Sequence record: NC_019517.1
Length of the DNA stretch: 64,000 bases
Reading direction: 5' to 3' (one strand)
Origin: Escherichia phage FV3
In this document: one piece after another, positions 1-64,000 of the stretch
How positions within the stretch are numbered: the first letter of the stretch is position 1
Layout: each line of letters starts with the position of its first letter
Notes under the pieces: model-generated
Seen by the model: the letters and a program-made list of their open reading frames with translations, nothing else
What the model was told of the DNA's origin: nothing
Database searches by the model: none
Program-made: the position numbers and the translations under genes

Positions 1-1983
1 TTATTTGATGTTATTCTTTGTATCGATCAGTTCACGGTATTCAATCATAGCAGGGGTGTCCCAATATTTCAAGCCTACATGCTTTAAAAGTGGATATTTC
101 TTTTCCAATCTTGCAATATAGGCCTTCCCGCACTTAACTCGGTTGGCGATTAAGACTTTGGCACGATGATTCAGCTCACCGTACTTCCACGTGGTGCTAC
201 CTTCCCACTTGTGGAAATGTGGCCGATAATTTCCAAAATCCTGCATGGGTATAATTTTACCTAACTGTCTATACAGGCTGTCATATGAAGTTTCATTTGC
301 TGCGCGAGTCAGTAAGAATTTCCAAGCATCCTCTTTCAACAAATGTTCCACATTCTTCTCTGTAACATATTGGCAATTAGGATCAGTCCAAAGCAGACGA
401 GATTCCGATACCAGGTACAGATCTTCCCCTTCAGGGATCTGAAGTGCTGCACGCACACGGTCATAATCTTGCTGGTAGATGTTACTCATCTGACCTAGCC
501 AACAACTTCCACGTTGGATATCCCCCTCATACGGTATGCAGTGCTTAATCTTCCTGAACTCTGCCTTGGTAATACGCTCACGACGGAAGTAACCATCCTT
601 CTCAAGTTTTTTAACCCAATAACCGGGCTCATAACGAGTTTTTGTTTCACCTTTCTTCACAGGTCGGCGAGGGAGCTCTGATAACAATTTGACCGTATCT
701 GCAAAGAACGGATGGTGTGCCGCCTCTTTAAACTCTTTTACCAGATCCGCATTCCGGCAATAGAAAACGTTGCGTCCGGTGATCTCGCTTAAGTAGTTAC
801 ACTTATTTCGGTTATATTTACCGTCTCCGTCGTTAAATACTAAATAGACTCCTCGTAAGAATTCTACCTTTCCGTAACAAGCGTAGCCTATGCGGCCTTT
901 ATTTAAGCCACCTGCGAAGATCTCGCAGTCCCCCAAACTACCTAACCCTGCTTCTTCCCAACGGCTATACATAAAATTCTTACCGAAAATGTGCCCGAAC
1001 ACTCCACTGTTCTTCATCATCTCGCGTGCTTCTGAGGATGTTTTTGCTGTCTCCAGTTCTGCAACAACTTCTGCTCCACGAAGGCGAATACCTTCTTTGA
1101 CAAAAGCTTCCAAACGCTCTTGGAATCCACCATCATCGTGACCTTCTATGGTCCATTCACGCCCTGGGTTAATATTGCAGTCTCCGATAGGGATCTCTAC
1201 ACAAATTGCAGGATAATCTGTTAGTGTTTCCAGGAACTTAGAACGGTAAGGTTGGTGACCCATTACCACACGACTCTCGTCAGAGCTGGTATATCCCTTC
1301 AGGATGGTCATCTTCCAACCATCTTTTTCATAATAATACTGCGCCTCTACCTTATCCCCCTCCAGCATTTTGCTCGTCATTGGATCGGTGACGGTGAACG
1401 GGAATTTTGCATAGCGCAGACATGATGCAATAGCAGTGCGATATTTCAGAACATGCTCTTTCTTAACATGAAACTGAACTTTTACCCCGTTGTGCTCTTC
1501 AGTCTTCCGCTCACGGATCTTGGTGACATTTGGGATACCCTGATCCAAGAACAATAGATATGTGCTTTCCACACCATTGTGCACACTGATTACATCGAAA
1601 GTGTCCACCATGCTGAACGGGGCCTTTGAACCAACACCTTTATTGCCTACCAGAGCGTTGCTGTTGCGCTTGGTTGACTCACCGAGGTTCATGAAAGTGT
1701 TGCGGACCATCTCTTCTGACATACCGAGGCCAACGTCCTGCACAAAGAAGTATGGTTCAAGATCTGTAGGAGAGTGAATGATGATCGGAACATCACCACG
1801 TCCAGACTCAACATGGGAGTCCACAGCATTGAAGATTGGCTCACGGCAGCTTGCCAGCACCTTATCTTCATAAATCCCTTTAATGATTAACCCAAAAGTC
1901 TCTTTGTTCAGAGAAATTGATCCCCTTGTGACCTCCAAATTCCCAGTTAGCACTGCTTTAGTTTCATTACTGTTTACAATCAT
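1..1983 (-). CDS. rIIA: rIIA-like protein with N-terminal GHKL (histidine-kinase-like) ATPase fold; complete ORF, stop codon at 1-3
   Basis: N-box EPIFNAVDSH, G1 box DVGLGMS and G2 box GNKGVGSKAPF align by eye with T4 rIIA RELITNMIDAH / RDFGPGMS / GGFGLGSKSPF; 660 aa against T4 rIIA 725 aa. rIIB would lie beyond the left window edge. Confidence 0.65.
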   Translation of the reverse strand: MIVNSNETKAVLTGNLEVTRGSISLNKETFGLIIKGIYEDKVLASCREPIFNAVDSHVESGRGDVPIIIHSPTDLEPYFFVQDVGLGMSEEMVRNTFMNLGESTKRNSNALVGNKGVGSKAPFSMVDTFDVISVHNGVESTYLLFLDQGIPNVTKIRERKTEEHNGVKVQFHVKKEHVLKYRTAIASCLRYAKFPFTVTDPMTSKMLEGDKVEAQYYYEKDGWKMTILKGYTSSDESRVVMGHQPYRSKFLETLTDYPAICVEIPIGDCNINPGREWTIEGHDDGGFQERLEAFVKEGIRLRGAEVVAELETAKTSSEAREMMKNSGVFGHIFGKNFMYSRWEEAGLGSLGDCEIFAGGLNKGRIGYACYGKVEFLRGVYLVFNDGDGKYNRNKCNYLSEITGRNVFYCRNADLVKEFKEAAHHPFFADTVKLLSELPRRPVKKGETKTRYEPGYWVKKLEKDGYFRRERITKAEFRKIKHCIPYEGDIQRGSCWLGQMSNIYQQDYDRVRAALQIPEGEDLYLVSESRLLWTDPNCQYVTEKNVEHLLKEDAWKFLLTRAANETSYDSLYRQLGKIIPMQDFGNYRPHFHKWEGSTTWKYGELNHRAKVLIANRVKCGKAYIARLEKKYPLLKHVGLKYWDTPAMIEYRELIDTKNNIK

Positions 1984-2480
1984 TTATTGCGCTCCTTGTA
2001 GTAGATATGACTCCCGAATTGAGCTGTCCTCTGCATCTTTTTTGCCCATTCCGGTCGTACTTTTGTTGTATGATAGTGTGTTGCTCCACCTGTTATATCC
2101 ATAGCCATGTATGCAACATGGTTGTTATTATAGACCTTTAGAAGCATCTTTGCAAGACTTTTAGCGTGATCCCATGAATCTTTTTCTGTCACCTTAAAAG
2201 TTTTGCCGTGGTTTGTCCACGAAAACTGGTTAGGTTGGTAGACAATCTTTCTTATAGTGTCTGGGTATTTAGGGTGAGATTTCCTGTTCAGTGTGGCAAA
2301 CCCAGATGCCAACATACCCATCGTGCCATCTCCTCTGGCTTCCCTGTAGATATTGCATGCCAGAATGTTCTCCTTAGTATCCGATGGCTTGCAGGTGTGA
2401 TATACTTTTTGTTTTGGTGCTGCAACAACAGGCAGCGATAAAAATGCGCTCAAAATAATAGCAAAGATTTTAATTTTCAC
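1980..2480 (-). CDS. Secreted SleB/CwlJ-family cell wall hydrolase (candidate endolysin)
   Basis: N-terminal signal peptide MKIKIFAIILSAFLSLPVVAAP; NIYREARGDG and QFSW motifs typical of Hydrolase_2; GTG start with GGAG RBS; stop overlaps rIIA start by 4 nt. Confidence 0.55.
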   Translation of the reverse strand: MKIKIFAIILSAFLSLPVVAAPKQKVYHTCKPSDTKENILACNIYREARGDGTMGMLASGFATLNRKSHPKYPDTIRKIVYQPNQFSWTNHGKTFKVTEKDSWDHAKSLAKMLLKVYNNNHVAYMAMDITGGATHYHTTKVRPEWAKKMQRTAQFGSHIYYKERNK

Positions 2481-2490
2481 AATAACTCCA

Positions 2491-2517
2491 AATAGAAAAT
2501 CCCCGCCGAAGCGGGGG
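2491..2517 (-). terminator. Rho-independent terminator (minus strand), CCCCGC-UUCG-GCGGGG hairpin plus U-tract
   Basis: Perfect 6-bp GC stem with UUCG tetraloop on the minus-strand transcript followed by ATTTTCTATTT; lies between the 126-aa gene and the SleB-like gene. Confidence 0.5.
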
Positions 2518-2529
2518 TGGTCTTAGAAA

Positions 2530-2910
2530 TTAGTCGTAGTGTGCCAGAATCTCTCCTTCGTTGCAAGTTCCCTCTACGAAGTTGTGAAGATTCCTGCATT
2601 CGTCTTGGTAGAAGAACTTACCACTTTTCAGCCGTAGACCAAACAACTCCGCATCTCCACGATGGCAAGCCTCTACAAGTTCATAGATTTCATACGGTAA
2701 CTCTCCATCGTCATGGAAGAACCCCGCTTTATCGTTGACATAGATGAAGAAATAGTCACTGCTGTCGCAAGCGTCCAATATTTTAAACCAGATTTCATCT
2801 ACATCTTTTTCTCGGATATCGATCACGCAAGTGGAGCTGCATTCGTACTCCTTCTCCGGCTCCTCGGTCAATACCACCAAGTAGTTTCCCCGCTTACCTA
2901 CTTTAGCCAT
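2530..2910 (-). CDS. Hypothetical acidic protein (126 aa)
   Basis: ORF in operon context; acidic composition; no recognisable motif. Confidence 0.4.
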   Translation of the reverse strand: MAKVGKRGNYLVVLTEEPEKEYECSSTCVIDIREKDVDEIWFKILDACDSSDYFFIYVNDKAGFFHDDGELPYEIYELVEACHRGDAELFGLRLKSGKFFYQDECRNLHNFVEGTCNEGEILAHYD

Positions 2911-2919
2911 ACAACCTCC

Positions 2920-4104
2920 TCAAGCTTTAGCTAAAATGGCGCTAAACTCTTCGCCAAACTCTTTTACAATCTTCATCAGGTTCGGGTATGCTTTGATCAG
3001 CTGAGCAACGATCTTGTCCCGGCCTTTACCAATAAGTAAGGCATTTCCTAGGGCGTTGGGTTTCATCATCGCCATAAAGACTGAGAATACAAAGTCTCGG
3101 TTCTCATCCTTGAAATTTTCCCAAAGGAAATCAAGGAAGTTTGCCACACAGCTGACAAGATCTTCGTCGGAGATACTTGCATTTTCCATCATGTTACGAA
3201 TAGCGATACACCCTTCAGACCCCAGAATCCACAAGATGTCTGGCTGCTTAGGCCCTACATACTCTTTGCAACCCCCTGCCATAATCCGACCGATTTCTGG
3301 CAAGTTTCGTTTCTTGGTGTGGTAGGTCCAGATTTCTACCGCTGCAGTGTGACCGATAGCACCTTGCAGAAGAACACGAGCCATAGCGTCAGAAATAATA
3401 CCGCTGTCAAAATCGTGCAGGATGTCAGATGCAGCAACCCAAGATCGCGGTGTAGCAAAAGCTGGACAATTAATCTCAGCCATGGCCTCATAATTATCGA
3501 TGGCTGATGGGACTCTTTTCAGATATCCAATTACCGAGGAGTGCACCCCATTAAGGAATGCATAGTCCTCAATAAACACCTCTGCATTGCTTGTAACTTC
3601 TACAATGATAAAGCGGTTAGCTAGAGGAGCTTCGAGCGCCGAAAGAACAGCACCGTCTGTAGCACGGTTACCTGCAGCTACAAAAACAGAGCCCTTAGGA
3701 AATGCATAGGTGCCGCACTTGTGGTCGAGCATAATTTGCATTGCAACCTTCTGCAGGTAGTTATCTGCATGAGTAAGCTCATCCAGAAAGATAATTCCGC
3801 TCCAGTTCGAGTCTGCAGGCCAAAATTCTGGAATTGCAAACACTGTGCGTGTAGTTCCATCTGCCTCTACAGGGATAGGTAGTCCAGATAAGTCAGCAGG
3901 ATCTTTATCTGACAGCCGCACGTCAACCAGGTTGTCATCTCGCTCACCGAACATATTATCAGCAATCTGCTTCATCACCTGACTCTTCCCCACACCCATC
4001 GGTCCTAAAATAAGAACAGATCGGTTATGACGCTGGGCAAATTGAATAATAGCTGGCAACTCGCGGACAGTGATTTGACCACTTTCGAATACGTTTCTTG
4101 ACAT
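2920..4104 (-). CDS. MoxR-like AAA+ ATPase (CobS/MoxR family, AAA_5-type)
   Basis: Walker A GPMGVGKS, Walker B IIFLDELTHAD, sensor AAGNRA; 394 aa with C-terminal extension. Confidence 0.7.
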   Translation of the reverse strand: MSRNVFESGQITVRELPAIIQFAQRHNRSVLILGPMGVGKSQVMKQIADNMFGERDDNLVDVRLSDKDPADLSGLPIPVEADGTTRTVFAIPEFWPADSNWSGIIFLDELTHADNYLQKVAMQIMLDHKCGTYAFPKGSVFVAAGNRATDGAVLSALEAPLANRFIIVEVTSNAEVFIEDYAFLNGVHSSVIGYLKRVPSAIDNYEAMAEINCPAFATPRSWVAASDILHDFDSGIISDAMARVLLQGAIGHTAAVEIWTYHTKKRNLPEIGRIMAGGCKEYVGPKQPDILWILGSEGCIAIRNMMENASISDEDLVSCVANFLDFLWENFKDENRDFVFSVFMAMMKPNALGNALLIGKGRDKIVAQLIKAYPNLMKIVKEFGEEFSAILAKA

Positions 4105-4373
4105 TAGTAAAAGTCCTCTACTTGTGTGTAAGTGTTTTCAAAGTTTTCCAAAACAGACATCACATCGGATCTGTCAATATCATACGCAACTCTCCAGCCA
4201 TATGCAACCCTTTCTGCTGTTGCCTCTTCTGGAGCTAGTCGTCTGCTGGCATAAAAGAGTGTTGGAGTACACTTTCTTGCTTGCCCTCTAACTTTCCCAT
4301 AATAATATCTGTGAATATCTTTGTCAAAATTTAATTCTTTTTCTGCACGAAGTTCGTACTGCTGGTATAACAT
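4104..4373 (-). CDS. Hypothetical protein (89 aa)
   Basis: ORF tightly packed in leftward early operon; 1-nt overlap with downstream gene. Confidence 0.4.
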   Translation of the reverse strand: MLYQQYELRAEKELNFDKDIHRYYYGKVRGQARKCTPTLFYASRRLAPEEATAERVAYGWRVAYDIDRSDVMSVLENFENTYTQVEDFY

Positions 4374-4417
4374 CTCTACTACTCCTTAAGCAGCATCCTT
4401 GCCGCCATCCCTACCCA

Positions 4418-4798
4418 CTAAAATGCAGTCCGAATCCAGACAAGGTTCTTATCTGCCCAATCATAGAGGCAAGTCATTGCACTATTGAATTGCTCACACG
4501 GAGGATAATCTTCTTCCATCTGGCGCATAGCAGAGCCTTGTGGGTAAAGCTCCCGTGCTGCAAACCACGCGTCGTAGTCATCAACGGTATCGAAGTAGTA
4601 TACAACATCCTCCAACTCAGGATCGAACTTTGAGCTATCAGGATTCAGTTGTTCAGGGAACTTGGAGCGTAACTTGCCAGCCACAATACTTGCCAACTCG
4701 CTAACATGCTTGTTGTCCCACTCTACCAGTTTCCCGTCTTCAGCTATGCGTCCTAACCACTGATCATGAAGGTCAACTGTTGTCTTCCACTGGGCCAT
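4418..4798 (-). CDS. Hypothetical protein (126 aa)
   Basis: ORF in operon context. Confidence 0.4.
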   Translation of the reverse strand: MAQWKTTVDLHDQWLGRIAEDGKLVEWDNKHVSELASIVAGKLRSKFPEQLNPDSSKFDPELEDVVYYFDTVDDYDAWFAARELYPQGSAMRQMEEDYPPCEQFNSAMTCLYDWADKNLVWIRTAF

Positions 4799-4800
4799 TA

Positions 4801-5058
4801 TCAGTTCACCTCTTCTTCTCGTTGCAGTTCAAGATACCCATAGGTCTGGATATCTTCAAGGGTGTGGAACTCTCCATCTGCTGCTAAGGCACGGACAACC
4901 TGGCATAGAGTTTTATAAGGTACTTTCTCCAAACCCAGATTCAGCGCAGGAAAAACCTTATCTAAGTCAACAAAATATACAAACTGTAGCTCACCAGTTT
5001 CAAAAGGCGTATCTTCGATAAACATCTTCTCGGCATTAGTCAAGATCTGCACTTTCAT
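4801..5058 (-). CDS. Hypothetical protein (85 aa)
   Basis: ORF in operon context. Confidence 0.4.
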   Translation of the reverse strand: MKVQILTNAEKMFIEDTPFETGELQFVYFVDLDKVFPALNLGLEKVPYKTLCQVVRALAADGEFHTLEDIQTYGYLELQREEEVN

Positions 5059-5435
5059 TATTCTACCCCCTCTTCTTTTTCTTCAGTATTAGTCTCAGTG
5101 CTACCCCACTCTGGAGTTTCCACCTCGATAGTAAACTCACGCACTACACGGTAATTGCCCATGAAGCGCTCCACTTCTTCAAGGCTTATGGAGAGGCCAT
5201 TGGCAACCAAGTCTGCAGCACCCTTCTCTACCAGGTAGTCCAGATTGGCTTCCAAGGCTTCAGGCTCAAACCCTGTCAATGCAATCATATAACCTTCCCC
5301 TTCATCAAGGAGGGCAATACAGCCCAACTGATTTTCTTTAAAAAAGCAGTGACCGTCATTATTGATTGGTTGTTCATTGCAGTAAATGGCTGCACGATAA
5401 GTGACTTTGGACATCGGTAAGGCCTCCTTAGGCAA
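5058..5435 (-). CDS. Hypothetical protein (125 aa; start may be at internal Met 8)
   Basis: ORF in operon context; overlapping stop/start junctions. Confidence 0.4.
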   Translation of the reverse strand: MPKEALPMSKVTYRAAIYCNEQPINNDGHCFFKENQLGCIALLDEGEGYMIALTGFEPEALEANLDYLVEKGAADLVANGLSISLEEVERFMGNYRVVREFTIEVETPEWGSTETNTEEKEEGVE

Positions 5436-5706
5436 CTGTCATTTTACATTCTTGAAATTTTAACACAAGACGGTGATTGTGTCTAGTGTCTAAAAAGATT
5501 TTTTCGACCATCAGGCACACGGTATAACCGTCCGTCTTGTTGACAACAAAATCCCCAGGGTGAGGGAGAATGTCTCCTGGATTGGGGAAACATAACCCGC
5601 TCAAGAAGGCATCGTCGGTGGTGGACTTAATGGATTTCCACACACTATCTGCCTGAACATTCTCACCAACATAATATACACTACCACATGACTTCATCAT
5701 AGTCAA
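5428..5706 (-). CDS. Hypothetical protein (92 aa)
   Basis: ORF overlapping neighbours by 8 and 4 nt (translational coupling). Confidence 0.4.
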   Translation of the reverse strand: MTMMKSCGSVYYVGENVQADSVWKSIKSTTDDAFLSGLCFPNPGDILPHPGDFVVNKTDGYTVCLMVEKIFLDTRHNHRLVLKFQECKMTVA

Positions 5707-6602
5707 ATCTCCGCGTAAATTAAACTGGAATCAGTATACTTCTTTAACGGGTAAATATCCTGTCCGTAGATGCCGTCATTAAACACCTCATCTACCCAAA
5801 GACTGCACTTATATCCCATCATTTCTAAAACACCCAGCTCTTCTTCGGTAAACTTATCACCGCTCTTGCAAGATGTCAACACCTCATTCTGTACTCTTGC
5901 TACCTCGAAGCGATTATTGGCAATATCGCTATTGGCGATCAAATACTCACCTAAAGGGTGTGCGGCATTAAAGATGCACAGTGGACGGTTGACGTAATAG
6001 TCTCCAGGCGTATAAAAATTGTTGAGGTCTTTTACCAGAACATTCTTATCAGTCACTTCATTTATAACATCATGCATATCGCACATCTTTATATGTTTGA
6101 GGATTCCATCCCCCATCACAAAATAAAAACTTGCTGAGACACTTTCGGCATAGATCTTACTAGATCCATTGTAGTTGTATTTTACTCGGATGCTTACAGG
6201 GGTTTTGCCTGTCGCGTTAGCCATCATCCAAAGGAACGGAAGTTCAAACTTCTGCTCTGAGGAAACAAAAGGTGAAGTTGCCAGAGATCGGAAACCACCA
6301 GAGAAGTTGAAAGTTACAGAGCCGCTCCGGCGATATGATACCGCATATTCTACTTTTATATCGACATAGCCGTTGGAGTAAGTGTGGCCTCCATTATCCA
6401 GATATGTCCACTTATCAGATCCGGATACCAACCTACGCTCAATCACCTTCATTACTACAGGAATTAGCGGGTTGGTACAAACCGATTTTGAAGTAGCTTT
6501 ATCATCCAAAGCCTCGTAAATTGCAGAAAGGATATCGCCTGCTGAGAGATTGGTTGTGATATCTTGTTTCCACCGAGTGCTAAAGCTGTTAAGATTTGCC
6601 AT
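5703..6602 (-). CDS. Hypothetical protein (300 aa), first gene of leftward early operon
   Basis: Start trimmed to the ATG (MANLNS...) preceded by AGGAG RBS; the track ORF extended to 6644 would overlap the promoter. Confidence 0.45.
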   Translation of the reverse strand: MANLNSFSTRWKQDITTNLSAGDILSAIYEALDDKATSKSVCTNPLIPVVMKVIERRLVSGSDKWTYLDNGGHTYSNGYVDIKVEYAVSYRRSGSVTFNFSGGFRSLATSPFVSSEQKFELPFLWMMANATGKTPVSIRVKYNYNGSSKIYAESVSASFYFVMGDGILKHIKMCDMHDVINEVTDKNVLVKDLNNFYTPGDYYVNRPLCIFNAAHPLGEYLIANSDIANNRFEVARVQNEVLTSCKSGDKFTEEELGVLEMMGYKCSLWVDEVFNDGIYGQDIYPLKKYTDSSLIYAEI

Positions 6603-6642
6603 GATTAAGTGCTCCTGTGTTCGTTTTCTTTCGAATGGGTGC

Positions 6643-6671
6643 ACTATATCGTGGATTTAGAGTAAAGTCAA
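6643..6671 (-). promoter_or_regulatory. Sigma70-like promoter for leftward early operon (-35 TTGACT, 17-nt spacer, -10 TATAGT)
   Basis: Minus-strand reading TTGACT-N17-TATAGT about 40 nt upstream of AGGAG RBS and the ATG at 6602. Confidence 0.45.
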
Positions 6672-6684
6672 CACGTTTTTGAGG

Positions 6685-6713
6685 TTGACATCTGTTGAGG
6701 CACTTGATAAGAT
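6685..6713 (+). promoter_or_regulatory. Sigma70-like promoter for rightward early operon (-35 TTGACA, 17-nt spacer, -10 TAAGAT)
   Basis: TTGACA at 6685-6690 and TAAGAT at 6708-6713; back-to-back with the leftward promoter. Confidence 0.4.
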
Positions 6714-6744
6714 TTCTTCACCTACAGAGCACAAGAGACAACTC

Positions 6745-7734
6745 ATGAATCTTGAAAAATATTATACACCAGAAGAGTTAGAGCGCCTGCTCAAAAAATA
6801 TAGACGCAAACAAAATAATGCACGGAAACGAGATATAGAGTTCAACCTGTCATGGGAAGAATACCTCCTATTTGGTAAAAAACTTTTAGGAGAGGGGGTG
6901 TGCGACTATACCCTTATACCTTTTGACATGCACACAGATGAAAACGGGTTGGGGAATCCTTTCTATCCATCCTTAGAGCGGATAGATGATGAAGGTCCTT
7001 ATGCGGTTGATAATTGTTGTGTGGTGGGATTGAGATGCAACTCTCTAAAGGACTGTCTGGTAGATAAAAAGACCGCAGTCTTGATTAAAGACAAAACTGA
7101 TCGAAAAATTGTCCAGCAGATGATGCTCCACCTGAGCGAAGAGCGCATGGAGAAATTGAAAGGTGATTACACTTTTGAAGATTTCATCTTGCAATACGGA
7201 ACGGAAGAGGATAAACTAGCACTCTTTGACGAAGAATGGGAGGAAGATATGTCACCAATGCAGGATTTTAAAAACTTCATGGCTAATCGTGGAGCCAACA
7301 AGCACATTTCTGACATTGTAAACGAGACTGTAGCAGAGGAGAATGAAGAAATGGCGCAACAGGCTTACGAAGAGGAAAAAGAGCCTCAGGGGGTCGAAGA
7401 AGGGCTTACAGAAGAGGTTCCTGCACTGCCTGACGATGTTGAGATTGCCAAAGCTTACACTTTCTATTGCCAGACGTTCTACGATGCAGGTATGAAAGTT
7501 GATCTGTCATTCAGTCAGTTTAAGAGCACGTATATTCGAAAATGTTGTGCTTTAACTGGTGAGCGTCTCGGGACCGGACTTAAACCACTATTAGTGACCG
7601 ATTGGAATAAAGGTTTCACCAAAGGTAACTTTATGGTAGTATCTCCAATTATGGAAAAGGCTATGACAGACCTTATGAAGACCACCCGCATGACAATGAC
7701 CGAGTTGGCTGGTATTTTCAAGCACGTTAAATAA
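6745..7734 (+). CDS. Hypothetical protein with endonuclease VII / HNH-like Zn-finger nuclease-fold motif
   Basis: Start set at ATG 6745 downstream of the promoter. Motif CDYT...HTDEN...ERIDDEGPY...NCCVVGLRCNSLK resembles T4 EndoVII HLDHDHELNGP...VRGLLCNLCN, but the catalytic His positions are not conserved; acidic middle region. Confidence 0.4.
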   Translation: MNLEKYYTPEELERLLKKYRRKQNNARKRDIEFNLSWEEYLLFGKKLLGEGVCDYTLIPFDMHTDENGLGNPFYPSLERIDDEGPYAVDNCCVVGLRCNSLKDCLVDKKTAVLIKDKTDRKIVQQMMLHLSEERMEKLKGDYTFEDFILQYGTEEDKLALFDEEWEEDMSPMQDFKNFMANRGANKHISDIVNETVAEENEEMAQQAYEEEKEPQGVEEGLTEEVPALPDDVEIAKAYTFYCQTFYDAGMKVDLSFSQFKSTYIRKCCALTGERLGTGLKPLLVTDWNKGFTKGNFMVVSPIMEKAMTDLMKTTRMTMTELAGIFKHVK

Positions 7735-7766
7735 TGACAGGGGCCAAGGCCCCTTCTGGAGTTTTA

Positions 7767-9227
7767 ATGGATAGCAGAAGTTCAGAAATCATTGCCGCAC
7801 AAAAAGATGACGCCTTGCGAATGCTGCAGGCAGCACGTATGTATCTTCTTGAAAAACTGCCGTTTTATGGCACACTGTTGTCAGGGTTGCAGTTCGTAGA
7901 AAACCACACATGGTGCTCCACCATGGCAACAGACCATAAACGCATTTATTACAGCCCTGAGTTCATTATGGGATTGGCGGATGAGCGCAAAACCATTCTT
8001 AAAGCATCTTTGACTGACAAGCAGTTTGAGATGGCTGAGGTTTTCTATTCCCCAAAATCTGTGAAAGAGGTGGCATTTCTTCTATCGCATGAGGTGGGGC
8101 ATATTATCTGTGATCATCTGGTCCGTGGCAAAAGTTTTGAGCCGGAGCTGTTCAATATTGCCTGTGATCATGTTATCAACACAGGTCTTGTGGTTGACTT
8201 TAGCAAGCCCCCTTGTGTTTTCTTCCCGAAGGGGAAAAGCACTACGTTTGTAAAAGGTAAGCCTTTTGGCTTCTTAGCTAGTTGCTACTGTGACATGAGG
8301 TTCCATGGATGGATTGCTGAGAACGTCTATGCGGTTCTTGATAAGCAAAGAGATCAGAATAGCGGTAAAAGTAAGAACGGTAAAGGCGAGAACTCTCAAG
8401 GAGATAAACGACAAACCGACGATCACATGAGTGGTAACGGTGGCACTAGTGATGATCTTGGAAAGGCGATGGGGTATGATCAGCCACAACCAGTGATCAG
8501 CCAATCTGATAAGGATCAAGCCATGCAGGACTCTGGTGACATGTTGGAAGCAGCAATGCAGGCTTCCGGAGGTCGTTGCCCTGAGGCTGTGCGTGAGTTT
8601 GTCAAGAACAGAGGTAAGCCTGTAATCAATTATATAGACATCATTAAACAACGTATGCTGTCTAAACGAAAGGCTGAACTAACCTATAGAAAACCCGGTC
8701 GCCGATCTGGGTCTTTGACCAGCACAATGCGAAAAGTTGGAGCTATAAACAAGAATCAGCACGTTGTTGTTCCTGGTCGTAATCCGGAAAACACTATAGA
8801 TATTGTGGTGGCTTTAGACGTTTCTGGATCGATCTCACAAAGAACTTTAAAGAAAATGTTCAATGAGATCACTGGGTTGTGCAATCTGTATAAAGAGTTC
8901 AAGGTTACGATGTTCTGTTGGTCAACTGAGGTTGGAGAGGTTAAAGTATACACTCGCGGGAACATCGACGAGATGATCAACTACGAGGTCCACTCAACAT
9001 GGGGCACAACAGCCGCTTGCGTGTTCGAGTATCTGGACGCTAACATACCAAATGCAAAAGATGTCATCGTCCTGACCGACCTCTACTTTGAGCACAACTT
9101 TGAACAAAAGGTTGTTGACAACAAGTGGAAAAAGTACGATACTTTATGGGTTCTCACCGAAGGGTATAATAAAAATTATATCCCAAGCTTTGGGAAAACT
9201 GTAGAATTGATCGAGTACGCTAAATAA
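7767..9227 (+). CDS. Putative metallopeptidase (HExxH) domain + von Willebrand factor A domain protein (DUF2201/CobT-like MoxR partner)
   Basis: HEVGHIICDH zinc-peptidase-like motif in N-terminal half; MIDAS motif DVSGSIS in C-terminal half; start set at ATG 7767 with GGAG RBS (alternative ATG at 7734). Confidence 0.65.
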   Translation: MDSRSSEIIAAQKDDALRMLQAARMYLLEKLPFYGTLLSGLQFVENHTWCSTMATDHKRIYYSPEFIMGLADERKTILKASLTDKQFEMAEVFYSPKSVKEVAFLLSHEVGHIICDHLVRGKSFEPELFNIACDHVINTGLVVDFSKPPCVFFPKGKSTTFVKGKPFGFLASCYCDMRFHGWIAENVYAVLDKQRDQNSGKSKNGKGENSQGDKRQTDDHMSGNGGTSDDLGKAMGYDQPQPVISQSDKDQAMQDSGDMLEAAMQASGGRCPEAVREFVKNRGKPVINYIDIIKQRMLSKRKAELTYRKPGRRSGSLTSTMRKVGAINKNQHVVVPGRNPENTIDIVVALDVSGSISQRTLKKMFNEITGLCNLYKEFKVTMFCWSTEVGEVKVYTRGNIDEMINYEVHSTWGTTAACVFEYLDANIPNAKDVIVLTDLYFEHNFEQKVVDNKWKKYDTLWVLTEGYNKNYIPSFGKTVELIEYAK

Positions 9228-9242
9228 GAGAGGATGTTATTT

Positions 9243-9503
9243 ATGGCAACAGAAGTAGTAATTAAAGCTGAACGCCCAGTTAAAAAAGCTATCAACACGT
9301 TCCCTGTAGGAACCATTGTGAGCATGATTACAGAGTCAGGTCGTGTATCTACACTGCTAATCGTGAAATCTGCATGCTCATCTTGTGTGTGGGCATATGA
9401 TCTTGACGAGAAAGAACTGAAAGATTTTGTTGGAGAACTGAAAGCAACAGAGCTTGACGCTCGTATTGAAGTATTTGGTGAAACCATGGAGGAAGAGCAA
9501 TGA
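9243..9503 (+). CDS. Small hypothetical protein, paralog 1 of tandem triplet
   Basis: GAGAGGA RBS; shares pattern F-x-x-G-x-(I/V)-V ... C ... D ... EI with the next two genes. Confidence 0.45.
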   Translation: MATEVVIKAERPVKKAINTFPVGTIVSMITESGRVSTLLIVKSACSSCVWAYDLDEKELKDFVGELKATELDARIEVFGETMEEEQ

Positions 9504-9763
9504 CCACAAAAATCACCATTGCAGAGCCGAAAGCTAACACGCAGCCTATCGAAAAGTTTAAATGCGGTGAGGTAGTAACATTCACACCGGACAATGAAGA
9601 TGCTAAGATTTTCGCCATGGTCACAGCCGAGTGGATGTGTGACAACACCACACAGGTTCTGCGTTTTGACACCTATCTTACAGATGAAATAAGGAACGAC
9701 AAGATCGTGACTGGTGTAGATACTGAGATTGTTTTCTACAAGAGCTTCGTAGAGGGTTTCTAA
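9500..9763 (+). CDS. Small hypothetical protein, paralog 2 of tandem triplet
   Basis: ATGA overlap with upstream gene; similar size and motif pattern. Confidence 0.45.
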   Translation: MTTKITIAEPKANTQPIEKFKCGEVVTFTPDNEDAKIFAMVTAEWMCDNTTQVLRFDTYLTDEIRNDKIVTGVDTEIVFYKSFVEGF

Positions 9764-9764
9764 T

Positions 9765-10001
9765 ATGGCAAGAATTCGTAAGTTGTCCAACAATCAAACT
9801 GTGAAAGATTTTGAACCCGGAGAGATTCTGTATGTTCATGATGCAGATGACGAAGGAGAAGATCTTGTTATGCTACTAGGGCATGCTGCTGAGGACGGAT
9901 GCATCCAGGCTGTTTTTCTTGAAACAGCTATGGTGCACTGGATAGAGCTGGACCTGAAAGCACGAAAACCTAAAGCAGAGATCTTGATTTACGAAGATTA
10001 A
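9765..10001 (+). CDS. Small hypothetical protein, paralog 3 of tandem triplet
   Basis: 1-nt spacer to upstream gene; similar size and motif pattern. Confidence 0.45.
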   Translation: MARIRKLSNNQTVKDFEPGEILYVHDADDEGEDLVMLLGHAAEDGCIQAVFLETAMVHWIELDLKARKPKAEILIYED

Positions 10002-10069
10002 CAAAAGGAGAGAGCTGTGTTGAGCAAACGTGAATGCGACAGCATTAGCCTGAATTCTTATAAGAAACA

Positions 10070-10465
10070 ATGGTTTGGGGTAGAAGTTTGCCGACTACGG
10101 CTCGGCTCCTACCTGAACTTCGTTTATACGAGAGCGATAGTCGTATCGTTTCTTATGAAGTGTTTTACACTAAGAACACCTTCGAGCTGCGACGTAAGGT
10201 GGATGGCGGGAGAGCTACCACCCAGAATAATTGGGAAACTATTCTGCCTCCAGATGTTATAGGAAGCCCCTTGAATGTATCTGAAGATGAAAATCTTATG
10301 GTTCATGCTATGATGGGACTTGACAGCTTAGAGCTGGCGATCTATGATATGTCTATCGAAGCAGTTAAACTGGACTACATAGAAAACACCTTAGAGGAAG
10401 GTATCAAGAAGTTTCTCGGTGAGAAATTGAAAGCCCACTTTCATAAGGAGCTATACCTGTTATGA
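10070..10465 (+). CDS. Hypothetical protein (131 aa); start uncertain
   Basis: Protein-like composition and ATGA coupling to the next gene; weak RBS, and a strong RBS+GTG at 10017 lies in another frame. Confidence 0.4.
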   Translation: MVWGRSLPTTARLLPELRLYESDSRIVSYEVFYTKNTFELRRKVDGGRATTQNNWETILPPDVIGSPLNVSEDENLMVHAMMGLDSLELAIYDMSIEAVKLDYIENTLEEGIKKFLGEKLKAHFHKELYLL

Positions 10466-10707
10466 AGACCCGTAAAGAACGTAACAAGATTTTACCTGGC
10501 GCTCTCGAACACATGATGAAGTGCAGATCTATCTGGCACTCTGCCAAGGAGGGGCAGCATGTGGTTGTAGTTAGTGATAATGCCAACCCATTCGGTGATT
10601 ATGTCACCATGATGACTCCATATATCAGCGACGGTGTTGTGGAAGTGGTTCCTTATAGCGGTCTGCATGAGAGGCATTTTGAAAGCACTTTGTTAGTGGA
10701 GCTATAA
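10462..10707 (+). CDS. Hypothetical protein (81 aa)
   Basis: ORF with ATGA overlap to upstream gene. Confidence 0.4.
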   Translation: MKTRKERNKILPGALEHMMKCRSIWHSAKEGQHVVVVSDNANPFGDYVTMMTPYISDGVVEVVPYSGLHERHFESTLLVEL

Positions 10708-10709
10708 TC

Positions 10710-11276
10710 ATGGCGGTCAATGTGGCTTACAACACAGGAAAGCTCGACAGAGATATTGGGTGTCTTGTCCTTTCAGATACAGAAGAGTATTGGGGTTATG
10801 GGTTGCTGTCAGACCCACACCCTAGCAACCTTGTATCAACAGTGCTATATCGCTACGACCCTGTACCAACGGTGCACGACAAAGATATTCACGACCTTCG
10901 GGTCAAGTGTCTGGAAGATCTTCTGAACAATGGCTGCAACGATCTGCGGGTAGCCAAGGAGAAGCTTACAAACATCCACAAGGAGGAAGTGATGAGCACC
11001 CTCAGTAAGAGGTCAGTGCACAAAAAGATGATGCTGAACTTTGCAATGGGTATCTACATGGATGGGTATAAGGGCGGGGATCCGATCCTCAAGCTTCGCT
11101 GCCCAACACTGTGGGAAAGAGTGGTTGACAGTAAGGACGGTACTGCTCTTCTTGAGCTCCACACTTCGGGTTGGATATGGAAGTATGTGGACGGATACCC
11201 TCTGTGGGCATGTGGACCGGGTGAGTTTGTTGACAGACCCAGCGCAGTGGTGGACTTGCTATTGCAGTTTGAATAA
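10710..11276 (+). CDS. Hypothetical protein (188 aa)
   Basis: ORF in operon context. Confidence 0.45.
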   Translation: MAVNVAYNTGKLDRDIGCLVLSDTEEYWGYGLLSDPHPSNLVSTVLYRYDPVPTVHDKDIHDLRVKCLEDLLNNGCNDLRVAKEKLTNIHKEEVMSTLSKRSVHKKMMLNFAMGIYMDGYKGGDPILKLRCPTLWERVVDSKDGTALLELHTSGWIWKYVDGYPLWACGPGEFVDRPSAVVDLLLQFE

Positions 11277-11332
11277 AAGGTGAGTTATAAGGTATTTATA
11301 CGCCCATCAACAATACAGCAGGAGAGACTGAG

Positions 11333-11608
11333 ATGACTAAAGAAGAGGCAGATGTATTAGACTTTGCACTAGAGGCCACGCAGGAGGCTTTGGTGTTAGC
11401 GTGGAAGATGAACCAGCGTGCTGCAGAATGCAATCGTCGCATAAATGAGATTCTTGGCATGCCCATGTATGATTTCACCATGCATGCCGGAGAGATTCCT
11501 GAGCTTACTGCGGAAATGGCTGATCTTGACAACAAGATCGATATTATCCTGAAGACAGCGGAAACAACTCACCAAACCGCCCGTAAATTTATCAACGAGA
11601 AGGTGTGA
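11333..11608 (+). CDS. Hypothetical protein (91 aa)
   Basis: GGAGAGA RBS upstream of ATG. Confidence 0.4.
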   Translation: MTKEEADVLDFALEATQEALVLAWKMNQRAAECNRRINEILGMPMYDFTMHAGEIPELTAEMADLDNKIDIILKTAETTHQTARKFINEKV

Positions 11609-12084
11609 ATATGGACTACAGCTACTGCGGGGAAGAAGTACCTTTTAACTACAGCAATCTTACCACGAGCAATCCATATGAGACTCGCCACGGCACACAT
11701 ATCATTGCCATTGACTTTGATGGAACGTTTAATGCGAGTCCTTTCATCTTCTCCCGCTTGATTAAGGACCTGAAGAAGGAAGGGTGGACAGTCTACCTTG
11801 TGACTTTTCGGTTCATCACTCAAGACAATGTGGACATTGAATATTGGCGTAAGGAGCTCGATGTTGGGGTGTTTTATACTGGAGGTGTTCAGAAGGCCGC
11901 TTATCTGGCTCAGTTTGATATCTACCCAGACATCTGGGTTGATGATTCTCCGGCTTGCATTCCAGCCAAGAATCAGCTAGAGTTTGCAATGAAGGAGATC
12001 AAGTATAAGTCTGACGCTAAACGTAACGGATGGCCCTTTATTATTGAAGATTACCCAGATCCTGAACCGGAGAAAGAGCCATGA
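11605..12084 (+). CDS. HAD-superfamily phosphatase (possibly 5'(3')-deoxyribonucleotidase-like)
   Basis: HAD motif I IIAIDFDGTF and C-terminal WVDD motif; 159 aa. Confidence 0.5.
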   Translation: MNMDYSYCGEEVPFNYSNLTTSNPYETRHGTHIIAIDFDGTFNASPFIFSRLIKDLKKEGWTVYLVTFRFITQDNVDIEYWRKELDVGVFYTGGVQKAAYLAQFDIYPDIWVDDSPACIPAKNQLEFAMKEIKYKSDAKRNGWPFIIEDYPDPEPEKEP

Positions 12085-12251
12085 AACGAAGATACCATTA
12101 CTTGATGTGGAAGTTATATCAGGGTGCTGCTAAAACTTATCGCACCGTGTTTGGTAATGACAATCACTATATTGTGTTACACCTTGCCGCCATTAAGCAT
12201 CACAATGAGTGGATTCGTGCAATCGTAATAGGTGACAAAGACTTTAAGTAA
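12081..12251 (+). CDS. Small ORF (56 aa) below the ORF-track threshold, translationally coupled to the HAD gene
   Basis: ATG overlaps the upstream stop (ATGA); reads MKRRYHYLMWKLYQ...; fills an otherwise unexplained 218-nt gap. Confidence 0.3.
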   Translation: MKRRYHYLMWKLYQGAAKTYRTVFGNDNHYIVLHLAAIKHHNEWIRAIVIGDKDFK

Positions 12252-12302
12252 GGTATGCCTTAAAAACGTAATAGTGTGGATTTCTAAATGGAGACTGATT
12301 AA

Positions 12303-12683
12303 ATGTGCAAGTGTAAATCCTATAATTGGAAAGTGAAAGGTGCCAAGCATCAAAATGTTATCGTTGATGTGCCTAAAAAGCTCCGTGACGGCAAAAAACG
12401 TGTGTGCCTTGATAAGTGCATGGCTAAACCTATCATGAGCTTGTGGGCAGCAGGATTGAAGACTCTAAACTGCTGCTGTGGTCATAACAAAGATGTTCCA
12501 AGCATCATTATCCCAGAGGATGCAGACCCTAAAGCTTATGCCAAAATACTGACTCGCTACCCCAGCACCTTTCTGATCGGAAAATGGTGTCACGATGAAC
12601 TTCAATGGTGGGTAGCATACGGCAGCATAGGTACTGCTTTTGGCTTTCCAGCTTTGTCAGAGCGCTACGTCAAAGTGTCATAA
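12303..12683 (+). CDS. Cys-rich hypothetical protein (126 aa)
   Basis: CKCK...CLDKC...CCCGH cysteine clusters suggest metal binding. Confidence 0.4.
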   Translation: MCKCKSYNWKVKGAKHQNVIVDVPKKLRDGKKRVCLDKCMAKPIMSLWAAGLKTLNCCCGHNKDVPSIIIPEDADPKAYAKILTRYPSTFLIGKWCHDELQWWVAYGSIGTAFGFPALSERYVKVS

Positions 12684-12787
12684 TCGATTTTAAGGCCTCT
12701 TTTGAGGCCTGTGCCTTCAATAGTTCCACCATCCCTTGTGATTACACCCACCTTTCCAAAAACTTCCCTAAAACGCTTAAAAATGTT

Positions 12788-12817
12788 GTTGACAGCGCAT
12801 ACCTTGGTTTGCTATTC
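12788..12817 (+). promoter_or_regulatory. Candidate internal sigma70-like promoter (TTGACA-N18-TATTCT)
   Basis: TTGACA at 12788-12793, TATTCT at 12812-12817, upstream of GGAG RBS and the ATG at 12851. Confidence 0.35.
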
Positions 12818-12850
12818 TCATTATCACAGATACAGAACGGAGTAACAAAA

Positions 12851-13108
12851 ATGTCACTACGAAAGTTAACAGATAATTGTAAAGCTGTACAAGTATCTCC
12901 TTGTGGTTGGGACGTGATTGCAAACGATGAAAAAATCGGTGAGGTTATTGATCACACATACTCATCATTGGCAGACCACACTGATCAGTTGTGGGAAGGC
13001 GTAAACTGTAAAAATAATACTAAACGGTTCAAGACTATGGACGAAGCCATTTGTTTTGTCTACACCCACGCTTCTAATATTCAGGGAAACGGAAAATGGC
13101 ACATGTAA
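12851..13108 (+). CDS. Hypothetical protein (85 aa)
   Basis: Start trimmed from the track ORF 12605-13108 to the ATG with GGAG RBS downstream of the candidate promoter. Confidence 0.4.
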   Translation: MSLRKLTDNCKAVQVSPCGWDVIANDEKIGEVIDHTYSSLADHTDQLWEGVNCKNNTKRFKTMDEAICFVYTHASNIQGNGKWHM

Positions 13109-13425
13109 ATATTAAACTACATTATCATGGTAGAAAACCAAAATATCCAATGCATAAAGTATTTTGGGGGTTGCATATCCAAGAAAAAGAAGGTATTGGT
13201 TATTGGTTTTGTGACCACGATCAACAGTGGCATACCCATGAAGAAGTAAGCACTATGATGGAGCAGGGTATTAAATTTAATTACTCAAACTATGATCATG
13301 GTGTTAATTGCATTCGAAAATTGAAACGATTTCTTAGAAAGAATCCTAAACTTAAAGGGCTTACATTCTTTATGTCTCATAACTACATGGGGTATAGTGC
13401 TACTGTAACTGCAAGGATTAAGTAA
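13096..13425 (+). CDS. Hypothetical protein (109 aa)
   Basis: ORF overlapping upstream gene end. Confidence 0.4.
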   Translation: MAHVNIKLHYHGRKPKYPMHKVFWGLHIQEKEGIGYWFCDHDQQWHTHEEVSTMMEQGIKFNYSNYDHGVNCIRKLKRFLRKNPKLKGLTFFMSHNYMGYSATVTARIK

Positions 13426-13426
13426 T

Positions 13427-13804
13427 ATGAGCAAAGTAAAATTTGTTAGATTTAAAAATCCTAACGGAATAACAGCCCTTATGATGGGTGTACACTTTAC
13501 ACCAGGAAAAGAGTATGAGGCAGATGTATACAATGGGATAGATGGTAAAGTTGGGGTAGGTGTGTGGACAAACCTCGGAGAAAGATATTTCCTCAAAGAT
13601 ATCACAGATCACTTGTGGGGTATGTGGGAATTGGTGGGAGAAGAGAATAAATCCCTTCCCAAAGAGATTTGGGTGCACACCTTCCACACAGGAAAGTTTG
13701 GTGGAACGGAGCATAAATCTATCCACTATGATGAAGGAAGTGCCATCAAACAACAAGCTGTGCTTGGTGGATCTATAGAAAAATTTGTTAAATGCGAGGA
13801 CTGA
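13427..13804 (+). CDS. Hypothetical protein (125 aa)
   Basis: ORF in operon context. Confidence 0.4.
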   Translation: MSKVKFVRFKNPNGITALMMGVHFTPGKEYEADVYNGIDGKVGVGVWTNLGERYFLKDITDHLWGMWELVGEENKSLPKEIWVHTFHTGKFGGTEHKSIHYDEGSAIKQQAVLGGSIEKFVKCED

Positions 13805-13807
13805 GAA

Positions 13808-14008
13808 ATGGCTGATTTTTGTAAAGATTGCTCTGAAGAGTTGTTTGGCTTTGACTGCAAAGATTTGGAAGGTCTGATCACTGAGGATCAGTGGAATGAA
13901 GGCTATGCAGCACCTGTTATTTGTGAAGGTTGTGGCTATACCTATGTTGACCATAAAGGTAAGCGCGTCAAGCCGTCTGAAGATGGGTCGTGTTGGGAAT
14001 ACTACTAA
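13808..14008 (+). CDS. Small zinc-ribbon-like protein (66 aa)
   Basis: CKDC...C and CEGC cysteine pairs. Confidence 0.4.
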   Translation: MADFCKDCSEELFGFDCKDLEGLITEDQWNEGYAAPVICEGCGYTYVDHKGKRVKPSEDGSCWEYY

Positions 14009-14038
14009 TTATAAAAAGAAAGGGGCCAAACGGCCCCT
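14005..14038. terminator. Bidirectional rho-independent terminator between convergent early and late operons
   Basis: GGGGCC-AAAC-GGCCCC hairpin flanked by an A-tract upstream and a T-tract downstream. Confidence 0.6.
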
Positions 14039-14054
14039 TTTTATTTACCCCTTG

Positions 14055-17000
14055 TTAACGAGAAAAGGTTGCGTAGGCTTCTAGACGATACTGCTGGTCA
14101 CCAGGGAACATAACACCTATAGAGGCTGTCCCTAGAATCCTGCCTTCCTTTCCAGACTCCATTCTGAACCCTACCCATCCTGAACTCCTTGCAGCCTCGA
14201 TGTTGTCGCTATACCCGAAAGTGGCAAGATCGTCAACACCAGCTCCAAACAGCAACTGAAGCTGACTTCTCGGAAGCCCTATAATTTCAGGAATATATGC
14301 ACCAAAGTACACCATCTGCCCTACCTTAGGACCGCTGCCGTACTCCATCGGCTTGCTTGTAGAGAAAGTCTTCATACCAGAAGTCCCTGCCGGATTAGGG
14401 TATGCCCCGTTTGTTGCTGTACCTATCCACATTCTCCACTGTGGTGTCATCTGTTTGACAGTAAAAGATGTTGAAGACGTTTTGCGCCCTGCATCATCAG
14501 TAGCTACAAACGTTATAGTGACATTACCAGGAGCTTTAAATGTTACCAGTCCTGTGGTAGCATCCACTGTTGCAATGTTGGTATTACTACTTTCCCAAGT
14601 CTTTCTGATTCCTGGCACATTGGAAGGGGTAATAGAGGGTTCCTGCATCTGCAGTTTACCACCTACAATCCCTATCCCGTTACCTGGATTATACAACGCA
14701 CCAACCTCGTCTACAATGTTACCTGCCTTGAGGCTGTACTTTTTAGAGAAGTTGTAAGTGCCGTTATATGTGTGTGTCCCTGAGAAGGTTACATCTGCCT
14801 TACCGTTGGAGATGCAAACCAAAGCATACTTCCTGTCAGGCAACTGTGCCCCAGTTTCTGGGTGAGTTTTACCAACCTGGAACACACTCGGGTCAGTGGA
14901 GTCATGGCTATCACTAATGGAGTTTGGGCCACCCATCAGCTGTGACAAACAATTCCTTACCCATGTCCAGTTATTATCACTGGAGAAGTCCACAGTCAAA
15001 TCGAATACAACCCACTCATTTGGCTTCCATACAGGAGTTGTAATCAACTTACCAACACCTCCACCCTGAAGGGTTGGAGACTGTTCAGTGATCAGGGCAG
15101 AGTATGCCAGAGTGCCTAACTGCATGGTCTGGCTTGCTGTCCTCACTACCTTAGAATCAACATCTGTGAAGTTGTTGATGATTTGGAATGTACCATAAGT
15201 GTTTTTACAGGTAATTCTGGCGTTCAGTGTGTCAATCTTCCTCACATCTGCCATAGCAGTGTTAGACACAGAGAAGTCAGAAGCTCTAGCCGAGTTTGCT
15301 GCAACAGCTGGATCAACGTTGAGAGTTGCGTTGAACTGGCAGGCAGGAGTAACCAGTAGCTTGTTATCACCTATTTGCTTCCATGAAACACTTTGAACAG
15401 GGAGATTCCATTTAATACCTGAGAAAACTTTAGCAACCCTTGGTCCCAGAGCTCCAGTCCTGTTGTCTTTACAGCTCATGGACATGGTGATCGTTGACGG
15501 AGTGGCCTGACCAAACAATTGCTGTGCTTTTGCAGAGGACATGGTGTAGAAATTGTCCTTAACAAACTCATCAGCCGCTAACGATCCGTCAGATCTCCAC
15601 CATTGCACCTGGTAGCCTGTCTTATCCCAGCCACCAACCTGCTTCAAGTCCTCCCAAGAGATTTCCAGATCCCCAGTGGTAGGGTTGATCGCCGCAGTTC
15701 CCGGTGTTCCAGATGACCATATTGGGATATCGAACCACGCTGGTTTAACAGACTGCACTGCGTTAGGTCCTATTGCAGCAGCAAGTTGTTGACCCATCAA
15801 TACGCGAGTATCTTTCACATAACCCCACTCGATCATAGACCCAGAGTAACCCTCTTTCTTGTAGGCAGGGGATCCGTTCAAATGGATAAGTCGGCTTGTG
15901 CCAAAGTTATATGCCCCGCCACCATTATCATCTGCAAAATTGTATATGATTCTATCCCTAATATCTTTCCATGCCCTACCGCCAATCTCATAGTCATGGT
16001 CATAGCATCTTTGCAGCGTTGTCCAGCAGATGATTGCCATCCTTCTACCGTTACTGAAGCCGAAAGCTTGATCGTTAAGTTCTCTCCACAAGTAGCAGTT
16101 GGTGGTCCACATGGCTCTGTGAATGTTGTACCAGTTTATAGATTTGGCAGAGTTGTTCCACTGAGTTCCGGGTAATTCAGGCCATACTGCATTAACCAGC
16201 ATGTCCTCTGTCCCTGCATCTATCAAGAATCCTCTCACCTTCTTACCCATACCTACTCTGTCTTTAGCAATCCATGAGCCAAACAATCTCAGTTTTGGAC
16301 CATAAACATCCTCTTCGCGATGCTCAAGAGAAACATACTTTAGATATACCGTAGGGTCACCGTAGGTACCATCACAAACACTCTTATGCATGTTCTCACC
16401 AAGGTCCAGACGGATACCTGTGAGAGTTTTGGTATCATCTGTGAACTTATCTGTCAAATCAAACTCGTACCACCACCACCCGGCTCCAAGTAAAACTTTC
16501 TTACAGCGCTTAGAGTCTGTGTCGGATATTCTTTTATCCCCTGCATATGGTGAGTCTGCAAACTGGTAGTGCAGAGCAACTTCAAAAGGATGTGTGGATG
16601 TTCCGTTTTCTGCAAGAACTTGCTTCCCGATCAGATCGCATTTAATAATCATCACGACACGTTTGTACCCCCAGGTTAACGGAACAACAAACGGATATCT
16701 CCCTCCATCCATATTAGCATGTATAGCTGCGAAATTTATGTACGGGTCAACAGCATTACCTAGAGTTTCAGGTCCAGGAATCATCTTGTACTTCTTGACC
16801 TGACCCATAATATAGTCACTGCCATAGGTTGCAGCCTCGAAGCAAGAACCACTATCAGGCAGTTCACCAGGTCCCCAGAATATTGCTCCGGAACAGTTGT
16901 AGAACCACTTGTTAGGATCATAGTTGTTCTTGAAGGTCTGAACCTCGTTTGCCTGCTTCAACAAGAAAACATGAGTATCTGTGAAGATTGCAGGATTCAC

Positions 17001-19688
17001 TCTTGCCTGTCGATCAGCATATCCCGGTTGGTTAAACCACTGATTGCAAGAATAGTCCCGCATATAGTCATAATCAGAGTATTTGTTTGCATCCTCGTTC
17101 CAACACAAGTTCAGGTTGGTGCCGCCCATGCACACAATATATTCTTCAACGTATTTATCACTTCTGGTGGGAATACCTACGAACCATCTATTAACAGGTT
17201 CGTTCCAAGCAGTACGCTCATCCTTAACGCAGATTGCAATCCAGTCATGTGTCCCTGTTTTCTTGCACACATCGCGCTTCATACCGTAGTAGAATTCTTT
17301 AGTATTTGGCTCAGGTGCACTTATCAGGTAACTCCACGCCTGGTCTGCATATGTTCCGTTGGTGCGAGGGTCATGATCAAAGGCATACATGATGATTCTT
17401 TCCCCACCAAGATGTTCACCAAGGGTGACTTTGATGTTCACATCTCCGTAACCGTTGCGAACAACATCCATATTATCAATAGAAATGCCTCTAGGAGTGT
17501 AGGCAATTTTCAGTGAGTTATCCTCACTAGTGCCACCAAGGGTGATCCCAATATTGTTTGTCGTCCCGTCAGCATATCTTACTGTGGCTTCCCAGCGTAT
17601 TCCGAAATATCCTACGTCATGGCTGACAATTTTTAATGTACGAGCACCAGAGTTAGGTTTTCCAGGATCAGGCCAAGGGTTTGGGTGTTCGTGAACAGTC
17701 AACGATGTCCCGTTTTGTTCGTTGACCTGCAACATTTTACCACCCCTTCCGTTTGGGTTGAACTCCCATAGGGCCTGTGTCTGCACCAAGTTATCATAGG
17801 TATTCCGTCGCTGATTATAAATCTCTTGGGTAACATCATAAGTTACTGATCCAGCATCCATTCTATGGAGTCTGACCATATACGATGTATCCCCTTCTAC
17901 TGCAGGCTGGGCCGCATTTAGTCCAAAGTATACAGTGTCATTAACATGGAACTGTTTGTTTCTACCGACAGTATGCCATTTACCATCAGACGGATACGCC
18001 GGAACAATAGTGTTCCAGTTCAAAGTCCTTGTTGTGTGGGTCCTGCCTGTGCCATGTTTGTCATGATAGGTTATTTTTACAGAGTACAGGCCACGTCTGT
18101 TAACATTCCTGTTATACTGGGTAACAATAACTTCGTTGGCCCCACCGTGGTTCCAGTTAGTAGAGAATTGGTAATTTGCATCTGTAACAACCGTACCTGC
18201 AGCATTTACCAGTTCAATCTTGTCAATAATGAACGTAGCACCCTCTGGCTGAGGCTTTAATTTCATCTTGACCGTATCACCAATGTAAATATTGCTAACG
18301 CTGCTAACACCGTTAACGTCGAAAATATCATCAACACCCCAACTGTCTACTGGGACATTTTTATACCAATTCTCAGGGACCTCCGTGAACCCTTGGCTAT
18401 TAAGTCTGCCGCCAAACAGGTTATTAGATCCTGCAAAACTTCCCCTCGGGATGCCTGACCACCAAAGTTTGCCATTAACAACAGTAAAGGTTCCTAAAAA
18501 ACCTTCTCTGTGAATGCCTTGGAAATAAACACTTTCTGTCCAGCTAACTGGGAGGCGTTGCTCAACGTATTTGGCTGTGGCAAGAGCTTGATAGTGGATA
18601 AAATTGGCCCTAGGGCTATTGTTTGCAGATTGTGCGCCAATATCATTGCAAAGGTTGCGAGAGAATCCACGGTACTGCTTAGTACCATTGTTGAAGAAAA
18701 TGCCACTTGTGCCGTACCCACGAGCCATTATTACCTCATGGGTGTAGGTGATATTCAAGGCACGCCATGTATCATCTCCCCAAACATCTTGCCCGTAGAA
18801 TACGTTAACAAGTTGCTGGTCATCAGGTCTGTGCATTCTTTGTGTTACAACCACTGCCCCGTTCGGACCGCACATGAACCCTTTCCACTCCTCATCTGTA
18901 GGAATGCCCCTCAAATCGTCACGGGTAATCTGAGCAGGGGGCCAAACGAGAGTGTTTCTACTATTGTTTCTCAGAAAGTCATATCCAGCAATCCAGAAAC
19001 CTCTAGGACCACCGAAAATAACAGAGTTATCATGCACCTCACAGTTAATGCTTGGGTTTTTCCAAGGACCTGTTTCAGGATTTTCCGATGTTTCACCAAT
19101 CTTTACAGGGGTTGCATGCTGGTTTTTATCCACATGCAAAGATCCGTAGGTGTTGTTACCAGATCCGTACAGGTGTAAAATGCCAGTGCCTTCTGCCTCT
19201 GCCATAACCCAGACGGTGTTGTTAATACCACCCATCACCTCAACAAGGCGCTCTGGGTGGGTGTCAAGGTGCAATCCTTTAACGATTTGTTCAGGAAGAG
19301 GTGTCCACTCCCTTACACAAACATCATTACCGCCTGCAGCATCAGACCCAATAAGCCCTGCAGTACAGCCGATGTAGAAAAACTGATTATCAAAAGTTCG
19401 GATCACAAACGCACGGTCTGCTCTCCACACATGATCAACGTTCCAGGCAGCCTCATTAGGGTAGTTTATCGTGTCAAGATCCCCAGTCCTACACTCCCCG
19501 AACCTGTTGTACCCTGTGATATTAAGCTGACCATTGTCAAAAAGTATAGCTAAGCTATTTACATAGGCTACTGTAGTGCTTGTACCGTCACTGTTGTCTA
19601 TTGGGTATGACAGAACAGCAAGTTCCTTAACTCCACCCCTCTTATCGAGGAAATGACGACCAAGTTTTAGCAAAGGGATTGGAAGCAT
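14055..19688 (-). CDS. Giant tail-associated protein (1877 aa) with RCC1-like repeats and a Big_2 Ig-like domain; putative receptor-binding protein or depolymerase
   Basis: N-terminal YGSGNNTYGSLH-type repeats; C-terminal Big_2-like segment SSNTNIATVDATTGLVTFKAPGNVTITFVATDDAGRK; distal gene of the late operon. Confidence 0.55.
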   Translation of the reverse strand: MLPIPLLKLGRHFLDKRGGVKELAVLSYPIDNSDGTSTTVAYVNSLAILFDNGQLNITGYNRFGECRTGDLDTINYPNEAAWNVDHVWRADRAFVIRTFDNQFFYIGCTAGLIGSDAAGGNDVCVREWTPLPEQIVKGLHLDTHPERLVEVMGGINNTVWVMAEAEGTGILHLYGSGNNTYGSLHVDKNQHATPVKIGETSENPETGPWKNPSINCEVHDNSVIFGGPRGFWIAGYDFLRNNSRNTLVWPPAQITRDDLRGIPTDEEWKGFMCGPNGAVVVTQRMHRPDDQQLVNVFYGQDVWGDDTWRALNITYTHEVIMARGYGTSGIFFNNGTKQYRGFSRNLCNDIGAQSANNSPRANFIHYQALATAKYVEQRLPVSWTESVYFQGIHREGFLGTFTVVNGKLWWSGIPRGSFAGSNNLFGGRLNSQGFTEVPENWYKNVPVDSWGVDDIFDVNGVSSVSNIYIGDTVKMKLKPQPEGATFIIDKIELVNAAGTVVTDANYQFSTNWNHGGANEVIVTQYNRNVNRRGLYSVKITYHDKHGTGRTHTTRTLNWNTIVPAYPSDGKWHTVGRNKQFHVNDTVYFGLNAAQPAVEGDTSYMVRLHRMDAGSVTYDVTQEIYNQRRNTYDNLVQTQALWEFNPNGRGGKMLQVNEQNGTSLTVHEHPNPWPDPGKPNSGARTLKIVSHDVGYFGIRWEATVRYADGTTNNIGITLGGTSEDNSLKIAYTPRGISIDNMDVVRNGYGDVNIKVTLGEHLGGERIIMYAFDHDPRTNGTYADQAWSYLISAPEPNTKEFYYGMKRDVCKKTGTHDWIAICVKDERTAWNEPVNRWFVGIPTRSDKYVEEYIVCMGGTNLNLCWNEDANKYSDYDYMRDYSCNQWFNQPGYADRQARVNPAIFTDTHVFLLKQANEVQTFKNNYDPNKWFYNCSGAIFWGPGELPDSGSCFEAATYGSDYIMGQVKKYKMIPGPETLGNAVDPYINFAAIHANMDGGRYPFVVPLTWGYKRVVMIIKCDLIGKQVLAENGTSTHPFEVALHYQFADSPYAGDKRISDTDSKRCKKVLLGAGWWWYEFDLTDKFTDDTKTLTGIRLDLGENMHKSVCDGTYGDPTVYLKYVSLEHREEDVYGPKLRLFGSWIAKDRVGMGKKVRGFLIDAGTEDMLVNAVWPELPGTQWNNSAKSINWYNIHRAMWTTNCYLWRELNDQAFGFSNGRRMAIICWTTLQRCYDHDYEIGGRAWKDIRDRIIYNFADDNGGGAYNFGTSRLIHLNGSPAYKKEGYSGSMIEWGYVKDTRVLMGQQLAAAIGPNAVQSVKPAWFDIPIWSSGTPGTAAINPTTGDLEISWEDLKQVGGWDKTGYQVQWWRSDGSLAADEFVKDNFYTMSSAKAQQLFGQATPSTITMSMSCKDNRTGALGPRVAKVFSGIKWNLPVQSVSWKQIGDNKLLVTPACQFNATLNVDPAVAANSARASDFSVSNTAMADVRKIDTLNARITCKNTYGTFQIINNFTDVDSKVVRTASQTMQLGTLAYSALITEQSPTLQGGGVGKLITTPVWKPNEWVVFDLTVDFSSDNNWTWVRNCLSQLMGGPNSISDSHDSTDPSVFQVGKTHPETGAQLPDRKYALVCISNGKADVTFSGTHTYNGTYNFSKKYSLKAGNIVDEVGALYNPGNGIGIVGGKLQMQEPSITPSNVPGIRKTWESSNTNIATVDATTGLVTFKAPGNVTITFVATDDAGRKTSSTSFTVKQMTPQWRMWIGTATNGAYPNPAGTSGMKTFSTSKPMEYGSGPKVGQMVYFGAYIPEIIGLPRSQLQLLFGAGVDDLATFGYSDNIEAARSSGWVGFRMESGKEGRILGTASIGVMFPGDQQYRLEAYATFSR

Positions 19689-19736
19689 TGTGTTCTCCAG
19701 ATAAGAAAACCGCCCCGTCAGGAGCGGTCAGATATA

Positions 19737-21482
19737 TTAACGTTGTGCAATAACCACATCCACAATATCACCAACACCACAATATGTCAATTGTAGCAAG
19801 GTAACGCTGTTGGCTTTGTTGTTAATGACAGGGGTAGCCGACAGTATGGCATATTTATCGTGCAAAGTCACGTTGTGGCCTACAGCATCTTGAATGACAT
19901 AGATGATTGCAGTAAACGGGTAAGGTTTATCTTCAGCCGATGTTCCAGGCCATTGGCCTATTGTAAAATCCCCTTTCGCGTGGACAACATACATACTGGC
20001 CTGCCCGTTAGGTGTCCATGTCCCACTCGATGCGTCAACCTCCTCTAAATCAAAATCTACCTTCCCTGCGTGGAAAGTAGGGGCAGTAATAGTTTTACCA
20101 GCCTCAATTTCTTGAGAGGTGGTTATCTTACCACTAGAGTTAATGCCATTGCAGACAAAGTTGACATTAGAGAAGTCTGGCAGCCACCCAGTCACCGTGC
20201 CGGATATTTCAAGGTTGTGAAGATAAGTGGTTCCCGTACCTGCTGCGTTTAAACTAACATCTCCATTTACCTGCAAGTTGCGGGTAACGTTGCAGTTTTC
20301 AGAGTTTGCAGTTGTTGCAGTTAGAGTAGTGGTTGTCAGCTCGGTAATCGTACCTTTGTTGGCGGTAAGCCCTTCCCCTTCAAAAGTGGCACGCTCATTC
20401 ACCCTCAGAGTATTTAAAGATATGTTCTGGACAGATGCTGTGCCACGAATGACTATAGATCCGCCAACCTCTAAATCTCCATTGATCAGTGCATCTCCCG
20501 TGCTTTCAATATAGCTAGGGTAGATCATGGTGCCATCTACAGAGTAGGTTATCCCTGTAACGGTGCCTGTCACCTCAAGGTTCTTAACCCTGGTGGTCCC
20601 ATCAACCTGCAATGTCGGTTCGGTTGCTGCCTTCATGGAGTTACCACGAATGTACACGTAGTCAAAAAAGTTATTACCTAGACCATCAAAATGCACATCG
20701 TTGTTATTAGCCACTGGTTTCCCAGAAGTTATAGTGTCAGCTATAACTCTGTGGGTGACCACTTCATGAGGTTGCAGCTCTGTGCTTCTCCAGTCTGCAT
20801 GCTTAGGATCGCTCCACGCAAAAGTTAGTGTAGAAGTATTTGCAGTAAGGATTAGGTTCCTGAAGCGTGCAGTAGAATCCGCTCCATTAACAGGCCCGTG
20901 TAAGGTAAGGGTGCCACCAACTATAGTGTTAGCAAGTTCTGTAAGACCTTTTACCACCAAAGACCCTACAGTAACTTTCATCCCCTCCATGGCTTTAAAT
21001 ATGCTATCCACATAGTCAACAACAAACTCTGTGTTTGCTATAGACTCGGACTTATCGTCCATTGGAGGTGTAGGTACTCGCGGGTCACCTTCGAATCTTG
21101 GGCTGTTAAGTTTTGCGTAGTATTTTGCCATTACTGCAGAATCGGTATATAATCTCCAGTTCGGAGATTGTGAAGGATCTGCTGGCATCCTAACCGGGTT
21201 AGATTTTGATGCTGCTGGGGCGTACCACCACTGAGGGCCTGTATCCCCTTTAAACTCATACAACTGGTTAAAAACTGTTGTGGATGCACCATACGCCCAA
21301 GGGATTGGTGGCGTTTTAAAATAAAGGGTGTCAAGCATGGCTTTTCGTACCGTAGGGATGGTGGTCCCATCCTCTACGACAACTTCATCCACAGCGTTAC
21401 CGTTGACAATCAAGTGCAAACGTTCAGAATCAACAATTACTTGATCTACCGCCTGCTCGAAGCTTGTCATGTCTTGCGCCAT
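19737..21482 (-). CDS. Tail fibre / tailspike protein (581 aa)
   Basis: Repetitive beta-helix-like segments (NLEVTGTVTG, NLQVNGDVSL, NLEISGTVTG); position in fibre module. Confidence 0.5.
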   Translation of the reverse strand: MAQDMTSFEQAVDQVIVDSERLHLIVNGNAVDEVVVEDGTTIPTVRKAMLDTLYFKTPPIPWAYGASTTVFNQLYEFKGDTGPQWWYAPAASKSNPVRMPADPSQSPNWRLYTDSAVMAKYYAKLNSPRFEGDPRVPTPPMDDKSESIANTEFVVDYVDSIFKAMEGMKVTVGSLVVKGLTELANTIVGGTLTLHGPVNGADSTARFRNLILTANTSTLTFAWSDPKHADWRSTELQPHEVVTHRVIADTITSGKPVANNNDVHFDGLGNNFFDYVYIRGNSMKAATEPTLQVDGTTRVKNLEVTGTVTGITYSVDGTMIYPSYIESTGDALINGDLEVGGSIVIRGTASVQNISLNTLRVNERATFEGEGLTANKGTITELTTTTLTATTANSENCNVTRNLQVNGDVSLNAAGTGTTYLHNLEISGTVTGWLPDFSNVNFVCNGINSSGKITTSQEIEAGKTITAPTFHAGKVDFDLEEVDASSGTWTPNGQASMYVVHAKGDFTIGQWPGTSAEDKPYPFTAIIYVIQDAVGHNVTLHDKYAILSATPVINNKANSVTLLQLTYCGVGDIVDVVIAQR

Positions 21483-21491
21483 GATTTCTCC

Positions 21492-21758
21492 TTAAGCTTT
21501 TTGCTCTTCGTTTTTAACGTGGTCAGGGTGCTGGCAACCCCACCGGAGCGAGATGAATTTGCTAATAAGCTGGGGGCAGGCTACTGAAGGTGCGTATATC
21601 CACGCATACCATTCAGGAAGCGTATCATTGTACCCCATATGAATAAAAACCCCAGTCATCACTGCCATGCCTATGTTTGACCATAGCTTAGATTGGGACA
21701 CTTTTGTAGGGTCATCAGATGCTGCAACCAGTCCCCATAAAAACTGAGTTAATTTCAT
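21492..21758 (-). CDS. Small membrane protein (88 aa), holin candidate
   Basis: Two to three hydrophobic segments and a charged C-terminus (DHVKNEEQKA). Confidence 0.35.
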   Translation of the reverse strand: MKLTQFLWGLVAASDDPTKVSQSKLWSNIGMAVMTGVFIHMGYNDTLPEWYAWIYAPSVACPQLISKFISLRWGCQHPDHVKNEEQKA

Positions 21759-21767
21759 TTACCCTCT

Positions 21768-22814
21768 TTAAGCATAAGATATGGTGATCCATTGACCGTT
21801 TACAAATTTTTGAATAGCTCCAGTCCAATAGTCGCCCTGATACGGGTGTTTATAGGCGTAATTGCCGGAGCACATTACATGCCCAGGGTATACTCTTGAT
21901 TCTCTGTAGGTGGTTCTGAAACGGTTTGCTATCCTTACATCTTCAACACCCCTACTAGGCATAGGAATAGTAAGGTTACCACTACTGTCTGCGCTACTAC
22001 CATTTACCCTGCGGACCACGTTTCTTCCACCAACTGTTGCATATTGACCCCTGGCGGTTTTATCGTTACAATCTACTCTTCCGCCTATTTGAGCGCTGCC
22101 GCAGGATTGTTGTCCATTAACAGTGGCTCTAGGTATCGTTACCGCATTAGCATTTGCAGAGGAGCTTTTTGCATCATTGCATTCAAGATTTCCTTGGATA
22201 GCCAGTCTTGCACGGTTGGCAGTTATAGCATTGAGCTTCATAGCCGAAAACACAGGCTGCCCACCAGAAGGTTGAAATCTCCAACGGAAACCGTCTATTT
22301 GGTGAGAAGGATCATCAAGGTCTGTGCCGTCAGCGCCACCGATGTTGTCCATAATCCAGAAATCCATCATCGTCTTGTCTGGAGTTATGGTGGTGTATAT
22401 AGCCGCATTGTCTGTTGACGAAGATGCAAACTCGATCCTTTGAAGACCTAAAGTTTGAGTCTGGATCATTGTGTCTCCAGCCTTGTCAACATAAAGGTCA
22501 TCCATTTCTTCAGGTGAGTATACATTGAGAACTTGACGTGCAGCAGCTTTGTCTGGAACGTCTGCCAGATTATTAGTGACCCTTAAGAATCTATTATCCC
22601 ATCCAGGGACAACATCTTCTGTTAAATGCTTTAGCCACGCAGAGAGCATGTGGAGTTCAAAGTTAACAACTTCACATGCTATCCTTTGTGTCATATCCCA
22701 ACCTTTCAATCTCTCTTCTTTGTTCGGTTGAGATTTGTTCAACTCTCCTGTATTTTCAAGCACAACATCCTGGTTGGCCCAAATATCAAGAGGGATAACT
22801 GGTTTAGTCATCAC
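21768..22814 (-). CDS. Tail fibre protein, paralog B (P2 gpH-like C-terminus)
   Basis: GDTMIQ segment; C-terminal KFVNGQWITISYA resembles P2 gpH KYINGTWYNVAQV; roughly 35-40 percent identical by eye to 23827-24867. Confidence 0.6.
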   Translation of the reverse strand: MMTKPVIPLDIWANQDVVLENTGELNKSQPNKEERLKGWDMTQRIACEVVNFELHMLSAWLKHLTEDVVPGWDNRFLRVTNNLADVPDKAAARQVLNVYSPEEMDDLYVDKAGDTMIQTQTLGLQRIEFASSSTDNAAIYTTITPDKTMMDFWIMDNIGGADGTDLDDPSHQIDGFRWRFQPSGGQPVFSAMKLNAITANRARLAIQGNLECNDAKSSSANANAVTIPRATVNGQQSCGSAQIGGRVDCNDKTARGQYATVGGRNVVRRVNGSSADSSGNLTIPMPSRGVEDVRIANRFRTTYRESRVYPGHVMCSGNYAYKHPYQGDYWTGAIQKFVNGQWITISYA

Positions 22815-22901
22815 GTTCTCCTGAGAAAATTCCTTAAGGACTATTTTAACACTTTAGAGAACAAAATGCAAGAACGGCATCCTTGCCGTTCTGACCTTTG
22901 T

Positions 22902-23216
22902 TTACCTTTTACTATGCTCTACAAGCATGTGTAAAATCTTTTGCACATCGGCTCTGATACCGGAGACATCTGTCCTGACATCTTGCTTAAGGTCGTTAAT
23001 ATCGGCCTCTAGCTTACTTAACCGGGTCTCGATAATGGAATCAAGTCTATCTTTTGTAACCATGCTATTTTTCACTAAAATGAGGTCTTTCTCCAGCTCA
23101 TCCAGCCTCTTGGAAATGCCTTTCCATTTGGTGTGCCACTGGTTGAAAGCCCATACACAGATCGGGACAACGGTACCCATGCAGATACCGTACAATGCCG
23201 CCAAATCCAACTCCAC
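22902..23216 (-). CDS. Small N-terminal-TM, coiled-coil protein (104 aa)
   Basis: Hydrophobic N-terminus LAALYGICMGTVVPICVWAF followed by a charged heptad-rich region. Confidence 0.4.
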   Translation of the reverse strand: MELDLAALYGICMGTVVPICVWAFNQWHTKWKGISKRLDELEKDLILVKNSMVTKDRLDSIIETRLSKLEADINDLKQDVRTDVSGIRADVQKILHMLVEHSKR

Positions 23217-23227
23217 AACACCTCCTC

Positions 23228-23812
23228 TTAGAGGGTAGGTCGTTCCGGGAAGAAAATGTCAGGGGCTTTAGATGTATCTATTTCAAGAAGTTTTACCCTG
23301 TACATTTTCAAATCTCTGATGTTGCGTTTTTGGTCATCAGTAAGATCGTATTCAAGGTCAATCATGTCTTGATAGGCACCAATTCTAGCAGTAGCCCAAG
23401 CAAGTTCTGTCTCTATGACACCCTCTGCCTGTTGAACAAAGAATTCATTGTCTGTGACAAATTCATCACCAACTAAACGCAAAGCGTCGTGGTGGAGCAT
23501 AATGTTTTCTGGTACCTCTTCTTTTTTGGCGATAACCACACGAAGACCTGGAGCAGGCCACAAGGCATCAGGTTCTTCTGTAGATGTCTTAAGAATACCC
23601 TTCTCGTCAACAAGTAGGAAGATACAGCCTGGATTTTCTTGTCGCAGTGTTCGTGATTGCACATACCAATCGCCATCATCATTACGTAAAAAATATCCAG
23701 TGTATGCTGTGTAATCCTCAACCTCCTGAGGAGTCAGCTCCTTGGTCTCCTTGTTGGTGTAGTATTCGCCAGATCCCGGCTGGTAAAGCTTAAACTCTTG
23801 AAGTATTTTCAT
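23228..23812 (-). CDS. Putative tail fibre assembly protein (chaperone)
   Basis: 194 aa, directly downstream of a gpH-like fibre gene as for P2 gpG; assignment mainly by synteny. Confidence 0.4.
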   Translation of the reverse strand: MKILQEFKLYQPGSGEYYTNKETKELTPQEVEDYTAYTGYFLRNDDGDWYVQSRTLRQENPGCIFLLVDEKGILKTSTEEPDALWPAPGLRVVIAKKEEVPENIMLHHDALRLVGDEFVTDNEFFVQQAEGVIETELAWATARIGAYQDMIDLEYDLTDDQKRNIRDLKMYRVKLLEIDTSKAPDIFFPERPTL

Positions 23813-23826
23813 GCTAGTCCTCCGAT

Positions 23827-24867
23827 CTACGCATAATTAACAGTGATCCATTGACCGTTTACAAGTTTCTGTAAAGGCCCTGCCCAGTAGGTTGAACCAC
23901 GCATCTCTTTTTTATCACCAAAATGCCAACCTGTGACAACATAGCCGTTGCGAACTGGAGATTCAGAAACACCATCAACAAGTCTTGCGCCGATTCTGAT
24001 ATCCTGTACACCTGTCTGTGGGATGGTGATCGTTACATCTCCGTTGCCGTTAGCCGTAACTCCATTCACAGAGCGAACCACATTTCTGTTACCGACAACA
24101 CAATGCTGGCTTCTTACAACCATACTGTCACAACTTGCACCGCCATTGACATATACTGACCCAGCCGTCAGCTGACTGGCTACATTGCAGTTGGTGAATG
24201 TTGCTGTGCTGCTAATGGTGAGGTTATTACACCGCATGTTATCAACAACTTCAACATTGCCCACCACTTTCAACAACGCACGATTAGCCGTGATTGCGTT
24301 CAGATACATCAGAGTGAACTCTGGATTAATGTCCGGCTGAGTTGGCTGGAATCTCCAACGGAACGCATCTACTGTAGATGTGCCACCATCATCGAACGCC
24401 CCAATATTATCACTTAACCCAAAGTCAAGGGTTGTCTTATCTGGGCCGATAGTTGTCTCTATCCAAGCCTTATCTGTCTCGGCAGCTTTAAAGTTGATAC
24501 GTTGCAAACCCAACGGGCCTGTCATTGTATCACCTGTAACTTTTACATACCTGGCGTCTGCCTCTTCCTTAGTAATAATCCCAAGGTTTCTACGGGCAAC
24601 AGGGATGTTCAAAAGATCGCTCAGGTTATTATCACGTACCAGATAACGGCCTTCTTGAGCGGGGATCTGCTCGTCAGCAATGTATTTTGCCCAAGTCCCG
24701 AGCATATTGAAAATATAGTTAAGTTCTTCACAGGATGGCTTTTGACCAAGATCCCAACCTTTTCTCCACAAATCATCAATCGGGCGTAGCCTGTTCTGTC
24801 TGTGGGTGTTAGGCAGAACCTGATCCTCCTCTGCCCAAATCTCTAATGGAAAACTAGGTTTTGACAT
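23827..24867 (-). CDS. Tail fibre protein, paralog A (P2 gpH-like C-terminus)
   Basis: GDTMTGPL motif; C-terminal KLVNGQWITVNYA. Confidence 0.6.
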   Translation of the reverse strand: MSKPSFPLEIWAEEDQVLPNTHRQNRLRPIDDLWRKGWDLGQKPSCEELNYIFNMLGTWAKYIADEQIPAQEGRYLVRDNNLSDLLNIPVARRNLGIITKEEADARYVKVTGDTMTGPLGLQRINFKAAETDKAWIETTIGPDKTTLDFGLSDNIGAFDDGGTSTVDAFRWRFQPTQPDINPEFTLMYLNAITANRALLKVVGNVEVVDNMRCNNLTISSTATFTNCNVASQLTAGSVYVNGGASCDSMVVRSQHCVVGNRNVVRSVNGVTANGNGDVTITIPQTGVQDIRIGARLVDGVSESPVRNGYVVTGWHFGDKKEMRGSTYWAGPLQKLVNGQWITVNYA

Positions 24868-24879
24868 TTTATCTCCTGA

Positions 24880-26952
24880 TTATGAGAAGTCTGGCGGGAC
24901 AACATCTTCTACATACCCTTTCAGAGCAACCTGCCCCATATGAAGCACGGTAGAATCTCTGGCGGTAACAGTGATGCTGTCAGACATTACTTGCGGGTAT
25001 GCCCACACATACTGTTTTACCTCAGGGTATCTATACTCTATGGTTGCCATGTTTCCGCAGATACATCTCCATAAAAATTCTTGGTAATTCCTGGTTGGGT
25101 CGTAGCCATATACCGGAGCAAGCTCTTTGCTAGGAACGAACCCTGCAAGGTATTGTATTTCAGACGGTTGCCAACCTAACTTAACGATAGGTATGTTTAC
25201 AGACTCTTTTGCCTTTTCAATACCCCCCTGCATCACCCAATCGTAGCACTCAGTGCAGAAGAAATCAAGAGCACCTGCTTCCTTTTTATATTGGTCAGCA
25301 AGGTTCAGCTTTTGCGTAAGCTCGGTTTCCATAATGGTCGGAAAAAACAGCAAAGCTGTCATCTGAGCCGATGCAGCGTGTGCTTTTATTGCCTTTGAAA
25401 TAGCTGCAATACGAGCTCCAAGCTTACCACGACAAAATGCTACATACTTGTCATAAACACCGCCAGTCTTAGGATCGTCAATAGTCCCAATGTCTAGTGC
25501 ATATTCACCAGTCTCATCATAAAACGCCTGTTTTGTAGGGTAGTCATAAATACAAGGCCTACGAGTATCGGTATTGAACCACCACCACGGTTCACCAATC
25601 TGCATAATTACTGGCAGGTTGTTTCTCATAGCGGCTGATGCAAAATTCTTAAATACTGCAGTAAGGAAATTCATACCCTCTTCAATGGTCGGAGACAAGA
25701 GGTAACTACAAGGCGTATAGCCTGTTTTAGCATAGTTATCGTTCCAATCTCTCTGGGTCCATTCCAACGGACAGGCATCGCTATAAAGCTCAAAGCTTAC
25801 AGACTGCATAACGTCGAAGTCGTGTCGCTTGGCATTATACATAAAGTCATCGTGCCATTTATAAGCTGCAGCGTTTAGAGCCCCTGTCCTGTTTATAGAC
25901 CATTGGGTTCCGGACCATGTGTAATCATAATAATGGCTCATACCAACATAATGGTTTATGGTTCCGGTATAGCCTAGACGCTTGATATTGCTCAACACCC
26001 TTAAAGGAGATACGTTCCACATATCGTCATATGCTGTGCAGATCCCAACGTCGTGCTCTTTCACCTGGATATTGTTAAGTTGCATCATCTTCCAGCCTGT
26101 GTCCGGCTGAAGCAGATCTAGACGCAACTCGCACTCTACATTTTCCGTTCTTGGGTCTGTGCTATTACTTACCCAATCTTTAGGCATGAGTGGTATTAAA
26201 ATCCTTCTCACCTGCCGAGGATCAACACCCATCATGTTGTTGTTCTGGTCCATCCCGACGCAGTCCTCGAAATCAATATGAATTTCTGCAACATTCTTAT
26301 CCTCTGAGATGCTGACAGCATATTGAGCTAAAGGAACATAGATGATTGTGCCGTCAACAAGGTCTACAGTCATAATCATCTTTTCAGGGGTGGAGAAGTT
26401 GCTGGCATTGGTTATTGACATTCTGAACCAAAGCTTGGTGTTTCTCATCTCGTAGTGATCATCAAATCCAATGCCGAAATGGTCATATTTGTCAACTGTT
26501 TCCCAAATGCACCCAGCCATGCCTCCATATGTTCTTGACACTAAACGGTTAATACAGCAGTTATTATCCGCAACAATACAGGTGCTTTCAGTCTGCTGTG
26601 TGGTTGTAACCCAATATCTTGGGTGAAACATTCTCTCCTCAACGGTATCCCAAGATATTCTGTCAAGATTCTCATCTGAAACTATTGTACATTTCGCTCT
26701 TTGTGTTCCAATCATAACCCCTTGGGAGTTTGATGAAAACTCCATAAAGAAGCTTCTTGGCAACCTGTTTGGCAATTTGTCAACAATTTCTACAGGAATC
26801 TCAATACTGGTTGCCCCAACCGGGATAGTTACATCGCCCTCAACATGATCATAATCCCTACCTGGAACGGCAGTATCTTGAACTGTGCGGTAATGAAACC
26901 GTGCAGCCATTGTAGAGTAATCACGGTAAGGTTTAAAAACAGCTGTTGCCAT
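24880..26952 (-). CDS. Large tail-associated protein (690 aa), possible enzymatic (depolymerase-like) domain
   Basis: N-terminal Calx-beta/Ig-like segment (GDVTIPVGATSIEIPVEIVD); Trp/Tyr-rich C-terminal region; immediately upstream of fibre paralog A. Confidence 0.4.
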   Translation of the reverse strand: MATAVFKPYRDYSTMAARFHYRTVQDTAVPGRDYDHVEGDVTIPVGATSIEIPVEIVDKLPNRLPRSFFMEFSSNSQGVMIGTQRAKCTIVSDENLDRISWDTVEERMFHPRYWVTTTQQTESTCIVADNNCCINRLVSRTYGGMAGCIWETVDKYDHFGIGFDDHYEMRNTKLWFRMSITNASNFSTPEKMIMTVDLVDGTIIYVPLAQYAVSISEDKNVAEIHIDFEDCVGMDQNNNMMGVDPRQVRRILIPLMPKDWVSNSTDPRTENVECELRLDLLQPDTGWKMMQLNNIQVKEHDVGICTAYDDMWNVSPLRVLSNIKRLGYTGTINHYVGMSHYYDYTWSGTQWSINRTGALNAAAYKWHDDFMYNAKRHDFDVMQSVSFELYSDACPLEWTQRDWNDNYAKTGYTPCSYLLSPTIEEGMNFLTAVFKNFASAAMRNNLPVIMQIGEPWWWFNTDTRRPCIYDYPTKQAFYDETGEYALDIGTIDDPKTGGVYDKYVAFCRGKLGARIAAISKAIKAHAASAQMTALLFFPTIMETELTQKLNLADQYKKEAGALDFFCTECYDWVMQGGIEKAKESVNIPIVKLGWQPSEIQYLAGFVPSKELAPVYGYDPTRNYQEFLWRCICGNMATIEYRYPEVKQYVWAYPQVMSDSITVTARDSTVLHMGQVALKGYVEDVVPPDFS

Positions 26953-27638
26953 TAACCCTCCTGTCTAGTTGCGTTCACTGTAATACTTTCACAATAAATA
27001 GTTGTGGTGTCCCAATCAGGTCTTACGTCAGGAACATATAGCAAAGTAGCCAACCCGCCAACACCGAACTGGTTTTCTTCCCACACCGACCCGAAGCCGA
27101 GAGCTGTAGAGTCTCCTTCAAAACCAAAAGCTTGCCCTTGCGACTCTGTAAGGCGCAAATGGCAAGGTAATGGCAGCATATCTAAGATCTGGTCGATAGA
27201 CTGCAGTATGTCAAAGCAGGTTTTTCTAATGTTTATGTCAAACCTGAAGTTGTCTCCTTTCCACGTATCGAAATTGTCTCTTCCGAACAATTGTCGCAAG
27301 GTGGAGATGACATCTTCACGAGTCCCACCCCTTGATGCTGCTGCTTGCTGAATAACCAGAGTAGCACGAAAATCAGCATCTGAAAGCCCATTCCGAAGAA
27401 TACCGAGTTGATTACCAACTTCGTCAAGGTATCTTCCGCTGGCATTGTTAAGCAGTCTTCCTTCAGCCAAACCTACCAGCATCTTATCAACATTCTCCAA
27501 CCTTTTAAGGTACACAGTTAAGAATGTGACTAAATTAACCTTCTCAGCCAGAAAATCTCCAGGCAGGTAGTCAAGACCTCCCTGAACAAAATCTGGCAGA
27601 GTGTGGATGTGGTTGACATCCGACTTAATCTCTGCCAT
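26952..27638 (-). CDS. Putative baseplate/tail protein (228 aa; gpI-like by position)
   Basis: Synteny downstream of the J-like gene; no strong motif. Confidence 0.35.
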   Translation of the reverse strand: MAEIKSDVNHIHTLPDFVQGGLDYLPGDFLAEKVNLVTFLTVYLKRLENVDKMLVGLAEGRLLNNASGRYLDEVGNQLGILRNGLSDADFRATLVIQQAAASRGGTREDVISTLRQLFGRDNFDTWKGDNFRFDINIRKTCFDILQSIDQILDMLPLPCHLRLTESQGQAFGFEGDSTALGFGSVWEENQFGVGGLATLLYVPDVRPDWDTTTIYCESITVNATRQEG

Positions 27639-27649
27639 ATCTCACCGCC

Positions 27650-29140
27650 TTAAATAGTTTGTTGGAAAGTTATATTACTTTCGTCGAGGTCAAACACCTC
27701 GGTCATGTTTGCAACAATATCGTTTGTAGTGTAAGCTTCATCAGAGGCTCCCACAGGTTTAACTTGAATTACCAGTCTGTTAAATCTGCCTATTGACACA
27801 GCAGCTGATGCAGCACCTACCAATTGGATGTTGTACAGCGTATCGGCAACATCCAGGCCGTTAACAACCTGCAAAAGAGCCTCTGTAATGGCATCTTTTT
27901 CGGTAGTAGAAAGCGCAGCACCTGAGTAGGTAATTCTCATATCCAGGCGGTAAGTGTTTGCCTTAGAATAATAAATCCTTTCAGTCTGACCGTCTGATGT
28001 GGTAATATCGTAGAAGATATTCCCATAAGTTCTGTTTGTGCAAGCTATGGTTTGATACAGCGCCTGGCAGATATCCTCTGTTGCACCACCAAACACCACC
28101 ACTTGAAACTTATAAGGTGGTATGCCTTTCGCATCCGTTTTATCGGTGTTGTTAGAGAACACTCTTACTTTCTCAACACCTTTCACCTCGCTTACAGCGC
28201 TAAGGATTGCAGGACGGGTAGCTTTAGATGCTAACTGTTTAGTGCTGGAAGCTCTTAAGCGATACTCTGAGTCCTTCTCAACATCCCTGCCCTCATTGAA
28301 TCTTTCTCTGTTGGTAAGCTTGATAAATCCGCTGGGAGTAGGCGACATTGTTGTCACGGTTTCTGCCTCTCTTGACAGCTCACCAGCCTCGTTAGCTATA
28401 ACATCTAAGGTGATAGTTCTTTCACCTACAATCGGAGATACTCTGAAATCTACTCTGCTATTAAGACCAACTTGATCAAGATTCGAATTGTATCCTATCC
28501 ACAACGTTCCTGTCAACATATCTATCTGAATTAGATCGTCGTTCAACAAGGTTGTATTATCGACAATGAATTGCTTAATCTCGCCGTAAAAGCTTGGCAA
28601 ATCAGAAGAGTCCAGAGACTTATCGGTTAGAACCAGACTTTTTGTTTTGATACTTCCATCCGTCTGGTTGGTAATTTGAAAGTTGTATTTACCGATTCTT
28701 AGATCTGGAGCGTTTATTCTGTGAGCAATAAGATTTCCCGCCACCTGCACGTCGCTGCTAAGAACAAAGTTGCCACTATCCAGCGTGTAGGTTTTGGAAT
28801 CATAAATCATATTGTACGGCACAGTTGTGTTAATTGTCAACTGGCAAGTACCTGATGATTTAGAACGGCCTCTCCGGTAAATACCTTGCCTTCCAAGAAG
28901 TTCATCAAGGTAAATACCTTCTGCCCCGTACAGCGTCTGCGATGCGTATACAGATGCTGCCATAAGAATAAGTTGATATTCTCGCTCGTTGAAGATAGTG
29001 GTCAGCTTATCTGCAACTGAGTTACTTTGTACGTTGAAGTTTTCGCCAAAAGCACGGATCAGGCTTTGCTTAGTTTCAACGATTAGGTCATTTAGGGTTG
29101 GTATAACGAAACCAGCCTCTGTCAATCCATACTTAGCCAC
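27650..29140 (-). CDS. Putative baseplate J-like protein (496 aa)
   Basis: Size, position and N-terminal region loosely resembling P2 gpJ. Confidence 0.4.
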   Translation of the reverse strand: MAKYGLTEAGFVIPTLNDLIVETKQSLIRAFGENFNVQSNSVADKLTTIFNEREYQLILMAASVYASQTLYGAEGIYLDELLGRQGIYRRGRSKSSGTCQLTINTTVPYNMIYDSKTYTLDSGNFVLSSDVQVAGNLIAHRINAPDLRIGKYNFQITNQTDGSIKTKSLVLTDKSLDSSDLPSFYGEIKQFIVDNTTLLNDDLIQIDMLTGTLWIGYNSNLDQVGLNSRVDFRVSPIVGERTITLDVIANEAGELSREAETVTTMSPTPSGFIKLTNRERFNEGRDVEKDSEYRLRASSTKQLASKATRPAILSAVSEVKGVEKVRVFSNNTDKTDAKGIPPYKFQVVVFGGATEDICQALYQTIACTNRTYGNIFYDITTSDGQTERIYYSKANTYRLDMRITYSGAALSTTEKDAITEALLQVVNGLDVADTLYNIQLVGAASAAVSIGRFNRLVIQVKPVGASDEAYTTNDIVANMTEVFDLDESNITFQQTI

Positions 29141-29207
29141 GTCACTCCTCCGGTATGAAAATCTCTACAAGGTATTTTACCAAATTTTGTAACAATAGTC
29201 AATCTGA

Positions 29208-29238
29208 GCATAAAAATAAACCCCGCCGAAGCGGGGCT
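29208..29238 (-). terminator. Rho-independent terminator (minus strand), CCCCGC-UUCG-GCGGGG hairpin plus U-tract
   Basis: Same hairpin core as at 2501-2516; followed on the minus strand by TTTATTTTTAT; just downstream of the 1279-aa gene. Confidence 0.55.
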
Positions 29239-29245
29239 TTAAAGG

Positions 29246-32200
29246 TTAGTCGTGAGACTCGTTCCAAGGTCCCTGGAAGCTAGAGTTTGAACGACTAACT
29301 ATTACGGTTGGACAAGATATTGTAACTCCTGTCACGCTTGACGTTGACCATGGTGTGTATATCTCGACGATAATGTCTATGGTTTGTTCACCAAGACCTG
29401 TTATCCCTACCGCACACATGCCGTTGTTGTCGTTTCCGTACTTCTTACCTGCAAGGATTTGATGCCCGGCTATCCAAACGTTAAGCTGGGAGCCAGACAA
29501 GGTTCCGTTCAGTTTAAAGAAGAATGTTACGTTCTTACCTTGTCCTGAAACGTTGTCCACATATCTCCACCTCCAACGGCAAACCCTCTGCTGCGAGTTA
29601 TATACCGGAGGGCAGTCACCATAGGTCCTATGTGCAACGATTGCACCTTCGAACTGGTTAGCACGGATAACGGAAGCTTCTACACGTCCACGGAATGTAC
29701 CTCCTGTTGCATCTATGGTGCCTCTAAAGCTACCATTATTGGCATAAACATCTCCACGGAAGGTACCACTGGTGGCGTTAACTGCCCCTGTGAAGTTACC
29801 TGCACTAGCGTTGATATTACCTTTCACCCACACATCCATAAACTGGGCGTGCCCGTTCTTGTTAATATACCAACCGTATTTGTGGTACCCGTTGCCATCG
29901 TAGTTGTTAGACGAAATTTCTTGTGCAATCTTGGCAGAAGAGATCGTCCCGTTCTCTATAAAGGCATCTTTCAAGAACGCTTGGTTGTTCTTAATTGCGA
30001 AAGCAAGGGTTGCTGTTCCATTCCCAGGGTTGTATACCGCAAAGTTGTTTGCACTAACCATGAAGTATGATTGAACTTGGCCTCCAGAACCTTCCATGCC
30101 CAATTGGATACCTGCCACATACTTATTCCCTGCGGAGTCTACCTGTATTTTTGTGCCCCATTGAGCATTTACTTTGCCCTCTAAGTCGGTCACAGCCTTA
30201 GATGTTGTAGCCACTGCAGCTCTTAGCTCTGATACATCCCCAACATCATCAATGATCTCCTGCTTAGCAACAGCAAGTTCTTGACGAATAGCTGACGCTG
30301 TGCCGTTAATAAGATCCACAGTCGCTTTGTTGGTATCGGAGATTGTAGCGTCCAGTGCTGTTTTTGTGGAGGTCAGCTTACCATCCAAATCCGCAATCGC
30401 CTGTTTGTTGGTAGAAATCTCCCCACGTGCAGAAGTTATCTGCTCCGACAGTGCAGAGGTTTTCTGATTCAACAAATCTGTGGTGGCCTTGTTGGTATTG
30501 GCAATCAAGGTATTGAGATCAGTTTTTGCGGTAGTTATCTTACCATCAAGGGTGGTATAGTTCTTAGATACTGTCGCGTTTGTCTGACTGATCTTTTGAT
30601 CCAGAGTTTCAGAGGTCCTGTTGAGAAGATCCACTGTCGCCTGGTTGGTGCTTAAGATGCTTGCATCAAGTTCCGTTCTCTGGGTATTGATCTTGCCATC
30701 TAGAGTTTTATCTCCGGCAAGGTATCCGCTCTCCACACCACCTATTTGTTCTACCAACTCCCCTTTGGCTGCAACCAATTTCTCGTCCAAAGCCTCTGTC
30801 TTTTTGTTCAGAAGATCAGTGGTTGCTTTATTGGTTGTCTCAATCAGGGATGCCAGTCTTCCACTTTCGGTGTTCAGATCGTTGGTGAACTTGTTCTGTG
30901 CAGCAACAAGTTTCTTATCCAGCGCTGTGATATTGCCATTGACATCCTCAAACTTCTGAGTTGTATCTGTAACTACCGCGCCTATCCTATCCCCAAGTTG
31001 TTGGAATGCCTCATCTACCCTTCCGTCCATGTACTTGTTAAGTTCTGTGACACGATTTTCAACATCTTCAATAGAGGAATCTAAAGTGCTCATCAACTCT
31101 TTATAAGTCTCTGTCTTTTTAAATTCCGCATCTATTTGAGGCATCAAATCTTCAATAGAGGTGTAGCAGCGTGCAGCGCATTCTACAAACTGGGAGCTTC
31201 CAAAAGCGTTTGTGGTTCGAATATACCAATAATAAATCTTATCGTTCTGCAGACCTTCAGATGTCCAAGTTGAACCAACACCCATGCGGGTGGCTTTTGA
31301 AGTGACGGTTGCATCACTTGTGTCAGGCAACCTTGTCATACCAGATGTCCAAAAGTCATACTGGGTGCTTACACTTGCTAAGTCCCTGCTGTGTGGAATC
31401 AGGGTGATAGCAAAGTACCCCTGCTTAACTTCTACAGAAACCGGAGCTTCAGGTGCCTGAATGTTAAACTCGCAGTACGCTTCTGGAGATACACCACCTT
31501 TATAAGATGTTGCAACCACGGTTGCTGTGTATGACCCTTTGGTCAATCCCTCTACGCGGACAAACTGCTCGACTGTTTGTGCTGTCCAAATAATCTCTCC
31601 GTTCTTTCTTACCTGCACAATGTTTTGAGCATAAGTCCCAACGTTGTCCCAAGCCAAAACACCGTGAGTTACTTCCCCAGCTTGAAGAACAGAGTATCTA
31701 AAGTTTTGCGGTTGAGCTACACCGGATGGAGATACCGGGATATCTACATCCCCAGAGTCTGGAAGTTGCCCTGTGGCATCATTCCACTCTTTAGCATCTT
31801 GACGGAGTTTTACCTTGACACCACCCTTTTTGGTGAACTCCCATTCAAGAACCCTCATCTCTTGACCCACTATACCAATACTTGGAAGGTCCATCGTAAC
31901 GTAACGCCCAGGCTTAAATTTAAAACCACGCATATTGCAGGTTACTTCAATAATCCTGCCAGCTCTGGCACGTCTTAAGAATATTGCGGAAACACGCTGA
32001 GCCTGATAAGGACTGGTAACAAAGCGATAATCTATATCAATTATCTTTCTTTCTCCGTCCTTCTCCACCCACTCAGGCACGAACACTGATGGGAAGTCTG
32101 TTTCAGAATACCCTTTGGTTGGACTAGTGAATCTACCAGTTATTGTGTTCGATCTTTTGTCGAAGGAGGCTTCCGGATAGATCTTAACCTCACCGCAAAC

Positions 32201-33085
32201 ACAGTCCTCACTCAGTGTCATTGTTGCTGGGCCATAGTATGCACCTACCAGCAGACCATACTTACCAGCTACATAGCTAAGATCTGCACCACAAGCTTTC
32301 AGCATTTCTGCCATAATACTTGCTGGTGCTTCATCCGTGTCGAACTCACCATTAATGGTGTAACGACTCTCACTGGTTCCGTCTGCGTTTCTTACAGCCT
32401 CGTCGCATATGTTGGCAGCCTCCTTGAAGGACTCCCAGTTGATGGTTTCGTCAGGACATTTAAGGTATGTTCTTAAATAGTCCAGAATCACCAAGGCAGC
32501 GTTATTGGTATACACCTCTTTACTGGTGCGAGGATCATAGCATTTTTTACCAACCTTGATGAGTGTAACGTTTGGCAACCCAAAAGGGAACTTGTTAGGG
32601 TCAAACCTGAAGCTAACACGCAGCCAGCTGATCCCTCTACCTATCATGTCCGGTGACCACGATGGGCAGTGTGTACCCATGAAAGGATCAGAGGTTTTTC
32701 TGTCGTTATGTAGCTCCCACGATACCAAATCCCCATACGAGGAAATAGGATTACCGTCGATAAGTATATCTTCTATACCTTCCAGAGAGTGATTGGCAAG
32801 AACAATAGCACAATGAAGGGTTCTGTCTCTATCCTGCTCCAAAAACGCAAGCAATCCAGATGTGCGTGTCTTACCATACACTACAGAACAAGGTGCAGCA
32901 GAAGATCTAAGAAGCTTTTGCCTATCTTGCTGACTTCTGTAAGATTTGTTACCCTCGAAAATCTTATCCAGAGTTCTGGTGGTAACAGTGTTCAGGCTGT
33001 CAGCCAGAGCTGCCTTGGATGCGTTCCAGTCATAGCTTGAAGATCTTGCAGAAGCAACGATGTTATCAATCATTGCAATTGGCAT
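29246..33085 (-). CDS. Large tail fibre protein (1279 aa) with internal coiled-coil repeats and C-terminal beta-helix-like repeats
   Basis: Four degenerate TNKATTDLLN repeats; C-terminal G-x-F-(R/T)-G repeats. Confidence 0.5.
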   Translation of the reverse strand: MPIAMIDNIVASARSSSYDWNASKAALADSLNTVTTRTLDKIFEGNKSYRSQQDRQKLLRSSAAPCSVVYGKTRTSGLLAFLEQDRDRTLHCAIVLANHSLEGIEDILIDGNPISSYGDLVSWELHNDRKTSDPFMGTHCPSWSPDMIGRGISWLRVSFRFDPNKFPFGLPNVTLIKVGKKCYDPRTSKEVYTNNAALVILDYLRTYLKCPDETINWESFKEAANICDEAVRNADGTSESRYTINGEFDTDEAPASIMAEMLKACGADLSYVAGKYGLLVGAYYGPATMTLSEDCVCGEVKIYPEASFDKRSNTITGRFTSPTKGYSETDFPSVFVPEWVEKDGERKIIDIDYRFVTSPYQAQRVSAIFLRRARAGRIIEVTCNMRGFKFKPGRYVTMDLPSIGIVGQEMRVLEWEFTKKGGVKVKLRQDAKEWNDATGQLPDSGDVDIPVSPSGVAQPQNFRYSVLQAGEVTHGVLAWDNVGTYAQNIVQVRKNGEIIWTAQTVEQFVRVEGLTKGSYTATVVATSYKGGVSPEAYCEFNIQAPEAPVSVEVKQGYFAITLIPHSRDLASVSTQYDFWTSGMTRLPDTSDATVTSKATRMGVGSTWTSEGLQNDKIYYWYIRTTNAFGSSQFVECAARCYTSIEDLMPQIDAEFKKTETYKELMSTLDSSIEDVENRVTELNKYMDGRVDEAFQQLGDRIGAVVTDTTQKFEDVNGNITALDKKLVAAQNKFTNDLNTESGRLASLIETTNKATTDLLNKKTEALDEKLVAAKGELVEQIGGVESGYLAGDKTLDGKINTQRTELDASILSTNQATVDLLNRTSETLDQKISQTNATVSKNYTTLDGKITTAKTDLNTLIANTNKATTDLLNQKTSALSEQITSARGEISTNKQAIADLDGKLTSTKTALDATISDTNKATVDLINGTASAIRQELAVAKQEIIDDVGDVSELRAAVATTSKAVTDLEGKVNAQWGTKIQVDSAGNKYVAGIQLGMEGSGGQVQSYFMVSANNFAVYNPGNGTATLAFAIKNNQAFLKDAFIENGTISSAKIAQEISSNNYDGNGYHKYGWYINKNGHAQFMDVWVKGNINASAGNFTGAVNATSGTFRGDVYANNGSFRGTIDATGGTFRGRVEASVIRANQFEGAIVAHRTYGDCPPVYNSQQRVCRWRWRYVDNVSGQGKNVTFFFKLNGTLSGSQLNVWIAGHQILAGKKYGNDNNGMCAVGITGLGEQTIDIIVEIYTPWSTSSVTGVTISCPTVIVSRSNSSFQGPWNESHD
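30300..30860 (-). repeat. Four degenerate tandem DNA repeats (135-185 nt spacing) inside the 1279-aa fibre gene
   Basis: Core GATC(C/A)AC(A/T)GT(C/T)GC(C/T)T(T/G)(G/A)TTGGT recurs at about 30313, 30494, 30628 and 30814 on the plus strand, encoding TNKATTDLLN-type segments. Confidence 0.5.
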
Positions 33086-33522
33086 TAATACCTCCAGACA
33101 TCAACAACGATAGAATCTTTCATATCGAACGTAAAGATCCCTTTATCACCTTTCGCCCAAATCTGGTTGTTCCAGAACACACCAGCGGTGAGGCCGTTCA
33201 GACCTTCGAAAATAACAATATCACCACGCTGAACCTGTTTAGGAGTATCCAGTCGAGTCAAAAAGAGATCAAAAACAGTAGGCAGGTGTGTGGTTTTGAA
33301 ACGGAGCATGCACCATCTCTTGCTTTCCAACTCTGTTTTATACGTTCCTTCAAAGTTAGAAAGAAAATCTGTCCCGTATTGGGCATCAACACACTTAGCC
33401 GCAAAAGTGCAACAATCGTGGAATCCCCATTCAAACGGGACGGTGGCTTCTTCGTCAAATACTTTCCACAATTTTTCTTGCCAGTCTACTAAACGAGGGT
33501 GTGTGCTCATTAAACCTCCCAA
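33085..33522 (-). CDS. Hypothetical tail/baseplate-associated protein (145 aa)
   Basis: ORF in structural operon; overlapping junctions. Confidence 0.4.
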   Translation of the reverse strand: MGGLMSTHPRLVDWQEKLWKVFDEEATVPFEWGFHDCCTFAAKCVDAQYGTDFLSNFEGTYKTELESKRWCMLRFKTTHLPTVFDLFLTRLDTPKQVQRGDIVIFEGLNGLTAGVFWNNQIWAKGDKGIFTFDMKDSIVVDVWRY

Positions 33523-34076
33523 ATGATCGGGCGGCTCGCCACCTGATCCACATATTTAAAAAATCTGTCATTATCGTTTCTTGAGCTATGGCTTTCCTCT
33601 GTGTATCGGTAAGGAAAACCTCTTAACCAGCTGTTGAAGATGGAAGAGATGGATATGGACAAAGCACTATTCTCCCCTGTCTGAATAGCCATGTCCGTTA
33701 TAAGGCCGTCAAACAAGCCATTAGTTGTAACAGGCAAACCATTCTCCATAGCGGTGATATACAACGTGGCACGGCAACCAGAATACTCAGTCTTCAGAAG
33801 ATCACCTACATACTTGGGATCAAACCCGTTCAATGTTGCTACCACAGATCCGAAGTTGGTGGCATCTTTCTCAGACACAGCAGTCAATGTTGCTGATCCA
33901 CCTATCCCTATGAAATGTTGACCCTCAATCACTACAACACCAGTTCCTGAGCACACCCTGACAGTACCTGTTGGCAGCTCTAGCTTTGCAGCAATTAAGA
34001 TCTCAACACCATCAAGCTCTAGCTTTTCAAGAAATAAATTATCTAATGGCGCTCTTATCATCTTAGAAATCCTCAA
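33510..34076 (-). CDS. Hypothetical tail/baseplate-associated protein (188 aa)
   Basis: ORF in structural operon. Confidence 0.4.
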   Translation of the reverse strand: MRISKMIRAPLDNLFLEKLELDGVEILIAAKLELPTGTVRVCSGTGVVVIEGQHFIGIGGSATLTAVSEKDATNFGSVVATLNGFDPKYVGDLLKTEYSGCRATLYITAMENGLPVTTNGLFDGLITDMAIQTGENSALSISISSIFNSWLRGFPYRYTEESHSSRNDNDRFFKYVDQVASRPIIWEV

Positions 34077-34653
34077 AGAAGTTGATAACTATATTGTCAC
34101 CTTTCTGCATAGCATCAACCTTTTGCTTAATTTTATAAAGATCTCTGATATGAAATCTACCCTTCGGAGATTGAGTTATTATCTTCATGGTATCCCCTGC
34201 GGCAATAGGTTTCCTAAGTCTTGGAGATATGTTTATAACAGCAGCCCCAACACCATCGCTTCGTACTGAGGCTGTCACCACTTTCAACTCATCATTGACA
34301 GATATTTTATCCCCAGCTCTGGCTATATCCCTGTTAGGCTCCCAACCAACCGTCTTCAAAAAATCGTCGTTACCAGTCGGTCCGAGAGCGATTGGCTCGT
34401 TGGAGGTAACTGAATGCCCATAAGCCTTGATAAGAAAAATGTTCCCATCTTTGTAAACCTGATCAACAAAGCTTTTGAGCTCCAACAACTGAGACTCGCT
34501 GATATTGGAAACCGTCAAAGTGCCTTTCCAGTTAGGAGTGGCATAGGTGACTTTTTGCGTCTTACCTGTAAACGGGCTTTTAAATGTAACGATGTCTGCC
34601 AGTAACTCCAATCTAATATCTGGGAGGTATCTAGGCCTTTCCCATAAAAACAT
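34063..34653 (-). CDS. Hypothetical tail/baseplate-associated protein (196 aa)
   Basis: ORF in structural operon. Confidence 0.4.
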   Translation of the reverse strand: MFLWERPRYLPDIRLELLADIVTFKSPFTGKTQKVTYATPNWKGTLTVSNISESQLLELKSFVDQVYKDGNIFLIKAYGHSVTSNEPIALGPTGNDDFLKTVGWEPNRDIARAGDKISVNDELKVVTASVRSDGVGAAVINISPRLRKPIAAGDTMKIITQSPKGRFHIRDLYKIKQKVDAMQKGDNIVINFFEDF

Positions 34654-34711
34654 TGTGCCTCCAGGTTAAACAAATATGATAGTTATTTTACCAGATTTTA
34701 AGTTAATACGC

Positions 34712-34746
34712 AATACAAACAAAAAGCCCCCGCCGAAGCGAGGGCA
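34712..34746 (-). terminator. Rho-independent terminator (minus strand), GCCCUCGC-UUCG-GCGGGGGC hairpin plus U-tract
   Basis: Pairing is complete only on the minus-strand transcript (a U-G wobble where the plus strand has C-A); followed by TTTTTGTTTG. Confidence 0.5.
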
Positions 34747-34752
34747 AAACAG

Positions 34753-37700
34753 TTACTTCAATTTTCCTTGTAACTCGGTAACAACCTCTGTTAGTTTTTT
34801 AACCTGTTCCTCAAGGGAGGTTATTCTATCATCTTGTTCTCTGCAAACCTGAACAAGCAATCCTGTTACAGCCGCATAGTCAACATTATAGAATCTTTCC
34901 TCGGTCATCAGAGGAATACCATCTTGAGTAGGACCAGGAACCTCTTTCCTTTTCACGAAAGAACCAACAGCTTCAGGTAATGCTTCCATGACCTCTTGAG
35001 CAATTACCCCCGCGTGAGGCATACCATTCTCTTTTAGAGTGTAGGTATAGCCCTTCATCTTACGGATAGCTTCCAGCGCGTTAGGAATAACCTCTATGTT
35101 ATCCTTCAGGTCACGGTCAGAGCTCTGGCTGACAGCGGTGCACTCTACTACGCCGTTGACAGCAAGGTACCTTGACTTGGCCTCATCTGTCTTAGCACCA
35201 CAATGCCATACCCAACTGGCAGATGTAGCGTTGTCGTTTATCTGGAACTCAAGCACGTTCTTCCTGTCTGCGCCATTACCCCAGTAGTACATTCTGCCTG
35301 TATTAGAAGGCATGTTGGAAGTGTTGGTAACATCAGTCCCGCCACCTGTATGTATCATGAACTCCGGGTCAAGATTGGAGCCTGCGGTTTTAAGAGTAAT
35401 TCCCTTACCACCAAGCTGCTGCCAAGGTCCCCATGTGAAAACACTACCTATTGTTGTTCCATAACGCAGGAATTTTTCCCCAAGATATGATATATACTCC
35501 TGTACGCAACTCTCTGGAACATTGGCGTAGTTCCTATACACTATAAGCGTACCTGCTCGGGAGCATGGGTAGTTTCTATCAGGTGTGGCTTGAGCATTGG
35601 CCTCCTGATGATAAAAACCTTCCCTATCCCCTTTGTAGTCGTTAAGGTCATTAATCCCTAGACCTTGCCCTCTGTGTTGTATGACCTTGTTCCACGCTCT
35701 ATGGTTACCACCCTCGATAGATCTGGTGTATAACTGATCAAGGCGGCCAGCCATTTGGAAAGCATAGTTTCCAGAGAACGCCACAGACAGTCCACCAACA
35801 ACCATCGAGCCCTCTGGTCCGTTAACATTACCCGCCATTATTTTTGACGGGTTATTAGACCCAAACTGGTTGTTCCAGTCTCCACCAGTATGACATACAA
35901 AACCACCAGGGGCCGAGAAAGTACCGTCTTTGTTGAAATTGTAGAATCTGTGAGCTGTGCCCACAACATCGCGAACAATAACTTGACCAGCTTCTGGGGT
36001 AGATCTGAACTCTGCCTGACCTTTGAGGCCAGCACCATTACCGCATTTAGAGGTAAACGTACCGTTAGTTAGATCCTCTGTTCCATCTGATGCACACTGG
36101 AATCCTGCATTAGAGAATAACGCCTTTCTAGGGCTGCCATAGCACAAATAGTCAATACCGTCAGCCCATAGTTCGACTTTAGGCATGTTCATTTTGCTCA
36201 TCACCGCATAGCGTTCAGCAGTGCCTATATAGTGCCACTGTGTGCCGCCGCCAGTGTAGAACCCAGAGGTACCTTTGAAGTCAACAACAGGTCTGGTGTT
36301 GGTATTGTCATCTCCAAGAACAGCAAGATTCAAATCTGCTGACTGGAGAGGCGCAACAAACTTAACACCGTCCTGATTGTCTGTTACAGCTCCGACCTGG
36401 TAATCTTGCTCTCTGGTAAACACTTCTACAACATTTCTACTTGCGTATACGCTGATAGGGAAAGCACGAGCCTCTGCATAGAAAGCAACATACTCTTGTT
36501 TACCCCTTGTTGGAGCAACCATTCCAAGAAGTGCTTTTTCATTTTGATAGAAATTTACTACCCCGTAGAAAGAATCTCCTCTATCTGTCCAACCACCAGT
36601 TCTATAGTGACACTGCAAGGTGGCGCAGTTCATAGGGTCACCGCCGGATGACGATCTGGTAACTAGGGTAATATCAGTGCCAGTTGTTGGAGCATAGTAC
36701 GGATCTGTTCTAACGATGATTGGGTAGTATTTCCCATCTTCCATCCCTGCAGTTCTTGGCAGTGTTAAGAAATCTTTGACACCCGCAGCTATAGGAACTT
36801 TGAACAGATTCTGAGCATCTGCCAGGGTTGTAGCCCCAGTGCCACCTGCGGCTTGAGGTAAAGGTTCCCACTTGGCCTTCCGGTTGTTATAAACACCCCA
36901 TTCTAGAGTACCATTACCGGATTCATCCATACCGCCATCCCAGACGACCATCTTAGCGGCTTTCTTGGAACCCCAGAACCCTCTTTCTGCCCCTGAACTA
37001 CGAATCCATTCCCCAAGTCCCCAGTTTGTCAGCTGACCCGTGAGATCCCCGACCTGCATGTACTTAGGACAATCTAATACACCATCTTCACGGAATCCTA
37101 AATACCGATGAGTTTCAGATCCTTTTGCGCCTTTGTGCAGGTGGACTGTTAACCAAGTCTTATTGTCGTTTCTTACCTCGGAGTAGATCCTATACCCATG
37201 CTCAAGGACACCGTCAGCACTGTATTTGTCCCCGTTAACAATACCTGATGCCGACTTAACATCAGCAGAGCTTTGAGACAGGTAAAGGTGCCCGAAGGTA
37301 GGGGAATTTCTAGACCCAAGACCGATGTGCGATCTAAAAGTATCATCGTTACGAGGTCTGACCATTGGCTGCCATGCAGTCCACTGGTTTGTGTTGGCCT
37401 GATAGGTTCTTAAATACCAAACATCTACGTTAGAGAATGGATAGTATTCCTGACGACAGCCAGTGCCACCGTTAGCATTGTTCTGCCAAACAATCAAGTG
37501 ACCAGCACCAGAACCTGCAGGATAACCATTTGCCTCAGTTGCATTAGCTGTCATCGGCTGGTAGTATATGCCGTCCTGATTACCAGTCAAGTTATTGATA
37601 TTGAAATTTGCCTCAAGGGCTGCACGTTGCTTATAGAAAGCACCGATATTGATACGGACTCCAGCGGCATCTCTGGCTCCTGTACCGCCTTGCTCTATAG

Positions 37701-38553
37701 CAAGAGGTTGCCACGAGGCTGTTTGCTGGTTCCACATACCCCAACGGCCTGTTGCATCAAGCTGCAAGTACCCTGCCGTGTTTAAATCATCTCCAGCACG
37801 GATAACTGTTCTTGTTGGGTTGTTTGCCTCCAGGCGTTTAAATTCATCACGAAGTGCTATTCTTTTTGTTGTTGCTACACCGTTGGTTACTGCAATGGTA
37901 TACATGGCTCCAGAGGTAGCGCCACGGAAAATACCATCAACAGTCGTAGTATCACGACGAGATACCACACCGTTCAAAAATTTTTCACCAGCTGCTTCAG
38001 AAGGGTAGTTAGTAGTTCTTCCCTCTTCAATAACTGCAGGACCAACAAAGTTGACAAGGTGAATAACATCGCCTACAGTATGCACTGTACCAAAATCTAC
38101 CCGCTGTGCAAGTGCTTTAGCATCGTTGGCTGTCTGAACCGTAACATCCATTACATCCTGGACAGACTGCCCTTCGGCTGTCATGATCATAGATGCGCCA
38201 ATGGTAGACTCCAACTCCTCCCTTAAGGACGGGTCTGTATATACCATCCATGCAGCATCAGTAATCCCACCATCAGAGTACGGTGAAGACAGTGCAGGCA
38301 CAGTGTGTGGAAATTCGCCTTTCCAACGCAGGTAGAGGTCTTCCTCTTCGAAGTAGGCAAAATCCATTGGGCCGTTTAACTTACCACCTTCCTTAAAGGA
38401 GATTACATGAGAAACAGTCCCATCCACATGGACAACATCGCCAATTTTTACACGACGGGTCAGGTCTGGTTGTTGAACAACCAGGTAATCATCCTCTGTC
38501 ACTGCGGTAGTGGCAGGAAGAGATTCAATTCTGACAACTTTAATATCAGCCAT
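34753..38553 (-). CDS. Long tail fibre (1266 aa) with phage-fibre repeats and C-terminal intramolecular chaperone (peptidase S74-like) domain
   Basis: Repeated W-x-P-L...GGTGA motifs; C-terminal DLKDNIEVIPNALEAIRKMKGYTYTLKENGMPHAGVIAQEV typical of the auto-cleaving chaperone domain; conserved N-terminal anchor region. Confidence 0.65.
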   Translation of the reverse strand: MADIKVVRIESLPATTAVTEDDYLVVQQPDLTRRVKIGDVVHVDGTVSHVISFKEGGKLNGPMDFAYFEEEDLYLRWKGEFPHTVPALSSPYSDGGITDAAWMVYTDPSLREELESTIGASMIMTAEGQSVQDVMDVTVQTANDAKALAQRVDFGTVHTVGDVIHLVNFVGPAVIEEGRTTNYPSEAAGEKFLNGVVSRRDTTTVDGIFRGATSGAMYTIAVTNGVATTKRIALRDEFKRLEANNPTRTVIRAGDDLNTAGYLQLDATGRWGMWNQQTASWQPLAIEQGGTGARDAAGVRINIGAFYKQRAALEANFNINNLTGNQDGIYYQPMTANATEANGYPAGSGAGHLIVWQNNANGGTGCRQEYYPFSNVDVWYLRTYQANTNQWTAWQPMVRPRNDDTFRSHIGLGSRNSPTFGHLYLSQSSADVKSASGIVNGDKYSADGVLEHGYRIYSEVRNDNKTWLTVHLHKGAKGSETHRYLGFREDGVLDCPKYMQVGDLTGQLTNWGLGEWIRSSGAERGFWGSKKAAKMVVWDGGMDESGNGTLEWGVYNNRKAKWEPLPQAAGGTGATTLADAQNLFKVPIAAGVKDFLTLPRTAGMEDGKYYPIIVRTDPYYAPTTGTDITLVTRSSSGGDPMNCATLQCHYRTGGWTDRGDSFYGVVNFYQNEKALLGMVAPTRGKQEYVAFYAEARAFPISVYASRNVVEVFTREQDYQVGAVTDNQDGVKFVAPLQSADLNLAVLGDDNTNTRPVVDFKGTSGFYTGGGTQWHYIGTAERYAVMSKMNMPKVELWADGIDYLCYGSPRKALFSNAGFQCASDGTEDLTNGTFTSKCGNGAGLKGQAEFRSTPEAGQVIVRDVVGTAHRFYNFNKDGTFSAPGGFVCHTGGDWNNQFGSNNPSKIMAGNVNGPEGSMVVGGLSVAFSGNYAFQMAGRLDQLYTRSIEGGNHRAWNKVIQHRGQGLGINDLNDYKGDREGFYHQEANAQATPDRNYPCSRAGTLIVYRNYANVPESCVQEYISYLGEKFLRYGTTIGSVFTWGPWQQLGGKGITLKTAGSNLDPEFMIHTGGGTDVTNTSNMPSNTGRMYYWGNGADRKNVLEFQINDNATSASWVWHCGAKTDEAKSRYLAVNGVVECTAVSQSSDRDLKDNIEVIPNALEAIRKMKGYTYTLKENGMPHAGVIAQEVMEALPEAVGSFVKRKEVPGPTQDGIPLMTEERFYNVDYAAVTGLLVQVCREQDDRITSLEEQVKKLTEVVTELQGKLK

Positions 38554-38588
38554 TCTTTCTCCTGAAAGGGGGCAAACAGCCCCCTATG

Positions 38589-41186
38589 TTAAAGGTACAA
38601 TCCACGGTATTGAGCATAAAGTCCCAGACCGCGAAGGATTTCGCCAGAGTGATAGCCTACCGGATCAGAAACTGCCCAGCAGCCGTTTAAAACATTATCC
38701 CCGTTAATGAAGTGGTGCTTTTGCAGTAACTTCACACAGGCTTCTACAACAATATCTATTTGAGGTATTGTCTCTGAATACCCGCAAAGACCTAGCCAGC
38801 AGCAACCTGCAAGCCATTCACCTACCACCCACATCCTGTCACCTCTGTCTTGATAAGAATATCCTCCTGAGGTGTTAAAGTCTGTAGGGAGATTTCCGGA
38901 ATGAGATGACTGGAATCTGTTGAGGAACCATGCCCATTTCTGGCAGAACAGGAACAGTCTTTCGTCAACAGGTTCTTTATGTTTCTTAAGCTCATATAGT
39001 GTGCGGCACGCAGCAACAAAGGCTCTTGATTGGAGTTTAGAGTTATCTACCATCTCCCACCAACCAGTCAACCCTTCATTACCCCTCTGCCATACGTAGC
39101 GGGATGCAACTGGTCCTTCTGTTTTAAATGTGTTATTATACCAAACTTGGGAGTCGTACATAAATCCAATTGTATTTGCCAATCTTTGACGATCTATGTT
39201 TTCCGCACCCATACAGTAGACTACCGGATATTGCATTCCGGGATAGGGCCAATTTGGCCTTTCCTCTAGAAGATAATTTTCCTTATCTATCACCTTTCCG
39301 GCAGGGAACACACCTGGAGTGTGTCTGTATGCGCCTTGCTTGTAGTTTCTGACATAGCAATCACCAACCTTGGCGGTTGATTCTGTCTTGCTTGCCATCC
39401 ATACACTAAACCAGATCAGATAAGCATCTCTATCTGCAACATAAAATTGCGGCAGCGTGTTGACGCAATACAGATCGAACAAGCCATTGCCTATCTGCCT
39501 GTCGCTCAGACTGAAATCTACAGAGGTAATTCCTTTAGGGTTGGCAAAGAAAGGTTTAATCTCATCTTCTGTGTGATGAGGTTGTGTTGGATCTAGTTTA
39601 AAATCCCCTAGGGTAAGAGTTTCTGTTATCCATTGTCCGTTAGTGGCATATAGATCAGCATACCATAACCAACGGTCTTTGTCAAGAAATTTGACCCTTA
39701 CCATCTCATCATCTGATCGATAAGTTACTGAGTTTAAAGAAATCTCTCTTCCAAAATTGAAAGTTACTTTGCCTCTTACTATGTTGCAACGGGTGAAGTT
39801 GTCGGAGTGGTTGTAAATGTCGGTATCATACTGCATACTAACACTAGCGCCACCGCTTACGGCAATGTTTTCCTCTTTTGGCAAGAGATACGGGTTACCG
39901 TCTTTACCAACCACCTCTACGAAATCAGTAACTTTGGCAACTGTCTCTGTTACTTCTGACCCTCCAAAAGGGACCCCTATCCTATACTGTTTTTTGTTAT
40001 TGTTGCCATCATTAAGGATGAAATGTGGCTGGAACAGAACCCCCTCTCCTCCGAAATTCATAACAATTTCAGCATCTCTGCCTATCTTGTATGTAGTCCC
40101 TTTTTGGATTATTTCGCAAGGCTGGCGTGCGTTCATTCTAAAATTGATATACCCGTCGCTGTCCCTACTCATGACAGGAACTGTTCCTGCAACGAGACAA
40201 GTACCATCTGTGAACGGTGCCTTAATCAACGTGGTCTTTCTAAACAACTTGTCGTAGGCATTTATATCACTGAAATTAAGCAACTTGTTGTAAGACTGTT
40301 TAAACGCTGTGTAATACTTTTCCTCGCCTGTCAAAGTGTAGAGTTGATAACAAGCGTCACACCACATTTCTTCCCCGTCCAACTCTGGGGCTTGATTGTC
40401 TGCAACCACATTTATAGGGTTTACAATTACAGGGGATCCAGCAGGTATCACCGATCCACCCTGCTCTTGTGGCAATCTCACACAGTAGGTTACTTTGTGG
40501 CTGCCTGTAACACCCTTATCCTGCAGTTGGATTGTGCCGAACTCTGCAGACGTATGACCACTGTCGGCTATGCTACCGTTGGCCCAATAGCGGTTACCAT
40601 CCCATGCTATATACCACTCAACCCACCAACTCAATCCAGATGTTGTCCAATTTGGGTTAGCATCTGTGCCGCCGTAAACATCAGAGTCTACAGTGTTTCT
40701 TCCTAGCACACCGTTATACGCTTGGAATGCCTTGTCTAGGTATTCACCCCATGTCGGAGATCCAGCTGGGATTTTTCCTCTACCGTTGGTAAAAGACACC
40801 ACTACATCTTTAAACCCACCATGTGATGGAACCCCGTCTGTGGATAATGGGTAGTGGGACAATCTTTGCATTTTACTTTCTACTGCATATGCACCCAGAA
40901 GGTGACTGTTGTAGGCTTCCCAAGCTTCTTTGGCCCTATCTAGATAAAAATCGCTTTTCGATGCCCTGTATGCTTCAATGTATCCCAGAATCAACACAGC
41001 TTGAGCTTCATGCATTGCCCAATCATTATTTATCTTACTCCCTGACCAACCTGACGCTATAAGTCCATCCTGGTTTACCAGTTTGTTCTGCGTGGGGAGA
41101 TTGGTAATGCCTGTGTTATTATCGAGGCACTTCCTGTGCCCCTCAATCATCTGAAATACGTTATCAATATTGTGTTGAATACGCAT
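38589..41186 (-). CDS. Large tail-associated protein (865 aa), possible glycan-degrading tailspike body
   Basis: Trp/Tyr-rich enzyme-like composition; starts 1 nt after the stop of the anchor-domain gene. Confidence 0.4.
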   Translation of the reverse strand: MRIQHNIDNVFQMIEGHRKCLDNNTGITNLPTQNKLVNQDGLIASGWSGSKINNDWAMHEAQAVLILGYIEAYRASKSDFYLDRAKEAWEAYNSHLLGAYAVESKMQRLSHYPLSTDGVPSHGGFKDVVVSFTNGRGKIPAGSPTWGEYLDKAFQAYNGVLGRNTVDSDVYGGTDANPNWTTSGLSWWVEWYIAWDGNRYWANGSIADSGHTSAEFGTIQLQDKGVTGSHKVTYCVRLPQEQGGSVIPAGSPVIVNPINVVADNQAPELDGEEMWCDACYQLYTLTGEEKYYTAFKQSYNKLLNFSDINAYDKLFRKTTLIKAPFTDGTCLVAGTVPVMSRDSDGYINFRMNARQPCEIIQKGTTYKIGRDAEIVMNFGGEGVLFQPHFILNDGNNNKKQYRIGVPFGGSEVTETVAKVTDFVEVVGKDGNPYLLPKEENIAVSGGASVSMQYDTDIYNHSDNFTRCNIVRGKVTFNFGREISLNSVTYRSDDEMVRVKFLDKDRWLWYADLYATNGQWITETLTLGDFKLDPTQPHHTEDEIKPFFANPKGITSVDFSLSDRQIGNGLFDLYCVNTLPQFYVADRDAYLIWFSVWMASKTESTAKVGDCYVRNYKQGAYRHTPGVFPAGKVIDKENYLLEERPNWPYPGMQYPVVYCMGAENIDRQRLANTIGFMYDSQVWYNNTFKTEGPVASRYVWQRGNEGLTGWWEMVDNSKLQSRAFVAACRTLYELKKHKEPVDERLFLFCQKWAWFLNRFQSSHSGNLPTDFNTSGGYSYQDRGDRMWVVGEWLAGCCWLGLCGYSETIPQIDIVVEACVKLLQKHHFINGDNVLNGCWAVSDPVGYHSGEILRGLGLYAQYRGLYL

Positions 41187-41187
41187 C

Positions 41188-41856
41188 TTAGATAGCTCCT
41201 GCGATAATCAGTGCCCCGTACCAAGTTAACCCGTTGTCGTAGGTTTCTAACTTGAAAATATCTGTTGCACCAGCTGTAAATGTTAGGATAGGATCTCTTC
41301 CGTATGCCCATTTAACATTATCAGGCCAATAGACTTTGTTGCCGCCAGATGTCTGAGTAATGCATACGGTTATAGTTCTCGCCACCCCTTCAAGACCTTC
41401 TGTTTGATTCTCAAAAGAGATCGTGGTATTTGAAGTTAGTCGAACTTTAAAAGTGTCAGCAACTTCAAGATCCATATCAAGCTGACCACCAATAGACCCG
41501 TAATCAACTATTCTACCAGAAGAAGTTGCAGCAAGCTCTCCAAAAACAGACCAGGCTTTTGCAGACACACCCCCAGCACCCTCTACAGTAGAGTCTGGGA
41601 GGATTATTTTAGGATAATCCCCGTTCCACGTGTAGTAGCGCTTGGTCTCTGGGTCATAAGCAAAGTCCTTCTTGCTCTTAAGATAACCACCCTCTGTGAA
41701 ATAGACTATTTTAGTAATGCTGAGATCGTTGACAACATCGTCAATCTTAGCCTTTCTTGTCCCATCAGTCTGATTGACAACCAAGAAGTCATCACTCAGG
41801 ACTGTTTCTGCATCTTCAAGATCTGGAATTGGTATTGTAGGATAAGCTACAGCCAT
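41188..41856 (-). CDS. Tail fibre anchor/adaptor-domain protein (222 aa)
   Basis: N-terminus IPDLEDAETVLSDDFLVVNQTDGTRKAKIDDVV...FTEGGYLKSKKDFAY parallels the N-terminus of the 1266-aa fibre. Confidence 0.5.
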   Translation of the reverse strand: MAVAYPTIPIPDLEDAETVLSDDFLVVNQTDGTRKAKIDDVVNDLSITKIVYFTEGGYLKSKKDFAYDPETKRYYTWNGDYPKIILPDSTVEGAGGVSAKAWSVFGELAATSSGRIVDYGSIGGQLDMDLEVADTFKVRLTSNTTISFENQTEGLEGVARTITVCITQTSGGNKVYWPDNVKWAYGRDPILTFTAGATDIFKLETYDNGLTWYGALIIAGAI

Positions 41857-41865
41857 GATTTCTCC

Positions 41866-42582
41866 TTAGTTAACATCAATAGCACGACCAGACTGGTTGG
41901 CAATAGCCTCATCATTAGAGGTGGCAATAACACCAGAGTATTCGCGCTCATCTGGAGCAAGCGTCCAGGTATTGCGGTTAATGGTTTGTTCTGCCTCGGT
42001 CATCAGCAGATCTTTATCCTGAGTCAACAGAGAGCCTACAGGGATCGGGTTTTCCATCTCAGGACCAGCATACTGGTTCCACCATGTGGCATCCCCGGTT
42101 CTAGGTAATCTAAAGTTGATCAGGTAGTACAGTTTATTAGCCCACTTAATCCAACCTTCATCATCACAGAGAGAGGTTGTCCCGGCATCAGGCTGTGGAT
42201 AGGTAAACTGATCAAGACCTACGAAAGCAAGTCTTACAATCTCGTTCTCCTTGGTAACAACCTCAAAGAACGCTTGATATGTTCTCGATCTTCGATCCAT
42301 AGTAGATTGGAAGTTTATGATGTTTAGCACATCCGGCTCTTGTCTTGCCACTTCCATAATCTTGTTATCAAGAACAGTCTTCATGACCTTCTTGCTAAGA
42401 AAGTCCATATAAGGGAAGCCAAACAACTCATCAAAGTACCAGCTCCCTTTCCAGGTATTAAACCTCATCCACAGGCGCTGGCGCAGACTTACTTGGTTTG
42501 AGTCTATCAACTTAAGACCTTTGTCTATCGCCAAATCACCTGTCTGTGGGTCCATCAATATATCACTATAAAGCGTAGCCAT
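41866..42582 (-). CDS. Putative baseplate protein (238 aa)
   Basis: Position between spike and fibre genes. Confidence 0.35.
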   Translation of the reverse strand: MATLYSDILMDPQTGDLAIDKGLKLIDSNQVSLRQRLWMRFNTWKGSWYFDELFGFPYMDFLSKKVMKTVLDNKIMEVARQEPDVLNIINFQSTMDRRSRTYQAFFEVVTKENEIVRLAFVGLDQFTYPQPDAGTTSLCDDEGWIKWANKLYYLINFRLPRTGDATWWNQYAGPEMENPIPVGSLLTQDKDLLMTEAEQTINRNTWTLAPDEREYSGVIATSNDEAIANQSGRAIDVN

Positions 42583-42594
42583 GCAAGCCCTCTA

Positions 42595-43272
42595 TTAGTG
42601 CGGTCCACTTGTCTCACCATCAGGGCAAGAGTGGGTATGACCTTTATATTCTGCATAGAATGAGTCCAAATCCACACCAGCAGCAGTTATGATTCTACCC
42701 GATGGGTCTATTGTGGCACCATTCATTCTAATATTTCCGTCCACAGCAGCTCGTAAATTGGCAGCTCCGTTGGTGAAAGAAAACTCCCCGCTACTGTCGC
42801 ACCGTAATGTCCCACCAGGTGTTTGAAGCTCAAAATCACCAGAAGGTGTCAGCTTAAAATAAACCTTATCATTCCATAGCTCTACATTGTCAGGATCGAT
42901 CTGCAAAGCGTTAGAGTCTGAATGAACAGAGGTTATTGCCCACCCCGGAAACAGGCCGTGAGTTTGTTGATCATCATTATTGTTTTCATTTCTCTCTGAA
43001 AACTGCAATCCTACAACATCACCAGCCTTAATAGGAAGTGTTAACCTTGCCTTCCCACTGTTTGCAGACATCACCTGTATTGGCACATCATAGATAAGAG
43101 GGTATCTCTCAACATCCCCGTCATCAAACGTTGTTTCAGCTATTGGCTGCACTGCTGCGGAGGGGATACTGTAATCTACACTGACAACTCTGGCCCTGAT
43201 ACTGGTGTGGTAGTCCCTCATTATTTTTTCTATAAAGGATCTTACGGCAGCATCTTTCCTATTTATTGCCAT
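42595..43272 (-). CDS. Baseplate central spike protein (P2 gpV-like)
   Basis: C-terminal GHTHSCPDGETSGPH matches the P2 gpV apex HTHKHPGDSGGTTGSPL (metal-binding His motif); 225 aa. Confidence 0.65.
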   Translation of the reverse strand: MAINRKDAAVRSFIEKIMRDYHTSIRARVVSVDYSIPSAAVQPIAETTFDDGDVERYPLIYDVPIQVMSANSGKARLTLPIKAGDVVGLQFSERNENNNDDQQTHGLFPGWAITSVHSDSNALQIDPDNVELWNDKVYFKLTPSGDFELQTPGGTLRCDSSGEFSFTNGAANLRAAVDGNIRMNGATIDPSGRIITAAGVDLDSFYAEYKGHTHSCPDGETSGPH

Positions 43273-44270
43273 TATACCTCCTCAGTTTTGTCAACAACTC
43301 CACCTATTGTTTCCCCAAGGCCAAGCTCTGTAATGTAATCACCGCCTTCTATGGTGCCCTTATGGTGCACTGTGATCACCTTATAGAAGCCTGTGTATTG
43401 CCTGCTTTTAAGATAAATGGTGGACTCTGGGAGGATAGCTCCGTTAAGACATGTGGTTACAGTAAGACCAACATCCTCTCTCGGGTTTTTCTTTTTCTTA
43501 CTTGTGCCACCTTTCGCAGCAGCTTTAGCTTTTCGTTTTTTAGCGGGTTCTGGGTTTTTAGGGGTAGGTGATCCGTGCATCCCAGACTCTGCACTTATTT
43601 CAAACACAGAATCCTTGAACCTTTTTCCAACCTTGGTCCAATACAAAGCCCCATCCTGAACGCTAAACGTCGAGTTGGTCAGCCTTGCAAACCTGCGGAG
43701 GTTCTCTGCAGTGTTTCCAGAGAAAGCCATAGAGTATTGCAAAGTCTGGTTTCCAAAACCAACAACCCTGCCTTTTGGCAAGTTCATATCCTTCAGTAGG
43801 TCATTAAGCACAGAGTTCAGAGGTGTACCTTTCTGATAAGATCTTGTGCTTTGGCACTTAATGATGTTCTCAGTGCCATCCCCAAAGATGAACTTAGTTT
43901 TTCTGGTCGGGCCTTCCCATCTGTCCTCAACAAACTCTACAGTTCCAGAGAATATCAACTGGTTTTCATTATCATAGCCAGCCTCAAACATAACTGCAAG
44001 AGCATCAGCTTGATGCATATCTAGATAGTTAACTGTATCGTCAGACAGGTTGTAAACTGTCACATAGCCTTTGTTTGGCTCTTTGGTGTTGTCCTTTTGT
44101 ATGTCAAACTCTATATTGGCAGCACCAGTGTCCGAGCTAATCTCATAAACTCCGGAATCACTCTCTCCTTTCTTTTCAACAGATTTTGGGATATTGGTTT
44201 TTGATTTACCGCCATGCTCTACAGGACGACCAAACAACAGTCGCCATGTTCTACGTCTGTACTCTGCCAT
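43272..44270 (-). CDS. Putative baseplate hub/tail protein (332 aa)
   Basis: Position between tape measure and spike; Lys-rich segment. Confidence 0.4.
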   Translation of the reverse strand: MAEYRRRTWRLLFGRPVEHGGKSKTNIPKSVEKKGESDSGVYEISSDTGAANIEFDIQKDNTKEPNKGYVTVYNLSDDTVNYLDMHQADALAVMFEAGYDNENQLIFSGTVEFVEDRWEGPTRKTKFIFGDGTENIIKCQSTRSYQKGTPLNSVLNDLLKDMNLPKGRVVGFGNQTLQYSMAFSGNTAENLRRFARLTNSTFSVQDGALYWTKVGKRFKDSVFEISAESGMHGSPTPKNPEPAKKRKAKAAAKGGTSKKKKNPREDVGLTVTTCLNGAILPESTIYLKSRQYTGFYKVITVHHKGTIEGGDYITELGLGETIGGVVDKTEEV

Positions 44271-44650
44271 TATTCTAACCCTTGCTGTTCCTTGTAAAGA
44301 TCAACTGGGGTACCGTATACAAGTTGCAGCTCAGATCTTGCTCCAAGGTTGTATCTTCCAACCCGTCCCCAATATTGATCGTCTTTAAACGACAGCACCA
44401 TCAATCTACCTTTCGGTAAATCGTCTCTGTAATGCAGTCCGTCTAAAATATCTTGACAAGCTGTTACTTTTCTGGTTACTAAAGGACTGTCACCTACCGG
44501 ACCAAGAGATAACCACCAGGACTCATCCCTCTCATTCCATTGCATACGCATTTCATACGTCTCATTGTCTAAAACAACACGCATGGTTTGATCAGGAAAG
44601 CCGTCAATGTCCCACACAAAGGTGATTATGCACCAATCTTTAAGCTCCAT
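44270..44650 (-). CDS. Hypothetical tail protein (126 aa)
   Basis: ORF in structural operon. Confidence 0.4.
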   Translation of the reverse strand: MELKDWCIITFVWDIDGFPDQTMRVVLDNETYEMRMQWNERDESWWLSLGPVGDSPLVTRKVTACQDILDGLHYRDDLPKGRLMVLSFKDDQYWGRVGRYNLGARSELQLVYGTPVDLYKEQQGLE

Positions 44651-44662
44651 TACACGCTCCCC

Positions 44663-45574
44663 TTATTTTCCGTTAACTTTGTTGTAGTTTCCCTGCTCAG
44701 ATGGGACTATGGTAGAAGGTCTTCCATATTCCTGATAATACCAATCCGCAGCAGATTGGGTAACACCGTTTTCATCCGTCCACATCATAGATTTGTATGG
44801 CTGCCACTCTTCTGCAGCATTTGTGGATGCAGTGTCTGCAAATGCCCCTGTGTCCCTCTTGTTACCTACGTTACTGCCATTCTTACAATCGTTGACAGCA
44901 CCTTTTTGCTGGGTCTTGCCTACTTTCTTAGGGTTGCTGTATACAGTTGCATTAACAACCTTGTTCAAGTAGAATGTGCGGAACTCTGTAAGTTCTACAT
45001 CAAACACCATCGCAGCGCCTTCACCAACAGACTTGTTGGCAGAAAGACTGGTTATGATGTAGTTCTCAAGGAGTCTCTCCTCGGTAACCAAAGAAACCAA
45101 TTGGCGCTTATTAATGATCTCAGTCAAAGCCTCCAGTGCAGCGCCCGGTCGCATAGATGCTGCAGGGTTTTTAGAGTCAGTATTCCTGTCAATGTAGTTT
45201 TGCTCATAGATTATATGTGGTGATGTATTTACCCTACCAGTAAAAGAAAATACACCATCTTTAATTACAGCGTGGTCTGACAGGGTAGATTTATCTTCCA
45301 CCGCAAAATCAGTCTTATCAACAGAATGTTTGAAAGAGTAATTCTCAACCTGATCGAAGATAATGGCAAGATCGTTAGTAAAGTTTTTACCCTTCATCTC
45401 CGTATTGCGACCACCATAGTTAAGACCGCTGACAAACATAGTGTATTTTACATCGCTTTCAGTTTGCTGCTCTGCCTTTTCAGCCTTTGGAGATTTAACC
45501 TCTTGAGGCTTGTACAGGTCTTTTTCATCAACTATATTGCTTGGCATAACCTCTCCAGGACACTCCGATACCAT
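44663..45574 (-). CDS. Putative tail/baseplate protein (303 aa; start may be at internal Met 10)
   Basis: First gene downstream of tape measure. Confidence 0.4.
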   Translation of the reverse strand: MVSECPGEVMPSNIVDEKDLYKPQEVKSPKAEKAEQQTESDVKYTMFVSGLNYGGRNTEMKGKNFTNDLAIIFDQVENYSFKHSVDKTDFAVEDKSTLSDHAVIKDGVFSFTGRVNTSPHIIYEQNYIDRNTDSKNPAASMRPGAALEALTEIINKRQLVSLVTEERLLENYIITSLSANKSVGEGAAMVFDVELTEFRTFYLNKVVNATVYSNPKKVGKTQQKGAVNDCKNGSNVGNKRDTGAFADTASTNAAEEWQPYKSMMWTDENGVTQSAADWYYQEYGRPSTIVPSEQGNYNKVNGK

Positions 45575-45611
45575 CTAAATATTGTATCATAAAATAGCCG
45601 TTTTTACAACA

Positions 45612-45641
45612 CCGATAAAATAAAGGGGGCCAGAGCCCCCT
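45612..45641 (-). terminator. Candidate terminator/attenuator hairpin downstream of the tape measure gene
   Basis: GGGGGC-N4-GCCCCC hairpin followed on the minus strand by TTTATTTTATC. Confidence 0.4.
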
Positions 45642-45653
45642 GTGTGCTGTTTA

Positions 45654-47993
45654 TTACCAAAGATCTGTTGACATAAAGTTAATATCTTTGTTATTCTCCC
45701 ACTCAAGTTTTGCATCGAGTATTTTGCTAAACTCACCCTCATCTATTGAAATCGTGATTTTGCCATCACTGATCTCTAAAGGTAGCATTTCCATAGTTCT
45801 TAATTGAGAAGCAAAACCAGGGCCACCTGGCAACGGAAGAGTACCGCCCGGTAAGGTATCCAAAGGATCAACAAACCCGTTACCTCCCGATATGATATCT
45901 TTGCGAATCATATCGCTGATAGTATCCAGTTGCTGATTTCTCTCACTCAGTGGGTTGAAACGGTCATTAAATAACTCCCCGGCACTTAATATTGTACCGA
46001 TAATACCAAGCTTACCAAGCAGGCCAACTTTACCACCAGGTGTCTTGAGGCCACCTCCCCCTTTTCCTGCTGCACCCCCACCAGATCCTTCTGTGGTAGC
46101 TGCACCCGCTGCTGCTGCTCCAGCTGCACCTCTTAGAGAGCTAAGGAATTTGAAGGTTTTTACAAGCATAGATGCCATGACAAAACCTTTTGTCAGGGCG
46201 TTCACTACCAGCATGATGGCAGCAGCAAACCCTGCCCATTTAGCATAGCTAAAGGTGTCATGAAGCTCTTCAGAATATTCCTTCGTCTTAGCTGTTATGA
46301 ATCCCCATTTAATCCCCCATTCAAGGAAAAACATGCGGATCTTGACTATGGTATTGTTTAGTTCACCAATTACCCAGTTGAGACCTCTCACAAACCCACT
46401 AACAAAATCACCAGAGGCATCCCACACAAATTGCAAAGTCTCACCAGTGCGAATCAGTGTATAATAGAACTCTGTTAGTTCATCAGCCCAACGGGTGAAT
46501 AGTTTCTGACGAGACAGTTCGATGAAGGTTTTCAGTCGGTTTTCTGCCAGTACGTTAGACTTCTGCATTCTTTCATAACCAGCTGCAGATGCCTCGTTCA
46601 TGTACTTAGCCACATACTTCATGATCTTGGCTGTCTTAACCTCACCTTTCTTCATCATGTCCATGAACTGATCCATGGATAGTTCAGAAAGACCAAAAGC
46701 CTCTTTGGTGGCCTTGATAAAAGGTTCGTATGCACCGGGCAATGCTTCAGCAAGTTGTTGCTTCAGTTCTTCGGACATTACCTGTCCTTTACCGAGCATT
46801 TGCTGGATTGCCATAATGCCGCGCTGGTATTTTACCTCATCGGCACCATAAGCAGCAGCATACTGTGAGTATGCAGAGAATAGCTCATGCACCTCTTGAT
46901 TTGTCATCTGGTTTTTGGCGTTTACCGCCATCTGGGCGTAACCTTGAAGACCAGATTTGAGATCAAAACCAAGACGCATAGCCTCTTGCTGGACAAACGC
47001 AACCTCACTGTTGGCCTTGTTTGGATCTCCAGTAACAGCAGTAAGAGCAGCACTTGCCCCCTCCATCATGTGACCAGATCTGTTCACAGCAGTAAATCCA
47101 GAGAAAGCCGTATACGCAGCTGTTGCATTAATAACAGATCTACGTAAGTCTCTCATGGCATCGCCTAGTGTAAGCGTTTGGCTTGTAGCGCTTTTAAATC
47201 CAGACTGCAGAGCTGACAGGTGGGCGTTAAAGGTTGACTTTTTCATCTCCCCGCGAGCAAACCTGGACTCTAACTCTGAGTATCCTGGCAAGCTTCCACG
47301 GAATCCGGCCCCATACTTGGCAGAAAGTCTTATCGCAGAGTTGTATAGGTGGGTTCTCCTTGCCTCACGATCAGACATAAGCTTATTATCCATACCAGCT
47401 TTACTGTCTCTTCTTAGCTGTCTATGATAACGATTCATAGCAGCTGTCTGAGCTTTCACAAGGTTAGGGTCGGAAGCCACACCACCCATATTAGAGTTAC
47501 CAGGGATATACTTGAAAGATTTGGCATTAGCCAAAACTCTTGCCTTAGGTGCCTTATAACCGCCGTAAGACACTGGTGCAGATTTGGTAGCCTTTTTGGC
47601 CTCTTTAGCTTGCTGCTGGTAGAACTTACGCATCCTAGCCATTTCTGGATTTTTAGCGGTAAGATTACCCACAGCTTGTTTACGTCTCGCGTTCTCCCTA
47701 CGTTCTATTGCAGCCCTTACTGCAGCCTCTTTCTTGGCCTGTGCTACGCTCTCCCTGTGCAGTTTAGCATTTGCCTGAGATTGCTGTCTGGCAACCCGCT
47801 GCATTGTTTGCTGGGTTTTAACAGCCACTGCCTGCCATCTACTCATTGGGTTGGCTGAGTTAAAATCCTCGCCCAGTTTCCTGAACTCCCTCCCAATACT
47901 GCGAATTTTCTCTACAGCTTTTTTGTAGGAGGAGTTCTCTATCTCAAAGCCAATCTTGTTGACTGTTGTGGCAACTATTTTGTTTGTAGCCAT
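45654..47993 (-). CDS. Tail tape measure protein (779 aa)
   Basis: Long helical protein with hydrophobic segment and Gly-rich stretch; preceded by frameshifted chaperone genes. Confidence 0.7.
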   Translation of the reverse strand: MATNKIVATTVNKIGFEIENSSYKKAVEKIRSIGREFRKLGEDFNSANPMSRWQAVAVKTQQTMQRVARQQSQANAKLHRESVAQAKKEAAVRAAIERRENARRKQAVGNLTAKNPEMARMRKFYQQQAKEAKKATKSAPVSYGGYKAPKARVLANAKSFKYIPGNSNMGGVASDPNLVKAQTAAMNRYHRQLRRDSKAGMDNKLMSDREARRTHLYNSAIRLSAKYGAGFRGSLPGYSELESRFARGEMKKSTFNAHLSALQSGFKSATSQTLTLGDAMRDLRRSVINATAAYTAFSGFTAVNRSGHMMEGASAALTAVTGDPNKANSEVAFVQQEAMRLGFDLKSGLQGYAQMAVNAKNQMTNQEVHELFSAYSQYAAAYGADEVKYQRGIMAIQQMLGKGQVMSEELKQQLAEALPGAYEPFIKATKEAFGLSELSMDQFMDMMKKGEVKTAKIMKYVAKYMNEASAAGYERMQKSNVLAENRLKTFIELSRQKLFTRWADELTEFYYTLIRTGETLQFVWDASGDFVSGFVRGLNWVIGELNNTIVKIRMFFLEWGIKWGFITAKTKEYSEELHDTFSYAKWAGFAAAIMLVVNALTKGFVMASMLVKTFKFLSSLRGAAGAAAAGAATTEGSGGGAAGKGGGGLKTPGGKVGLLGKLGIIGTILSAGELFNDRFNPLSERNQQLDTISDMIRKDIISGGNGFVDPLDTLPGGTLPLPGGPGFASQLRTMEMLPLEISDGKITISIDEGEFSKILDAKLEWENNKDINFMSTDLW

Positions 47994-48000
47994 GCTTTCC

Positions 48001-48043
48001 TCATAATAAAAAGGGCCAGATCCCAGAAAAGGAATCCGGCCCT
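48001..48043 (-). terminator. Terminator-like 10-bp hairpin plus U-tract between chaperone and tape measure genes
   Basis: AGGGCCGGAU...AUCUGGCCCU stem on the minus-strand transcript followed by TTTTTATTATGA. Confidence 0.35.
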
Positions 48044-48047
48044 TAGA

Positions 48048-48296
48048 TTATCCTCTCCTGCGCTTAGCTTTCGCAGCAGCTGCGGCAGCCTTCTGCTCCC
48101 GCTCCATTTCCCTGTTTTGGACGGTATCTAGGAATTCTTCGATATCAAGATACTCACAGAGCTTCAGGAAATACGCCATATCTGCAAGATTTAGCGATTC
48201 AAAATTTTCCCCTTTGAAATTCTTGAGCACCCTGCACCAAAGAAAGTCGAACCAGTTGAGTGAACTGTTCTTGGCTGCCCACTCACTGGCCCTCAC
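48048..48296 (-). CDS. Tail assembly chaperone -1 frameshift extension (GT-like product, C-terminal part)
   Basis: ORF in the -1 frame relative to 48308-48781; that frame opens 3 codons upstream of a UUUUUUC slippery heptamer. Confidence 0.45.
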   Translation of the reverse strand: MRASEWAAKNSSLNWFDFLWCRVLKNFKGENFESLNLADMAYFLKLCEYLDIEEFLDTVQNREMEREQKAAAAAAKAKRRRG

Positions 48297-48307
48297 AACA
48301 ACCTTGC

Positions 48308-48781
48308 TTATTCCTGCTCTTCCGGAGTCTGATCCAGATTGTTCACCTGCTGAATCATACCCATCTGCTGTAACATCTCCAGAAGGCTTCCTAAACCGTC
48401 TTGTGTGAAAAAACAGCCGTAGTTAACCTCCAGAACCTTACCTGCCAGCTTAATCATCTCCAGCAGATGCCCTGCAAACACAACATCAGGGTTAAGCTTA
48501 TCCACACCATCCACGGTAATATCTTCGAACAAGATTTTAAATAACTCTTCGATAGAGTTATCATCAAGTTCTTGGAACAGGTAAGCCAGGGCTGTAGGAA
48601 GGACCTCTGCCATATTCTGACCGCCTGAGAGAATAGATCCACCGATAGCACCTAGCGGGACAGCTACAATCTTACCGATTTTAGGCATGTTTTTCATTGC
48701 TTTCATCGGTCCCCAGTGGGTGATCACAAAGTTGTGCCCTGCTAAATCAATCTCTGTTGTAGGTCTAAAGTTTATAGCCAT
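48308..48781 (-). CDS. Tail assembly chaperone (G-like, 157 aa)
   Basis: Position between tail tube and tape measure; contains a slippery site near the 3-prime end. Confidence 0.5.
   Translation of the reverse strand: MAINFRPTTEIDLAGHNFVITHWGPMKAMKNMPKIGKIVAVPLGAIGGSILSGGQNMAEVLPTALAYLFQELDDNSIEELFKILFEDITVDGVDKLNPDVVFAGHLLEMIKLAGKVLEVNYGCFFTQDGLGSLLEMLQQMGMIQQVNNLDQTPEEQE
48407..48413 (-). other. Candidate programmed -1 ribosomal frameshift slippery heptamer U_UUU_UUC
   Basis: Minus-strand TGT TTT TTC at codons 123-125 of the chaperone; -1 frame open from here to the stop at 48048. Confidence 0.45.
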
Positions 48782-48892
48782 TTTATAGCATCCTTATTAG
48801 TCATGTTGTGCACCATATTTGTGTATTTTACCATGATTATGGTGCATTGTCAATTTAACCTTTCAAGCAATTCAAGAACGTGTGTCAAAACC

Positions 48893-48929
48893 ATAAAAGC
48901 AAAAAGCCCCACCCGAAGGTGAGGCCTAT
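48893..48929 (-). terminator. Rho-independent terminator downstream of the tail tube gene
   Basis: GCCUCACC-UUCG-GGUGGGGC hairpin followed by TTTTTGCTTTTAT on the minus strand. Confidence 0.5.
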
Positions 48930-48943
48930 GCTAAAGTGTGCCC

Positions 48944-49417
48944 TTAGATAATACCTGCAAGACCTGCGAGGCCAGTGAGAGCACCAGTGATGTTGTCACG
49001 GTTGAGCCATGCATCCAGAATACCAATATCCCAGTCCAGTTGACCTACTTCGGTTCCGTAAGTCAGGTCAGGCTGCTTCTGAATCCAACCGATTGTGGAA
49101 ATACCAGGACCCTGGCTGCCCTCCAGCAGAACTGGGAAGAATACCAGACCAGTAATCGATGCCTGTTTCTGCCAGTCAGAGAGGTAAGCGTTCCATACAG
49201 AAGTGTTCTGCAAAGACACAGTCATAACACCTGATTGGTTACGAGACAGTGCCGCAGACATTTCGCCATCCACACCAACATGAGGGTAGATGTTGTCTTC
49301 GTTTCTTGAAACAACGATCTTGGTGTCAGCAGCGAAGCCAGTGACACGCTGCTGCATCAGATACAGTTTGACCTTTTTAGGGTCATACGCATAAGGAGTT
49401 AAAATTTGAGTTTCCAT
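48944..49417 (-). CDS. Putative tail tube protein (157 aa)
   Basis: Size and position immediately downstream of the sheath gene and upstream of the chaperones. Confidence 0.5.
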   Translation of the reverse strand: METQILTPYAYDPKKVKLYLMQQRVTGFAADTKIVVSRNEDNIYPHVGVDGEMSAALSRNQSGVMTVSLQNTSVWNAYLSDWQKQASITGLVFFPVLLEGSQGPGISTIGWIQKQPDLTYGTEVGQLDWDIGILDAWLNRDNITGALTGLAGLAGII

Positions 49418-49427
49418 CTAGTCTTCC

Positions 49428-50804
49428 TTATTCAGTCATTGCAACAGCATTGGTGGATTTAGAACCAACTTTGTCCAGAAGGACGTTGATCCGGATACGA
49501 ACGAAGTGCAGGGCGTTGTTATACACCAGTTCCACTTTCACACCTTCCAGAACACGAGCAGCCAACTGATTGGTTGGGATCTCTGCACGTTTAGGAACTG
49601 TGATGATCGGGTCGTAGAACACATTGTTGTCTTCGTCAAAACCTGTCAGGATCGCGCCATTCTTAATGCCAGTATTGATCGGGTTGTTCATCAGAACAGA
49701 CTTGATAACCGGAAGATCATCATCAGACATCTTCATGCTTAAACCCATATTGGAGCGGCGATGCATGTACCCGAACATGGATTCTTCAGATCTGAACTTG
49801 ATCCAGTGTGCAAAACGAATAGCGTCTGCATACTGACCTGAAGCACACTTACCTTCCCAGAAAGCGCCAACACCGTTAATCATTCTGTAGAAGTTAACGT
49901 GGTTTTCCCAAATCGCCATACGCTGAGTCAAAGTCAGAGATGGTGCAATCACACCAGGCATCTGTTTTAAGTGCAAACTGTCACCGTAAGACGGGTCGTT
50001 GGATGCCATAGCACCTATGATACCACCCTCCGGAAAATCTTTATCCGCACGAGGATCGTACATGCCGACGCTATCATATTGTGCAGCCATCAGTTTGGTG
50101 GCGATGTTACTATCTTTGCCAGTCACATCTTCTGCCGTAGAGTAGACGTGCAGCTTGTAGTTGGCCTGAGCCCACTTAGCACATGCTTCAATGTCGGTGT
50201 GGTCTTCATGGCACAGGAAGTACCAATTGTCACGCTCAGCATTGATCTTATCAACTACTGTAGAAGGTTTTTCAGCATTGGCGATATTTTTGATTGTATA
50301 GTTACCAGTATGATAACCAACAGTACAGTCACCCGTGATGGTGAGAACACCGTCTTCAGCCGCTACAGTGATATCGTTCAAGCTATCATCTGCTTCAATT
50401 TTAGTCTTCATTGACTCTGCAATCTGAGTTGCACCTGTTCCACCAGAGATAGGCACTATCAGAGAAGTATTGTAGCTACCTTTTGCAATAGTCATTACGA
50501 CATCAGTATCAGCTGCGGCAGCAATACCTTTAAAATCTACAGTGGTTTTTTCTTTTGCCTGTCTGCCGATCATAACATACTGCGGAGGGAATACACCGCC
50601 GAAAGCTTTTGCTGCAAACTCATAAGCTGCAGAGCCTTGTGCGAAACCGTCTTCCACCATCTGATCCAGCTCCGCATATACGCGAGCTCGCTCAGTGAAG
50701 TTGTTGTGGATAGCGATGAACAGCGGAGTTTCGAAACCTACAGTGTCAATAGGCTGGGTTCCGAGGTTAACTGTAACATCTACCACTTTATCTAAATATG
50801 GCAT
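49428..50804 (-). CDS. Tail sheath protein (458 aa)
   Basis: Size and synteny (neck, sheath, tube, chaperones, tape measure); C-terminal region resembles sheath conserved motifs (GAFWEGK against P2 FI GFRFWGNRT). Confidence 0.6.
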   Translation of the reverse strand: MPYLDKVVDVTVNLGTQPIDTVGFETPLFIAIHNNFTERARVYAELDQMVEDGFAQGSAAYEFAAKAFGGVFPPQYVMIGRQAKEKTTVDFKGIAAAADTDVVMTIAKGSYNTSLIVPISGGTGATQIAESMKTKIEADDSLNDITVAAEDGVLTITGDCTVGYHTGNYTIKNIANAEKPSTVVDKINAERDNWYFLCHEDHTDIEACAKWAQANYKLHVYSTAEDVTGKDSNIATKLMAAQYDSVGMYDPRADKDFPEGGIIGAMASNDPSYGDSLHLKQMPGVIAPSLTLTQRMAIWENHVNFYRMINGVGAFWEGKCASGQYADAIRFAHWIKFRSEESMFGYMHRRSNMGLSMKMSDDDLPVIKSVLMNNPINTGIKNGAILTGFDEDNNVFYDPIITVPKRAEIPTNQLAARVLEGVKVELVYNNALHFVRIRINVLLDKVGSKSTNAVAMTE

Positions 50805-50844
50805 TTGTTTCCTCTTAATATCTGTGCACGGATATCAAACACGC

Positions 50845-50871
50845 AGTGTAATCATTACACTACACAATTAT
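50845..50871 (-). promoter_or_regulatory. Candidate promoter -10 (TATAAT) with adjacent 15-nt palindrome GTGTAATCATTACAC upstream of the sheath gene
   Basis: Perfect TATAAT on the minus strand at 50866-50871; weak -35 TTACAG; palindrome at 50845-50859 between -10 and RBS. Confidence 0.3.
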
Positions 50872-50876
50872 AACGA

Positions 50877-51428
50877 TTACTGACCACTGTCTGTAACCGA
50901 TTTATCAGAATTGGGTGAAGGGAAGTGTGTGGTTATTTCAGCCTTAATTCCCTGAAGATCCTCAAAAGCCCCAATGTCTGTCTCAACAAACCTTACGTTA
51001 AATGTCAGCATTACCGTGGCCCTATTTTCATACGTCTGCTTATTCAACGGCACTCTTTGAGGTGAGATTGTTGAATTGTTAGAGTAAGCAAAGCACGATC
51101 CCAGAGGGAAATACTTGTCATAAAACATTGGAAGATTTATTGCTTGCAATACTCTGCTAAGTGCAGCATGTGCCCTGCCACGATAAGCTGTTAACAGATA
51201 GGTAACAGTGTAACTGTGTGTTACGTAAGCATTACCCTCCGCATCTTGAAACTCATTATCTTCCCAAGTGGTGGGATTGATCGCCAAGGTTTGTAAAAGT
51301 ACAAACTCACCTTCCGGCTTCGGTATGGTAGAGCTTTCTGCCAGAACTACAGTTCTTCCTGTGGCAACCTTGACAAGCTTAGCAATGGTTGTTTCAAGAT
51401 CAGAAAAAACTTTTTCGAAAGCTTCCAT
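50877..51428 (-). CDS. Putative neck/tail completion protein (183 aa)
   Basis: Position between head and tail modules. Confidence 0.4.
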   Translation of the reverse strand: MEAFEKVFSDLETTIAKLVKVATGRTVVLAESSTIPKPEGEFVLLQTLAINPTTWEDNEFQDAEGNAYVTHSYTVTYLLTAYRGRAHAALSRVLQAINLPMFYDKYFPLGSCFAYSNNSTISPQRVPLNKQTYENRATVMLTFNVRFVETDIGAFEDLQGIKAEITTHFPSPNSDKSVTDSGQ

Positions 51429-51853
51429 TAGTTTTCTCCTTCAGGCTCTTCCACCACAAAAAATCTATATCTTCCACCGCCAGATGTGACATATGCATCG
51501 CATTTTAAAACGGTAAACCATTTCAAGTCACCACGGATGTCAGGCAGCTGAATTTGATCAGCCATTGCATATGTTCCTTCATCTGGACTGTACAACTTGG
51601 TTGAGGAGTAAACTGTAAAAGCCTCGTACTGTCTGTCACCTTCAGGATTTATTTGAGAGGAGTAATCTTTAGCTGCCCTTCCTGTCAACGGTTGCACAAC
51701 ACACTCTAAGACATCAAACTCTTCATACTCAAGTTCTAACCCCTCGTTAGCAAAAGGACCACCAACTGTTTTGTTATACACTCTGTGGCGACCTTTGAAT
51801 GTTTTACGAGGTATTAGCCTGTTCTTTCCTATCAGCCTATAACCTGCTGCCAC
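51428..51853 (-). CDS. Putative head-tail joining protein (141 aa)
   Basis: Position; 1-nt overlap with neighbour. Confidence 0.4.
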   Translation of the reverse strand: MAAGYRLIGKNRLIPRKTFKGRHRVYNKTVGGPFANEGLELEYEEFDVLECVVQPLTGRAAKDYSSQINPEGDRQYEAFTVYSSTKLYSPDEGTYAMADQIQLPDIRGDLKWFTVLKCDAYVTSGGGRYRFFVVEEPEGEN

Positions 51854-51862
51854 TCAACCCCC

Positions 51863-52339
51863 TTATTTTTGCTGTCCAATTTTAAAGGTTGCAGATTCCA
51901 GCAGCACATCGTAATGCCGCATAGCCTCGTTGAAGCCCTTCTCTTGTGCCCACTGCTCACTAACAGTAGGGTTACTAAACTGACCAGCCTCAATAACAAA
52001 CTGGATGGCTTTGGCCCCTGTGTCCCCCATCTGCCTAAGAACAGCCTCTGCACTTGATCCTCTAGCCATAGCTCTCAACAATTTTTCTGTCAAGGTTTGC
52101 AGTTGCGTGCTGTGAAATGCAAAGGCCGTCTCCATGAAATTGCGAACAGGCAGCCCGTTCCAACCGAAGTTGTGAATAGCTGCCAATGTTGCCATATTTA
52201 AGCCTGACGGGTGAGGTTCATCATAAAAGCCGTAGGTTATTGTTTTGCTTTCAAGTTTCACAAGGTCTTTATAAAGGCGATCTAAACGCTTTAAGTTGAA
52301 CCTTGTTTGACATTTAACCTTTAGCATTATATTCCTCAC
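51863..52339 (-). CDS. Putative head-tail connector protein (158 aa)
   Basis: Position in head-tail module. Confidence 0.4.
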   Translation of the reverse strand: MRNIMLKVKCQTRFNLKRLDRLYKDLVKLESKTITYGFYDEPHPSGLNMATLAAIHNFGWNGLPVRNFMETAFAFHSTQLQTLTEKLLRAMARGSSAEAVLRQMGDTGAKAIQFVIEAGQFSNPTVSEQWAQEKGFNEAMRHYDVLLESATFKIGQQK

Positions 52340-52380
52340 TAATGTATTTTACCACAAAGATACATCAAAAGCAACAATTT

Positions 52381-53001
52381 TTAAAAACTGAGTTTGCGTC
52401 TTGGGTGGCGAGGAGGTTGATTATTTAGACCACTGATAGGTGTAATCCCCTGAACATCGAACGGGCCGTTACTGTTTTCATTAAATTTAACCCGAATTCC
52501 TTCGTCTACACGAACACCACCAATGATAATCATTCTGCTGTAAGCATCTAGCTCAGAGTCTACATAGTCTGGGTGTGCCAGCAGCCAATCAAGGAAATCT
52601 TTCCACTGGGCGTAGGAAGATCCACCACGAATCTCTATGGTCTCATCACCTATCTTTTCCAGACGAGAAGTTATACTTGCGTTACCACTGGACACTTCCT
52701 GCATCATCAGCCACCGCACAAGTTGCACAAGCACATTGTACTTAAGCAGAGGTAGCTTATCAGGATCTGCCGGATAATTTAGTTTCAGCTTCTCCATGTC
52801 AAGGAATGTTTTAATTACTCCGTCAGGGAGCGTTTCCTCATCAATATTGCCAAGCAATAACCTCATAATATCAATAAGAGGTTGGTCTGGATCAGGTTCC
52901 GGAGGTACAGGATCTTCTTTTGGTGGTTCTTCTGGGGTATCGACTACACCATCATGGTTAGGCGGGGACGGGATAACCTCTTCATCTTCATACCATGCCA
53001 T
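52381..53001 (-). CDS. Putative head completion protein (207 aa) with Pro/Glu-rich linker
   Basis: Start trimmed to the ATG (MAWYEDEE) with GAGG RBS; the track start at 53058 would overlap a terminator-like hairpin at about 53005-53045. Confidence 0.4.
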   Translation of the reverse strand: MAWYEDEEVIPSPPNHDGVVDTPEEPPKEDPVPPEPDPDQPLIDIMRLLLGNIDEETLPDGVIKTFLDMEKLKLNYPADPDKLPLLKYNVLVQLVRWLMMQEVSSGNASITSRLEKIGDETIEIRGGSSYAQWKDFLDWLLAHPDYVDSELDAYSRMIIIGGVRVDEGIRVKFNENSNGPFDVQGITPISGLNNQPPRHPRRKLSF

Positions 53002-53060
53002 TTGAAAATACCTCGTAAAAATAAAGCCCCATTCCTGATTTGGAAGGGGCCTTAACAAAA

Positions 53061-53876
53061 TTATGCCAGTGCAGCCTCAAAATCTTTCATCATATTTTGG
53101 AAAGTTTTTGCCTTACTTAAGGTAACACCGTACTCTTTAGCAAAGGTTTGGAGTGCATCTTTTGAACCACTTTTGTCATCTTCGTTGTTAAGAGCTGCGG
53201 CCTGTTTAAGGATTTCATCCTTATTCTCAACAGCTGCAGATGCGAAAGAGGCTACAGCCACATCTTGTGGATCTGCTACAGGACCTTCACTGTCACCCTC
53301 AAGAGGTGGTTCCGGAACTTCAGGTTCAGGCTCTGGGGCCACTGTAGAGGTCAGCCCAAGATTTACAACCTGAGAGCGTTTCTTAGGCCATTCAATGGTG
53401 AAAGTTTGGGTATCTTCTTCATAAACAATGCTGCATTGCTCATCGTTTATGGTCACTTTTTTAGGCATCCCTACAGGGTCCCACAGATGTCCCTCTGCCA
53501 CGGAAACTTTGAAAGCAGCATCTACCTCTTTAAACACTGACGGAGTGAGTGTGATATTGACATCCCCGCTTTGCAGTGTTAAAGTGCTTTCATCAAGGTT
53601 CTCTGTGAAGAACAGAAGAATAACACCCATACGGATAGTTGAAATACCAGTATCAATTGGCAGGCCTGTATGTTTTGCAATCTTCTCGAAGAAGTCTACA
53701 ATAGTTCTGCATGGATAGTGAACACTGCCAATAACGAATTCTGTTGGTGGCAGCAAGGCTGATAAACCAACATTGATTTCTGGGTTATATTGTGCTAAAA
53801 ATTGATAGAAACTTAACTGATTGTTGAAAACTCTTAATAGAGGATCATACTCAACTGGATATACGGCTCTCTTCAC
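53061..53876 (-). CDS. Hypothetical head-associated protein (271 aa) with PEPEPEVPEPP linker
   Basis: Downstream of the capsid gene and terminator. Confidence 0.4.
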   Translation of the reverse strand: MKRAVYPVEYDPLLRVFNNQLSFYQFLAQYNPEINVGLSALLPPTEFVIGSVHYPCRTIVDFFEKIAKHTGLPIDTGISTIRMGVILLFFTENLDESTLTLQSGDVNITLTPSVFKEVDAAFKVSVAEGHLWDPVGMPKKVTINDEQCSIVYEEDTQTFTIEWPKKRSQVVNLGLTSTVAPEPEPEVPEPPLEGDSEGPVADPQDVAVASFASAAVENKDEILKQAAALNNEDDKSGSKDALQTFAKEYGVTLSKAKTFQNMMKDFEAALA

Positions 53877-53898
53877 GGGACACTCCTGTTAAACCCTA

Positions 53899-53933
53899 AT
53901 AAATAAAAAAGGGGAGGGGAGAACCCCCTCCCC
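53899..53933 (-). terminator. Strong rho-independent terminator downstream of the major capsid gene
   Basis: 9-bp GGGGAGGGG/CCCCTCCCC stem with 5-nt loop followed by TTTTTTATTTAT on the minus strand. Confidence 0.6.
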
Positions 53934-53957
53934 ATATGGGATGAATCACCTTAGTGA

Positions 53958-54968
53958 TTAGCCACCGTTTTTCAGAGTTACTTTAACAACCAACTCTGGA
54001 CGGGTGTTAACTGCCAACATGGAAGTTTCAGATTCAATCTTCTCTTCACGCAGGTATGCAGAGTGTTTGTACCACATGTACAGTTCCTGTGCTGGAGTGT
54101 TTGCTTCGTTAACATCATCTGCCGGAGCAAAGTGCAGCTGGAACATCTGATCAATACCCATCGGCAGAATGCGAGCTTCTTTCTTAGGAATATTGCCAGA
54201 GATATCTTCGATAAAGGTGATACCTTTATGTTCAAACACACGGTATACGCTGTCTTGACCGCCAGCACCCAGACGGCGACGCAGAGGTTCCTGAGCAGAG
54301 CCGTAGTAGGTGTATGCCAGTTCTACCAGCGGGTGATGAGTAACAGCGCTGAAGAACTCCGGTGAGCACAGAGCTACAATGCGATAGCCAGCTGCGTTGT
54401 CACCAGCTTGCAGTGCGATGTGCAGACGAGCTTCTTCCAGAACCTCCATAGGATCCTGATCTGCTTTTGCAGGGTCAATCTCAACAGACTTCTGAGACAC
54501 ACCCCACAGAGTGTAGTAATCATACTGGCAGGTAGCGTCACCCGGTGCATAGGATTTACCCAGAATAGCCTGGAACAGCGCTTTCTCACGCAGTGCTTCA
54601 TGGGAAACACGGATACGGCGAACAACGCGGGTTACTACGTCCTGAACAGTTTTCGGAGCATCAGGAGTGAAGTAACGACGGAAGTTCTGGACATCTGCAG
54701 CAGTGATGCCTTTATCCAGAGGGAAGAACGGGATGTTCAGGTTTTTAACCTGAGCACGTTCATTACCAACGTAGTTACGCTCACCACCACGACGGCGTGC
54801 CGGAATGTCGGTTACAACTTCATCAACACGCTCAATCTGAGCAATTGTTGAGGTGCCAAGACGAGTTTCGAACAGATCCATGCCGGTAATCAGGCGAAAT
54901 TGACGCGGAACAAGGTCCAGAGTAGCACCTAAATCGACAATGCCAAATTCATCTTTACGAGTAATCAT
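53958..54968 (-). CDS. Major capsid protein (putative, 336 aa)
   Basis: Position after scaffold and decoration-like genes; strong GGAGAAATAA RBS; followed by a strong terminator. Confidence 0.55.
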   Translation of the reverse strand: MITRKDEFGIVDLGATLDLVPRQFRLITGMDLFETRLGTSTIAQIERVDEVVTDIPARRRGGERNYVGNERAQVKNLNIPFFPLDKGITAADVQNFRRYFTPDAPKTVQDVVTRVVRRIRVSHEALREKALFQAILGKSYAPGDATCQYDYYTLWGVSQKSVEIDPAKADQDPMEVLEEARLHIALQAGDNAAGYRIVALCSPEFFSAVTHHPLVELAYTYYGSAQEPLRRRLGAGGQDSVYRVFEHKGITFIEDISGNIPKKEARILPMGIDQMFQLHFAPADDVNEANTPAQELYMWYKHSAYLREEKIESETSMLAVNTRPELVVKVTLKNGG

Positions 54969-55019
54969 TTATTTCTCCAAAGTAAAACTTAAATATTTTC
55001 CCGAACAATTTAGGGCTTA

Positions 55020-55406
55020 TTATTCACCAAGAGTCTGGACGTGAACTTTGTTACCTAAAGCTTCCAACTTATCCAGAATTCTTTGGTCTGCTTTAGCTCC
55101 ATCTGCACCTAACAGCATGTCTTTTGCAAAGGTAACACCATGGACGGCAACAACCAGGTTATAGGATTGTCCTACTTCTAACGGTTTTGCAAGATGGACC
55201 GTACCAGCATCTTTGACAAGAGCACGGTCAACAAGAACGCCGTACACATCAGAACCGTCTGCGTTAGCGATGGTACCAGTTTTTGTTACAACAGTGCCAG
55301 CGTGGTGATGCTCTGTCAGTGTTACCTTAATCTCTTTAAAATTGTAGCCAGCATCGCTAGAATCAACTTTGCCGAGCACGATATCAGAATATTGAGCGGT
55401 AATCAT
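55020..55406 (-). CDS. Putative head decoration/auxiliary protein (128 aa)
   Basis: Small gene between scaffold and capsid genes. Confidence 0.35.
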   Translation of the reverse strand: MITAQYSDIVLGKVDSSDAGYNFKEIKVTLTEHHHAGTVVTKTGTIANADGSDVYGVLVDRALVKDAGTVHLAKPLEVGQSYNLVVAVHGVTFAKDMLLGADGAKADQRILDKLEALGNKVHVQTLGE

Positions 55407-55426
55407 TTATTTCCCCCGTTAATGTC

Positions 55427-56404
55427 TTATTTGGTAGATTCTGCACGTGCACGAGCAAGTGCTTTTGCAACGTTTTCAGCAAGAATTTCTTCTGCGGATT
55501 TCGCAATATCATCCACAACAGGTTCGCCATCATTACCATGTTCAGTGGTGGCAAACTCTTCTTTGGTTTTATGCACCTCTGCTTCCAGCTCTTCAATTTT
55601 GGCTTGAGCTTTCTCCAGCATAGCTACGATAGGTTCGTTAGCTTTTTCCAGCATGAAGTCAACCAGGGTTGCGTGATCTTCTTCACCAACAAAGCTTAAA
55701 GCTTGAGCCTTAGTCAGCATTTTAGCTTTTTCAACTTCAACCTGGGCCTTGATGATTTCTTCAGCTTTACTCTGGGTTGCTTTCAGCTCTTCTACTTGCT
55801 TCAGCAGATCCAGATACTCTTTAGTTTTGGTTACGTCCACCGGATTCTCCTCGGTATTTGCGGATTTTGCAACATCATCCACCTCGGTAGTTTTATCCAC
55901 CTCAGCAGGTTCCTGTACCGCCTTGATCAGGTTCCCTTCTTTATCGAAGAGATCAGCGGTTACTTGTTCAAAAATCTGTTGTGTTTTTAACAGGCTGTAC
56001 TGATCTGCCACACTAAGCTGCTTGCCTTCTTTTGCAGCTTTATGAATGGTCACGTTATCACAACGCTCTTCCAGCCATGCAATACAAGACTCTGCGTCAG
56101 CTTGCGCCCATTCCCAATCAGGATGCTCTTTAGCCCAAGCCTCCTCTTCAATCTCAAAACCAAGCATGTGTGCAAGTGCTTTAGCATCATCATACCACAT
56201 ATCGAAGAAACGACGCAGGTATTCTTCAAAACTAAGCTCCACAGTAACTTGGCGAAGTGCCTTAACAATATCGTCTGTTAACTGCTCAGGCTTAAGATCA
56301 CTCTTCATCAAAAGAGATACAGGCCTGTTGTTAGCGCTATAGCCTTGCGCCTTATGGCACAGGGCAATCCCCTTCTCTTTAATAGTAATCGTTTTTTCAG
56401 ACAT
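55427..56404 (-). CDS. Putative scaffolding protein (325 aa)
   Basis: Acidic, coiled-coil-rich (many EELK/AKAE heptads); between portal and capsid. Confidence 0.5.
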   Translation of the reverse strand: MSEKTITIKEKGIALCHKAQGYSANNRPVSLLMKSDLKPEQLTDDIVKALRQVTVELSFEEYLRRFFDMWYDDAKALAHMLGFEIEEEAWAKEHPDWEWAQADAESCIAWLEERCDNVTIHKAAKEGKQLSVADQYSLLKTQQIFEQVTADLFDKEGNLIKAVQEPAEVDKTTEVDDVAKSANTEENPVDVTKTKEYLDLLKQVEELKATQSKAEEIIKAQVEVEKAKMLTKAQALSFVGEEDHATLVDFMLEKANEPIVAMLEKAQAKIEELEAEVHKTKEEFATTEHGNDGEPVVDDIAKSAEEILAENVAKALARARAESTK

Positions 56405-56823
56405 TATTCATTGCCCTCTTCTACAACACTGATCCCGAAGTTTACGTTGGTAATTTCACCAGTTTCTTCATCAACATTACCTGTTGCCTGAATGCTTAGG
56501 CCACCAACAATGCCAGCCTTCTTAGCTTCCCATAATTCAGGATTATTGTATTTAACTTTAGCAACCCAAGAGCCAGCCTTGATGACCTGCTCAGTGCCAA
56601 TTACTACAACATCAAACTCTTCTTGAATCCACGTCTTTTCAATAGTGAAAGCATCTGTAGAGGTCAAGTGAAAAAGGTTTTCAGAAACTAGGCCTGCGGC
56701 GTATGCTGCGTCCCAGTTATCTTTAGCCTTTTTGATGGTGTCTTTACTCATCCACTCGCCGTGAGCATCTTTAGTGTCAGGTTCGTAGATGATTTCGTAG
56801 GAAATCATTTCTTCCTGTGGCAT
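56404..56823 (-). CDS. Hypothetical head morphogenesis protein (about 139 aa; start uncertain)
   Basis: The track ORF overlaps the portal 3-prime end; an internal ATG with GGGGA RBS is proposed. Confidence 0.3.
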   Translation of the reverse strand: MPQEEMISYEIIYEPDTKDAHGEWMSKDTIKKAKDNWDAAYAAGLVSENLFHLTSTDAFTIEKTWIQEEFDVVVIGTEQVIKAGSWVAKVKYNNPELWEAKKAGIVGGLSIQATGNVDEETGEITNVNFGISVVEEGNE

Positions 56824-56890
56824 CTTATTCCCCATGTGGATTATTTTATCACGCCAAAGGAGGTTTTGCAACCCCCTGTGTTGATAATTT

Positions 56891-58447
56891 TTAATTTTCC
56901 ATGTTGGATATGGAATTATCTCTGGTTGATGACATCTTAGAAGTGCCGTTGCCAGTGGATCCTGCAGCCATTCCATCACCAGCCCTACTAATGTCCTGGC
57001 CCAAGAGCTTCATCAGCTCTTCCTGATCCATGTCCTCGTCAAATCTTTCATCAAACCCGCCTACTTCAAGAATCTTATTAATTACTGCAGGAGTTTTTGG
57101 CAAGTAACCTACAGCACCGATCCTCTGGACAAACTTGGAGAAGCTCTCCATATCCACTTCTTCAATCAGACCAGGTTTCAGTTTAGGCATATCATCATCT
57201 TCAAGGATGATACCATTCAATGCCAGAAGCTGCGGAATAAGATCTTTATTGAAGGCCTCAGTGATAATATCTATATCACGCTGAACAAAATGACCATGGA
57301 TAGACTGTTTTGACTCAGACAGAGAGAAGGATCCAACGTTATCGTTACCGAGGTTAATAAAGCCAGCACCGAAACGGTCAAGAATCGCCTTCTTACGGGC
57401 ATCAATCAAATCTTTAGTGGAATACTGCTTACCAATACCGTCAACCCCCTTCAGGGTCATGGAGTAAAGCTCTTTACCAGACTTATCTCTATCAGACGGA
57501 AGTATAAAGAAACTTTGCTCACCACTATGGGCGTTTGCTGCGTCAAGCATAAGGTCTGCAACCATTCTCCCTTCCATTGAATTAGGGTCAATGCTGGCCT
57601 TGTTTAAAATATTGGAAGGAATTTTCAGCTCAAGCACACCACCAAGGTCTTTAGAACAGCCAACAACCTCAAGGTTTTCAATCAGAACTTTCTCACGGAA
57701 AGATCTGTAGCAACCTATCATCGGTGACACACCTGCAGGGTTAGATTCTGTTCCTGACAGGGTCATGAGCATAAGCTTTTTAGCAGGGATGAAAATTTCA
57801 GGCTCATTAAAGCCTTTTGAAGGCATTGCAGCAAGAGGTCCAGCCCAGCGTGCATTCTGAGTGTTTAGAAATGCATTAGGTGATTGATAAATACCTGTCA
57901 GTGTTCTACTATTCTTGTCAAAGACAAACGGCTCTGATCTGGACAAACTGGCCTGAGGTCGGAATGCAATTTTATCAATAAGAAGCATCCCGGCATATTT
58001 ACCTTCTTTCTCTCTGCGGTATACTTTCTCAAACAGTGAAAAACCATACTCGTTAAAGGTAGCTGCGCTTCTTGCAATATCTCGAAGAGTTTGTTGGTTT
58101 GCCAAATTACGCAAAGAATACTCTATAAGCTCGGCAGCTTTCTTAGAGTCTTCACTTTTAACATTATAGAGGATCTTAAAATCATTGAATGCTTTCGTGA
58201 TGAAAACATATTTTGTATCTAAGGCAGTAGCAACTGTGGAATCACATTTCATAGTCTCCACGGTGGCAATCAGCTGAGGCCAACGCAATTCCTCAACCAT
58301 CATAGATTGCGATTCTGCCATAATTTGGGAAAGTGCGCCAGAACCGATCTCACTCATACGAACATTATGAGTTGGTGCGCCTGCGTTCCCAGATTTATTC
58401 ACAGTTTTGGCTGTGGCGTTGTGTTTCCTGCGGTTCTTTTTGGACAC
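56891..58447 (-). CDS. Portal protein (putative, 518 aa)
   Basis: Size and position immediately downstream of the large terminase. Confidence 0.55.
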   Translation of the reverse strand: MSKKNRRKHNATAKTVNKSGNAGAPTHNVRMSEIGSGALSQIMAESQSMMVEELRWPQLIATVETMKCDSTVATALDTKYVFITKAFNDFKILYNVKSEDSKKAAELIEYSLRNLANQQTLRDIARSAATFNEYGFSLFEKVYRREKEGKYAGMLLIDKIAFRPQASLSRSEPFVFDKNSRTLTGIYQSPNAFLNTQNARWAGPLAAMPSKGFNEPEIFIPAKKLMLMTLSGTESNPAGVSPMIGCYRSFREKVLIENLEVVGCSKDLGGVLELKIPSNILNKASIDPNSMEGRMVADLMLDAANAHSGEQSFFILPSDRDKSGKELYSMTLKGVDGIGKQYSTKDLIDARKKAILDRFGAGFINLGNDNVGSFSLSESKQSIHGHFVQRDIDIITEAFNKDLIPQLLALNGIILEDDDMPKLKPGLIEEVDMESFSKFVQRIGAVGYLPKTPAVINKILEVGGFDERFDEDMDQEELMKLLGQDISRAGDGMAAGSTGNGTSKMSSTRDNSISNMEN

Positions 58448-58460
58448 AAGCTTTACCCCT

Positions 58461-58500
58461 CAAAACAGTATAACAAAATAGCCCTCGTGTTAGAGGGCTA
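58461..58500 (-). terminator. Candidate terminator/attenuator between terminase and portal genes
   Basis: 8-bp TAGCCCTC/GAGGGCTA hairpin followed on the minus strand by TTTTGTTATACTGTTTTG. Confidence 0.35.
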
Positions 58501-58549
58501 GTATCTCCGATTACTCTATTCTACCACATCTAATTAAGATTGGCAACAC

Positions 58550-60097
58550 TTAGATAAAACGCTTGAACATAGAAGGTGATGAGATTGATGGAATCACACA
58601 AGGAAGTGCTACCTCCTCTTTCTCCAGGAAATTAATCGCAGAAGCTACACAGTCGGCCCAATCGTCTTTTCTGTTAAATGTTGATCTTTCCCCGTTGAAT
58701 TTTTCAAGTTCAGTCAGAAATGCTTCCAGAGTATCAGGATGGAAACTGGATTTTACAATCCTCACCATTCCTTGTTGGGCAAGATTGGCAAAAGGTGAGA
58801 ACCTTGTCAGTTTAGATTTGTTGGAAGGCATTGGGTCTTCTTCAACCCTAAACCCTTCGGCAAGCAAGGATCTGGAGGAGGTTAAGAACTCACTCTTACC
58901 TGCCTGACCGGGGTCCACAGAGAATACGATTATACAATCATCACCATCAAACTGCGCCTGTTTCCTGATGATCACATCTCGTTCACCAGCCTTTTTACAG
59001 AACTTGCCTTCCAGACCTGTGGAATACCTCCCGTCATCCACGTTCTCAGGACAATAATCCCCGGACAGGTAATAAAAGCCGTCGCTATCTTTACTTACCT
59101 TAACACTGGCGGTAAAGTCAGGAAATTTATTACCGGAAGTTCTCTCGGTTCCTGCTTTATCCCATGCCCTGCAAGACACTGATCCAAGGGGCACTCTATC
59201 GGCATCACGAAGGAAAGATCTTTGAAAATAGTTTGCACCCTCAGGCTTTGCAAACCAGTTACCATGGAGAAGCTGAGCTTTTTCAAGCTCGGGCAGACCT
59301 TCAAGGAAAGCAAGGTATTCTGGGTTGTCTCTTAAGCAGACAGGATTATCGAAGATTGTTGCGCCTATAAACGAGAATGACAACGGTCTCGGCTTGATCT
59401 CTACACCCAGTCCGTTAACCGTGGTGTATTTCTCTATCAACTCTTCTTTAGAGTCTCCCCAGATAAATTCACCGTCGCGTCGGATAAAATATCTTTTCTT
59501 ACCGCATTTCTCCGGATCTGGATACCCTTCATCGTCCAACCACCACCTAACCAGTTTGGCAAGCATGTGTTCTGAATCGGGGTTACAGCTGATAACCATT
59601 CTTGATGGATACTTTGACTGAGATCTCAGACGAGACATCAGATAGTCTATCTGCTCCCATTCGAACTGCGTGCCCTCATCGAAGCAAACCATGGTATACT
59701 CAAGCCCTTGATGGTTAAGCTTATCTTGTACATACTCCATGTGGCAGTATTTTACAACAGCTCCCTTTTTGCTTCTATCCCACTTGCCAGTGTTCGGATC
59801 AAACCGTGGAAAAATGAACTTATGATCCTTCTCTCTGAACTTTGGCTTAATGTTTTCAGGCAGATCACTATAAATAGCTACTGCTTTAGGCCATAGTCCA
59901 CCCTCACCTTCCAACTGTGGGGTTGTTCTTCGGAACATAACCACAGAGCTGTGGGGGTCATCAATAATTTTAAGTGGCATCAGCTGCAAGAGGAACGACT
60001 TGCCAGACCCTGCGGCACCGCCGATTACCAAAATATCTGCATCGTTTTCGAGGATCATCTTCTGCTTTTCAGAACACGGTCCGTAAATCTTAGACAT
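58550..60097 (-). CDS. terL: Terminase large subunit
   Basis: Walker A VIGGAAGSGKS near the N-terminus; 515 aa; followed by portal. Confidence 0.75.
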   Translation of the reverse strand: MSKIYGPCSEKQKMILENDADILVIGGAAGSGKSFLLQLMPLKIIDDPHSSVVMFRRTTPQLEGEGGLWPKAVAIYSDLPENIKPKFREKDHKFIFPRFDPNTGKWDRSKKGAVVKYCHMEYVQDKLNHQGLEYTMVCFDEGTQFEWEQIDYLMSRLRSQSKYPSRMVISCNPDSEHMLAKLVRWWLDDEGYPDPEKCGKKRYFIRRDGEFIWGDSKEELIEKYTTVNGLGVEIKPRPLSFSFIGATIFDNPVCLRDNPEYLAFLEGLPELEKAQLLHGNWFAKPEGANYFQRSFLRDADRVPLGSVSCRAWDKAGTERTSGNKFPDFTASVKVSKDSDGFYYLSGDYCPENVDDGRYSTGLEGKFCKKAGERDVIIRKQAQFDGDDCIIVFSVDPGQAGKSEFLTSSRSLLAEGFRVEEDPMPSNKSKLTRFSPFANLAQQGMVRIVKSSFHPDTLEAFLTELEKFNGERSTFNRKDDWADCVASAINFLEKEEVALPCVIPSISSPSMFKRFI

Positions 60098-60384
60098 TAA
60101 CCTCTCTCCTTTGGAAACAGTGTTCTAATATAGTCTTGCAAAATGATCAATTTAGCTCTATCATTGCTACAAGACAGATTATTATCCCTCATAATGCCAG
60201 AATTCACTGCATCTGGCGCACCTTTCTTCAAAGGCATAGCTTTAGCAGGTGGTTTCATGGCACCTTCTGGGGGTTTAACAATCAACCTTCCTACATCAGG
60301 AGGGTCAATCTTGTATTCTCTCTCAACGCTGGTTGCACACCCACATAATAACAAGCACACAATAAACAGTGTAGCAACTCTCAT
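60097..60384 (-). CDS. o-spanin-like outer-membrane lipoprotein (Rz1-like)
   Basis: Signal peptide with LLCGC lipobox-like motif; Pro-rich mature region; stop overlaps the terL start (TAATG). Confidence 0.5.
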   Translation of the reverse strand: MRVATLFIVCLLLCGCATSVEREYKIDPPDVGRLIVKPPEGAMKPPAKAMPLKKGAPDAVNSGIMRDNNLSCSNDRAKLIILQDYIRTLFPKERG

Positions 60385-60779
60385 TGATCCTCCTGATTGA
60401 TACTCTCATTATAAATATCTATAAGCTGATCAGGAAGTGTTGACTTCTTGCCTTCAGGTGACTGGAGGTAGATAATCTGCTTTTCTTTACCTGCCTTCTC
60501 AGCCATATTTAATTTATCCTGCAGATCAGAAAGGGATTTTTCAAGGTTTTTAACCTCCTCTGCGTGGCCCATTTTAATTTTGTCGGCCTGCTTTTGTTGC
60601 TGATCAAGGATCCGTTCCCACTTTAACTCTGTTGCTGACACACCTTCTTGGTAGGCATCATTAAGCTTAGAGTTAAACCAATACACGGCCCCAAGATAAG
60701 CTGTACCTAGCGCAGCTGCAAAAACTAAACCTTTTATGATCCCTCTATACCTGCTCAGCCATGTTAAAACTGAAATCAT
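60381..60779 (-). CDS. i-spanin-like protein (Rz-like)
   Basis: N-terminal TM segment GLVFAAALGTAYLGAVYWF then charged coiled-coil periplasmic domain; 4-nt overlap with the o-spanin start. Confidence 0.55.
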   Translation of the reverse strand: MISVLTWLSRYRGIIKGLVFAAALGTAYLGAVYWFNSKLNDAYQEGVSATELKWERILDQQQKQADKIKMGHAEEVKNLEKSLSDLQDKLNMAEKAGKEKQIIYLQSPEGKKSTLPDQLIDIYNESINQEDQ

Positions 60780-60790
60780 TTTAAGGCTCC

Positions 60791-60832
60791 AGAAACGAAA
60801 AAACCCCGCAGCTATACAGCTAACGGGGCGGG
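60791..60832 (-). terminator. Candidate terminator hairpin plus U6 tract
   Basis: CCCCG...CGGGG stem with long loop followed by TTTTTTCGTTTCT on the minus strand. Confidence 0.4.
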
Positions 60833-60884
60833 TTAAAATTGAGTAACCTAAATAGATCGAAACTAACTAAAAGGAGACTAATAC

Positions 60885-61154
60885 TTATCGAGGCACTCGG
60901 TGGATGATTCTAACAGTAACTGCATTTTCATTCATCAAGTATGCATCTACATCTCTGTAAATATAAAACTTCTGCTCACTATCAACAACACAAGCTACCG
61001 CCCCTTCAGAGTTGTCTTCAAAAAAGACCACCACTGCATCGCAGCTGAGTTCATGATATGACTCTCGAAGATTTACAGCCAGAGGATTGAAATCGTCACG
61101 AAAATCTACGGTATGGGTTGGATTTACACGCTCTACAATTTTAAGTGTATACAT
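60885..61154 (-). CDS. Hypothetical protein (89 aa)
   Basis: ORF between tRNA array and spanins. Confidence 0.4.
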   Translation of the reverse strand: MYTLKIVERVNPTHTVDFRDDFNPLAVNLRESYHELSCDAVVVFFEDNSEGAVACVVDSEQKFYIYRDVDAYLMNENAVTVRIIHRVPR

Positions 61155-61200
61155 TTTAAAGGTTCCTTTTGTTTGTATATGTTTAAAGTATAACTAAAGG

Positions 61201-61277
61201 TGGTCTCCACGGAGTGATTCGAACACTCGACCTCCTGATCCCAAATCAGGCGCTCTACCAAGCTGAGCTACGCGGAG
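61201..61277 (-). tRNA. tRNA-Pro (anticodon TGG)
   Basis: Manual cloverleaf: acceptor CTCCGCG/CGTGGAG, D-stem GCTC/GAGC, anticodon loop TTTGGGA, T-loop TTCGAAT, encoded CCA. Confidence 0.7.
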
Positions 61278-61287
61278 TATTTATAAT

Positions 61288-61362
61288 TTGGTGGCCCTGG
61301 GTGGAATTGAACCACCGTCTGGCGATTATGAGTCGCTTGCTTGAACCTTCCAGCTACAGGGC
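61288..61362 (-). tRNA. tRNA-Met (anticodon CAT)
   Basis: Acceptor GGCCCTG/CAGGGCC, anticodon loop CTCATAA, T-arm GGTGG-TTCAATT-CCACC, encoded CCA. Confidence 0.6.
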
Positions 61363-61363
61363 C

Positions 61364-61440
61364 ATGGTGCTGATAGCAGGACTCGAACCTGCAACCTATT
61401 GATTACAAATCAATTGCACTACCAATTGTGCTACATCAGC
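61364..61440 (-). tRNA. tRNA-Thr (anticodon TGT)
   Basis: Acceptor GCTGATG/TATCAGC, D-stem GCAC/GTGC, anticodon arm ATTGA-TTTGTAA-TCAAT, T-loop TTCGAGT, encoded CCA. Confidence 0.7.
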
Positions 61441-61443
61441 AAA

Positions 61444-61544
61444 AAGGTGCTAGGTGATGGAATCGAACCACCTATGTATTCAACGACTACCTCGTCTATT
61501 TTCAGGATTAAAAATCCTCGCCCTTGCCAAAGGGCTTACCTAGC
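61444..61544 (-). tRNA. Atypical tRNA-like gene (about 100 nt); anticodon loop reads TTT (Lys-like) with an about 30-nt variable-region insertion
   Basis: Perfect 7-bp acceptor pairing GCTAGGT/ACCTAGC about 100 nt apart, D-arm GCCC-TTTGGCAA-GGGC, anticodon arm AGGA-TTTTTAA-TCCT, T-arm GGTGG-TTCGATT-CCATC; CCA not fully encoded. Confidence 0.4.
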
Positions 61545-61642
61545 TCAGTATGTTGACCATGTTGCTAGTCGGCGATGACGACTGTAACATTTGATAATCC
61601 GGTTCTGCTTCCGGCTTTCGCTTAATTACAAGGTCAACAATA

Positions 61643-61733
61643 TGGCTGAGGGTAATGGAATCGAACCATCATCGAGTCATCCTCAACGGGACGGTTTTCA
61701 AGACCGCTTGAGCACCATTGCTCCCTACCCTCA
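61643..61733 (-). tRNA. tRNA-Ser (anticodon TGA), type II with long variable arm
   Basis: Acceptor TGAGGGT/ACCCTCA, anticodon region GCGGTCTTGAAAACCGT similar to E. coli tRNA-Ser(UGA), T-loop TTCGATT, encoded GCCA. Confidence 0.65.
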
Positions 61734-61847
61734 TTTATAAACAATACTGATAATGACACTGATTTTCGAGCAGTTAGTGACTAGTATAAACGACGATAAA
61801 TATCAATGCCATTATCTGTATGATTTATGCATTTAAAAATATAAATT

Positions 61848-61934
61848 TGGTGGGGAGTGGTGGAGTCGAACCACCCGAGTCGCAATGACAATAGATTTAC
61901 AGTCTACACCGCTACCTCTACGGGATAACTCCCC
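61848..61934 (-). tRNA. tRNA-Tyr (anticodon GTA), type II
   Basis: Acceptor GGGGAGT/ACTCCCC, anticodon arm AGACTGTAAATCT as in E. coli tRNA-Tyr, long variable arm, T-loop TTCGACT, encoded CCA. Confidence 0.7.
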
Positions 61935-61938
61935 AATT

Positions 61939-62013
61939 TGGCACCCCGTACTGGACTCGAACCAGTGTCAACGGCTTAGAAGGCCGCTGCTTTATCCACT
62001 AAGCTAACAGGGC
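61939..62013 (-). tRNA. tRNA-Arg (anticodon TCT)
   Basis: Acceptor GCCCTGT/ACGGGGT (with G-U pairs), D-stem GCTT/AAGC, anticodon arm GCGGC-CTTCTAA-GCCGT, T-arm ACTGG-TTCGAGT-CCAGT, encoded CCA. Confidence 0.65.
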
Positions 62014-62109
62014 ACTGGGTGGCTTTCTTTTACACCTTAGCCGCCAGAAAAGGTGGGAGACCATGTTTACAATATTACACTGTTAAGCAAAGTTTGTCAA
62101 GAAAATATT

Positions 62110-62451
62110 TTAACTATTGCCAACAGGTTGTATTTCTGTGGTAAACGGCATAAAAGGTGCTGGTTTTTCAGCCTCTTCCACTACCACCTCTTCTTCCTCT
62201 TCACCAAACATCTCATCATATTCTTCCTGCATTCGGTCTGCCTTATCAAGAACATACTCTGCAATGCTTTGACGAATATTTTGTTTGGTTTTCGGATCCA
62301 ACATCAGCTCTCTTAAAACTTTGTGAGCTTCTGGAACCATCGCTATAAAAGATTCCTTCATGTCAAGAATGTTCTTCTCTAGCTGAATGGCGTTGGACTC
62401 CTCTTTCAGAGGTCTGCCTCTACGGCGACGCTTTTTGGTTGTATCCGCCAT
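62110..62451 (-). CDS. Small DNA-binding-like protein (113 aa) with basic AT-hook-like N-terminus and acidic C-terminus
   Basis: Start trimmed to the ATG (MADTTKKRRRRGRPLKE) with GGAGGA RBS; C-terminal EEEEEVVVEE tract. Confidence 0.45.
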   Translation of the reverse strand: MADTTKKRRRRGRPLKEESNAIQLEKNILDMKESFIAMVPEAHKVLRELMLDPKTKQNIRQSIAEYVLDKADRMQEEYDEMFGEEEEEVVVEEAEKPAPFMPFTTEIQPVGNS

Positions 62452-62479
62452 GTTTCCTCCATTATCACGTGATAGGTGG

Positions 62480-62508
62480 ATTTTATCACGGCAAATACTG
62501 ATTGTCAA
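62480..62508 (-). promoter_or_regulatory. Sigma70-like promoter (-35 TTGACA, 17-nt spacer, -10 TAAAAT) upstream of the 113-aa gene and tRNA array
   Basis: Minus-strand TTGACA-N17-TAAAAT about 25 nt upstream of GGAGGA RBS. Confidence 0.45.
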
Positions 62509-62796
62509 GTTCGCCGCAGGGTGGTATTCCCTGCGACTTGCCTAGCGTCCTAGACCAACAAGACCCAACAAGTGGGTTACCAGAGACCCATTACCGCGCT
62601 TTGGCTCGACCTTATTACAGGTTGGCTGGGGTCACATCGTCATGTGCTGGCTGCCCCTACCATTTTAAGTGTGGTGCACTATCAAGCCCTCTAAGGGGAA
62701 CTCAGACTTCTCCGAACCCTGTTTCAAAGCATCCGGAGATAAAGCCATCAAACTCATCTTTAAATTGGATATTCATCATGATACACGAAAACAACC

Positions 62797-63039
62797 TCAT
62801 TGTAAAGCACAAATAAATAAAACATACTTAATTTGTTTGTTATCGGGCTCAGGGTAGAAGTAGAAGATCTTGCTATCACCAATCTGAACACCACCATCCC
62901 AACAACATAAACCATAACCCGTATTCATACAAGCTAAGTCGTTGGCAAAATCTATTGCATCATCTAGTGCACGAAATTCACCTTCATCTTCTAAATAATC
63001 CTCATTCATGGAACGGAAAACGAGCTTAACCTTAAACAT
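62797..63039 (-). CDS. Hypothetical protein (80 aa)
   Basis: ORF; acidic protein. Confidence 0.4.
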   Translation of the reverse strand: MFKVKLVFRSMNEDYLEDEGEFRALDDAIDFANDLACMNTGYGLCCWDGGVQIGDSKIFYFYPEPDNKQIKYVLFICALQ

Positions 63040-63115
63040 AGCATTACCTGTAGACCTCGTAAGTTAAAATTGTATCACATCATATTGCAGATCTTATCAG
63101 GTAACATTATTTTTG

Positions 63116-63304
63116 TCAACAGATTCCGGCCTTATCCCTCCTGTCTGCGTATTCTTTAATCGCAACCTCACCTGCATTGGTAACCAGATCTTCAAAGTAA
63201 TTCTCAAGCTCCTCGTCAATGTCCGGTGACCAGCTCTTTTTCCTGTCAGTGTGAATTGCAGACTTGTTGAACTTATTACAGTTCTTTGCTACCGGATTGT
63301 TCAT
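63116..63304 (-). CDS. Hypothetical small protein (62 aa)
   Basis: Short ORF in gene-dense region. Confidence 0.3.
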   Translation of the reverse strand: MNNPVAKNCNKFNKSAIHTDRKKSWSPDIDEELENYFEDLVTNAGEVAIKEYADRRDKAGIC

Positions 63305-63314
63305 TAAGCTCTCC

Positions 63315-63893
63315 TCAACGTTCGTAGTAAATCTTATTCAACATTACCTCATCGTTTGCAGAAAGGATATCAAGATATGCATCACCAAATCTGCCTGCAA
63401 CAACCTCTGCATGATACATCACTTCGTCAACATCGTCAAGAGTGATAACCGGATGACCATATCTTTCTGAATATTGCCTCAGGGTGCGATGTAACGAGTC
63501 GTCATCATATGCAGACTTTTTAATATCACAAACACGACGAATGGCCTTGATGTCGAAAAAGCCTGTGCGATACCATCCAAGAAAAAAGTTCCGTGTGGTG
63601 TCAACATCTACATCAATACCATCAAGAACCTTATCTACAAGATAGCTGTCATCCTTTGGACCAGCGTCCTTAGTGCGAATGTAGTTGCCATCTTTTCCAG
63701 GCGATAGCTCCTTCTCATCACCAACCTGCATGCCATCATTTGGCGGTGTTAGCCACTTATCCGGATGCTTACGATCACGAGCGTTAGAATGATTACGCTG
63801 GAAACCTGGCTTCCACTTGAAAGTTTTCTCCATCTGTTCTTCATTCTGATAACGTTTTGCAATCTTTTCGCGGTCATCTTTGCGTGAACTCAT
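63315..63893 (-). CDS. Hypothetical protein (192 aa)
   Basis: ORF with GGAGG-like RBS upstream. Confidence 0.45.
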   Translation of the reverse strand: MSSRKDDREKIAKRYQNEEQMEKTFKWKPGFQRNHSNARDRKHPDKWLTPPNDGMQVGDEKELSPGKDGNYIRTKDAGPKDDSYLVDKVLDGIDVDVDTTRNFFLGWYRTGFFDIKAIRRVCDIKKSAYDDDSLHRTLRQYSERYGHPVITLDDVDEVMYHAEVVAGRFGDAYLDILSANDEVMLNKIYYER

Positions 63894-64000
63894 AGCTGCC
63901 TCCTCTTCAAGTTATAGAAAAACTCACTGTATCGCTTTGTAACGAGCTTTTCTATCAAACTGGTGCGATTGCCTTACTTGGTAGAGTTTACACAGCTGTG

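Follow-up and report, generated by a model that had tools for sequence, protein, structure and literature searches.

Results

Genomic setting of genes 14–16

The stretch of DNA analysed here (64,000 nucleotides of Escherichia phage FV3, sequence record NC_019517.1), referred to as the window, derives from the genome of a Vequintavirus, an rV5-like myovirus, and its coordinates run almost in step with those of phage rV5. Positions 8500–11500 are 97% identical to Escherichia phage YP-6 and 92–97% identical to 116 GenBank records. The features relevant to the locus are as follows.

6685–6713, plus strand: sigma-70-type promoter-like site, TTGACA-17-TAAGAT with TG (extended −10), found by consensus scan; equivalent to rV5 P011 at the same coordinates (Table S4) and presumed to open the unit that includes A, B and C
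6745–7734, plus strand: Srd-like "anti-sigma factor" gene (rV5 gene 11), first of the unit; PHROG matches to Srd anti-sigma and sigma-70 decoy families, and so annotated in related records
7767–9227, plus strand: DUF2201_N metallopeptidase-like and VWA-like (DUF2201) gene, conserved left flank; Pfam PF13203 (5e-28) and PF09967 (6.5e-11)
9243–9503, plus strand: paralogue A (rV5 gene 14), 86 aa, pI 4.6, polymorphic slot; phrog_10698
9500–9763, plus strand: paralogue B (rV5 gene 15), 87 aa, pI 4.5, most conserved member; phrog_12861
9765–10001, plus strand: paralogue C (rV5 gene 16), 78 aa, pI 4.6, most divergent member; phrog_12046
10017–10465, plus strand: gene 17 homologue, conserved right flank; directly after the VWA gene in genera lacking the array

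The original prediction of three consecutive genes of 86, 87 and 78 aa was verified with respect to coordinates, sizes and plus-strand orientation, and the three open reading frames correspond in coordinates and size to genes 14, 15 and 16 in Table S3 of the rV5 genome paper (PMC3606486). There, the genes are listed without homologues or function, and the word "paralog" is absent from the paper (PMC3606486). Counterparts in the related records inspected are annotated as "hypothetical protein", and the end-to-end matches of A, B and C to their respective PHROGs families (E 1e-48 to 1e-61) all carry the label "unknown function". PHROGs and the rV5 paper thus treat genes 14–16 as three unrelated orphans, which are joined here into one family. 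A GAGG-type ribosome-binding site is located 7–9 nt upstream of each start codon; the start of B overlaps the stop of A as ATGA, and the start of C lies 1 nt from the stop of B. The start of A was placed at 9243 rather than at the mechanically called 9234 because the spacing to the ribosome-binding site is then right and nearly all family members begin with M-[AST]-T or MA.

Genes 11–26 of rV5 were proposed to form one transcription unit extending from the sigma-70 promoter P011 to the terminator t026, and gene 11 was called an Srd homologue (PMC3606486). No terminator-like site was found on the plus strand between 9000 and 10100. Early expression of genes 14–16 is plausible on the basis of the consensus promoter and the gene position; a literature search for a Vequintavirus transcriptome retrieved none. 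In Table S3 of the rV5 paper, where structural proteins are marked as such, genes 14–16 carry no virion MS evidence (PMC3606486), and their products are not virion components.

The DUF2201/VWA gene on the left is conserved across Vequintavirinae, N4-like and jumbo phages. The original rV5 table divides it between genes 12 and 13, whereas the window has a single ORF of 486–497 aa. PHROGs calls its product (7734–9227), as well as the Srd-like protein (6679–7734), "HNH endonuclease", a label copied by many GenBank records; for the VWA protein, Pfam reports a DUF2201_N and a VWA-like domain instead. In rV5-like phages the genes for the MoxR ATPase (window 2920–4104, minus strand) and for the VWA/metallopeptidase protein (7767–9227, plus strand) are found on opposite sides of a divergent promoter region; in Certrevirus (CR9) and N4 the two genes are neighbours on a common strand. 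The gene 17 homologue on the right, of 149 aa in relatives, is split in the window into the frames 10017–10262 and 10070–10465 by a 1-nt deletion near 10127 (TTTATTAC to TTTATAC relative to JeffSchatz, YP-6 and A6-1), which reflects a sequencing error or else a genuine frameshift. As a side aspect of the region, 16 GenBank records (MG0656xx) named "Campylobacter phage" with C. jejuni as host are 92–97% identical to E. coli rV5-like phages across it, which looks like a mislabelling or contamination of that data set.

Conserved positions and chemical properties

An almost gapless MAFFT alignment of all family members, which are 77–88 aa long, revealed Gly23 and Ile75 (numbering of A) as invariant and Phe20 as nearly invariant residues. 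The recurring pattern noticed originally is thereby real in the form F-x-x-G-x-[IV]-[VLI], with its G invariant and its F nearly so over all family members, and the postulated C-terminal motif is borne out as x-I-x-[VI]-[FYL], the invariant Ile following the Phe by 55–57 residues. Of two further proposed hallmarks, the conserved Cys holds only in part: it is aligned in A, A2-type proteins and C but missing at that column in B, A1-type proteins and the single-copy relative. The supposed acidic stretch reflects the overall composition, with a pI of 4.2–5.0 in all members. Conservation across the family is confined to core-type residues (Phe, Gly, Ile) and does not extend to any conserved catalytic residues, which disfavours an enzymatic role.

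Searches of Pfam, NCBIfam, PADLOC and the PDB sequences with A, B and C provided no credible match. A Kelch_HCF match of B (E 0.018; 14.7 bits compared with a cut-off of 113) and vimentin matches in the PDB sequence search (E 0.2) were rejected as spurious.

Homology among A, B and C

Genes 14–16 are anciently diverged tandem paralogues of one lineage-restricted family. The relationship is barely visible in direct comparisons, as the pairwise identities are 16–20% and raw pairwise BLAST yields no match for A-B, an E value of ca. 0.1 for A-C and of 0.005 over 73 collinear residues for B-C. It becomes apparent on the profile level, for which the sequence diversity was provided by the A1/A2 genes present in 44 of the 116 records (see below) and by A-type variants found with HMMER. 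Alignment of the A and B families by hhalign resulted in probabilities of 87–93% (E 4e-6 to 3e-7, 74–75 columns), of the A family and C in 62% (E 7e-5, 67 columns), of (A+B) and C in 52–90% (E 1.5e-4 to 1.5e-6, 67–68 columns) and of (B+C) and A in 96% (E 1e-9, 80 columns). In 400 column shuffles per comparison the observed scores were never reached: the A-B score of 28.3 compares with a null of 9.8 ± 2.0 (maximum 17.5) and the (A+B)-C score of 33.9 with a null of 10.2 ± 2.1, the shuffle maxima being 17.5–18.9. Among the 401 six-frame ORFs of the window, all scored with the A profile, B and C ranked straight after A, and the best noise score was 19.9. The profile alignments asked for by the original prediction hence document significant similarity for A-B and (A+B)-C beyond both the shuffle nulls and the real-ORF controls, despite the weak raw BLAST comparisons.

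When the A+B+C profile was searched exhaustively with HMMER against 1.84 billion representative proteins, 12 matches were obtained, including the further A-type variants P0032, P0034, P0035 and P0036. Few further variants in a collection of this size imply a very narrow family; word-indexed homologue searches with A, B and C retrieved relatives at identities of at least 79% only. Two of the matches were dropped as compositional, namely P0037, a low-complexity repeat protein, and P0038 (4717 aa, matched in six short stretches), which was judged like P0037 with its sequence unread. P0035, which belongs to a sister clade and is the single family member in its own genome, serves as an intermediate: its top three among the 401 window ORFs are A (4e-8), C (0.002) and B (0.023), with noise from E 1.4 onward, and it shares 30% identity with C over 67 aa. 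In a neighbour-joining tree A, A1 and A2 form one clade to which P0035 is basal, and B and C reside on separate deep branches.

No further paralogue was detected among the 401 window ORFs (best score 19.9) or among 471 small ORFs of rV5 60–138 kb (best 19.5). Gene 18 (10462–10707, 81 aa), considered as a fourth member owing to a G-x-H-V-V-V-V stretch, was rejected with an E value of 1.2 against the C-HMM and is missing from the top hhalign scores. On the DNA level, repeats among A, B and C are limited to the ribosome-binding site/start context and two 12-mers, as expected for old duplicates.

The resemblance might in principle be fortuitous, A, B and C being unrelated small, beta-rich, acidic proteins with a shared G-x-V-V turn. 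The insignificant or weak pairwise BLAST results (A-B, and A-C and B-C, respectively) and the assignment to three separate PHROGs families would be in line with such a coincidence, as would the link of C in single-family comparisons, which reaches a probability of only 4–8%, with direct A-C and B-C comparisons being weak (P 0.005–0.03). We nevertheless regard it as extremely improbable, since the profile matches are full-length, collinear and far above the shuffle nulls and the 401 and 471 control ORFs, since P0035 matches A, B and C, and since the genes are adjacent, equal-sized and variable in copy number at one slot. Common descent is thus retained for all three genes, with C as the least certain member, whose link depends on profiles.

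Predicted fold

AlphaFold2 models of A (pLDDT 80.9, pTM 0.68) and C (pLDDT 80.0, pTM 0.66) are all-beta; that of A contains six strands, and the strand order in C is as in A. Both models were built on the combined A+B+C alignment, and their common fold is therefore not an independent test of homology. The models of A and C in BFVD agree with those made here at a TM score of only 0.56–0.59. Within BFVD, the A and C models match an independently predicted A1/A2-type protein of phage nomo with TM scores of 0.75 and 0.73, respectively.

The predicted models of A and C display the strongly bent, five-stranded antiparallel arrangement of about 60 residues that characterizes SH3-like/Tudor/KOW small barrels, and we predict an SH3/Tudor-like small beta-barrel as the family fold. 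A closer assignment is not indicated. Compared with SH3-like barrels such as Tudor, KOW and ribosomal L2-type domains or the RNA-polymerase-binding Tudor domains of UvrD/PcrA, the family is without sequence relation; compared with the Tudor/KOW/L2 type, it possesses an extra long N-terminal strand, and just F, G and I are kept, with no family signature. Pfam gave no match to Tudor or KOW at E ≤ 1. Membership in the Tudor "royal family" is further contradicted by the presence of one conserved aromatic position (F20) and no aromatic cage, and membership in the KOW motif proteins (NusG/Spt5, L24, L2-type) by the lack of a credible PDB sequence match. The SH3-like fold is too common to point to a binding partner.

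Similar in size (70–90 aa) and predicted barrel are small proteins of N4-like and other phages (N4 gp21 and proteins of SU7, ECBP2, 172-1, LAMP and Rexella), which Foldseek retrieved from BFVD with E values of 2e-3 to 6e-2 and TM scores of 0.55–0.77 to the A and C models. All these fold matches are uncharacterised, and N4 gp21 exhibits no detectable sequence similarity to the family (hhalign score 13.3, noise). N4 gp21 (74 aa; L021 3156–3380), which resembles the A and C models only weakly in structure, is encoded three genes upstream of the N4 MoxR ATPase (gp24) and VWA (gp25) genes.

Copy number and history of the slot

Depending on the lineage, 0, 1, 3 or 4 family copies lie between the DUF2201/VWA gene and gene 17. 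This slot is empty in the other Vequintavirinae genera, represented by PVP-SE1, CR9, F2M1E and LTH01, in which the gene 17 homologue directly follows the VWA gene; no family member was found within 3 kb of the VWA gene in the loci of PVP-SE1, CR9, F2M1E, LTH01, LNA4 or Mydovirus. One copy is present in an uncultivated sister clade comprising five contigs (L010 and L024–L027) with a VWA protein of ca. 62% identity. Three copies (A-B-C) were counted in 72 of the 116 GenBank records and four (A1-A2-B-C) in the remaining 44, where A1 and A2, which share ca. 40% identity with A and between themselves, occupy the place of A. The breakpoints between A and the A1+A2 cassette are sharp and located at window positions 9253 and 9488: the DNA of phage A6-1 is 94.6% identical to the window up to 9253 and 91.5% identical from 9488 onward, without similarity in between.

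The family entered or arose at the VWA/gene 17 slot as a single gene, a state kept by the sister clade. In Vequintavirus it grew in place to three genes, and an exchangeable cassette, A or A1+A2, now fills the first slot. Profile-profile comparison, the intermediate sequence P0035, the varying copy number and the common predicted strand order agree with each other, and the claim of tandem paralogy stands.

The sister clade also contains two tandem paralogues of gene 19 (window 10710–11276), each 26–30% identical to gene 19 (L010 6938–7531 and 7577–8128; L024–L027 ca. 3938–5130), which makes two tandem duplications in one transcription unit, the array included. Furthermore, a TnpB-like gene (OrfB_IS605/Cas12f1-like_TNB) is located in L010 (2119–3258) between the divergent gene clusters, with the anti-sigma gene shortly downstream of it, and also occurs in L011.

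Selection and mobility of individual members

Within the genus, dN/dS amounts to 0.04 for A, 0.014–0.033 for B and 0.08–0.11 for C, the full range of values for C being 0.05–0.11. These low ratios indicate real, constrained proteins that are not rapidly diversifying; purifying selection is strong on each paralogue. B is at least 92% identical across all 116 GenBank records, and B and C co-occur in each of them. The rapid diversification that had been suggested is restricted to the first slot, where A is swapped for A1+A2 at ca. 40% identity, whereas B and C, with dN/dS values of 0.014–0.11, rank with the best-conserved genes in this part of the genome.

L015 is a divergent relative in which identity amounts to 82% for the VWA protein and 55% for gene 19, with saturated synonymous sites, but B and C are 97.7% and 92% identical, respectively, at a dS of only 0.6–0.8. 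The B-C pair is accordingly of more recent ancestry than its flanks, which points to recombination. L018 carries a lone B-type gene (78–81% identity) upstream of the anti-sigma gene and with three genes between it and the VWA gene, in a background of core genes with only 38% (anti-sigma protein) and 48% (VWA protein) identity. A lone A-like gene (61% identity) is found in L013, a contig of 2.7 kb, in another context and with called neighbours other than VWA. Single members therefore move and persist alone. Directly upstream of the B-type gene in L018 are two adjacent 142-aa genes (2580–3008 and 3058–3486), the second of which codes for a homologue of window 12303–12683 (rV5 gene 24) of 64% identity; the lone A-like gene in L013 also adjoins a gene 24 homologue.

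These distributions bear on two alternative views of what the proteins do. Firstly, A, B and C might be subunits of one hetero-oligomeric assembly acting on a single target, the stoichiometry of which would be set by translational coupling. Other small-barrel proteins form rings or stacks, the start and stop codons overlap or abut, B and C accompany each other in all 116 GenBank records, and the two apparently moved jointly into L015, as judged from a dS of 0.6–0.8 next to saturated flanks. We consider an assembly of this kind unlikely, however, as B stands alone in L018, an A-like gene stands alone in L013, the sister clade manages with a single copy, and A is exchangeable for two 40%-identical genes with B and C unchanged.

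Secondly, the proteins might assist the phage MoxR ATPase and the DUF2201 metallopeptidase/VWA protein encoded nearby as accessory partners or adaptors, or be their substrates. In Vequintavirus and the sister clade, the VWA gene is invariably the immediate left neighbour of the array, and gp21 with its similar predicted fold precedes the MoxR/VWA pair of N4 by three genes. Against this functional coupling, the other Vequintavirinae genera and N4-like phages possess VWA and MoxR genes but no family member; the B-type gene of L018 is separated from the VWA gene, and the A-like gene of L013 has called neighbours other than VWA, although that contig is short. N4 gp21, moreover, scores at noise level against the family. 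On balance, we judge a partnership with the MoxR/VWA pair to be distinctly improbable.

Discussion

In our judgement the best explanation, and a moderately probable one, is that genes 14–16 are old tandem paralogues that function as autonomous, early-made binding modules, each with its own host target, in the service of host takeover or counter-defence. Mechanistically, the following scenario is envisaged. The proteins would be produced early by the host RNA polymerase and, with just Phe, Gly and Ile conserved family-wide, would presumably be non-enzymatic and act through binding as autonomous modules. Each paralogue might be specialised on a different host macromolecule, so that the array would supply distinct activities for takeover or counter-defence rather than three doses of one activity. 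That B and C are strongly conserved is as compatible with a housekeeping role in the phage as with counter-defence.

A more specific version, which we put forward tentatively and regard as doubtful, is that the family might represent a new class of small SH3-like inhibitors. The ancestral gene would have been expanded in place, each paralogue neutralising a different defence or host factor, the first slot being an arms-race cassette and B a constrained, transferable inhibitor of a conserved host target. The notion of B as a horizontally transferable inhibitor is derived from its solitary occurrence at 78–81% identity in a phage (L018) whose core genes are only 38–48% identical. No paper linking Vequintavirus genes 14–16 to anti-defence was found in the literature, and PADLOC, which covers defence genes, returned no match for A, B and C.

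Biocontrol of E. coli O157 makes wide use of rV5-like phages, which also form part of the BASEL collection, yet most genes of their early region are blank. A tandem of small accessory genes downstream of an early promoter is nothing unusual for a phage, and the SH3-like barrel is likewise a well-known fold; none of the present results should come as a great surprise to specialists. Three orphan PHROGs, known as rV5 genes 14–16, were already on record; new is their union into one family with a traceable expansion. Three orphans thereby become one evolutionary unit whose history can be read from its copy numbers (0, 1, 3 or 4), the exchangeable first slot and the horizontal spread of B. Phages carrying A and those carrying A1+A2 constitute a natural comparison design, and genes 14–16, above all B and the polymorphism of A versus A1+A2, are reasonable but unexceptional candidates for host-takeover or counter-defence screening. 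If the proteins indeed inhibit host factors or defence systems, they would establish a new family of small-barrel inhibitors; if not, the array is a neat example of genes duplicated in tandem within the accessory region of a phage.

Anti-CRISPR and other anti-defence clusters of phages typically consist of small, often acidic proteins whose genes form variable cassettes, arranged in tandem downstream of an early promoter. The array differs from them in that its members are mutually paralogous, which is unusual there, in that B and C are strongly conserved instead of variable, and in that no gene for an HTH (Aca-like) regulator was recognised beside it. It resembles them in its small acidic proteins, in its tight tandem layout, in the presence/absence and swap of a cassette among close relatives and in the movement of single genes between phage lineages.

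Follow-up and report, generated by a model that had tools for sequence, protein, structure and literature searches.

In Escherichia phage FV3, a strong ribosome-binding site leads into a GTG codon in one reading frame and a protein-like open reading frame (ORF) begins shortly downstream in another, which raises the question of what this locus encodes. The original prediction offered a leader peptide with translational coupling, a recoding event or simply a mis-called start. The window, i.e., the whole stretch of 64,000 nucleotides (64 kb) of the FV3 record NC_019517.1 that was analysed, contains these elements as that prediction described them. The motif AAGGAGAG at 10005-10012 (+) stands 4 nt upstream of GTG 10017, with a 6-nt spacer (AGAGCT) between its AAGGAG and the GTG, and the frame opened there runs for 81 codons to the stop TAG 10260-10262. 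The second ORF, in the -1 frame with respect to the GTG, runs from ATG 10070 through 131 codons to TGA 10463-10465. This stop overlaps the ATG of the next gene (ATGA) as it does in the relatives. The two frames overlap from 10070 to 10262. As had also been noted, the 131-codon ORF has no obvious ribosome-binding site, and TTCTTATAAGAAACA, directly before its ATG, contains no GGAG-like or other Shine-Dalgarno motif. AAGGAG occurs 38 times in the 64-kb window against 37.2 expected and is not enriched, so the motif alone is at chance level; AAGGAGAG gains its significance from its position, in the 15-nt intergenic gap between the stop of the upstream gene (TAA 9999-10001) and GTG 10017 and at an ideal spacing, and from being conserved in every relative examined.

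The 131-aa ORF is an exact match to the annotated FV3_00016 (AEZ65152.1 / YP_007006187.1, 'tail protein' in RefSeq), which identifies the window as the first 64 kb of this phage (vB_EcoM_FV3), an rV5-like myovirus of the genus Vequintavirus. In a public protein collection this form is found on a single contig, the FV3 record itself, and the exact 81-aa product of the GTG frame is absent from a collection of 15 billion proteins. The two-frame layout is almost certainly an ordinary frameshift, in which a conserved gene of 149 residues is split by a missing T in the FV3 record only, with no leader peptide, coupling or recoding; nothing contradicts this reading. The features of the locus are as follows.

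10005-10012, + strand: Shine-Dalgarno sequence AAGGAGAG of the rv5_gp017 orthologue, assigned from position and conservation.
10017-10019, + strand: authentic GTG start codon, the annotated start in rV5, slur16, ECP32 and SYGMH1.
10017-10127, + strand: native codons 1-37 (VLSKRECDSISLNSYKKQWFGVEVCRLRLGSYLNFVY) in the GTG frame, identical to the N-terminus of intact homologues.
10070-10126, + strand: out-of-frame head of the 131-aa ORF, 19 codons (MVWGRSLPTTARLLPELRL) with no ribosome-binding site, not native protein.
10127-10128, + strand: position of the 1-nt deletion, where GTTTATTACGAG has lost one T, from the alignments and the indel census.
10127-10465, + strand: native codons 38-149 plus TGA (YESDSRIVSYEV...KELYLL) in the ATG frame, matching residues 38-149 of the rv5_gp017 homologues.
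10128-10262, + strand: the 81-codon ORF beyond the deletion, 44 out-of-frame codons and the TAG, not native protein.
10445-10707, + strand: downstream gene, the rv5_gp018 orthologue, with ATG 10462 and its own AAGGAG at 10445-10450.

The related phages carry one uninterrupted gene at this position. A 2.1-kb stretch around the locus has matches in 116 phage records (80-97% identity). Almost all are rV5-like myoviruses of E. coli in the genus Vequintavirus, and members of this genus are the closest, at 92-97%. In rV5 (rv5_gp017, 10005-10454), slur16, ECP32 and SYGMH1 a single 450-nt CDS encoding 149 aa begins at the same GTG, is preceded by the same AAGGAGAG and has the same stop overlapping the ATG of the next gene. 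The Shine-Dalgarno sequence is kept in YP-6, slur16, ECP32 and rV5 as well as in a divergent lineage (L017/L019). The unbroken translation of the relatives, VLSKRECDSISLNSYKKQWFGVEVCRLRLGSYLNFVYYESDSRIVSYEV..., corresponds to residues 1-37 of the FV3 GTG frame followed by the ATG frame from residue 20. A 41-aa peptide spanning the junction is uninterrupted in all 114 phage records that match it (with at least 99% identity in 109), and the 149-aa query aligns from 1 to 149 in one piece in all 48 close records, an even sample down the match ranking. Among the matches listed from a database of 5.8 billion protein clusters, 118 of 120 homologues are 148-150 aa long. Identity to a 68-nt DNA query over the site reaches at most 97.1% in any record, and all matches listed span 69 nt. 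None of the 114 rV5-like records in the phage collection shares the deletion, which these searches identify as private to the FV3 record. The deletion-bearing 17-mer CTTCGTTTATACGAGAG was also sought in IMG/VR; its six matches there were rejected, all being chance matches of 17-18 nt with dissimilar flanks. The original prediction had proposed a comparison with related phages and held that a conventional start for the 131-aa protein together with an unconserved GTG frame would count against it. The comparison gives the opposite picture: it is the GTG start and its frame that the homologues conserve, and the head of the ATG frame is not conserved as coding sequence.

Several other features of these relatives deserve mention. 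The intact gp017 homologue has been left unannotated in YP-6 (L001 1303-1764), VB-EcoM-WM, phita32 and SophiaRose, probably owing to its GTG start. Sixteen records (MG0656xx) named 'Campylobacter phage', with Campylobacter jejuni as host, share about 92% identity across the region with these rV5-like phages of E. coli, an odd host assignment for genomes so nearly identical. An ENA metagenome scaffold (SIRA22-1 scaffold_352, L020 797-2078) contains a tandem partial duplication of the locus in the order 149-aa gp017 homologue, 81-aa gp018 homologue, a 111-aa copy with a different N-terminus (P0119, MWLTTQE...) and another 81-aa gene.

Nucleotide alignments place the difference at a single base. 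The relatives read GTTTATTACGAG and FV3 reads GTTTATACGAG, with one T fewer in FV3 at T10127; the lost base belongs to a TT pair and lies outside any long homopolymer. With one T missing at 10127/10128 a single gene appears as two overlapping ORFs. Its first half lies in the GTG frame, as codons 1-37, and its second half in the ATG frame, as codons 20-131. T10127 is used doubly: in the GTG frame it completes the codon of Tyr37 (TAT), and in the ATG frame it opens that of Tyr38 (TAC). It follows that the 44 codons of 10128-10262 and the 19 codons of 10070-10126 are out of frame and not protein. Both frames look partly 'protein-like' because the one-base deletion falls inside one conserved gene. 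Ribosomes initiating at GTG 10017 would translate 37 native codons and then 44 out-of-frame codons before stopping at TAG 10260, and FV3_00016 (131 aa) consists of 19 out-of-frame codons joined to 112 native C-terminal codons behind an ATG without a ribosome-binding site. The peptide LSKRECDSISLNSYK would come from the GTG-start N-terminus (N-terminal sequence LSKRECDSISL...) and MVWGRSLPTTAR from the out-of-frame head of the ATG 10070 ORF. The 81-codon product, with 11 Leu and 5 Cys in 81 residues, had been called low-complexity and Cys/Leu-rich. This was overstated: the last 44 residues are indeed odd, being out of frame, and this tail (TRAIVVSF...CLQML) has no counterpart in any homologue, but the first 37 are a native and highly conserved N-terminus.

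The pattern of substitutions distinguishes the two frames. In a comparison of nine sequences, including the lineage L017-L019 that is only 61% identical in protein, 16 sites are variable in nucleotides 1-111 of the gene and 13 of these are third codon positions of the GTG frame. In the part where the frames overlap none of 13 variable sites falls at a third position of the ATG frame. Synonymous and non-synonymous codon differences number 32:5 in the GTG frame and 2:19 in the ATG frame. Judged by these substitutions, the GTG frame is the conserved coding frame and the head of the 131-aa ORF is non-coding. GTG 10017 is the true start and ATG 10070 is not a genuine one. The suggestion of a mis-called start was thus correct about ATG 10070 but missed the cause, the one-base deletion at 10127/10128. 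The first 110 nt are extremely conserved, even in the lineage that is 61% identical in protein, and were considered as a possible nucleotide-level element. A mosaic block explains them better, since 9496-10095 is 82-97% identical and the following sequence 48-75%, and the substitutions lie almost all at third codon positions. Aligning window 9496-10600 with 2483-3599 of L017, from the divergent lineage of Logan assemblies, places a mosaic boundary inside the gene and near the deletion site; in this alignment the drop in identity from about 10100 onward looks like a recombination junction.

A coding frame that is cut in two could still yield the 149-aa protein if programmed -1 (or +2) ribosomal frameshifting or transcriptional slippage occurred near 10127. 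The overlap of the frames from 10070 to 10262 would permit this, a -1 shift exactly at UAU-ACG would rebuild the native Tyr-Tyr junction, and the junction peptide LGSYLNFVYYESDSR (...NFVYYESDSR...) is obtainable from the T-less DNA by frameshifting alone. However, neither an X_XXY_YYZ heptamer nor a homopolymer of at least 5 nt is present anywhere in 10017-10262, and the 100 nt spanning the deletion (10116-10215) fold at -25 kcal/mol, which is no stimulatory structure when compared with shuffled sequences (z = -0.68). Under standard decoding rules tRNA-Tyr on UAU cannot re-pair on UUA, which also counts against frameshifting. Genuine recoding sites are conserved; the frameshift-type layout with two frames is found in one record only, and all 114 relatives are single-frame. 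The recoding event of the original prediction thus finds no frameshift signal at this site and is very improbable. A mixed case is equally improbable, in which the deletion is genuine and some full-length protein arises by inefficient, non-canonical -1 slippage at GUU-UAU-ACG, or the 81-aa product has acquired a function.

Regulation of the 131-aa ORF by the GTG ORF, acting as a leader or upstream ORF or through translational coupling, is suggested at first sight by a strong Shine-Dalgarno sequence on the upstream frame and none at the downstream ATG. Its probability is close to nil. The 81-codon ORF ends at 10262, 190 nt beyond ATG 10070, which makes termination-reinitiation there impossible; codons 1-19 of the ATG frame show the substitutions of non-coding sequence (2:19, with no variation at position 3); and the would-be leader is in all relatives the N-terminus of the same protein, the leader-like layout being absent from 114 of 114. 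FV3_00016 might also be a functional gene whose internal start at ATG 10070 gives a protein with an altered N-terminus. It is the deposited annotation, and its 131 aa keep 112 native residues out of 149, with all three C-terminal helices among them. Yet its ATG has no ribosome-binding site, the predicted sheet is left without strand 1 and without most of strand 2, and the arrangement is private to one record, so a working internal start is also highly unlikely. The preferred reading remains the ordinary frameshift within a conserved gene. Initiation of the next gene at ATG 10462 would not need to depend on the broken gene because it has its own AAGGAG at 10445-10450.

A frameshift confined to one record may be a mutation of the phage or an error of the sequence. 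An indel census set the whole 64 kb against YP-6, rV5 and SYGMH1. Just three frame-changing indels distinguish the window from every one of these relatives, at 7748 and about 10003, both intergenic, and at 10127. The indel at about 10003 affects the A-run before the ribosome-binding site and is natural variation, since the divergent lineage has the same four-A form. No other conserved CDS is broken in the window alone among these three relatives, and by this census the assembly is not riddled with frameshifts. The deletion changes TT to T and not a long homopolymer, which makes a typical homopolymer read error slightly less likely; the deletion recurs in no independent assembly. Isolated one-base frameshifts also occur in other records of the group, at gp012/gp013 of rV5 and in an Ig-like gene of YP-6. 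A genuine null allele and a sequencing error are about equally likely. If the deletion is real, FV3 would carry a null allele and the gene would be dispensable for plaque growth; if it is an error, FV3 would make the normal 149-aa protein. There is about an even chance that the deletion is genuine and simply shows the conserved rv5_gp017 to be dispensable for laboratory growth.

The other indels in the group have features of their own. rV5 splits a DUF2201/VWA metallopeptidase-like gene into the overlapping gp012 and gp013 through a 1-nt indel at about window position 9016 (window 7734-9227 was compared with 1-713 of record L004 and 7756-9217 of rV5). The same gene is one ORF of about 487 aa in the window (7734-9227), YP-6, slur16, SYGMH1 and L017. 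A GC-rich hairpin lies at 7740-7755, between the Srd-like gene and the DUF2201 gene. Its loop carries the window-specific 1-nt deletion at 7748, where the window reads GGGGCCAA-GGCCCC and YP-6, rV5 and SYGMH1 read GGGGCCAATGGCCCC; as a result of this deletion a 497-aa ORF extends upstream to ATG 7734. The annotated start of the DUF2201 gene in YP-6 (record position 56031) maps by alignment to about window position 7767. At 18496, inside the large gene with Ig-like domains, the window has A6 and YP-6 has A7. This gene is annotated as two CDSs in YP-6 and as one in rV5 (gp027, 5637 nt) and SYGMH1, and the YP-6 record may be the frameshifted one here.

The FV3 product, when the missing base is restored, is 94-98% identical to rv5_gp017 (YP_002003519.1) and its Vequintavirus orthologues. 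It matches PHROG 6790 ('tail protein') with E = 8.7e-58, residues 10-147 aligning to profile positions 2-132 of 132, and has no match to a Pfam family. The gene is flanked by the gp016 and gp018 orthologues and has the start and stop of its relatives; an intact single ORF of about 149 codons is not found in FV3, where the 1-nt deletion splits the gene. When 1.84 billion representative proteins were searched exhaustively without a profile, just one further relative was added. Relatives at 23-33% identity were found by tblastn in Salmonella, Cronobacter and Enterobacter phages. The AlphaFold2 model of an intact homologue (pLDDT 79.7, pTM 0.78) has disordered residues 1-17, a five-stranded antiparallel sheet at residues 20-77 and three helices at 90-148. 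In this model the break interrupts a predicted beta-strand (residues 30-40), so neither fragment of the FV3 gene should fold. Protein 215 of Salmonella phage PVP-SE1 (G3BM81; Foldseek E = 1.4e-7, TM 0.70) and A0A6B9J9Y8 of Erwinia phage Hena1 (E = 1.3e-4, TM 0.64) match the fold; both are distant (14-25% identity), uncharacterised proteins and give no functional lead.

The same protein is labelled 'tail protein' or 'holin' in other records. The 'tail protein' label of PHROG 6790 and RefSeq is unsupported: neither presence in the virion nor a characterised tail component related by homology or fold was found. The virion proteins named for rV5 do not include gp17, which also goes unmentioned in the rV5 proteomics paper and its accessible supplements. 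The gene belongs to the plus-strand block of small genes that runs from promoter P11 and the Srd-like anti-sigma-factor gene, outside the morphogenesis block. The 'holin' label (SYGMH1, JLBYU08) is likewise unsupported: the protein has no transmembrane helix, its maximum Kyte-Doolittle hydropathy over 19 residues is 0.99, and the fold predicted by the model is a soluble one of sheet plus helices. Gene order and promoter P11 in the rV5 annotation suggest that the block is probably expressed early, and the best guess is an early, accessory, cytoplasmic protein.

rv5_gp017 is an already known conserved hypothetical gene and no new mechanism is involved. The consequence is one of annotation only: FV3_00016 and the BFVD model H6W7T7 describe a frameshift remnant with a false N-terminus of 19 residues, and the FV3 record ought to be given a corrected 149-aa CDS or else a pseudogene flag. 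If real, the deletion would be a natural knock-out showing that the conserved rv5_gp017 is not essential for plaque formation. When a single genome has a strong ribosome-binding site in one frame and a protein-like ORF in another, close relatives should be aligned before recoding is invoked.

Elsewhere in the window, rV5 and YP-6 have an insertion of about 980 nt at 59353/59355 that is absent from the window and from SYGMH1, and rV5 has a further one of about 320 nt at 59665/59673. Both sit where rV5 annotates a large terminase subunit in three pieces interrupted by an HNH endonuclease (gp065/gp066). Positions 12720-13567, a variable segment at the end of the plus-strand block of small genes, give no megablast alignment with YP-6, rV5 or SYGMH1; in places the segment is 93-98% identical to the divergent lineage L017.

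The FV3 locus bears some likeness to programmed -1 frameshift sites such as the A_AAA_AAG of dnaX and the G/GT slippery sites of tail chaperones. These also have two overlapping frames, the downstream one being -1 and without its own ribosome-binding site. However, the known sites have a slippery heptamer, a stimulatory structure and a conserved two-frame layout, and the FV3 locus has none of the three; it is outside this class in mechanism and in membership. With the rv5_gp017 orthologues the FV3 gene shares the same locus, Shine-Dalgarno sequence, GTG start and a stop overlapping the next gene, and it is a disrupted member of this orthologue group (PHROG 6790) or a record error.

Follow-up and report, generated by a model that had tools for sequence, protein, structure and literature searches.

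The interval 14055-41856 of the window (the 64,000-nucleotide stretch of Escherichia phage FV3, record NC_019517.1, that was analysed) is very probably the conserved locus for tail fibres and baseplate periphery in a Vequintavirus, an rV5-like contractile-tailed E. coli phage, and encodes a multivalent adsorption apparatus carried on an ordinary myovirus baseplate. The locus takes up ~20% of the ~137-kb genome. A DNA search with it matches 130 phage records, and 102 of these cover at least 80% of the query. DNA identity is 92–96.5% over 24 kb with EPFV3, rV5_ev147, JohannBauhin and others, with identical gene order, and the proteins are 93–99.5% identical to those of rV5-type relatives. Genes, order and strand are shared with rV5 and other Vequintavirus (gp27-gp43; Kropinski 2013; BASEL Bas48-59, Maffei 2021). 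The variable genes are also the same, namely those for the 1266-, 1279- and 1877-aa proteins, and the differences from rV5-type loci are allelic only. The multi-fibre locus is already known, is ordinary for its family and is nearly unchanged in more than 100 sequenced phages. A sequence-only reading of this DNA had called the arsenal unusually large; this is true compared with most phages, but such a locus is the norm within the genus, as the coverage in 102 records shows. The multi-fibre, probably branched apparatus with broad host recognition that it had proposed is established for this phage group, and the rV5-like literature describes several co-expressed fibre sets and a ‘Swiss army knife’ apparatus (PMC8594841, PMC3606486, PMC13450770).

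The features of the interval are listed in Table 1. The eight large ORFs read earlier (1877, 581, 348, 346, 690, 1279, 1266 and 865 aa) all lie on the minus strand at the coordinates first given for them, and the proposed fibre assembly protein is the 194-aa ORF with the Caudo_TAP match. Purifying selection acts strongly on the large ORFs and the fibre-assembly gene; across all locus genes, dN/dS is 0.00–0.085 with dS 0.16–0.57 (pairwise, against phage JohannBauhin). Because each has homologues and a dN/dS in this range, they are real genes and not chance ORFs. A PHROG profile search finds tail, fibre and baseplate families throughout the locus. Homology backs a fibre or tail role in seven of the eight large proteins, while for the 1877-aa protein structural evidence is weak. 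The eight are not independent or equivalent fibres: the 346- and 348-aa proteins are paralogous short fibres with a common docking domain, a tail protein of broad conservation accounts for the 865-aa ORF, and the 1279-aa protein is part of a siphovirus tip cassette of four genes; roles differ between the proteins. Mass spectrometry of rV5 virions detected gp30, 32, 33, 37, 41, 42 and 43, and gp27 weakly, and this shallow analysis did not detect gp28 (581-aa type) and gp34 (690-aa type) (PMC3606486). The ‘proteomics’ paper on O177 phages contains no virion mass spectrometry.

Table 1. Genes and hairpins of the locus in order of position
Feature	Coordinates	Strand	Basis
Terminator-like hairpin closing the gene block	14019..14040	-	hairpin search
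1877-aa giant beta-rich protein, rV5 gp27 type	14055..19688	-	
581-aa tail fibre, rV5 gp28 type	19737..21482	-	phrog_4549 E 6e-250
348-aa short tail fibre paralogue, rV5 gp30 type	21768..22814	-	phrog_4465 E 6e-163
104-aa ORF, hydrophobic N-terminus and coiled-coil-like remainder, membrane-type	22902..23216	-	phrog_5345
194-aa tail-fibre assembly chaperone, Mu U / lambda Tfa type	23228..23812	-	Caudo_TAP E 1e-11; phrog_136 E 1e-36
346-aa short tail fibre, rV5 gp33 type	23827..24867	-	phrog_4465
690-aa N4-gp65-like protein (Calx-beta, NCTSP_N, TIM barrel)	24880..26952	-	TIM-barrel_NCTSP E 8e-80; NCTSP_N E 7e-13
228-aa baseplate protein, second wedge subunit, not fibre	26952..27638	-	phrog_4056 ‘baseplate protein’ E 3e-103
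496-aa baseplate wedge protein, not fibre	27650..29140	-	Pfam Baseplate_J E 2e-9; phrog_6
Intrinsic-terminator-like hairpin after J-like gene	29218..29239	-	repeat and hairpin searches
1279-aa lambda-J-like tip/central-fibre protein, rV5 gp37 type	29246..33085	-	phrog_31 ‘central tail fiber J’ E 1e-162
145-aa DUF6950 protein, lambda gpK position	33085..33522	-	Pfam DUF6950 E 8e-34
188-aa tail-tip protein, lambda gpL position	33510..34076	-	phrog_2048 ‘tail protein’ E 9e-68
196-aa distal-tail-protein (Dit)-like, first cassette gene	34063..34653	-	phrog_1302 ‘distal tail protein’ E 4e-49
Intrinsic-terminator-like hairpin between 1266-aa gene and tip cassette	34726..34745	-	sequence similar to 29218-29239 hairpin
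1266-aa long lateral tail fibre, rV5 gp41 type	34753..38553	-	Tail_spike_N E 1.8e-10; Peptidase_S74 E 1.5e-16; phrog_6578
865-aa conserved tail protein, rV5 gp42 / phAPEC8 gp097 type	38589..41186	-	
222-aa small fibre/adaptor, rV5 gp43 type	41188..41856	-	Tail_spike_N E 3e-10; phrog_7760 ‘tail fiber’ E 6e-119

The ‘distal late operon’ proposed for the interval stands as a co-oriented block. Strong intrinsic-terminator hairpins occur in the intergenic gaps at 34745, 29239, 22892 and 19729, with another at the locus end at 14040, and genes left out of the earlier list are also present: the two baseplate wedge genes (496 and 228 aa), the small tail-tip genes (196, 188 and 145 aa) and the 104-aa ORF. 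The block is therefore not demonstrably one operon. The GC skew flips sign at the 14019..14040 hairpin. Just upstream of the locus, at 42.6-48 kb, are the genes for the hub and spike, the plug, the tube initiator and the tape measure.

The fibres are modular as judged from sequence matches, with putative N-terminal anchors shared with phi92/phAPEC8 and phiTE types and distal parts that differ. Residues 1-108 of the 346-aa short fibre match residues 1-111 of the phiTE STF (PDB 9cuy_c, E 2e-19), and its C-terminus matches Mu fibre S (PDB 5yvq, E 4e-6). The two short fibres are 42.7% identical over the full length and their genes flank the Mu-U-type chaperone gene, which is the arrangement of the genus (Maffei 2021, S5D). 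The 104-aa ORF, whose phrog_5345 family is of unknown function, is 97–98% conserved in relatives (dN/dS 0.035). Residues 8-325 of the 581-aa fibre match residues 15-345 of the phiTE ‘putative tail fiber’ (PDB 9cuy_g, E 1.6e-76), and by this match it carries the predicted baseplate anchor of the phiTE long tail fibre. Its N-terminus also matches that of the phAPEC8 colanidase gp088 and its C-terminus that of gp087. The W70 orthologue is abundant in virions (PMC11370258). In phiTE (Certrevirus, Vequintavirinae; PDB 9cuy/9mjn), the long and short fibre N-terminal regions, homologous to those of the 581-aa and 346/348-aa fibres, are baseplate-binding and have been modelled on the baseplate (PMC11972413). 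PhiTE differs in being flagellotropic, in its far smaller number of fibre genes and in the distal parts of its fibres, which are unrelated to those here.

The 1266-aa fibre consists of a Tail_spike_N anchor, a long shaft, a variable distal part and a C-terminal S74 intramolecular chaperone (residues 1145-1196), which is of the type found in endosialidase and T5 pb1. Its PDB matches are tailspike N-termini and the S16 long-fibre tip. Compared with typing phage 14, identity drops to 51–77% in residues 900-1200 only, and the last 170 aa share 47% identity with fibre gp25 of the Nonagvirus JenP1. The 222-aa protein similarly matches tailspike N-termini in the PDB; its residues 8-105 and residues 7-105 of the 1266-aa fibre share 38% identity, and its residues 109-222 are 42% identical to phAPEC8 gp098. 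The interval as first drawn ends at 41856, the start of the gene for this further fibre-type protein. Sharing of the Tail_spike_N docking domain by the 222- and 1266-aa proteins would fit either branching or competition for a single site. An analogy for branching is phi92, in which fibre II is joined to the base of fibre I (PMC13450770). Tail_spike_N is N-terminal in the branched tailspikes of CBA120 (TSP1-4) and G7C (gp63.1/gp66) as it is in these two proteins. However, XD-type branching domains are not detected in the locus proteins, and the distal parts are fibres rather than the beta-helix spikes of CBA120 and G7C.

Besides the domains in Table 1, the 690-aa protein shows a Calx-beta match just under the Pfam cutoff (E 1e-5), matches ‘Gp64’, chain M of the N4 tail complex in PDB 9lc0 (E 2e-24), and is 43% identical to phAPEC8 gp096. 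It is a probable binder of the NGR surface glycan, by analogy with the assignment made for this protein type (PMC11990801; bioRxiv 10.64898/2026.04.02.716166). Dependence on NGR (nfrA/nfrB/wecB) is reported for related Vequintavirinae (PMC8594841, PMC11990801, bioRxiv 10.64898/2026.04.02.716166). The NCTSP_N and TIM-barrel domains are shared with N4 gp65/gp64, and the literature gives NGR dependence as common to N4 and Vequintavirinae. The protein here differs from the 1381-aa ‘Non-contractile tail sheath’ chain of N4 in 9lc0 in being much shorter, in its N-terminal Calx-beta-like domain and in belonging to a contractile-tail baseplate. The 865-aa protein has homologues at 27–35% identity across very different myovirus groups and varies little within the genus. 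A provisional, low-confidence AF2 model suggests that it may have an (alpha/alpha)6-barrel glycosidase-like domain with beta-sandwich inserts. PDB sequence searches with the 865-aa and 188-aa proteins gave no useful match. The 1877-aa protein combines a tail-protein-type anchor at its N-terminus with CBM-like and Ig-like domains and a C-terminal quarter that varies. It is probably a tail-attached adhesin; its CBM-like folds are provisional and come from a low-confidence AF2 model. An NCBIfam profile search gave nothing further beyond an intimin-type Ig match. In rV5 virions, gp27 is represented by three weak, mostly non-tryptic peptides (PMC3606486).

In 2012 another phage, phi92, was reportedly described by Schwarzer as having a ‘multivalent adsorption apparatus’. 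Phi92 and phAPEC8 (Stephanstirmvirinae) share the baseplate core and wedge with this phage, and the 496- and 228-aa wedge proteins are 31% and 29% identical to phAPEC8 gp093 and gp092, respectively. Orthologues of the 865-aa (gp097) and 690-aa (gp096) proteins and of the short-fibre and chaperone genes are found there as well, together with N-terminal anchors shared with the 581-, 1266-, 222- and 1877-aa proteins. In contrast, the endosialidase and colanidase spikes of phAPEC8/phi92 are absent here; those phages have a single short fibre and no Dit/L/K/J cassette, whereas two short fibres and the cassette are present here. The N4-like gene stands before the wedge genes in phAPEC8/phi92 and after them in this phage. 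Three fibre sets are seen on phi92 (PMC13450770); co-expression of several fibre sets is a further shared feature.

The cassette lies between fibre and wedge genes and splits the wedge genes. Its four genes are collinear with gp17-gp20 of the Nonagvirus JenP1, which represent the tail-tip module of Nonagvirus/Seuratvirus siphoviruses, with matching sizes (196/194/138/874 aa in JenP1). The Dit-like protein is 33% identical to gp17 (dN/dS 0.024), the 188-aa protein 39% to gp18, the 145-aa protein 48% to gp19, and the J-like protein 50% to JenP1 J in residues 48-732 and 53% in residues 916-1078. Lambda M-L-K-J is a more distant counterpart. Pfam finds Phage_Tail_Tip (E 2e-38), Ig_J_second (E 1e-30) and Ig_J (E 4e-5) in the 1279-aa protein, which also matches lambda J in PDB 8iyk (E 3e-28). 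Four copies of the motif TN(K/Q)AT(T/V)DL(L/I)N at residues 751-918 form a coiled-coil repeat shaft. Compared with JenP1 J, the protein here has this extra block and a distinct C-terminal 200 aa. The J-like allele of typing phage 14 is 1174 aa long, without ~105 aa of repeat shaft, in contrast to the long four-repeat form here. A lambda-J-type siphovirus tip module directly follows the tape measure gene of a non-contractile tail, but here the tape measure (45654-47993) is 11 kb away. The tail here also differs in its sheath-type gene, which matches DUF3383, and in having a tube initiator, a hub and a spike of its own. Scanning the small cassette proteins against Pfam at permissive settings gave nothing further. 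Homology of the cassette is already visible in automated GenBank annotations (‘distal tail protein’, ‘central tail fiber J’), and we found no paper discussing a siphovirus-type cassette in rV5-like phages. We tentatively propose that 29246-34653 may be a complete siphovirus tip cassette, nearest to that of Nonagvirus/Seuratvirus, acquired a single time in the Vequintavirus lineage between the wedge genes and kept by strong purifying selection, and that it may assemble a Dit6-J3 fibre set on the contractile baseplate. What would allow such a tip-like assembly is that not the shaft alone but also the Dit-like protein and the N-terminal, hub-side two-thirds of the J-like protein have been retained. 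No solved precedent was found for a Dit6-J3 complex on a contractile-tail baseplate.

The order in which the apparatus would work can be outlined from homology and the published genetics of relatives, from which the putative receptors are also taken. Glycan-directed proteins would make reversible contact and carry the phage through the surface polysaccharide; these would be the 690-aa (NGR glycan), the glycosidase-like 865-aa, the 1266-aa, 581-aa and J-like 1279-aa proteins and probably the CBM/Ig-rich 1877-aa protein. Next, the 346- and 348-aa short fibres, folded with the 194-aa chaperone and docked to the wedge, would bind irreversibly to the LPS outer core. Once engaged, the fibres would cause the sheath initiator and the wedge (496 and 228 aa) to rearrange, after which the sheath would contract. 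The gene-to-fibre assignment, the copy numbers and any branching are inferences, as Maffei et al. also say.

Two other readings of parts of the locus are highly improbable. The 196-, 188-, 145- and 1279-aa genes could be a decaying, non-functional remnant of siphovirus recombination or an assembly artefact, since a cassette of this type is foreign to a contractile tail, two similar terminator hairpins bound it and the wedge genes are interrupted. However, all four reading frames are intact, cassette dN/dS is 0.00–0.085 at dS 0.2–0.55, peptides of rV5 gp37 are present in virions (4.2% coverage; PMC3606486), and the cassette keeps its position in 116 independent rV5-like records. A tblastn search with the 188-aa protein found those 116 at 95% identity or above, none at 60–95% and otherwise phages of ~20-85 kb, among the matches listed. 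The only contigs that an IMG/VR scan with the 188-aa/JenP1 alignment gave were Queuovirinae-like (~60 kb) or had the 39% identity that rV5-like phages should show; no other or intermediate context appeared. Because the cassette occupies one and the same place in over 100 independent genomes, an origin by misassembly or contamination is ruled out. Even less credible is a switchable host range, suggested earlier as a possibility, in which fibres would be swapped or expressed alternatively by inversion, phase variation or targeted mutagenesis. The paralogous short-fibre genes flanking a chaperone do recall the invertible fibre segments of Mu and P1, and an S-like C-terminus and a Tfa chaperone are shared with the Mu S/U-type fibre. 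But paralogues and chaperone are all on one strand, and both short fibres are detected together in rV5 virions (PMC3606486). In 13500-42600, the only inverted-repeat pairs are two of chance level (24–26 nt, 77–83% complementarity) rather than the significant repeats of a Mu-type segment, and the repeat search turned up no long template/variable-type direct repeats. The annotation of the locus and of the 6-kb flanks of two relatives shows neither an invertase nor a reverse transcriptase.

A smaller arsenal deserves more weight, although we still consider it unlikely. Only three or four proteins would then be true receptor-binding fibres (the 1266-aa and 690-aa proteins, the short fibres and perhaps the 581-aa fibre), and the 865-, 1279- and 1877-aa proteins would be structural, scaffold or decoration. 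The conservation of the 865-aa protein across myoviruses is as expected of core tail hardware, but the low-confidence model resembles glycoside hydrolases. Variation of the J-like protein is in shaft repeat number and not at the tip; against this, it retains the Phage_Tail_Tip domain, which is receptor-binding in lambda-type phages. The C-terminus of the 1877-aa protein matches phrog_215, filed under ‘head and packaging’, and its mass spectrometry support is weak, yet the tail-protein anchor, variable C-terminal quarter and CBM-like domains argue for a role in adsorption. Published genetics, including BASEL data, suggest that these phages are effectively, that is functionally, monovalent on E. 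coli K-12, with NGR glycan and LPS outer-core glucose (PMC8594841).

The rV5-like coliphages are among the commonest E. coli phage isolates and are candidate agents of therapy and biocontrol. The practical value of the present reading is a gene-by-gene map that separates anchors from distal modules, as host-range engineering requires. The tip cassette sharpens the question of which gene builds which fibre set. If Dit-hub-J docking on a myovirus baseplate is true, it would clearly exemplify the transfer of a whole module from one tail type to another, and would be a new means of adding a receptor-binding device.

The region 14055–38000 of the window, used as a megablast query, matches 130 phage records, 102 of them with at least 80% query coverage. 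Identity is 96.5% to EPFV3-03/2025, 92.8% to rV5_ev147 and 91.8% to the BASEL phage JohannBauhin. Both annotated relatives have the same gene order and strand as the locus, and protein identity to relatives is 93–99.5%. By these matches, the window is assigned to a Vequintavirus (rV5-like) E. coli myovirus. About 18 GenBank records titled 'Campylobacter phage' (host C. jejuni, 135–143 kb; for example MG065644.1, MG065674.1 and MG065655.1) carry the E. coli Vequintavirus locus at ~90% identity, and their host label looks doubtful.

The minus-strand genes are all co-oriented across the block. The eight large ORFs that the sequence-only reading placed here (1877, 581, 348, 346, 690, 1279, 1266 and 865 aa) are present, and the fibre-assembly gene it reported encodes a 194-aa protein matching Caudo_TAP (Pfam). 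Its list omitted a fibre-type gene, two baseplate wedge genes, three small tail-tip genes and a membrane-type ORF (table). The latter, of 104 aa, separates the second short-fibre gene from the fibre chaperone gene and is conserved (dN/dS 0.035). Its product (phrog_5345, unknown function) has a hydrophobic N-terminal segment and then a coiled-coil-like part; phAPEC8 has a 'lipoprotein' gene at the corresponding position. In 18 of 18 genes compared with JohannBauhin, dN/dS is 0.00–0.085 at dS 0.16–0.57; these are therefore functional genes, and chance ORFs are ruled out. Just upstream lies a contractile-tail core with tail assembly chaperone, tape measure, Dit_like tube initiator, Pam3_gp18 plug, hub and central spike. 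Because strong intrinsic-terminator-like hairpins occupy internal intergenic gaps, the proposed single operon is left unproven.

Positions of features in the fibre locus and elsewhere in the window
Feature	Position	Strand
222-aa fibre-type gene	41188-41856	-
1266-aa fibre gene	34753-38553	
C-terminal ~170 aa of 1266-aa fibre	34753-35280	
Baseplate wedge genes, 496 aa (Baseplate_J) and 228 aa	within 14055-41856	
Small tail-tip genes, 196, 188 and 145 aa	within 14055-41856	
Complete siphovirus-type tail-tip cassette (Dit-like 196, 188, DUF6950 145, J-like 1279 aa)	29246-34653	-
J-like repeat block	30330-30830	
Hairpins flanking cassette	29218-29239; 34726-34745	
104-aa membrane-type ORF	22902-23216	-
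Strong terminator-like hairpins in intergenic gaps	34745; 29239; 22892; 19729	
Terminator-like hairpin ending gene block	14040	
tRNA cluster	61201-62013	-
99-nt tRNA call	61446-61544	
Plus-strand block	6679-13954	+
DUF2201 metallopeptidase/VWA protein	7734-9227	

In this myovirus the cassette splits the run of baseplate wedge genes, and its two flanking terminator hairpins resemble each other. The three genes of the wedge family, which lie side by side in Septuagintavirus W70 (PMC11370258), are 12.7 kb apart here. The cassette is collinear with tail-tip genes gp17–gp20 of the Nonagvirus siphovirus JenP1 (identity 33, 39, 48 and 50%), which come after the JenP1 tape measure gene. The 1279-aa protein contains Ig_J, Ig_J_second and Phage_Tail_Tip domains and matches lambda J. 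Among the phages examined the cassette is restricted to rV5-like genomes, and mapping found it absent from phAPEC8. At ≥95% identity, the 188-aa protein is found in 116 rV5-like records of the phage collection; no match lies between 60 and 95%, and below 60% the matches listed are phages of ~20–85 kb, Queuovirinae siphoviruses foremost. The cassette is under strong purifying selection (dN/dS), and peptides of the J-like rV5 gp37 were found in virions. Besides this Dit/hub/J set the phage has a tube initiator, a hub and a spike of its own, and we infer that the cassette would still form a tip-like complex serving as one fibre set.

J-like alleles fall into two classes, with 58 records at 95–99% and 56 at 80–90% identity. 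Residues ~750–920 form four coiled-coil units of ~50–60 aa with the motif TN(K/Q)AT(T/V)DL(L/I)N. The allele of O157 typing phage 14 (9208–12732 of the sequence compared) is ~105 aa shorter exactly at this block and 95–99% identical in the remainder. For this pair of alleles the difference is one of shaft length, with tip sequence unaffected. The two classes probably reflect the same ~105-aa difference in the repeat block, with no tip change involved.

The adjoining 1266-aa fibre combines Tail_spike_N with a C-terminal S74 chaperone. Its identity to typing phage 14 drops to 51–77% in residues 900–1200 only, the signature of a putative receptor-binding tip. Its C-terminus, S74 chaperone included, is 47% identical to that of the JenP1 lateral fibre gp25 (10954–12009 of the JenP1 sequence compared), a second Vequintavirus–Queuovirinae fibre-gene link. 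The far smaller 222-aa protein has the same docking domain, Tail_spike_N (E 3e-10), at its N-terminus, with 38% identity across ~100 aa to that of the 1266-aa fibre; the C-terminal half is a homologue of phAPEC8 gp098. The two proteins may vie for a single attachment site; alternatively, one may serve as the docking point for its partner. The 690-aa protein, of a type tied by literature to NGR binding, has Calx-beta, NCTSP_N and an N4-type TIM barrel (E 8e-80) and matches one chain of the N4 tail complex 9lc0.

The 346- and 348-aa proteins are paralogues (42.7% identical). The 346-aa N-terminus matches the phiTE short-fibre part modelled on wedge protein 1 (PDB 9cuy_c, E 2e-19), and its C-terminus matches Mu fibre S. 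Residues 8–325 of the 581-aa protein match phiTE long-fibre residues 15–345 (E 1.6e-76), a stretch that includes the baseplate-modelled region, where a sheath-initiator helix joins the N-terminal helical bundle (PMC11972413). Two different phAPEC8 proteins match its N- and C-termini. The 1877-aa protein is the weakest case among the eight. It has one Big_2 domain (Pfam), a variable C-terminal quarter and, in a low-confidence predicted model, CBM-like and RCC1-like hints; rV5 mass spectrometry gave three weak peptides only. It has its first 197 residues in common with the phAPEC8 tail protein at the syntenic last position, and we consider it, with moderate confidence, a tail-anchored adhesin.

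Mapping to phAPEC8 shows conserved N-terminal anchors and unrelated distal parts: only the anchor of its colanidase (gp088) is matched, and its endosialidase gene (gp095) has no counterpart in the locus. Such joining of anchors to unrelated distal parts accounts for the mosaic and is the usual course of evolution in loci of this kind.

A switchable host range had also been raised as a possibility, but it finds no support here. Between 13500 and 42600 the repeat search yielded nothing beyond short direct repeats and two inverted pairs at chance level, the paralogous short-fibre genes point the same way, and the annotated flanks of two relatives show neither an invertase nor a reverse transcriptase. 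rV5 virions contain both paralogues together.

Elsewhere in the window, the sign of the GC skew flips near 6 kb and again near 14 kb, on either side of the plus-strand block that carries the DUF2201 protein, in agreement with the published rV5 switches of skew and orientation at 6425 and 13675–13725 (PMC3606486). The tRNA cluster holds seven genes (Pro, Met, Thr, Ser, Tyr, Arg); one ARAGORN call has a four-base anticodon (atcc) and no assigned amino acid.

Kropinski et al. (2013) picked out rV5 gp30, 33, 37, 41 and 43 as fibre-like, and gp30, 32, 33, 36, 37, 41, 42 and 43 were detected in virions (PMC3606486). Maffei et al. (PMC8594841) described the chaperone and two short-fibre paralogues, related to Mu S/U, referred to the phi92 'nanosized Swiss army knife', and remarked on broad lysis host range. 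They found infection dependent on wecB and LPS outer-core glucose, the wecB dependence since narrowed to NGR glycan (PMC11990801). The phi92 wedge bears three fibre sets, resolved by cryo-EM in 2026 (PMC13450770). Since this literature already describes a multi-fibre apparatus, the large fibre locus is a known family trait, correctly rediscovered; the sequence-only reading is confirmed as an observation, and its interpretation was right in essence but overstated eight fibres and switchability. Within this known locus, the siphovirus tip cassette is one sub-feature that deserves a structural look.

What the first reader, a model, noticed from the sequence alone, without database searches (positions are those of the whole stretch)
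14055..19688. Giant 1877-aa distal protein with RCC1-like repeats and a Big_2 domain
This is the largest gene in the window and the last gene of the late operon, abutting the bidirectional terminator. Its N-terminus has repeats resembling RCC1 beta-propeller blades (YGSGNNTYGSLH, FIGCTAGLIGSD), the centre is Trp-rich and enzyme-like, and the C-terminus contains a bacterial Ig-like (Big_2) segment. RCC1-like propellers are uncommon in phage fibres, so this may be a novel adhesin or depolymerase architecture.
Basis: partly seen in the sequence, partly recalled or inferred. Interest (0 to 1): 0.45.

Follow-up and report, generated by a model that had tools for sequence, protein, structure and literature searches.

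The report
Giant RCC1–Ig tail accessory protein
This 1877-residue gene is the local copy of a catalogued but functionally uncharacterised rV5-like coliphage gene (rV5 gp27): a propeller-plus-Ig-domain protein that is most likely a dispensable, low-copy surface adhesin, with no sign of an enzyme.

Summary
The ORF is real: window 14055-19688, minus strand, 1877 aa, the largest in the window. It is the ortholog of rV5 gp27 (= BASEL bas49_0041/bas54_0041) and is present in at least 119 public phage records at 80-94% nucleotide identity. Big_2 is confirmed (33 bits, cut-off 22.8). The RCC1-like N-terminus is also confirmed, but not by Pfam on this protein. The evidence is PHROG 4219 (E 7e-8), a 99.5% profile match to shorter positional orthologs that do pass Pfam RCC1, and HERC1/2 RCC1-like domains as the only PDB hits. 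The centre is Trp-rich, but "enzyme-like" is unsupported. It has no family in Pfam, NCBIfam, PHROGs or PDB and no relatives among 1.84 billion representatives. The confident parts of the models resemble Ig arrays and carbohydrate-binding jelly rolls. The gene evolves under purifying selection (pN/pS 0.11), has a variable two-allele C-terminal tip, lies between two intrinsic terminators, was barely seen in rV5 virion proteomics, and tolerates transposon insertions on E. coli K-12. Best reading: a low-copy accessory glycan adhesin, anchored by its conserved N-terminus. This is an already-catalogued gene of modest interest.

The parts
14055..19688 (-). Complete CDS, 1877 aa plus stop; ortholog of rV5 gp27 / bas54_0041 (phrog_15684)
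   Evidence: full-length PHROG match; 94% nt identity to public Vequintavirus records; locus tags.
19569..19688 (-). Residues 1-40: N-terminal head (MLPIPLLKL...G..VKE), invariant across three phage genera; candidate virion-anchoring peptide (inferred)
   Evidence: M1, P3, I4, P5, G19 and K21 are invariant in the alignment with Phapecoctavirus and Seunavirus orthologs. Lowest diversity within the genus, 0.011.
18369..19568 (-). Residues ~41-440: RCC1-like repeat domain, seven blade-like units (approx. 43-82, 83-135, 147-197, 213-255, 268-312, 313-360, 383-435)
   Evidence: phrog_4219 E 7.2e-8; hhalign 99.5% to Pfam-RCC1-positive orthologs; only HERC1/2 RCC1-like domains retrieved from PDB; last blade aligns with nieznany gp214 360-440. 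The AF2 model here has low confidence, so the fold itself is not shown.
17409..18341 (-). Residues ~450-760: two to three Ig-like beta-sandwich domains
   Evidence: AF2 pLDDT 60-80, all-beta; Foldseek hits to S-layer, pilin and immunoglobulin tandem domains.
15729..17408 (-). Residues ~761-1320: lineage-restricted central region rich in Trp, Tyr and Cys; no detectable family
   Evidence: Only 2 hits, both within the family, among 1.84e9 representatives. No Pfam, PDB, NCBIfam or PHROG family. Composition. Residues 837-929 and 1143-1321 are unmodelled, pLDDT <50.
16302..16694 (-). Residues ~999-1129: confidently predicted beta-sandwich inside the central region, probably a CBM-like jelly roll
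14649..15701 (-). Residues ~1330-1680: further FN3/Ig-like beta-sandwich domains. Residues 1436-1583 are the least conserved in distant homologs (16-19% identity).
   Evidence: AF2 secondary structure and pLDDT; Foldseek hits to cadherin, NUP210 and S-layer arrays; conservation.
14493..14636 (-). Residues 1685-1732: Big_2 (bacterial Ig-like group 2, intimin-like) domain
   Evidence: Pfam PF02368, 33.1 bits, above the gathering score; intimin hits in PDB and NCBIfam; collinear with the Big_2 of the short orthologs.
14058..14438 (-). Residues 1751-1877: variable C-terminal tip domain with two allele classes; candidate ligand-binding end
19708..19729 (-). Terminator-like hairpin plus U-run in the 48-nt gap just upstream of the start codon, followed by GGAG; equals rV5 t028
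   Evidence: dG -15.5, z -2.95. Identical in 8 Vequintavirus loci. Analogous hairpins with different sequences precede the orthologs in PVP-SE1, 4MG and nieznany.
14019..14040 (.). Bidirectional intrinsic terminator between the giant gene and the convergent + strand gene 13808-14008; equals rV5 t026/t027
   Evidence: dG -18.7, z -3.07.

Best explanation
The gene encodes a non-essential, probably low-copy accessory adhesin of the virion tail periphery in rV5-like phages.

Shown:
- The architecture is a conserved N-terminal head and RCC1-like repeat domain, a chain of Ig-like/FN3-like beta-sandwiches, a lineage-specific Trp-rich central region containing a CBM-like jelly roll, a Big_2 domain, and a variable C-terminal domain.
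- It is the enlarged version of the 570-890-aa 'RCC1-like + Big_2' protein encoded at the same position in Seunavirus and Phapecoctavirus. About 1190 residues are inserted between propeller and Big_2.
- It is under purifying selection.

Inferred:
- The invariant N-terminal module docks the protein onto the baseplate or lateral-fibre network.
- The beaded arm projects outward.
- Its carbohydrate-binding-type modules and allelic tip make weak, reversible contacts with surface glycans of natural hosts. This would raise adsorption or extend host range without being needed on E. coli K-12.
- Transcription reaches the gene only by read-through of an upstream intrinsic terminator, which keeps its copy number below that of the main fibres.
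For: - Identity and synteny. It is the last gene of the tail-fibre cluster in four genera.
- Domains: Big_2; RCC1-like; Ig arrays and CBM-like sandwiches with no catalytic fold.
- Collinearity with the short orthologs.
- Conservation gradient typical of receptor-binding proteins. In distant homologs the N-terminus is 67-70% identical, residues 1436-1583 are 16-19% identical and the C-terminus is 33-37% identical. The tip is allelic.
- Purifying selection: pN/pS 0.106 over 9 orthologs.
- Dispensability: bas54_0041 tolerates transposon insertions on E. coli K-12 (bioRxiv 10.1101/2025.11.20.689424; ortholog identity checked).
- Low abundance: 3 peptides and 3.1% coverage in rV5 virion MS (PMC3606486 Table S5).
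- Terminator-like hairpin directly upstream, conserved in position across genera.
- General knowledge (Fraser et al. 2006, cited from memory and seen in the reference lists): Ig-like domains on phage particles act as accessory carbohydrate binders.
Against: - Virion location is not established. The rV5 peptides are non-tryptic and low-scoring, in the same tier as the non-structural rIIA, and the authors did not list gp27 among detected tail proteins.
- Cryo-EM of Bas49/Bas54 found density for only three fibres and none was assigned to this protein.
- No binding partner or ligand is known.
- The propeller fold was not recovered by AlphaFold (pLDDT <50 over residues 217-436).
- About 270 central residues are unmodelled (837-929 and 1143-1321) and could hide a catalytic site.
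- Terminator function is predicted only.
- Which end attaches to the virion is inferred from the conservation pattern alone.
Confidence: 0.55

Rival explanations
1. It is an enzymatic fibre (depolymerase). The orphan Trp-rich central region (~840-1320) would be a novel glycan hydrolase, lyase or esterase flanked by binding modules, as in other 'Swiss-army-knife' fibres of these phages.
For: - Neighbouring fibre genes carry glycosidase or deacetylase domains (annotation; BASEL paper).
- The centre has many invariant acidic and aromatic residues, e.g. E915, D1058, E1161-D1162, E1234, E1279, E1287.
- About 270 of its residues are unmodelled.
Against: - No catalytic family in Pfam, NCBIfam, PHROGs or PDB sequence searches, even at E up to 10.
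- No relatives outside the family among 1.84e9 representatives.
- The GH85 matches cover ~180-190 residues at 4-5 A rmsd, and the confident parts of the model are all-beta, so they most likely involve the beta-sandwich accessory domains (inference).
- No beta-helix or TIM-barrel signal.
Confidence: 0.12
2. It is a capsid or neck decoration protein (Hoc-like or whisker-like) rather than a tail or baseplate component. It would use Ig-like domains for non-specific adherence to mucus or cell surfaces.
For: - The C-terminal 290 aa match phrog_215 'structural protein with Ig domain', filed under head and packaging, at E 1e-49.
- The architecture is monomer-like beads on a string with no trimerisation module.
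- It was not seen among the baseplate fibres by cryo-EM.
Against: [quoted passage not shown]
- The N-terminal homologs are annotated as tail proteins (phrog_11922), although that is annotation only.
- PHROG categories for Ig-domain families are heterogeneous. The same region also hits 'major tail protein' PHROGs.
Confidence: 0.1
3. It is not a stable virion component. It would be a late-expressed protein that acts off the particle, for example released at lysis to bind host debris or glycans, or a decaying gene kept only by linkage.
For: - Very weak MS signal.
- Upstream terminator.
- Dispensable on K-12.
- The gene is annotated in fragments in several public genomes, e.g. V18 x4, APECc02 x3, and naswa, ime, Alma and ECP26 x2.
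Against: - Strong purifying selection over 5.6 kb (pN/pS 0.106) and an intact full-length ORF in all 9 sampled orthologs. Homologs of 1711-1976 aa are conserved at 45-57% identity. This argues against decay.
- The N-terminus has no signal-peptide-like hydrophobic segment (by inspection).
- The conserved N-terminal module shared by positional orthologs is the usual signature of a particle-attachment domain (inference).
Confidence: 0.1

Closest known systems
rV5 gp27 (rv5_gp027, YP_002003529; 1878 aa) and its Vequintavirus orthologs, e.g. bas49_0041 and bas54_0041 'lateral tail fiber protein with intimin domain'; phrog_15684
   Same: Same gene. Full-length collinear match at 85-94% nt identity. 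Same position between the gp28-type fibre gene and the bidirectional terminator, and the same upstream hairpin t028.
   Different: Allelic differences only. The window carries the rV5-type C-terminal tip, not the MaxBurger/FFH2-type. Public records do not annotate the RCC1-like N-terminus.
Short positional orthologs: PVP-SE1 gp40 (604 aa), 4MG_038 (567 aa), phAPEC8-like nieznany gp214 (891 aa); phrog_11922 'tail protein'
   Same: Last gene of the tail-fibre cluster, preceded by a terminator-like hairpin. Homologous N-terminal head and RCC1-like domain (40% identity over ~200 aa; hhalign 99.5%). Big_2 domains lie downstream and the order is collinear.
   Different: They lack the ~1190-residue insert: the Ig array, the orphan central region and the FN3-like domains. 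Their C-termini differ: two Big_2 only, or Big_2 plus a different ~300-aa distal domain.
RCC1/BLIP-II-type (IPR009091, phrog_4219) virion proteins of Septuagintavirus W70 (W70_237-239) and Rak2-like jumbo phages (GAP32 gp001)
   Same: RCC1-like repeat proteins encoded by large enterobacterial myophages and detected in virions by MS. The window N-terminus hits the same PHROG at E 7e-8.
   Different: They are ~40-kDa stand-alone proteins encoded elsewhere in the genome, without Ig-like domains. The authors interpreted them as DNA-condensation factors by name transfer. No function has been tested.
Ig-like-domain accessory proteins on phage particles (T4 Hoc, lambda gpV C-terminal Big_2 domain, T5 pb6, N4 tail sheath)
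   Different: Those are capsid or tail-tube decorations of 1-4 domains. This is a 208-kDa separate protein with a propeller and an orphan central region, encoded with the fibres.
Cellular RCC1-like domains (RCC1, HERC1/HERC2 RLDs, BLIP-II)
   Same: Same repeat signature, and the only PDB sequences retrieved by the family profile.
   Different: Similarity is marginal (E 0.66-5). There is no relation to Ran-GEF or chromatin function. The phage domain is extracellular and structural in context.

Membership tests
rV5 gp27 orthologous group (phrog_15684) | Full-length collinear similarity to the family profile | tested here: met
   phrog_15684 matches residues 1-1877 to profile 1-1878, 4447 bits. 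108 phage records cover at least 80% of the gene at 80-94% nt identity.
rV5 gp27 orthologous group (phrog_15684) | Conserved genomic position: downstream of the gp28-type fibre gene, upstream of the bidirectional terminator and the convergent gp26-type gene | tested here: met
RCC1-like repeat beta-propeller (Pfam RCC1 PF00415 / RCC1_2 / WD40_RLD) | Match to a Pfam RCC1 model above its gathering score | tested here: not met
   The window protein gives only RCC1_2, E 0.1, 12.9 bits against 22, and nothing at E<=1 on the full protein. The homologous orthologs do pass: 24.3 and 36.9 bits against 21.7 (precomputed Pfam).
RCC1-like repeat beta-propeller (Pfam RCC1 PF00415 / RCC1_2 / WD40_RLD) | Significant profile homology to recognised RCC1-like families | tested here: met
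   phrog_4219, E 7.2e-8. hhalign 99.5%, E 6.5e-23, to Pfam-RCC1-positive orthologs. HERC1/2 RLDs are the only PDB hits.
RCC1-like repeat beta-propeller (Pfam RCC1 PF00415 / RCC1_2 / WD40_RLD) | Seven tandem ~50-60-aa repeats folding into a seven-bladed propeller | tested here: inconclusive
   Seven motif-bearing units are visible by inspection. The AF2 model is unreliable here (pLDDT <50 for 217-436), and Foldseek returned no propeller.
Big_2 (PF02368) bacterial Ig-like domain | Match above the Pfam gathering score | tested here: met
   33.1 bits against 22.8, residues 1685-1732. Intimin is the top hit among PDB sequences.
Canonical trimeric tail fibre or tailspike | Trimerisation and fibre modules: coiled coil, triple beta-helix, knob, or C-terminal intramolecular chaperone (peptidase S74) | tested here: not met
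   No such Pfam, PHROG or PDB hits. The models match monomeric tandem Ig, cadherin and S-layer arrays. Oligomeric state itself was not testable.
Phage depolymerase / glycan-modifying fibre | Recognisable catalytic domain (GH, PL, esterase or deacetylase) by sequence or fold | tested here: not met
   sequence; fold. Residues 837-929 and 1143-1321 are unmodelled, so a novel fold is not excluded.
Virion structural protein | Physical presence in purified particles | not testable with these tools
   Literature only. rV5 MS gave 3 peptides, 9 spectra and 3.1% coverage with low scores. The protein is listed as an rV5 virion protein in Table S6 of PMC11370258. It was not assigned in Bas49/Bas54 cryo-EM.

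The most novel reading that the evidence does not exclude
The RCC1-like + Ig proteins encoded at the end of the tail clusters of rV5-like, PVP-SE1-like and phAPEC8-like phages form a distinct, so far unrecognised class of monomeric, terminator-attenuated, low-copy 'extra fibre'. In Vequintavirus, the 560-residue orphan centre of this protein would be a new glycan-binding or glycan-processing fold that determines infection of particular natural hosts. This could be one of the conditionally essential fibre genes hinted at by HIDEN-SEQ.
Probability: 0.2. Interest if true: 0.55.

Novelty: already known. Interest (0 to 1): 0.27.

Why it matters
rV5-like phages are among the most frequently isolated broad-host-range coliphages and are candidates for therapy and biocontrol. 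Which of their roughly nine fibre-like genes does what is still unclear. This is their largest gene. It is conserved under purifying selection yet dispensable on K-12, so it probably matters only on natural hosts or in natural environments. Three points from this analysis can guide experiments on host-range determinants: its N-terminus is an RCC1-like module shared with shorter orthologs, it looks like a binder rather than an enzyme, and it appears transcriptionally attenuated. The analysis also shows that the 'chromosome condensation' labels on phage RCC1-like proteins come from name transfer. The finding does not reveal a new kind of system.

Tried and rejected
- AlphaFold2 on residues 1-780 and 760-1877 with 16-17-sequence alignments gave mean pLDDT 50 and 56. 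The propeller and much of the centre did not fold, so the fold searches inform only on the beta-sandwich domains. They could test neither the propeller nor an enzyme fold. All structure and fold-search quotas were used.
- The exhaustive HMMER search with residues 760-1440 found only family members.
- Two word-indexed homology searches with the N-terminus returned few proteins. The second did recover Seunavirus orthologs with precomputed RCC1 and Big_2 Pfam hits. It also showed an unidentified family, PF26918, which P0001 (a 93%-identical relative of the window protein) also carries. That family is absent from the local Pfam copy.
- No paralog of the protein exists elsewhere in the window.
- Profile searches of the centre against PDB, Pfam and PHROGs gave only noise: carbonic anhydrase E 0.85, LptD E 0.03, and a weak phrog_32204 segment with best E 1e-4.
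- I tried to use Table S6 of PMC11370258 as evidence that PVP-SE1 gp40 is in virions. I rejected it because product labels and locus tags appear shifted by one and the bold marking is lost. The PVP-SE1 proteomics paper is not held.
- I considered a secreted or cell-wall-anchored bacterial-type protein, following the rV5 note 'cell wall surface anchor'. I rejected it because there is no signal peptide or sorting motif and the gene sits in a phage structural cluster.
Full report
**The feature.** The window carries an uninterrupted ORF on the minus strand from 19688 (ATG) to 14055, encoding 1877 aa. It is the longest ORF in the window. It lies at the distal end of a ~45-kb block of minus-strand structural genes. 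A GGAG sits 8 nt before the ATG. Trp makes up 3.1% of the protein and 5.2-5.3% of residues 1131-1435.

**Identity.** The DNA matches 119 phage records. In 108 of them a single match covers at least 80% of the gene, at 80-94% identity. All listed records that carry a taxonomy line are Vequintavirus (rV5-like) coliphages. The gene is rV5 gp27 (1878 aa, 208 kDa). RefSeq annotates it 'Ig-like domain-containing protein'. The BASEL phages annotate it 'lateral tail fiber protein with intimin domain' (bas49_0041, bas54_0041, bas58_0041). It matches phrog_15684 ('unknown function') end to end. More distant full-length homologs (45-57% identity, 1711-1976 aa) occur on ~110-140-kb contigs from public sequencing runs.

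**Big_2.** Pfam PF02368 matches residues 1685-1732 at 33.1 bits, above the gathering score of 22.8. Intimin is the best hit among PDB sequences and in NCBIfam.

**RCC1-like N-terminus.**
- Pfam on the window protein is sub-threshold: RCC1_2 at E 0.1.
- Residues 42-196 hit PHROG 4219 'regulator of chromosome condensation' at E 7.2e-8.
- tblastn showed that the first ~200-290 residues are shared with the last gene of the tail-fibre cluster of Phapecoctavirus (nieznany gp214, 891 aa, 40% identity) and of Seunavirus (PVP-SE1 gp40, 604 aa; 4MG_038, 567 aa).
- A profile-profile comparison of the two groups gives 99.5% probability, E 6.5e-23.
- Two of those short proteins pass Pfam RCC1 (24.3 and 36.9 bits against 21.7). 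They also match the RCC1-like-domain model WD40_RLD over ~290 residues, and Big_2. Database relatives carry the same precomputed Pfam set.
- A joint profile retrieves only three PDB sequences at E<=10. All are HERC1/HERC2 RCC1-like domains, but the E-values (0.66-5) are not significant on their own.
- By inspection, seven 'beta-strand + G-x-N-x-x-G-x-L-G' units span residues ~43-435, and the last one aligns with the last blade of the short orthologs.
- The fold itself could not be confirmed. AlphaFold2 with a 17-sequence alignment gave pLDDT <50 over most of this domain.

**The rest of the protein.**
- Residues ~450-760 are predicted, at moderate confidence, to form Ig-like sandwiches.
- Residues ~1330-1750 form further FN3/Ig-like sandwiches, with Foldseek matches to cadherin, NUP210 and S-layer arrays.
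- The central ~560 residues (761-1320) have no family in Pfam, NCBIfam, PHROGs or PDB sequences. An exhaustive HMMER search of 1.84 billion representatives with residues 760-1440 found only two proteins, both family members.
- Within the centre, residues ~999-1129 are confidently predicted (pLDDT 75-87) as a beta-sandwich.
- No catalytic fold or enzyme family appears anywhere. 'Enzyme-like' therefore remains unsupported. It is not excluded, because residues 837-929 and 1143-1321 are unmodelled.

**Relation to the short orthologs.** Comparison with nieznany gp214 is collinear. The propeller start, the propeller end and the Big_2 region align in order. The giant is therefore the short 'RCC1-like + Big_2' architecture with ~1190 residues inserted between the two.

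**Evolutionary pattern.**
- In distant homologs the N-terminal domain is the most conserved part (67-70% identity). Residues 1436-1583 (16-19%) and the C-terminus (33-37%) are the least conserved.
- Among nine Vequintavirus orthologs the whole gene has pN/pS 0.106.
- The C-terminal 127 residues are the most diverse part (aa diversity 0.186, pN/pS 0.28). They fall into two allele classes, ~58% identical between classes and 82-95% within.
- A conserved N-terminus with a variable distal end is the usual pattern of phage receptor-binding proteins. This reading rests on established knowledge and is an inference here.

**Regulatory context.**
- The hairpin at 14019-14040 is a bidirectional terminator between convergent genes. 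It was published for rV5 as t026/t027.
- A second terminator-like hairpin with a U-run (19708-19729, dG -15.5) fills the 48-nt gap immediately upstream of the start codon. This is rV5 t028, and it is identical in eight other Vequintavirus loci.
- Hairpins of different sequence but the same layout (GC stem, tetraloop, U-run, GGAG, start) precede the orthologs in PVP-SE1, 4MG and nieznany.
- No promoter is predicted between hairpin and start. The gene therefore appears to be expressed by terminator read-through, which should keep its level low (inference).

**Published experimental evidence.**
- In rV5 virion proteomics, gp27 had 3 peptides, 9 spectra and 3.1% coverage. The peptides were non-tryptic and low-scoring, and the non-structural rIIA scored similarly. 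The authors did not list gp27 among detected tail proteins.
- Cryo-EM of Bas49 and Bas54 resolved only three baseplate fibres out of nine annotated fibre genes.
- HIDEN-SEQ transposon mapping of Bas54 reports that bas54_0041 tolerates disruptive insertions. It is thus dispensable for infecting E. coli K-12 and for forming infective virions. Some fibre genes become conditionally essential on clinical isolates. I verified that bas54_0041 is the ortholog.
- RCC1/BLIP-II-type proteins were detected in virions of Septuagintavirus W70 (phrog_4219) and of the jumbo phage GAP32. They were interpreted as DNA-condensation proteins purely from the family name.

**Interpretation.** The best-supported reading (confidence ~0.55) is a non-essential, low-copy accessory adhesin of the tail periphery. 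It would be anchored through its conserved N-terminal head and propeller. It would project a beaded arm of Ig-like and CBM-like modules with an allelic tip that binds surface glycans of natural hosts. Three rivals remain, each with the evidence listed in its own section: a novel enzyme in the orphan centre (~0.12), a capsid or neck decoration (~0.10), and an off-particle or decaying protein (~0.10). Strong purifying selection argues against decay.

**Verdict.** The gene is already catalogued in over a hundred genomes and has been hit by transposon mutagenesis. What this analysis adds is the RCC1-like assignment for the Vequintavirus form, its derivation from shorter RCC1-like + Big_2 orthologs, the lack of any enzyme signal, the allelic tip, and the conserved upstream terminator. 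Interest is modest (0.27).

Noticed in passing
window 19708-19729 (minus strand); L005 3962-3983; L002 8962-8981; L003 7964-7981: A terminator-like hairpin with a U-run lies directly upstream of the RCC1-like/Ig gene in four phage genera. The sequences differ but the layout is the same. This suggests conserved attenuation of the last tail-cluster gene. It is published for rV5 as t028, but its conservation across genera is apparently not discussed.
   Followed up: partly
public records matched by window 14055-19688: Fifteen GenBank records named 'Campylobacter phage' (MG0656xx, host C. jejuni) carry this E. coli Vequintavirus gene at ~82-89% identity. They are probably coliphages mislabelled or co-isolated in a Campylobacter phage collection. 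A 98%-identical fragment is also deposited as 'Eggerthella lenta' protein (P0018), which is likely assembly contamination.
   Followed up: no
public orthologs of window 14055-19688: In several genomes the gene is annotated as 2-4 fragments: V18 x4, APECc02 x3, and naswa, ime, Alma and ECP26 x2. These are either sequencing frameshifts in a 5.6-kb gene or real inactivation during laboratory propagation, which would fit its dispensability on K-12.
   Followed up: no
PHROGs 4219, 7220, 16766; PMC11370258, PMC5259590: Phage RCC1-like families are filed under 'DNA, RNA and nucleotide metabolism' as 'regulator of chromosome condensation', and papers infer a DNA-packaging role from that name. Their fusion to Ig-like domains at the end of tail-fibre clusters suggests surface or structural roles instead, so the label is a likely annotation artefact.
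   Followed up: partly
window 19762-19790 (minus strand): A sigma-70-like promoter match (TTGACA-17-TATTGT with an upstream TG, 10 of 12) lies inside the 3' end of the upstream 581-aa fibre gene, just before the hairpin. Any transcript from it would meet the terminator at once. It may be a chance match.
   Followed up: no
window residues 241-280 of the protein (about 18849-18968): A local diversity hotspot (aa diversity 0.15 against ~0.02 in the flanks) sits in a loop-like segment between propeller blades 4 and 5. It could be an exposed interaction surface of the propeller.
   Followed up: no
P0001 and Seunavirus homologs P0022-P0027: The precomputed annotation lists a Pfam family PF26918 shared by the Vequintavirus giant and the short orthologs. 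It is absent from the local Pfam copy, so its identity and position could not be checked.
   Followed up: no
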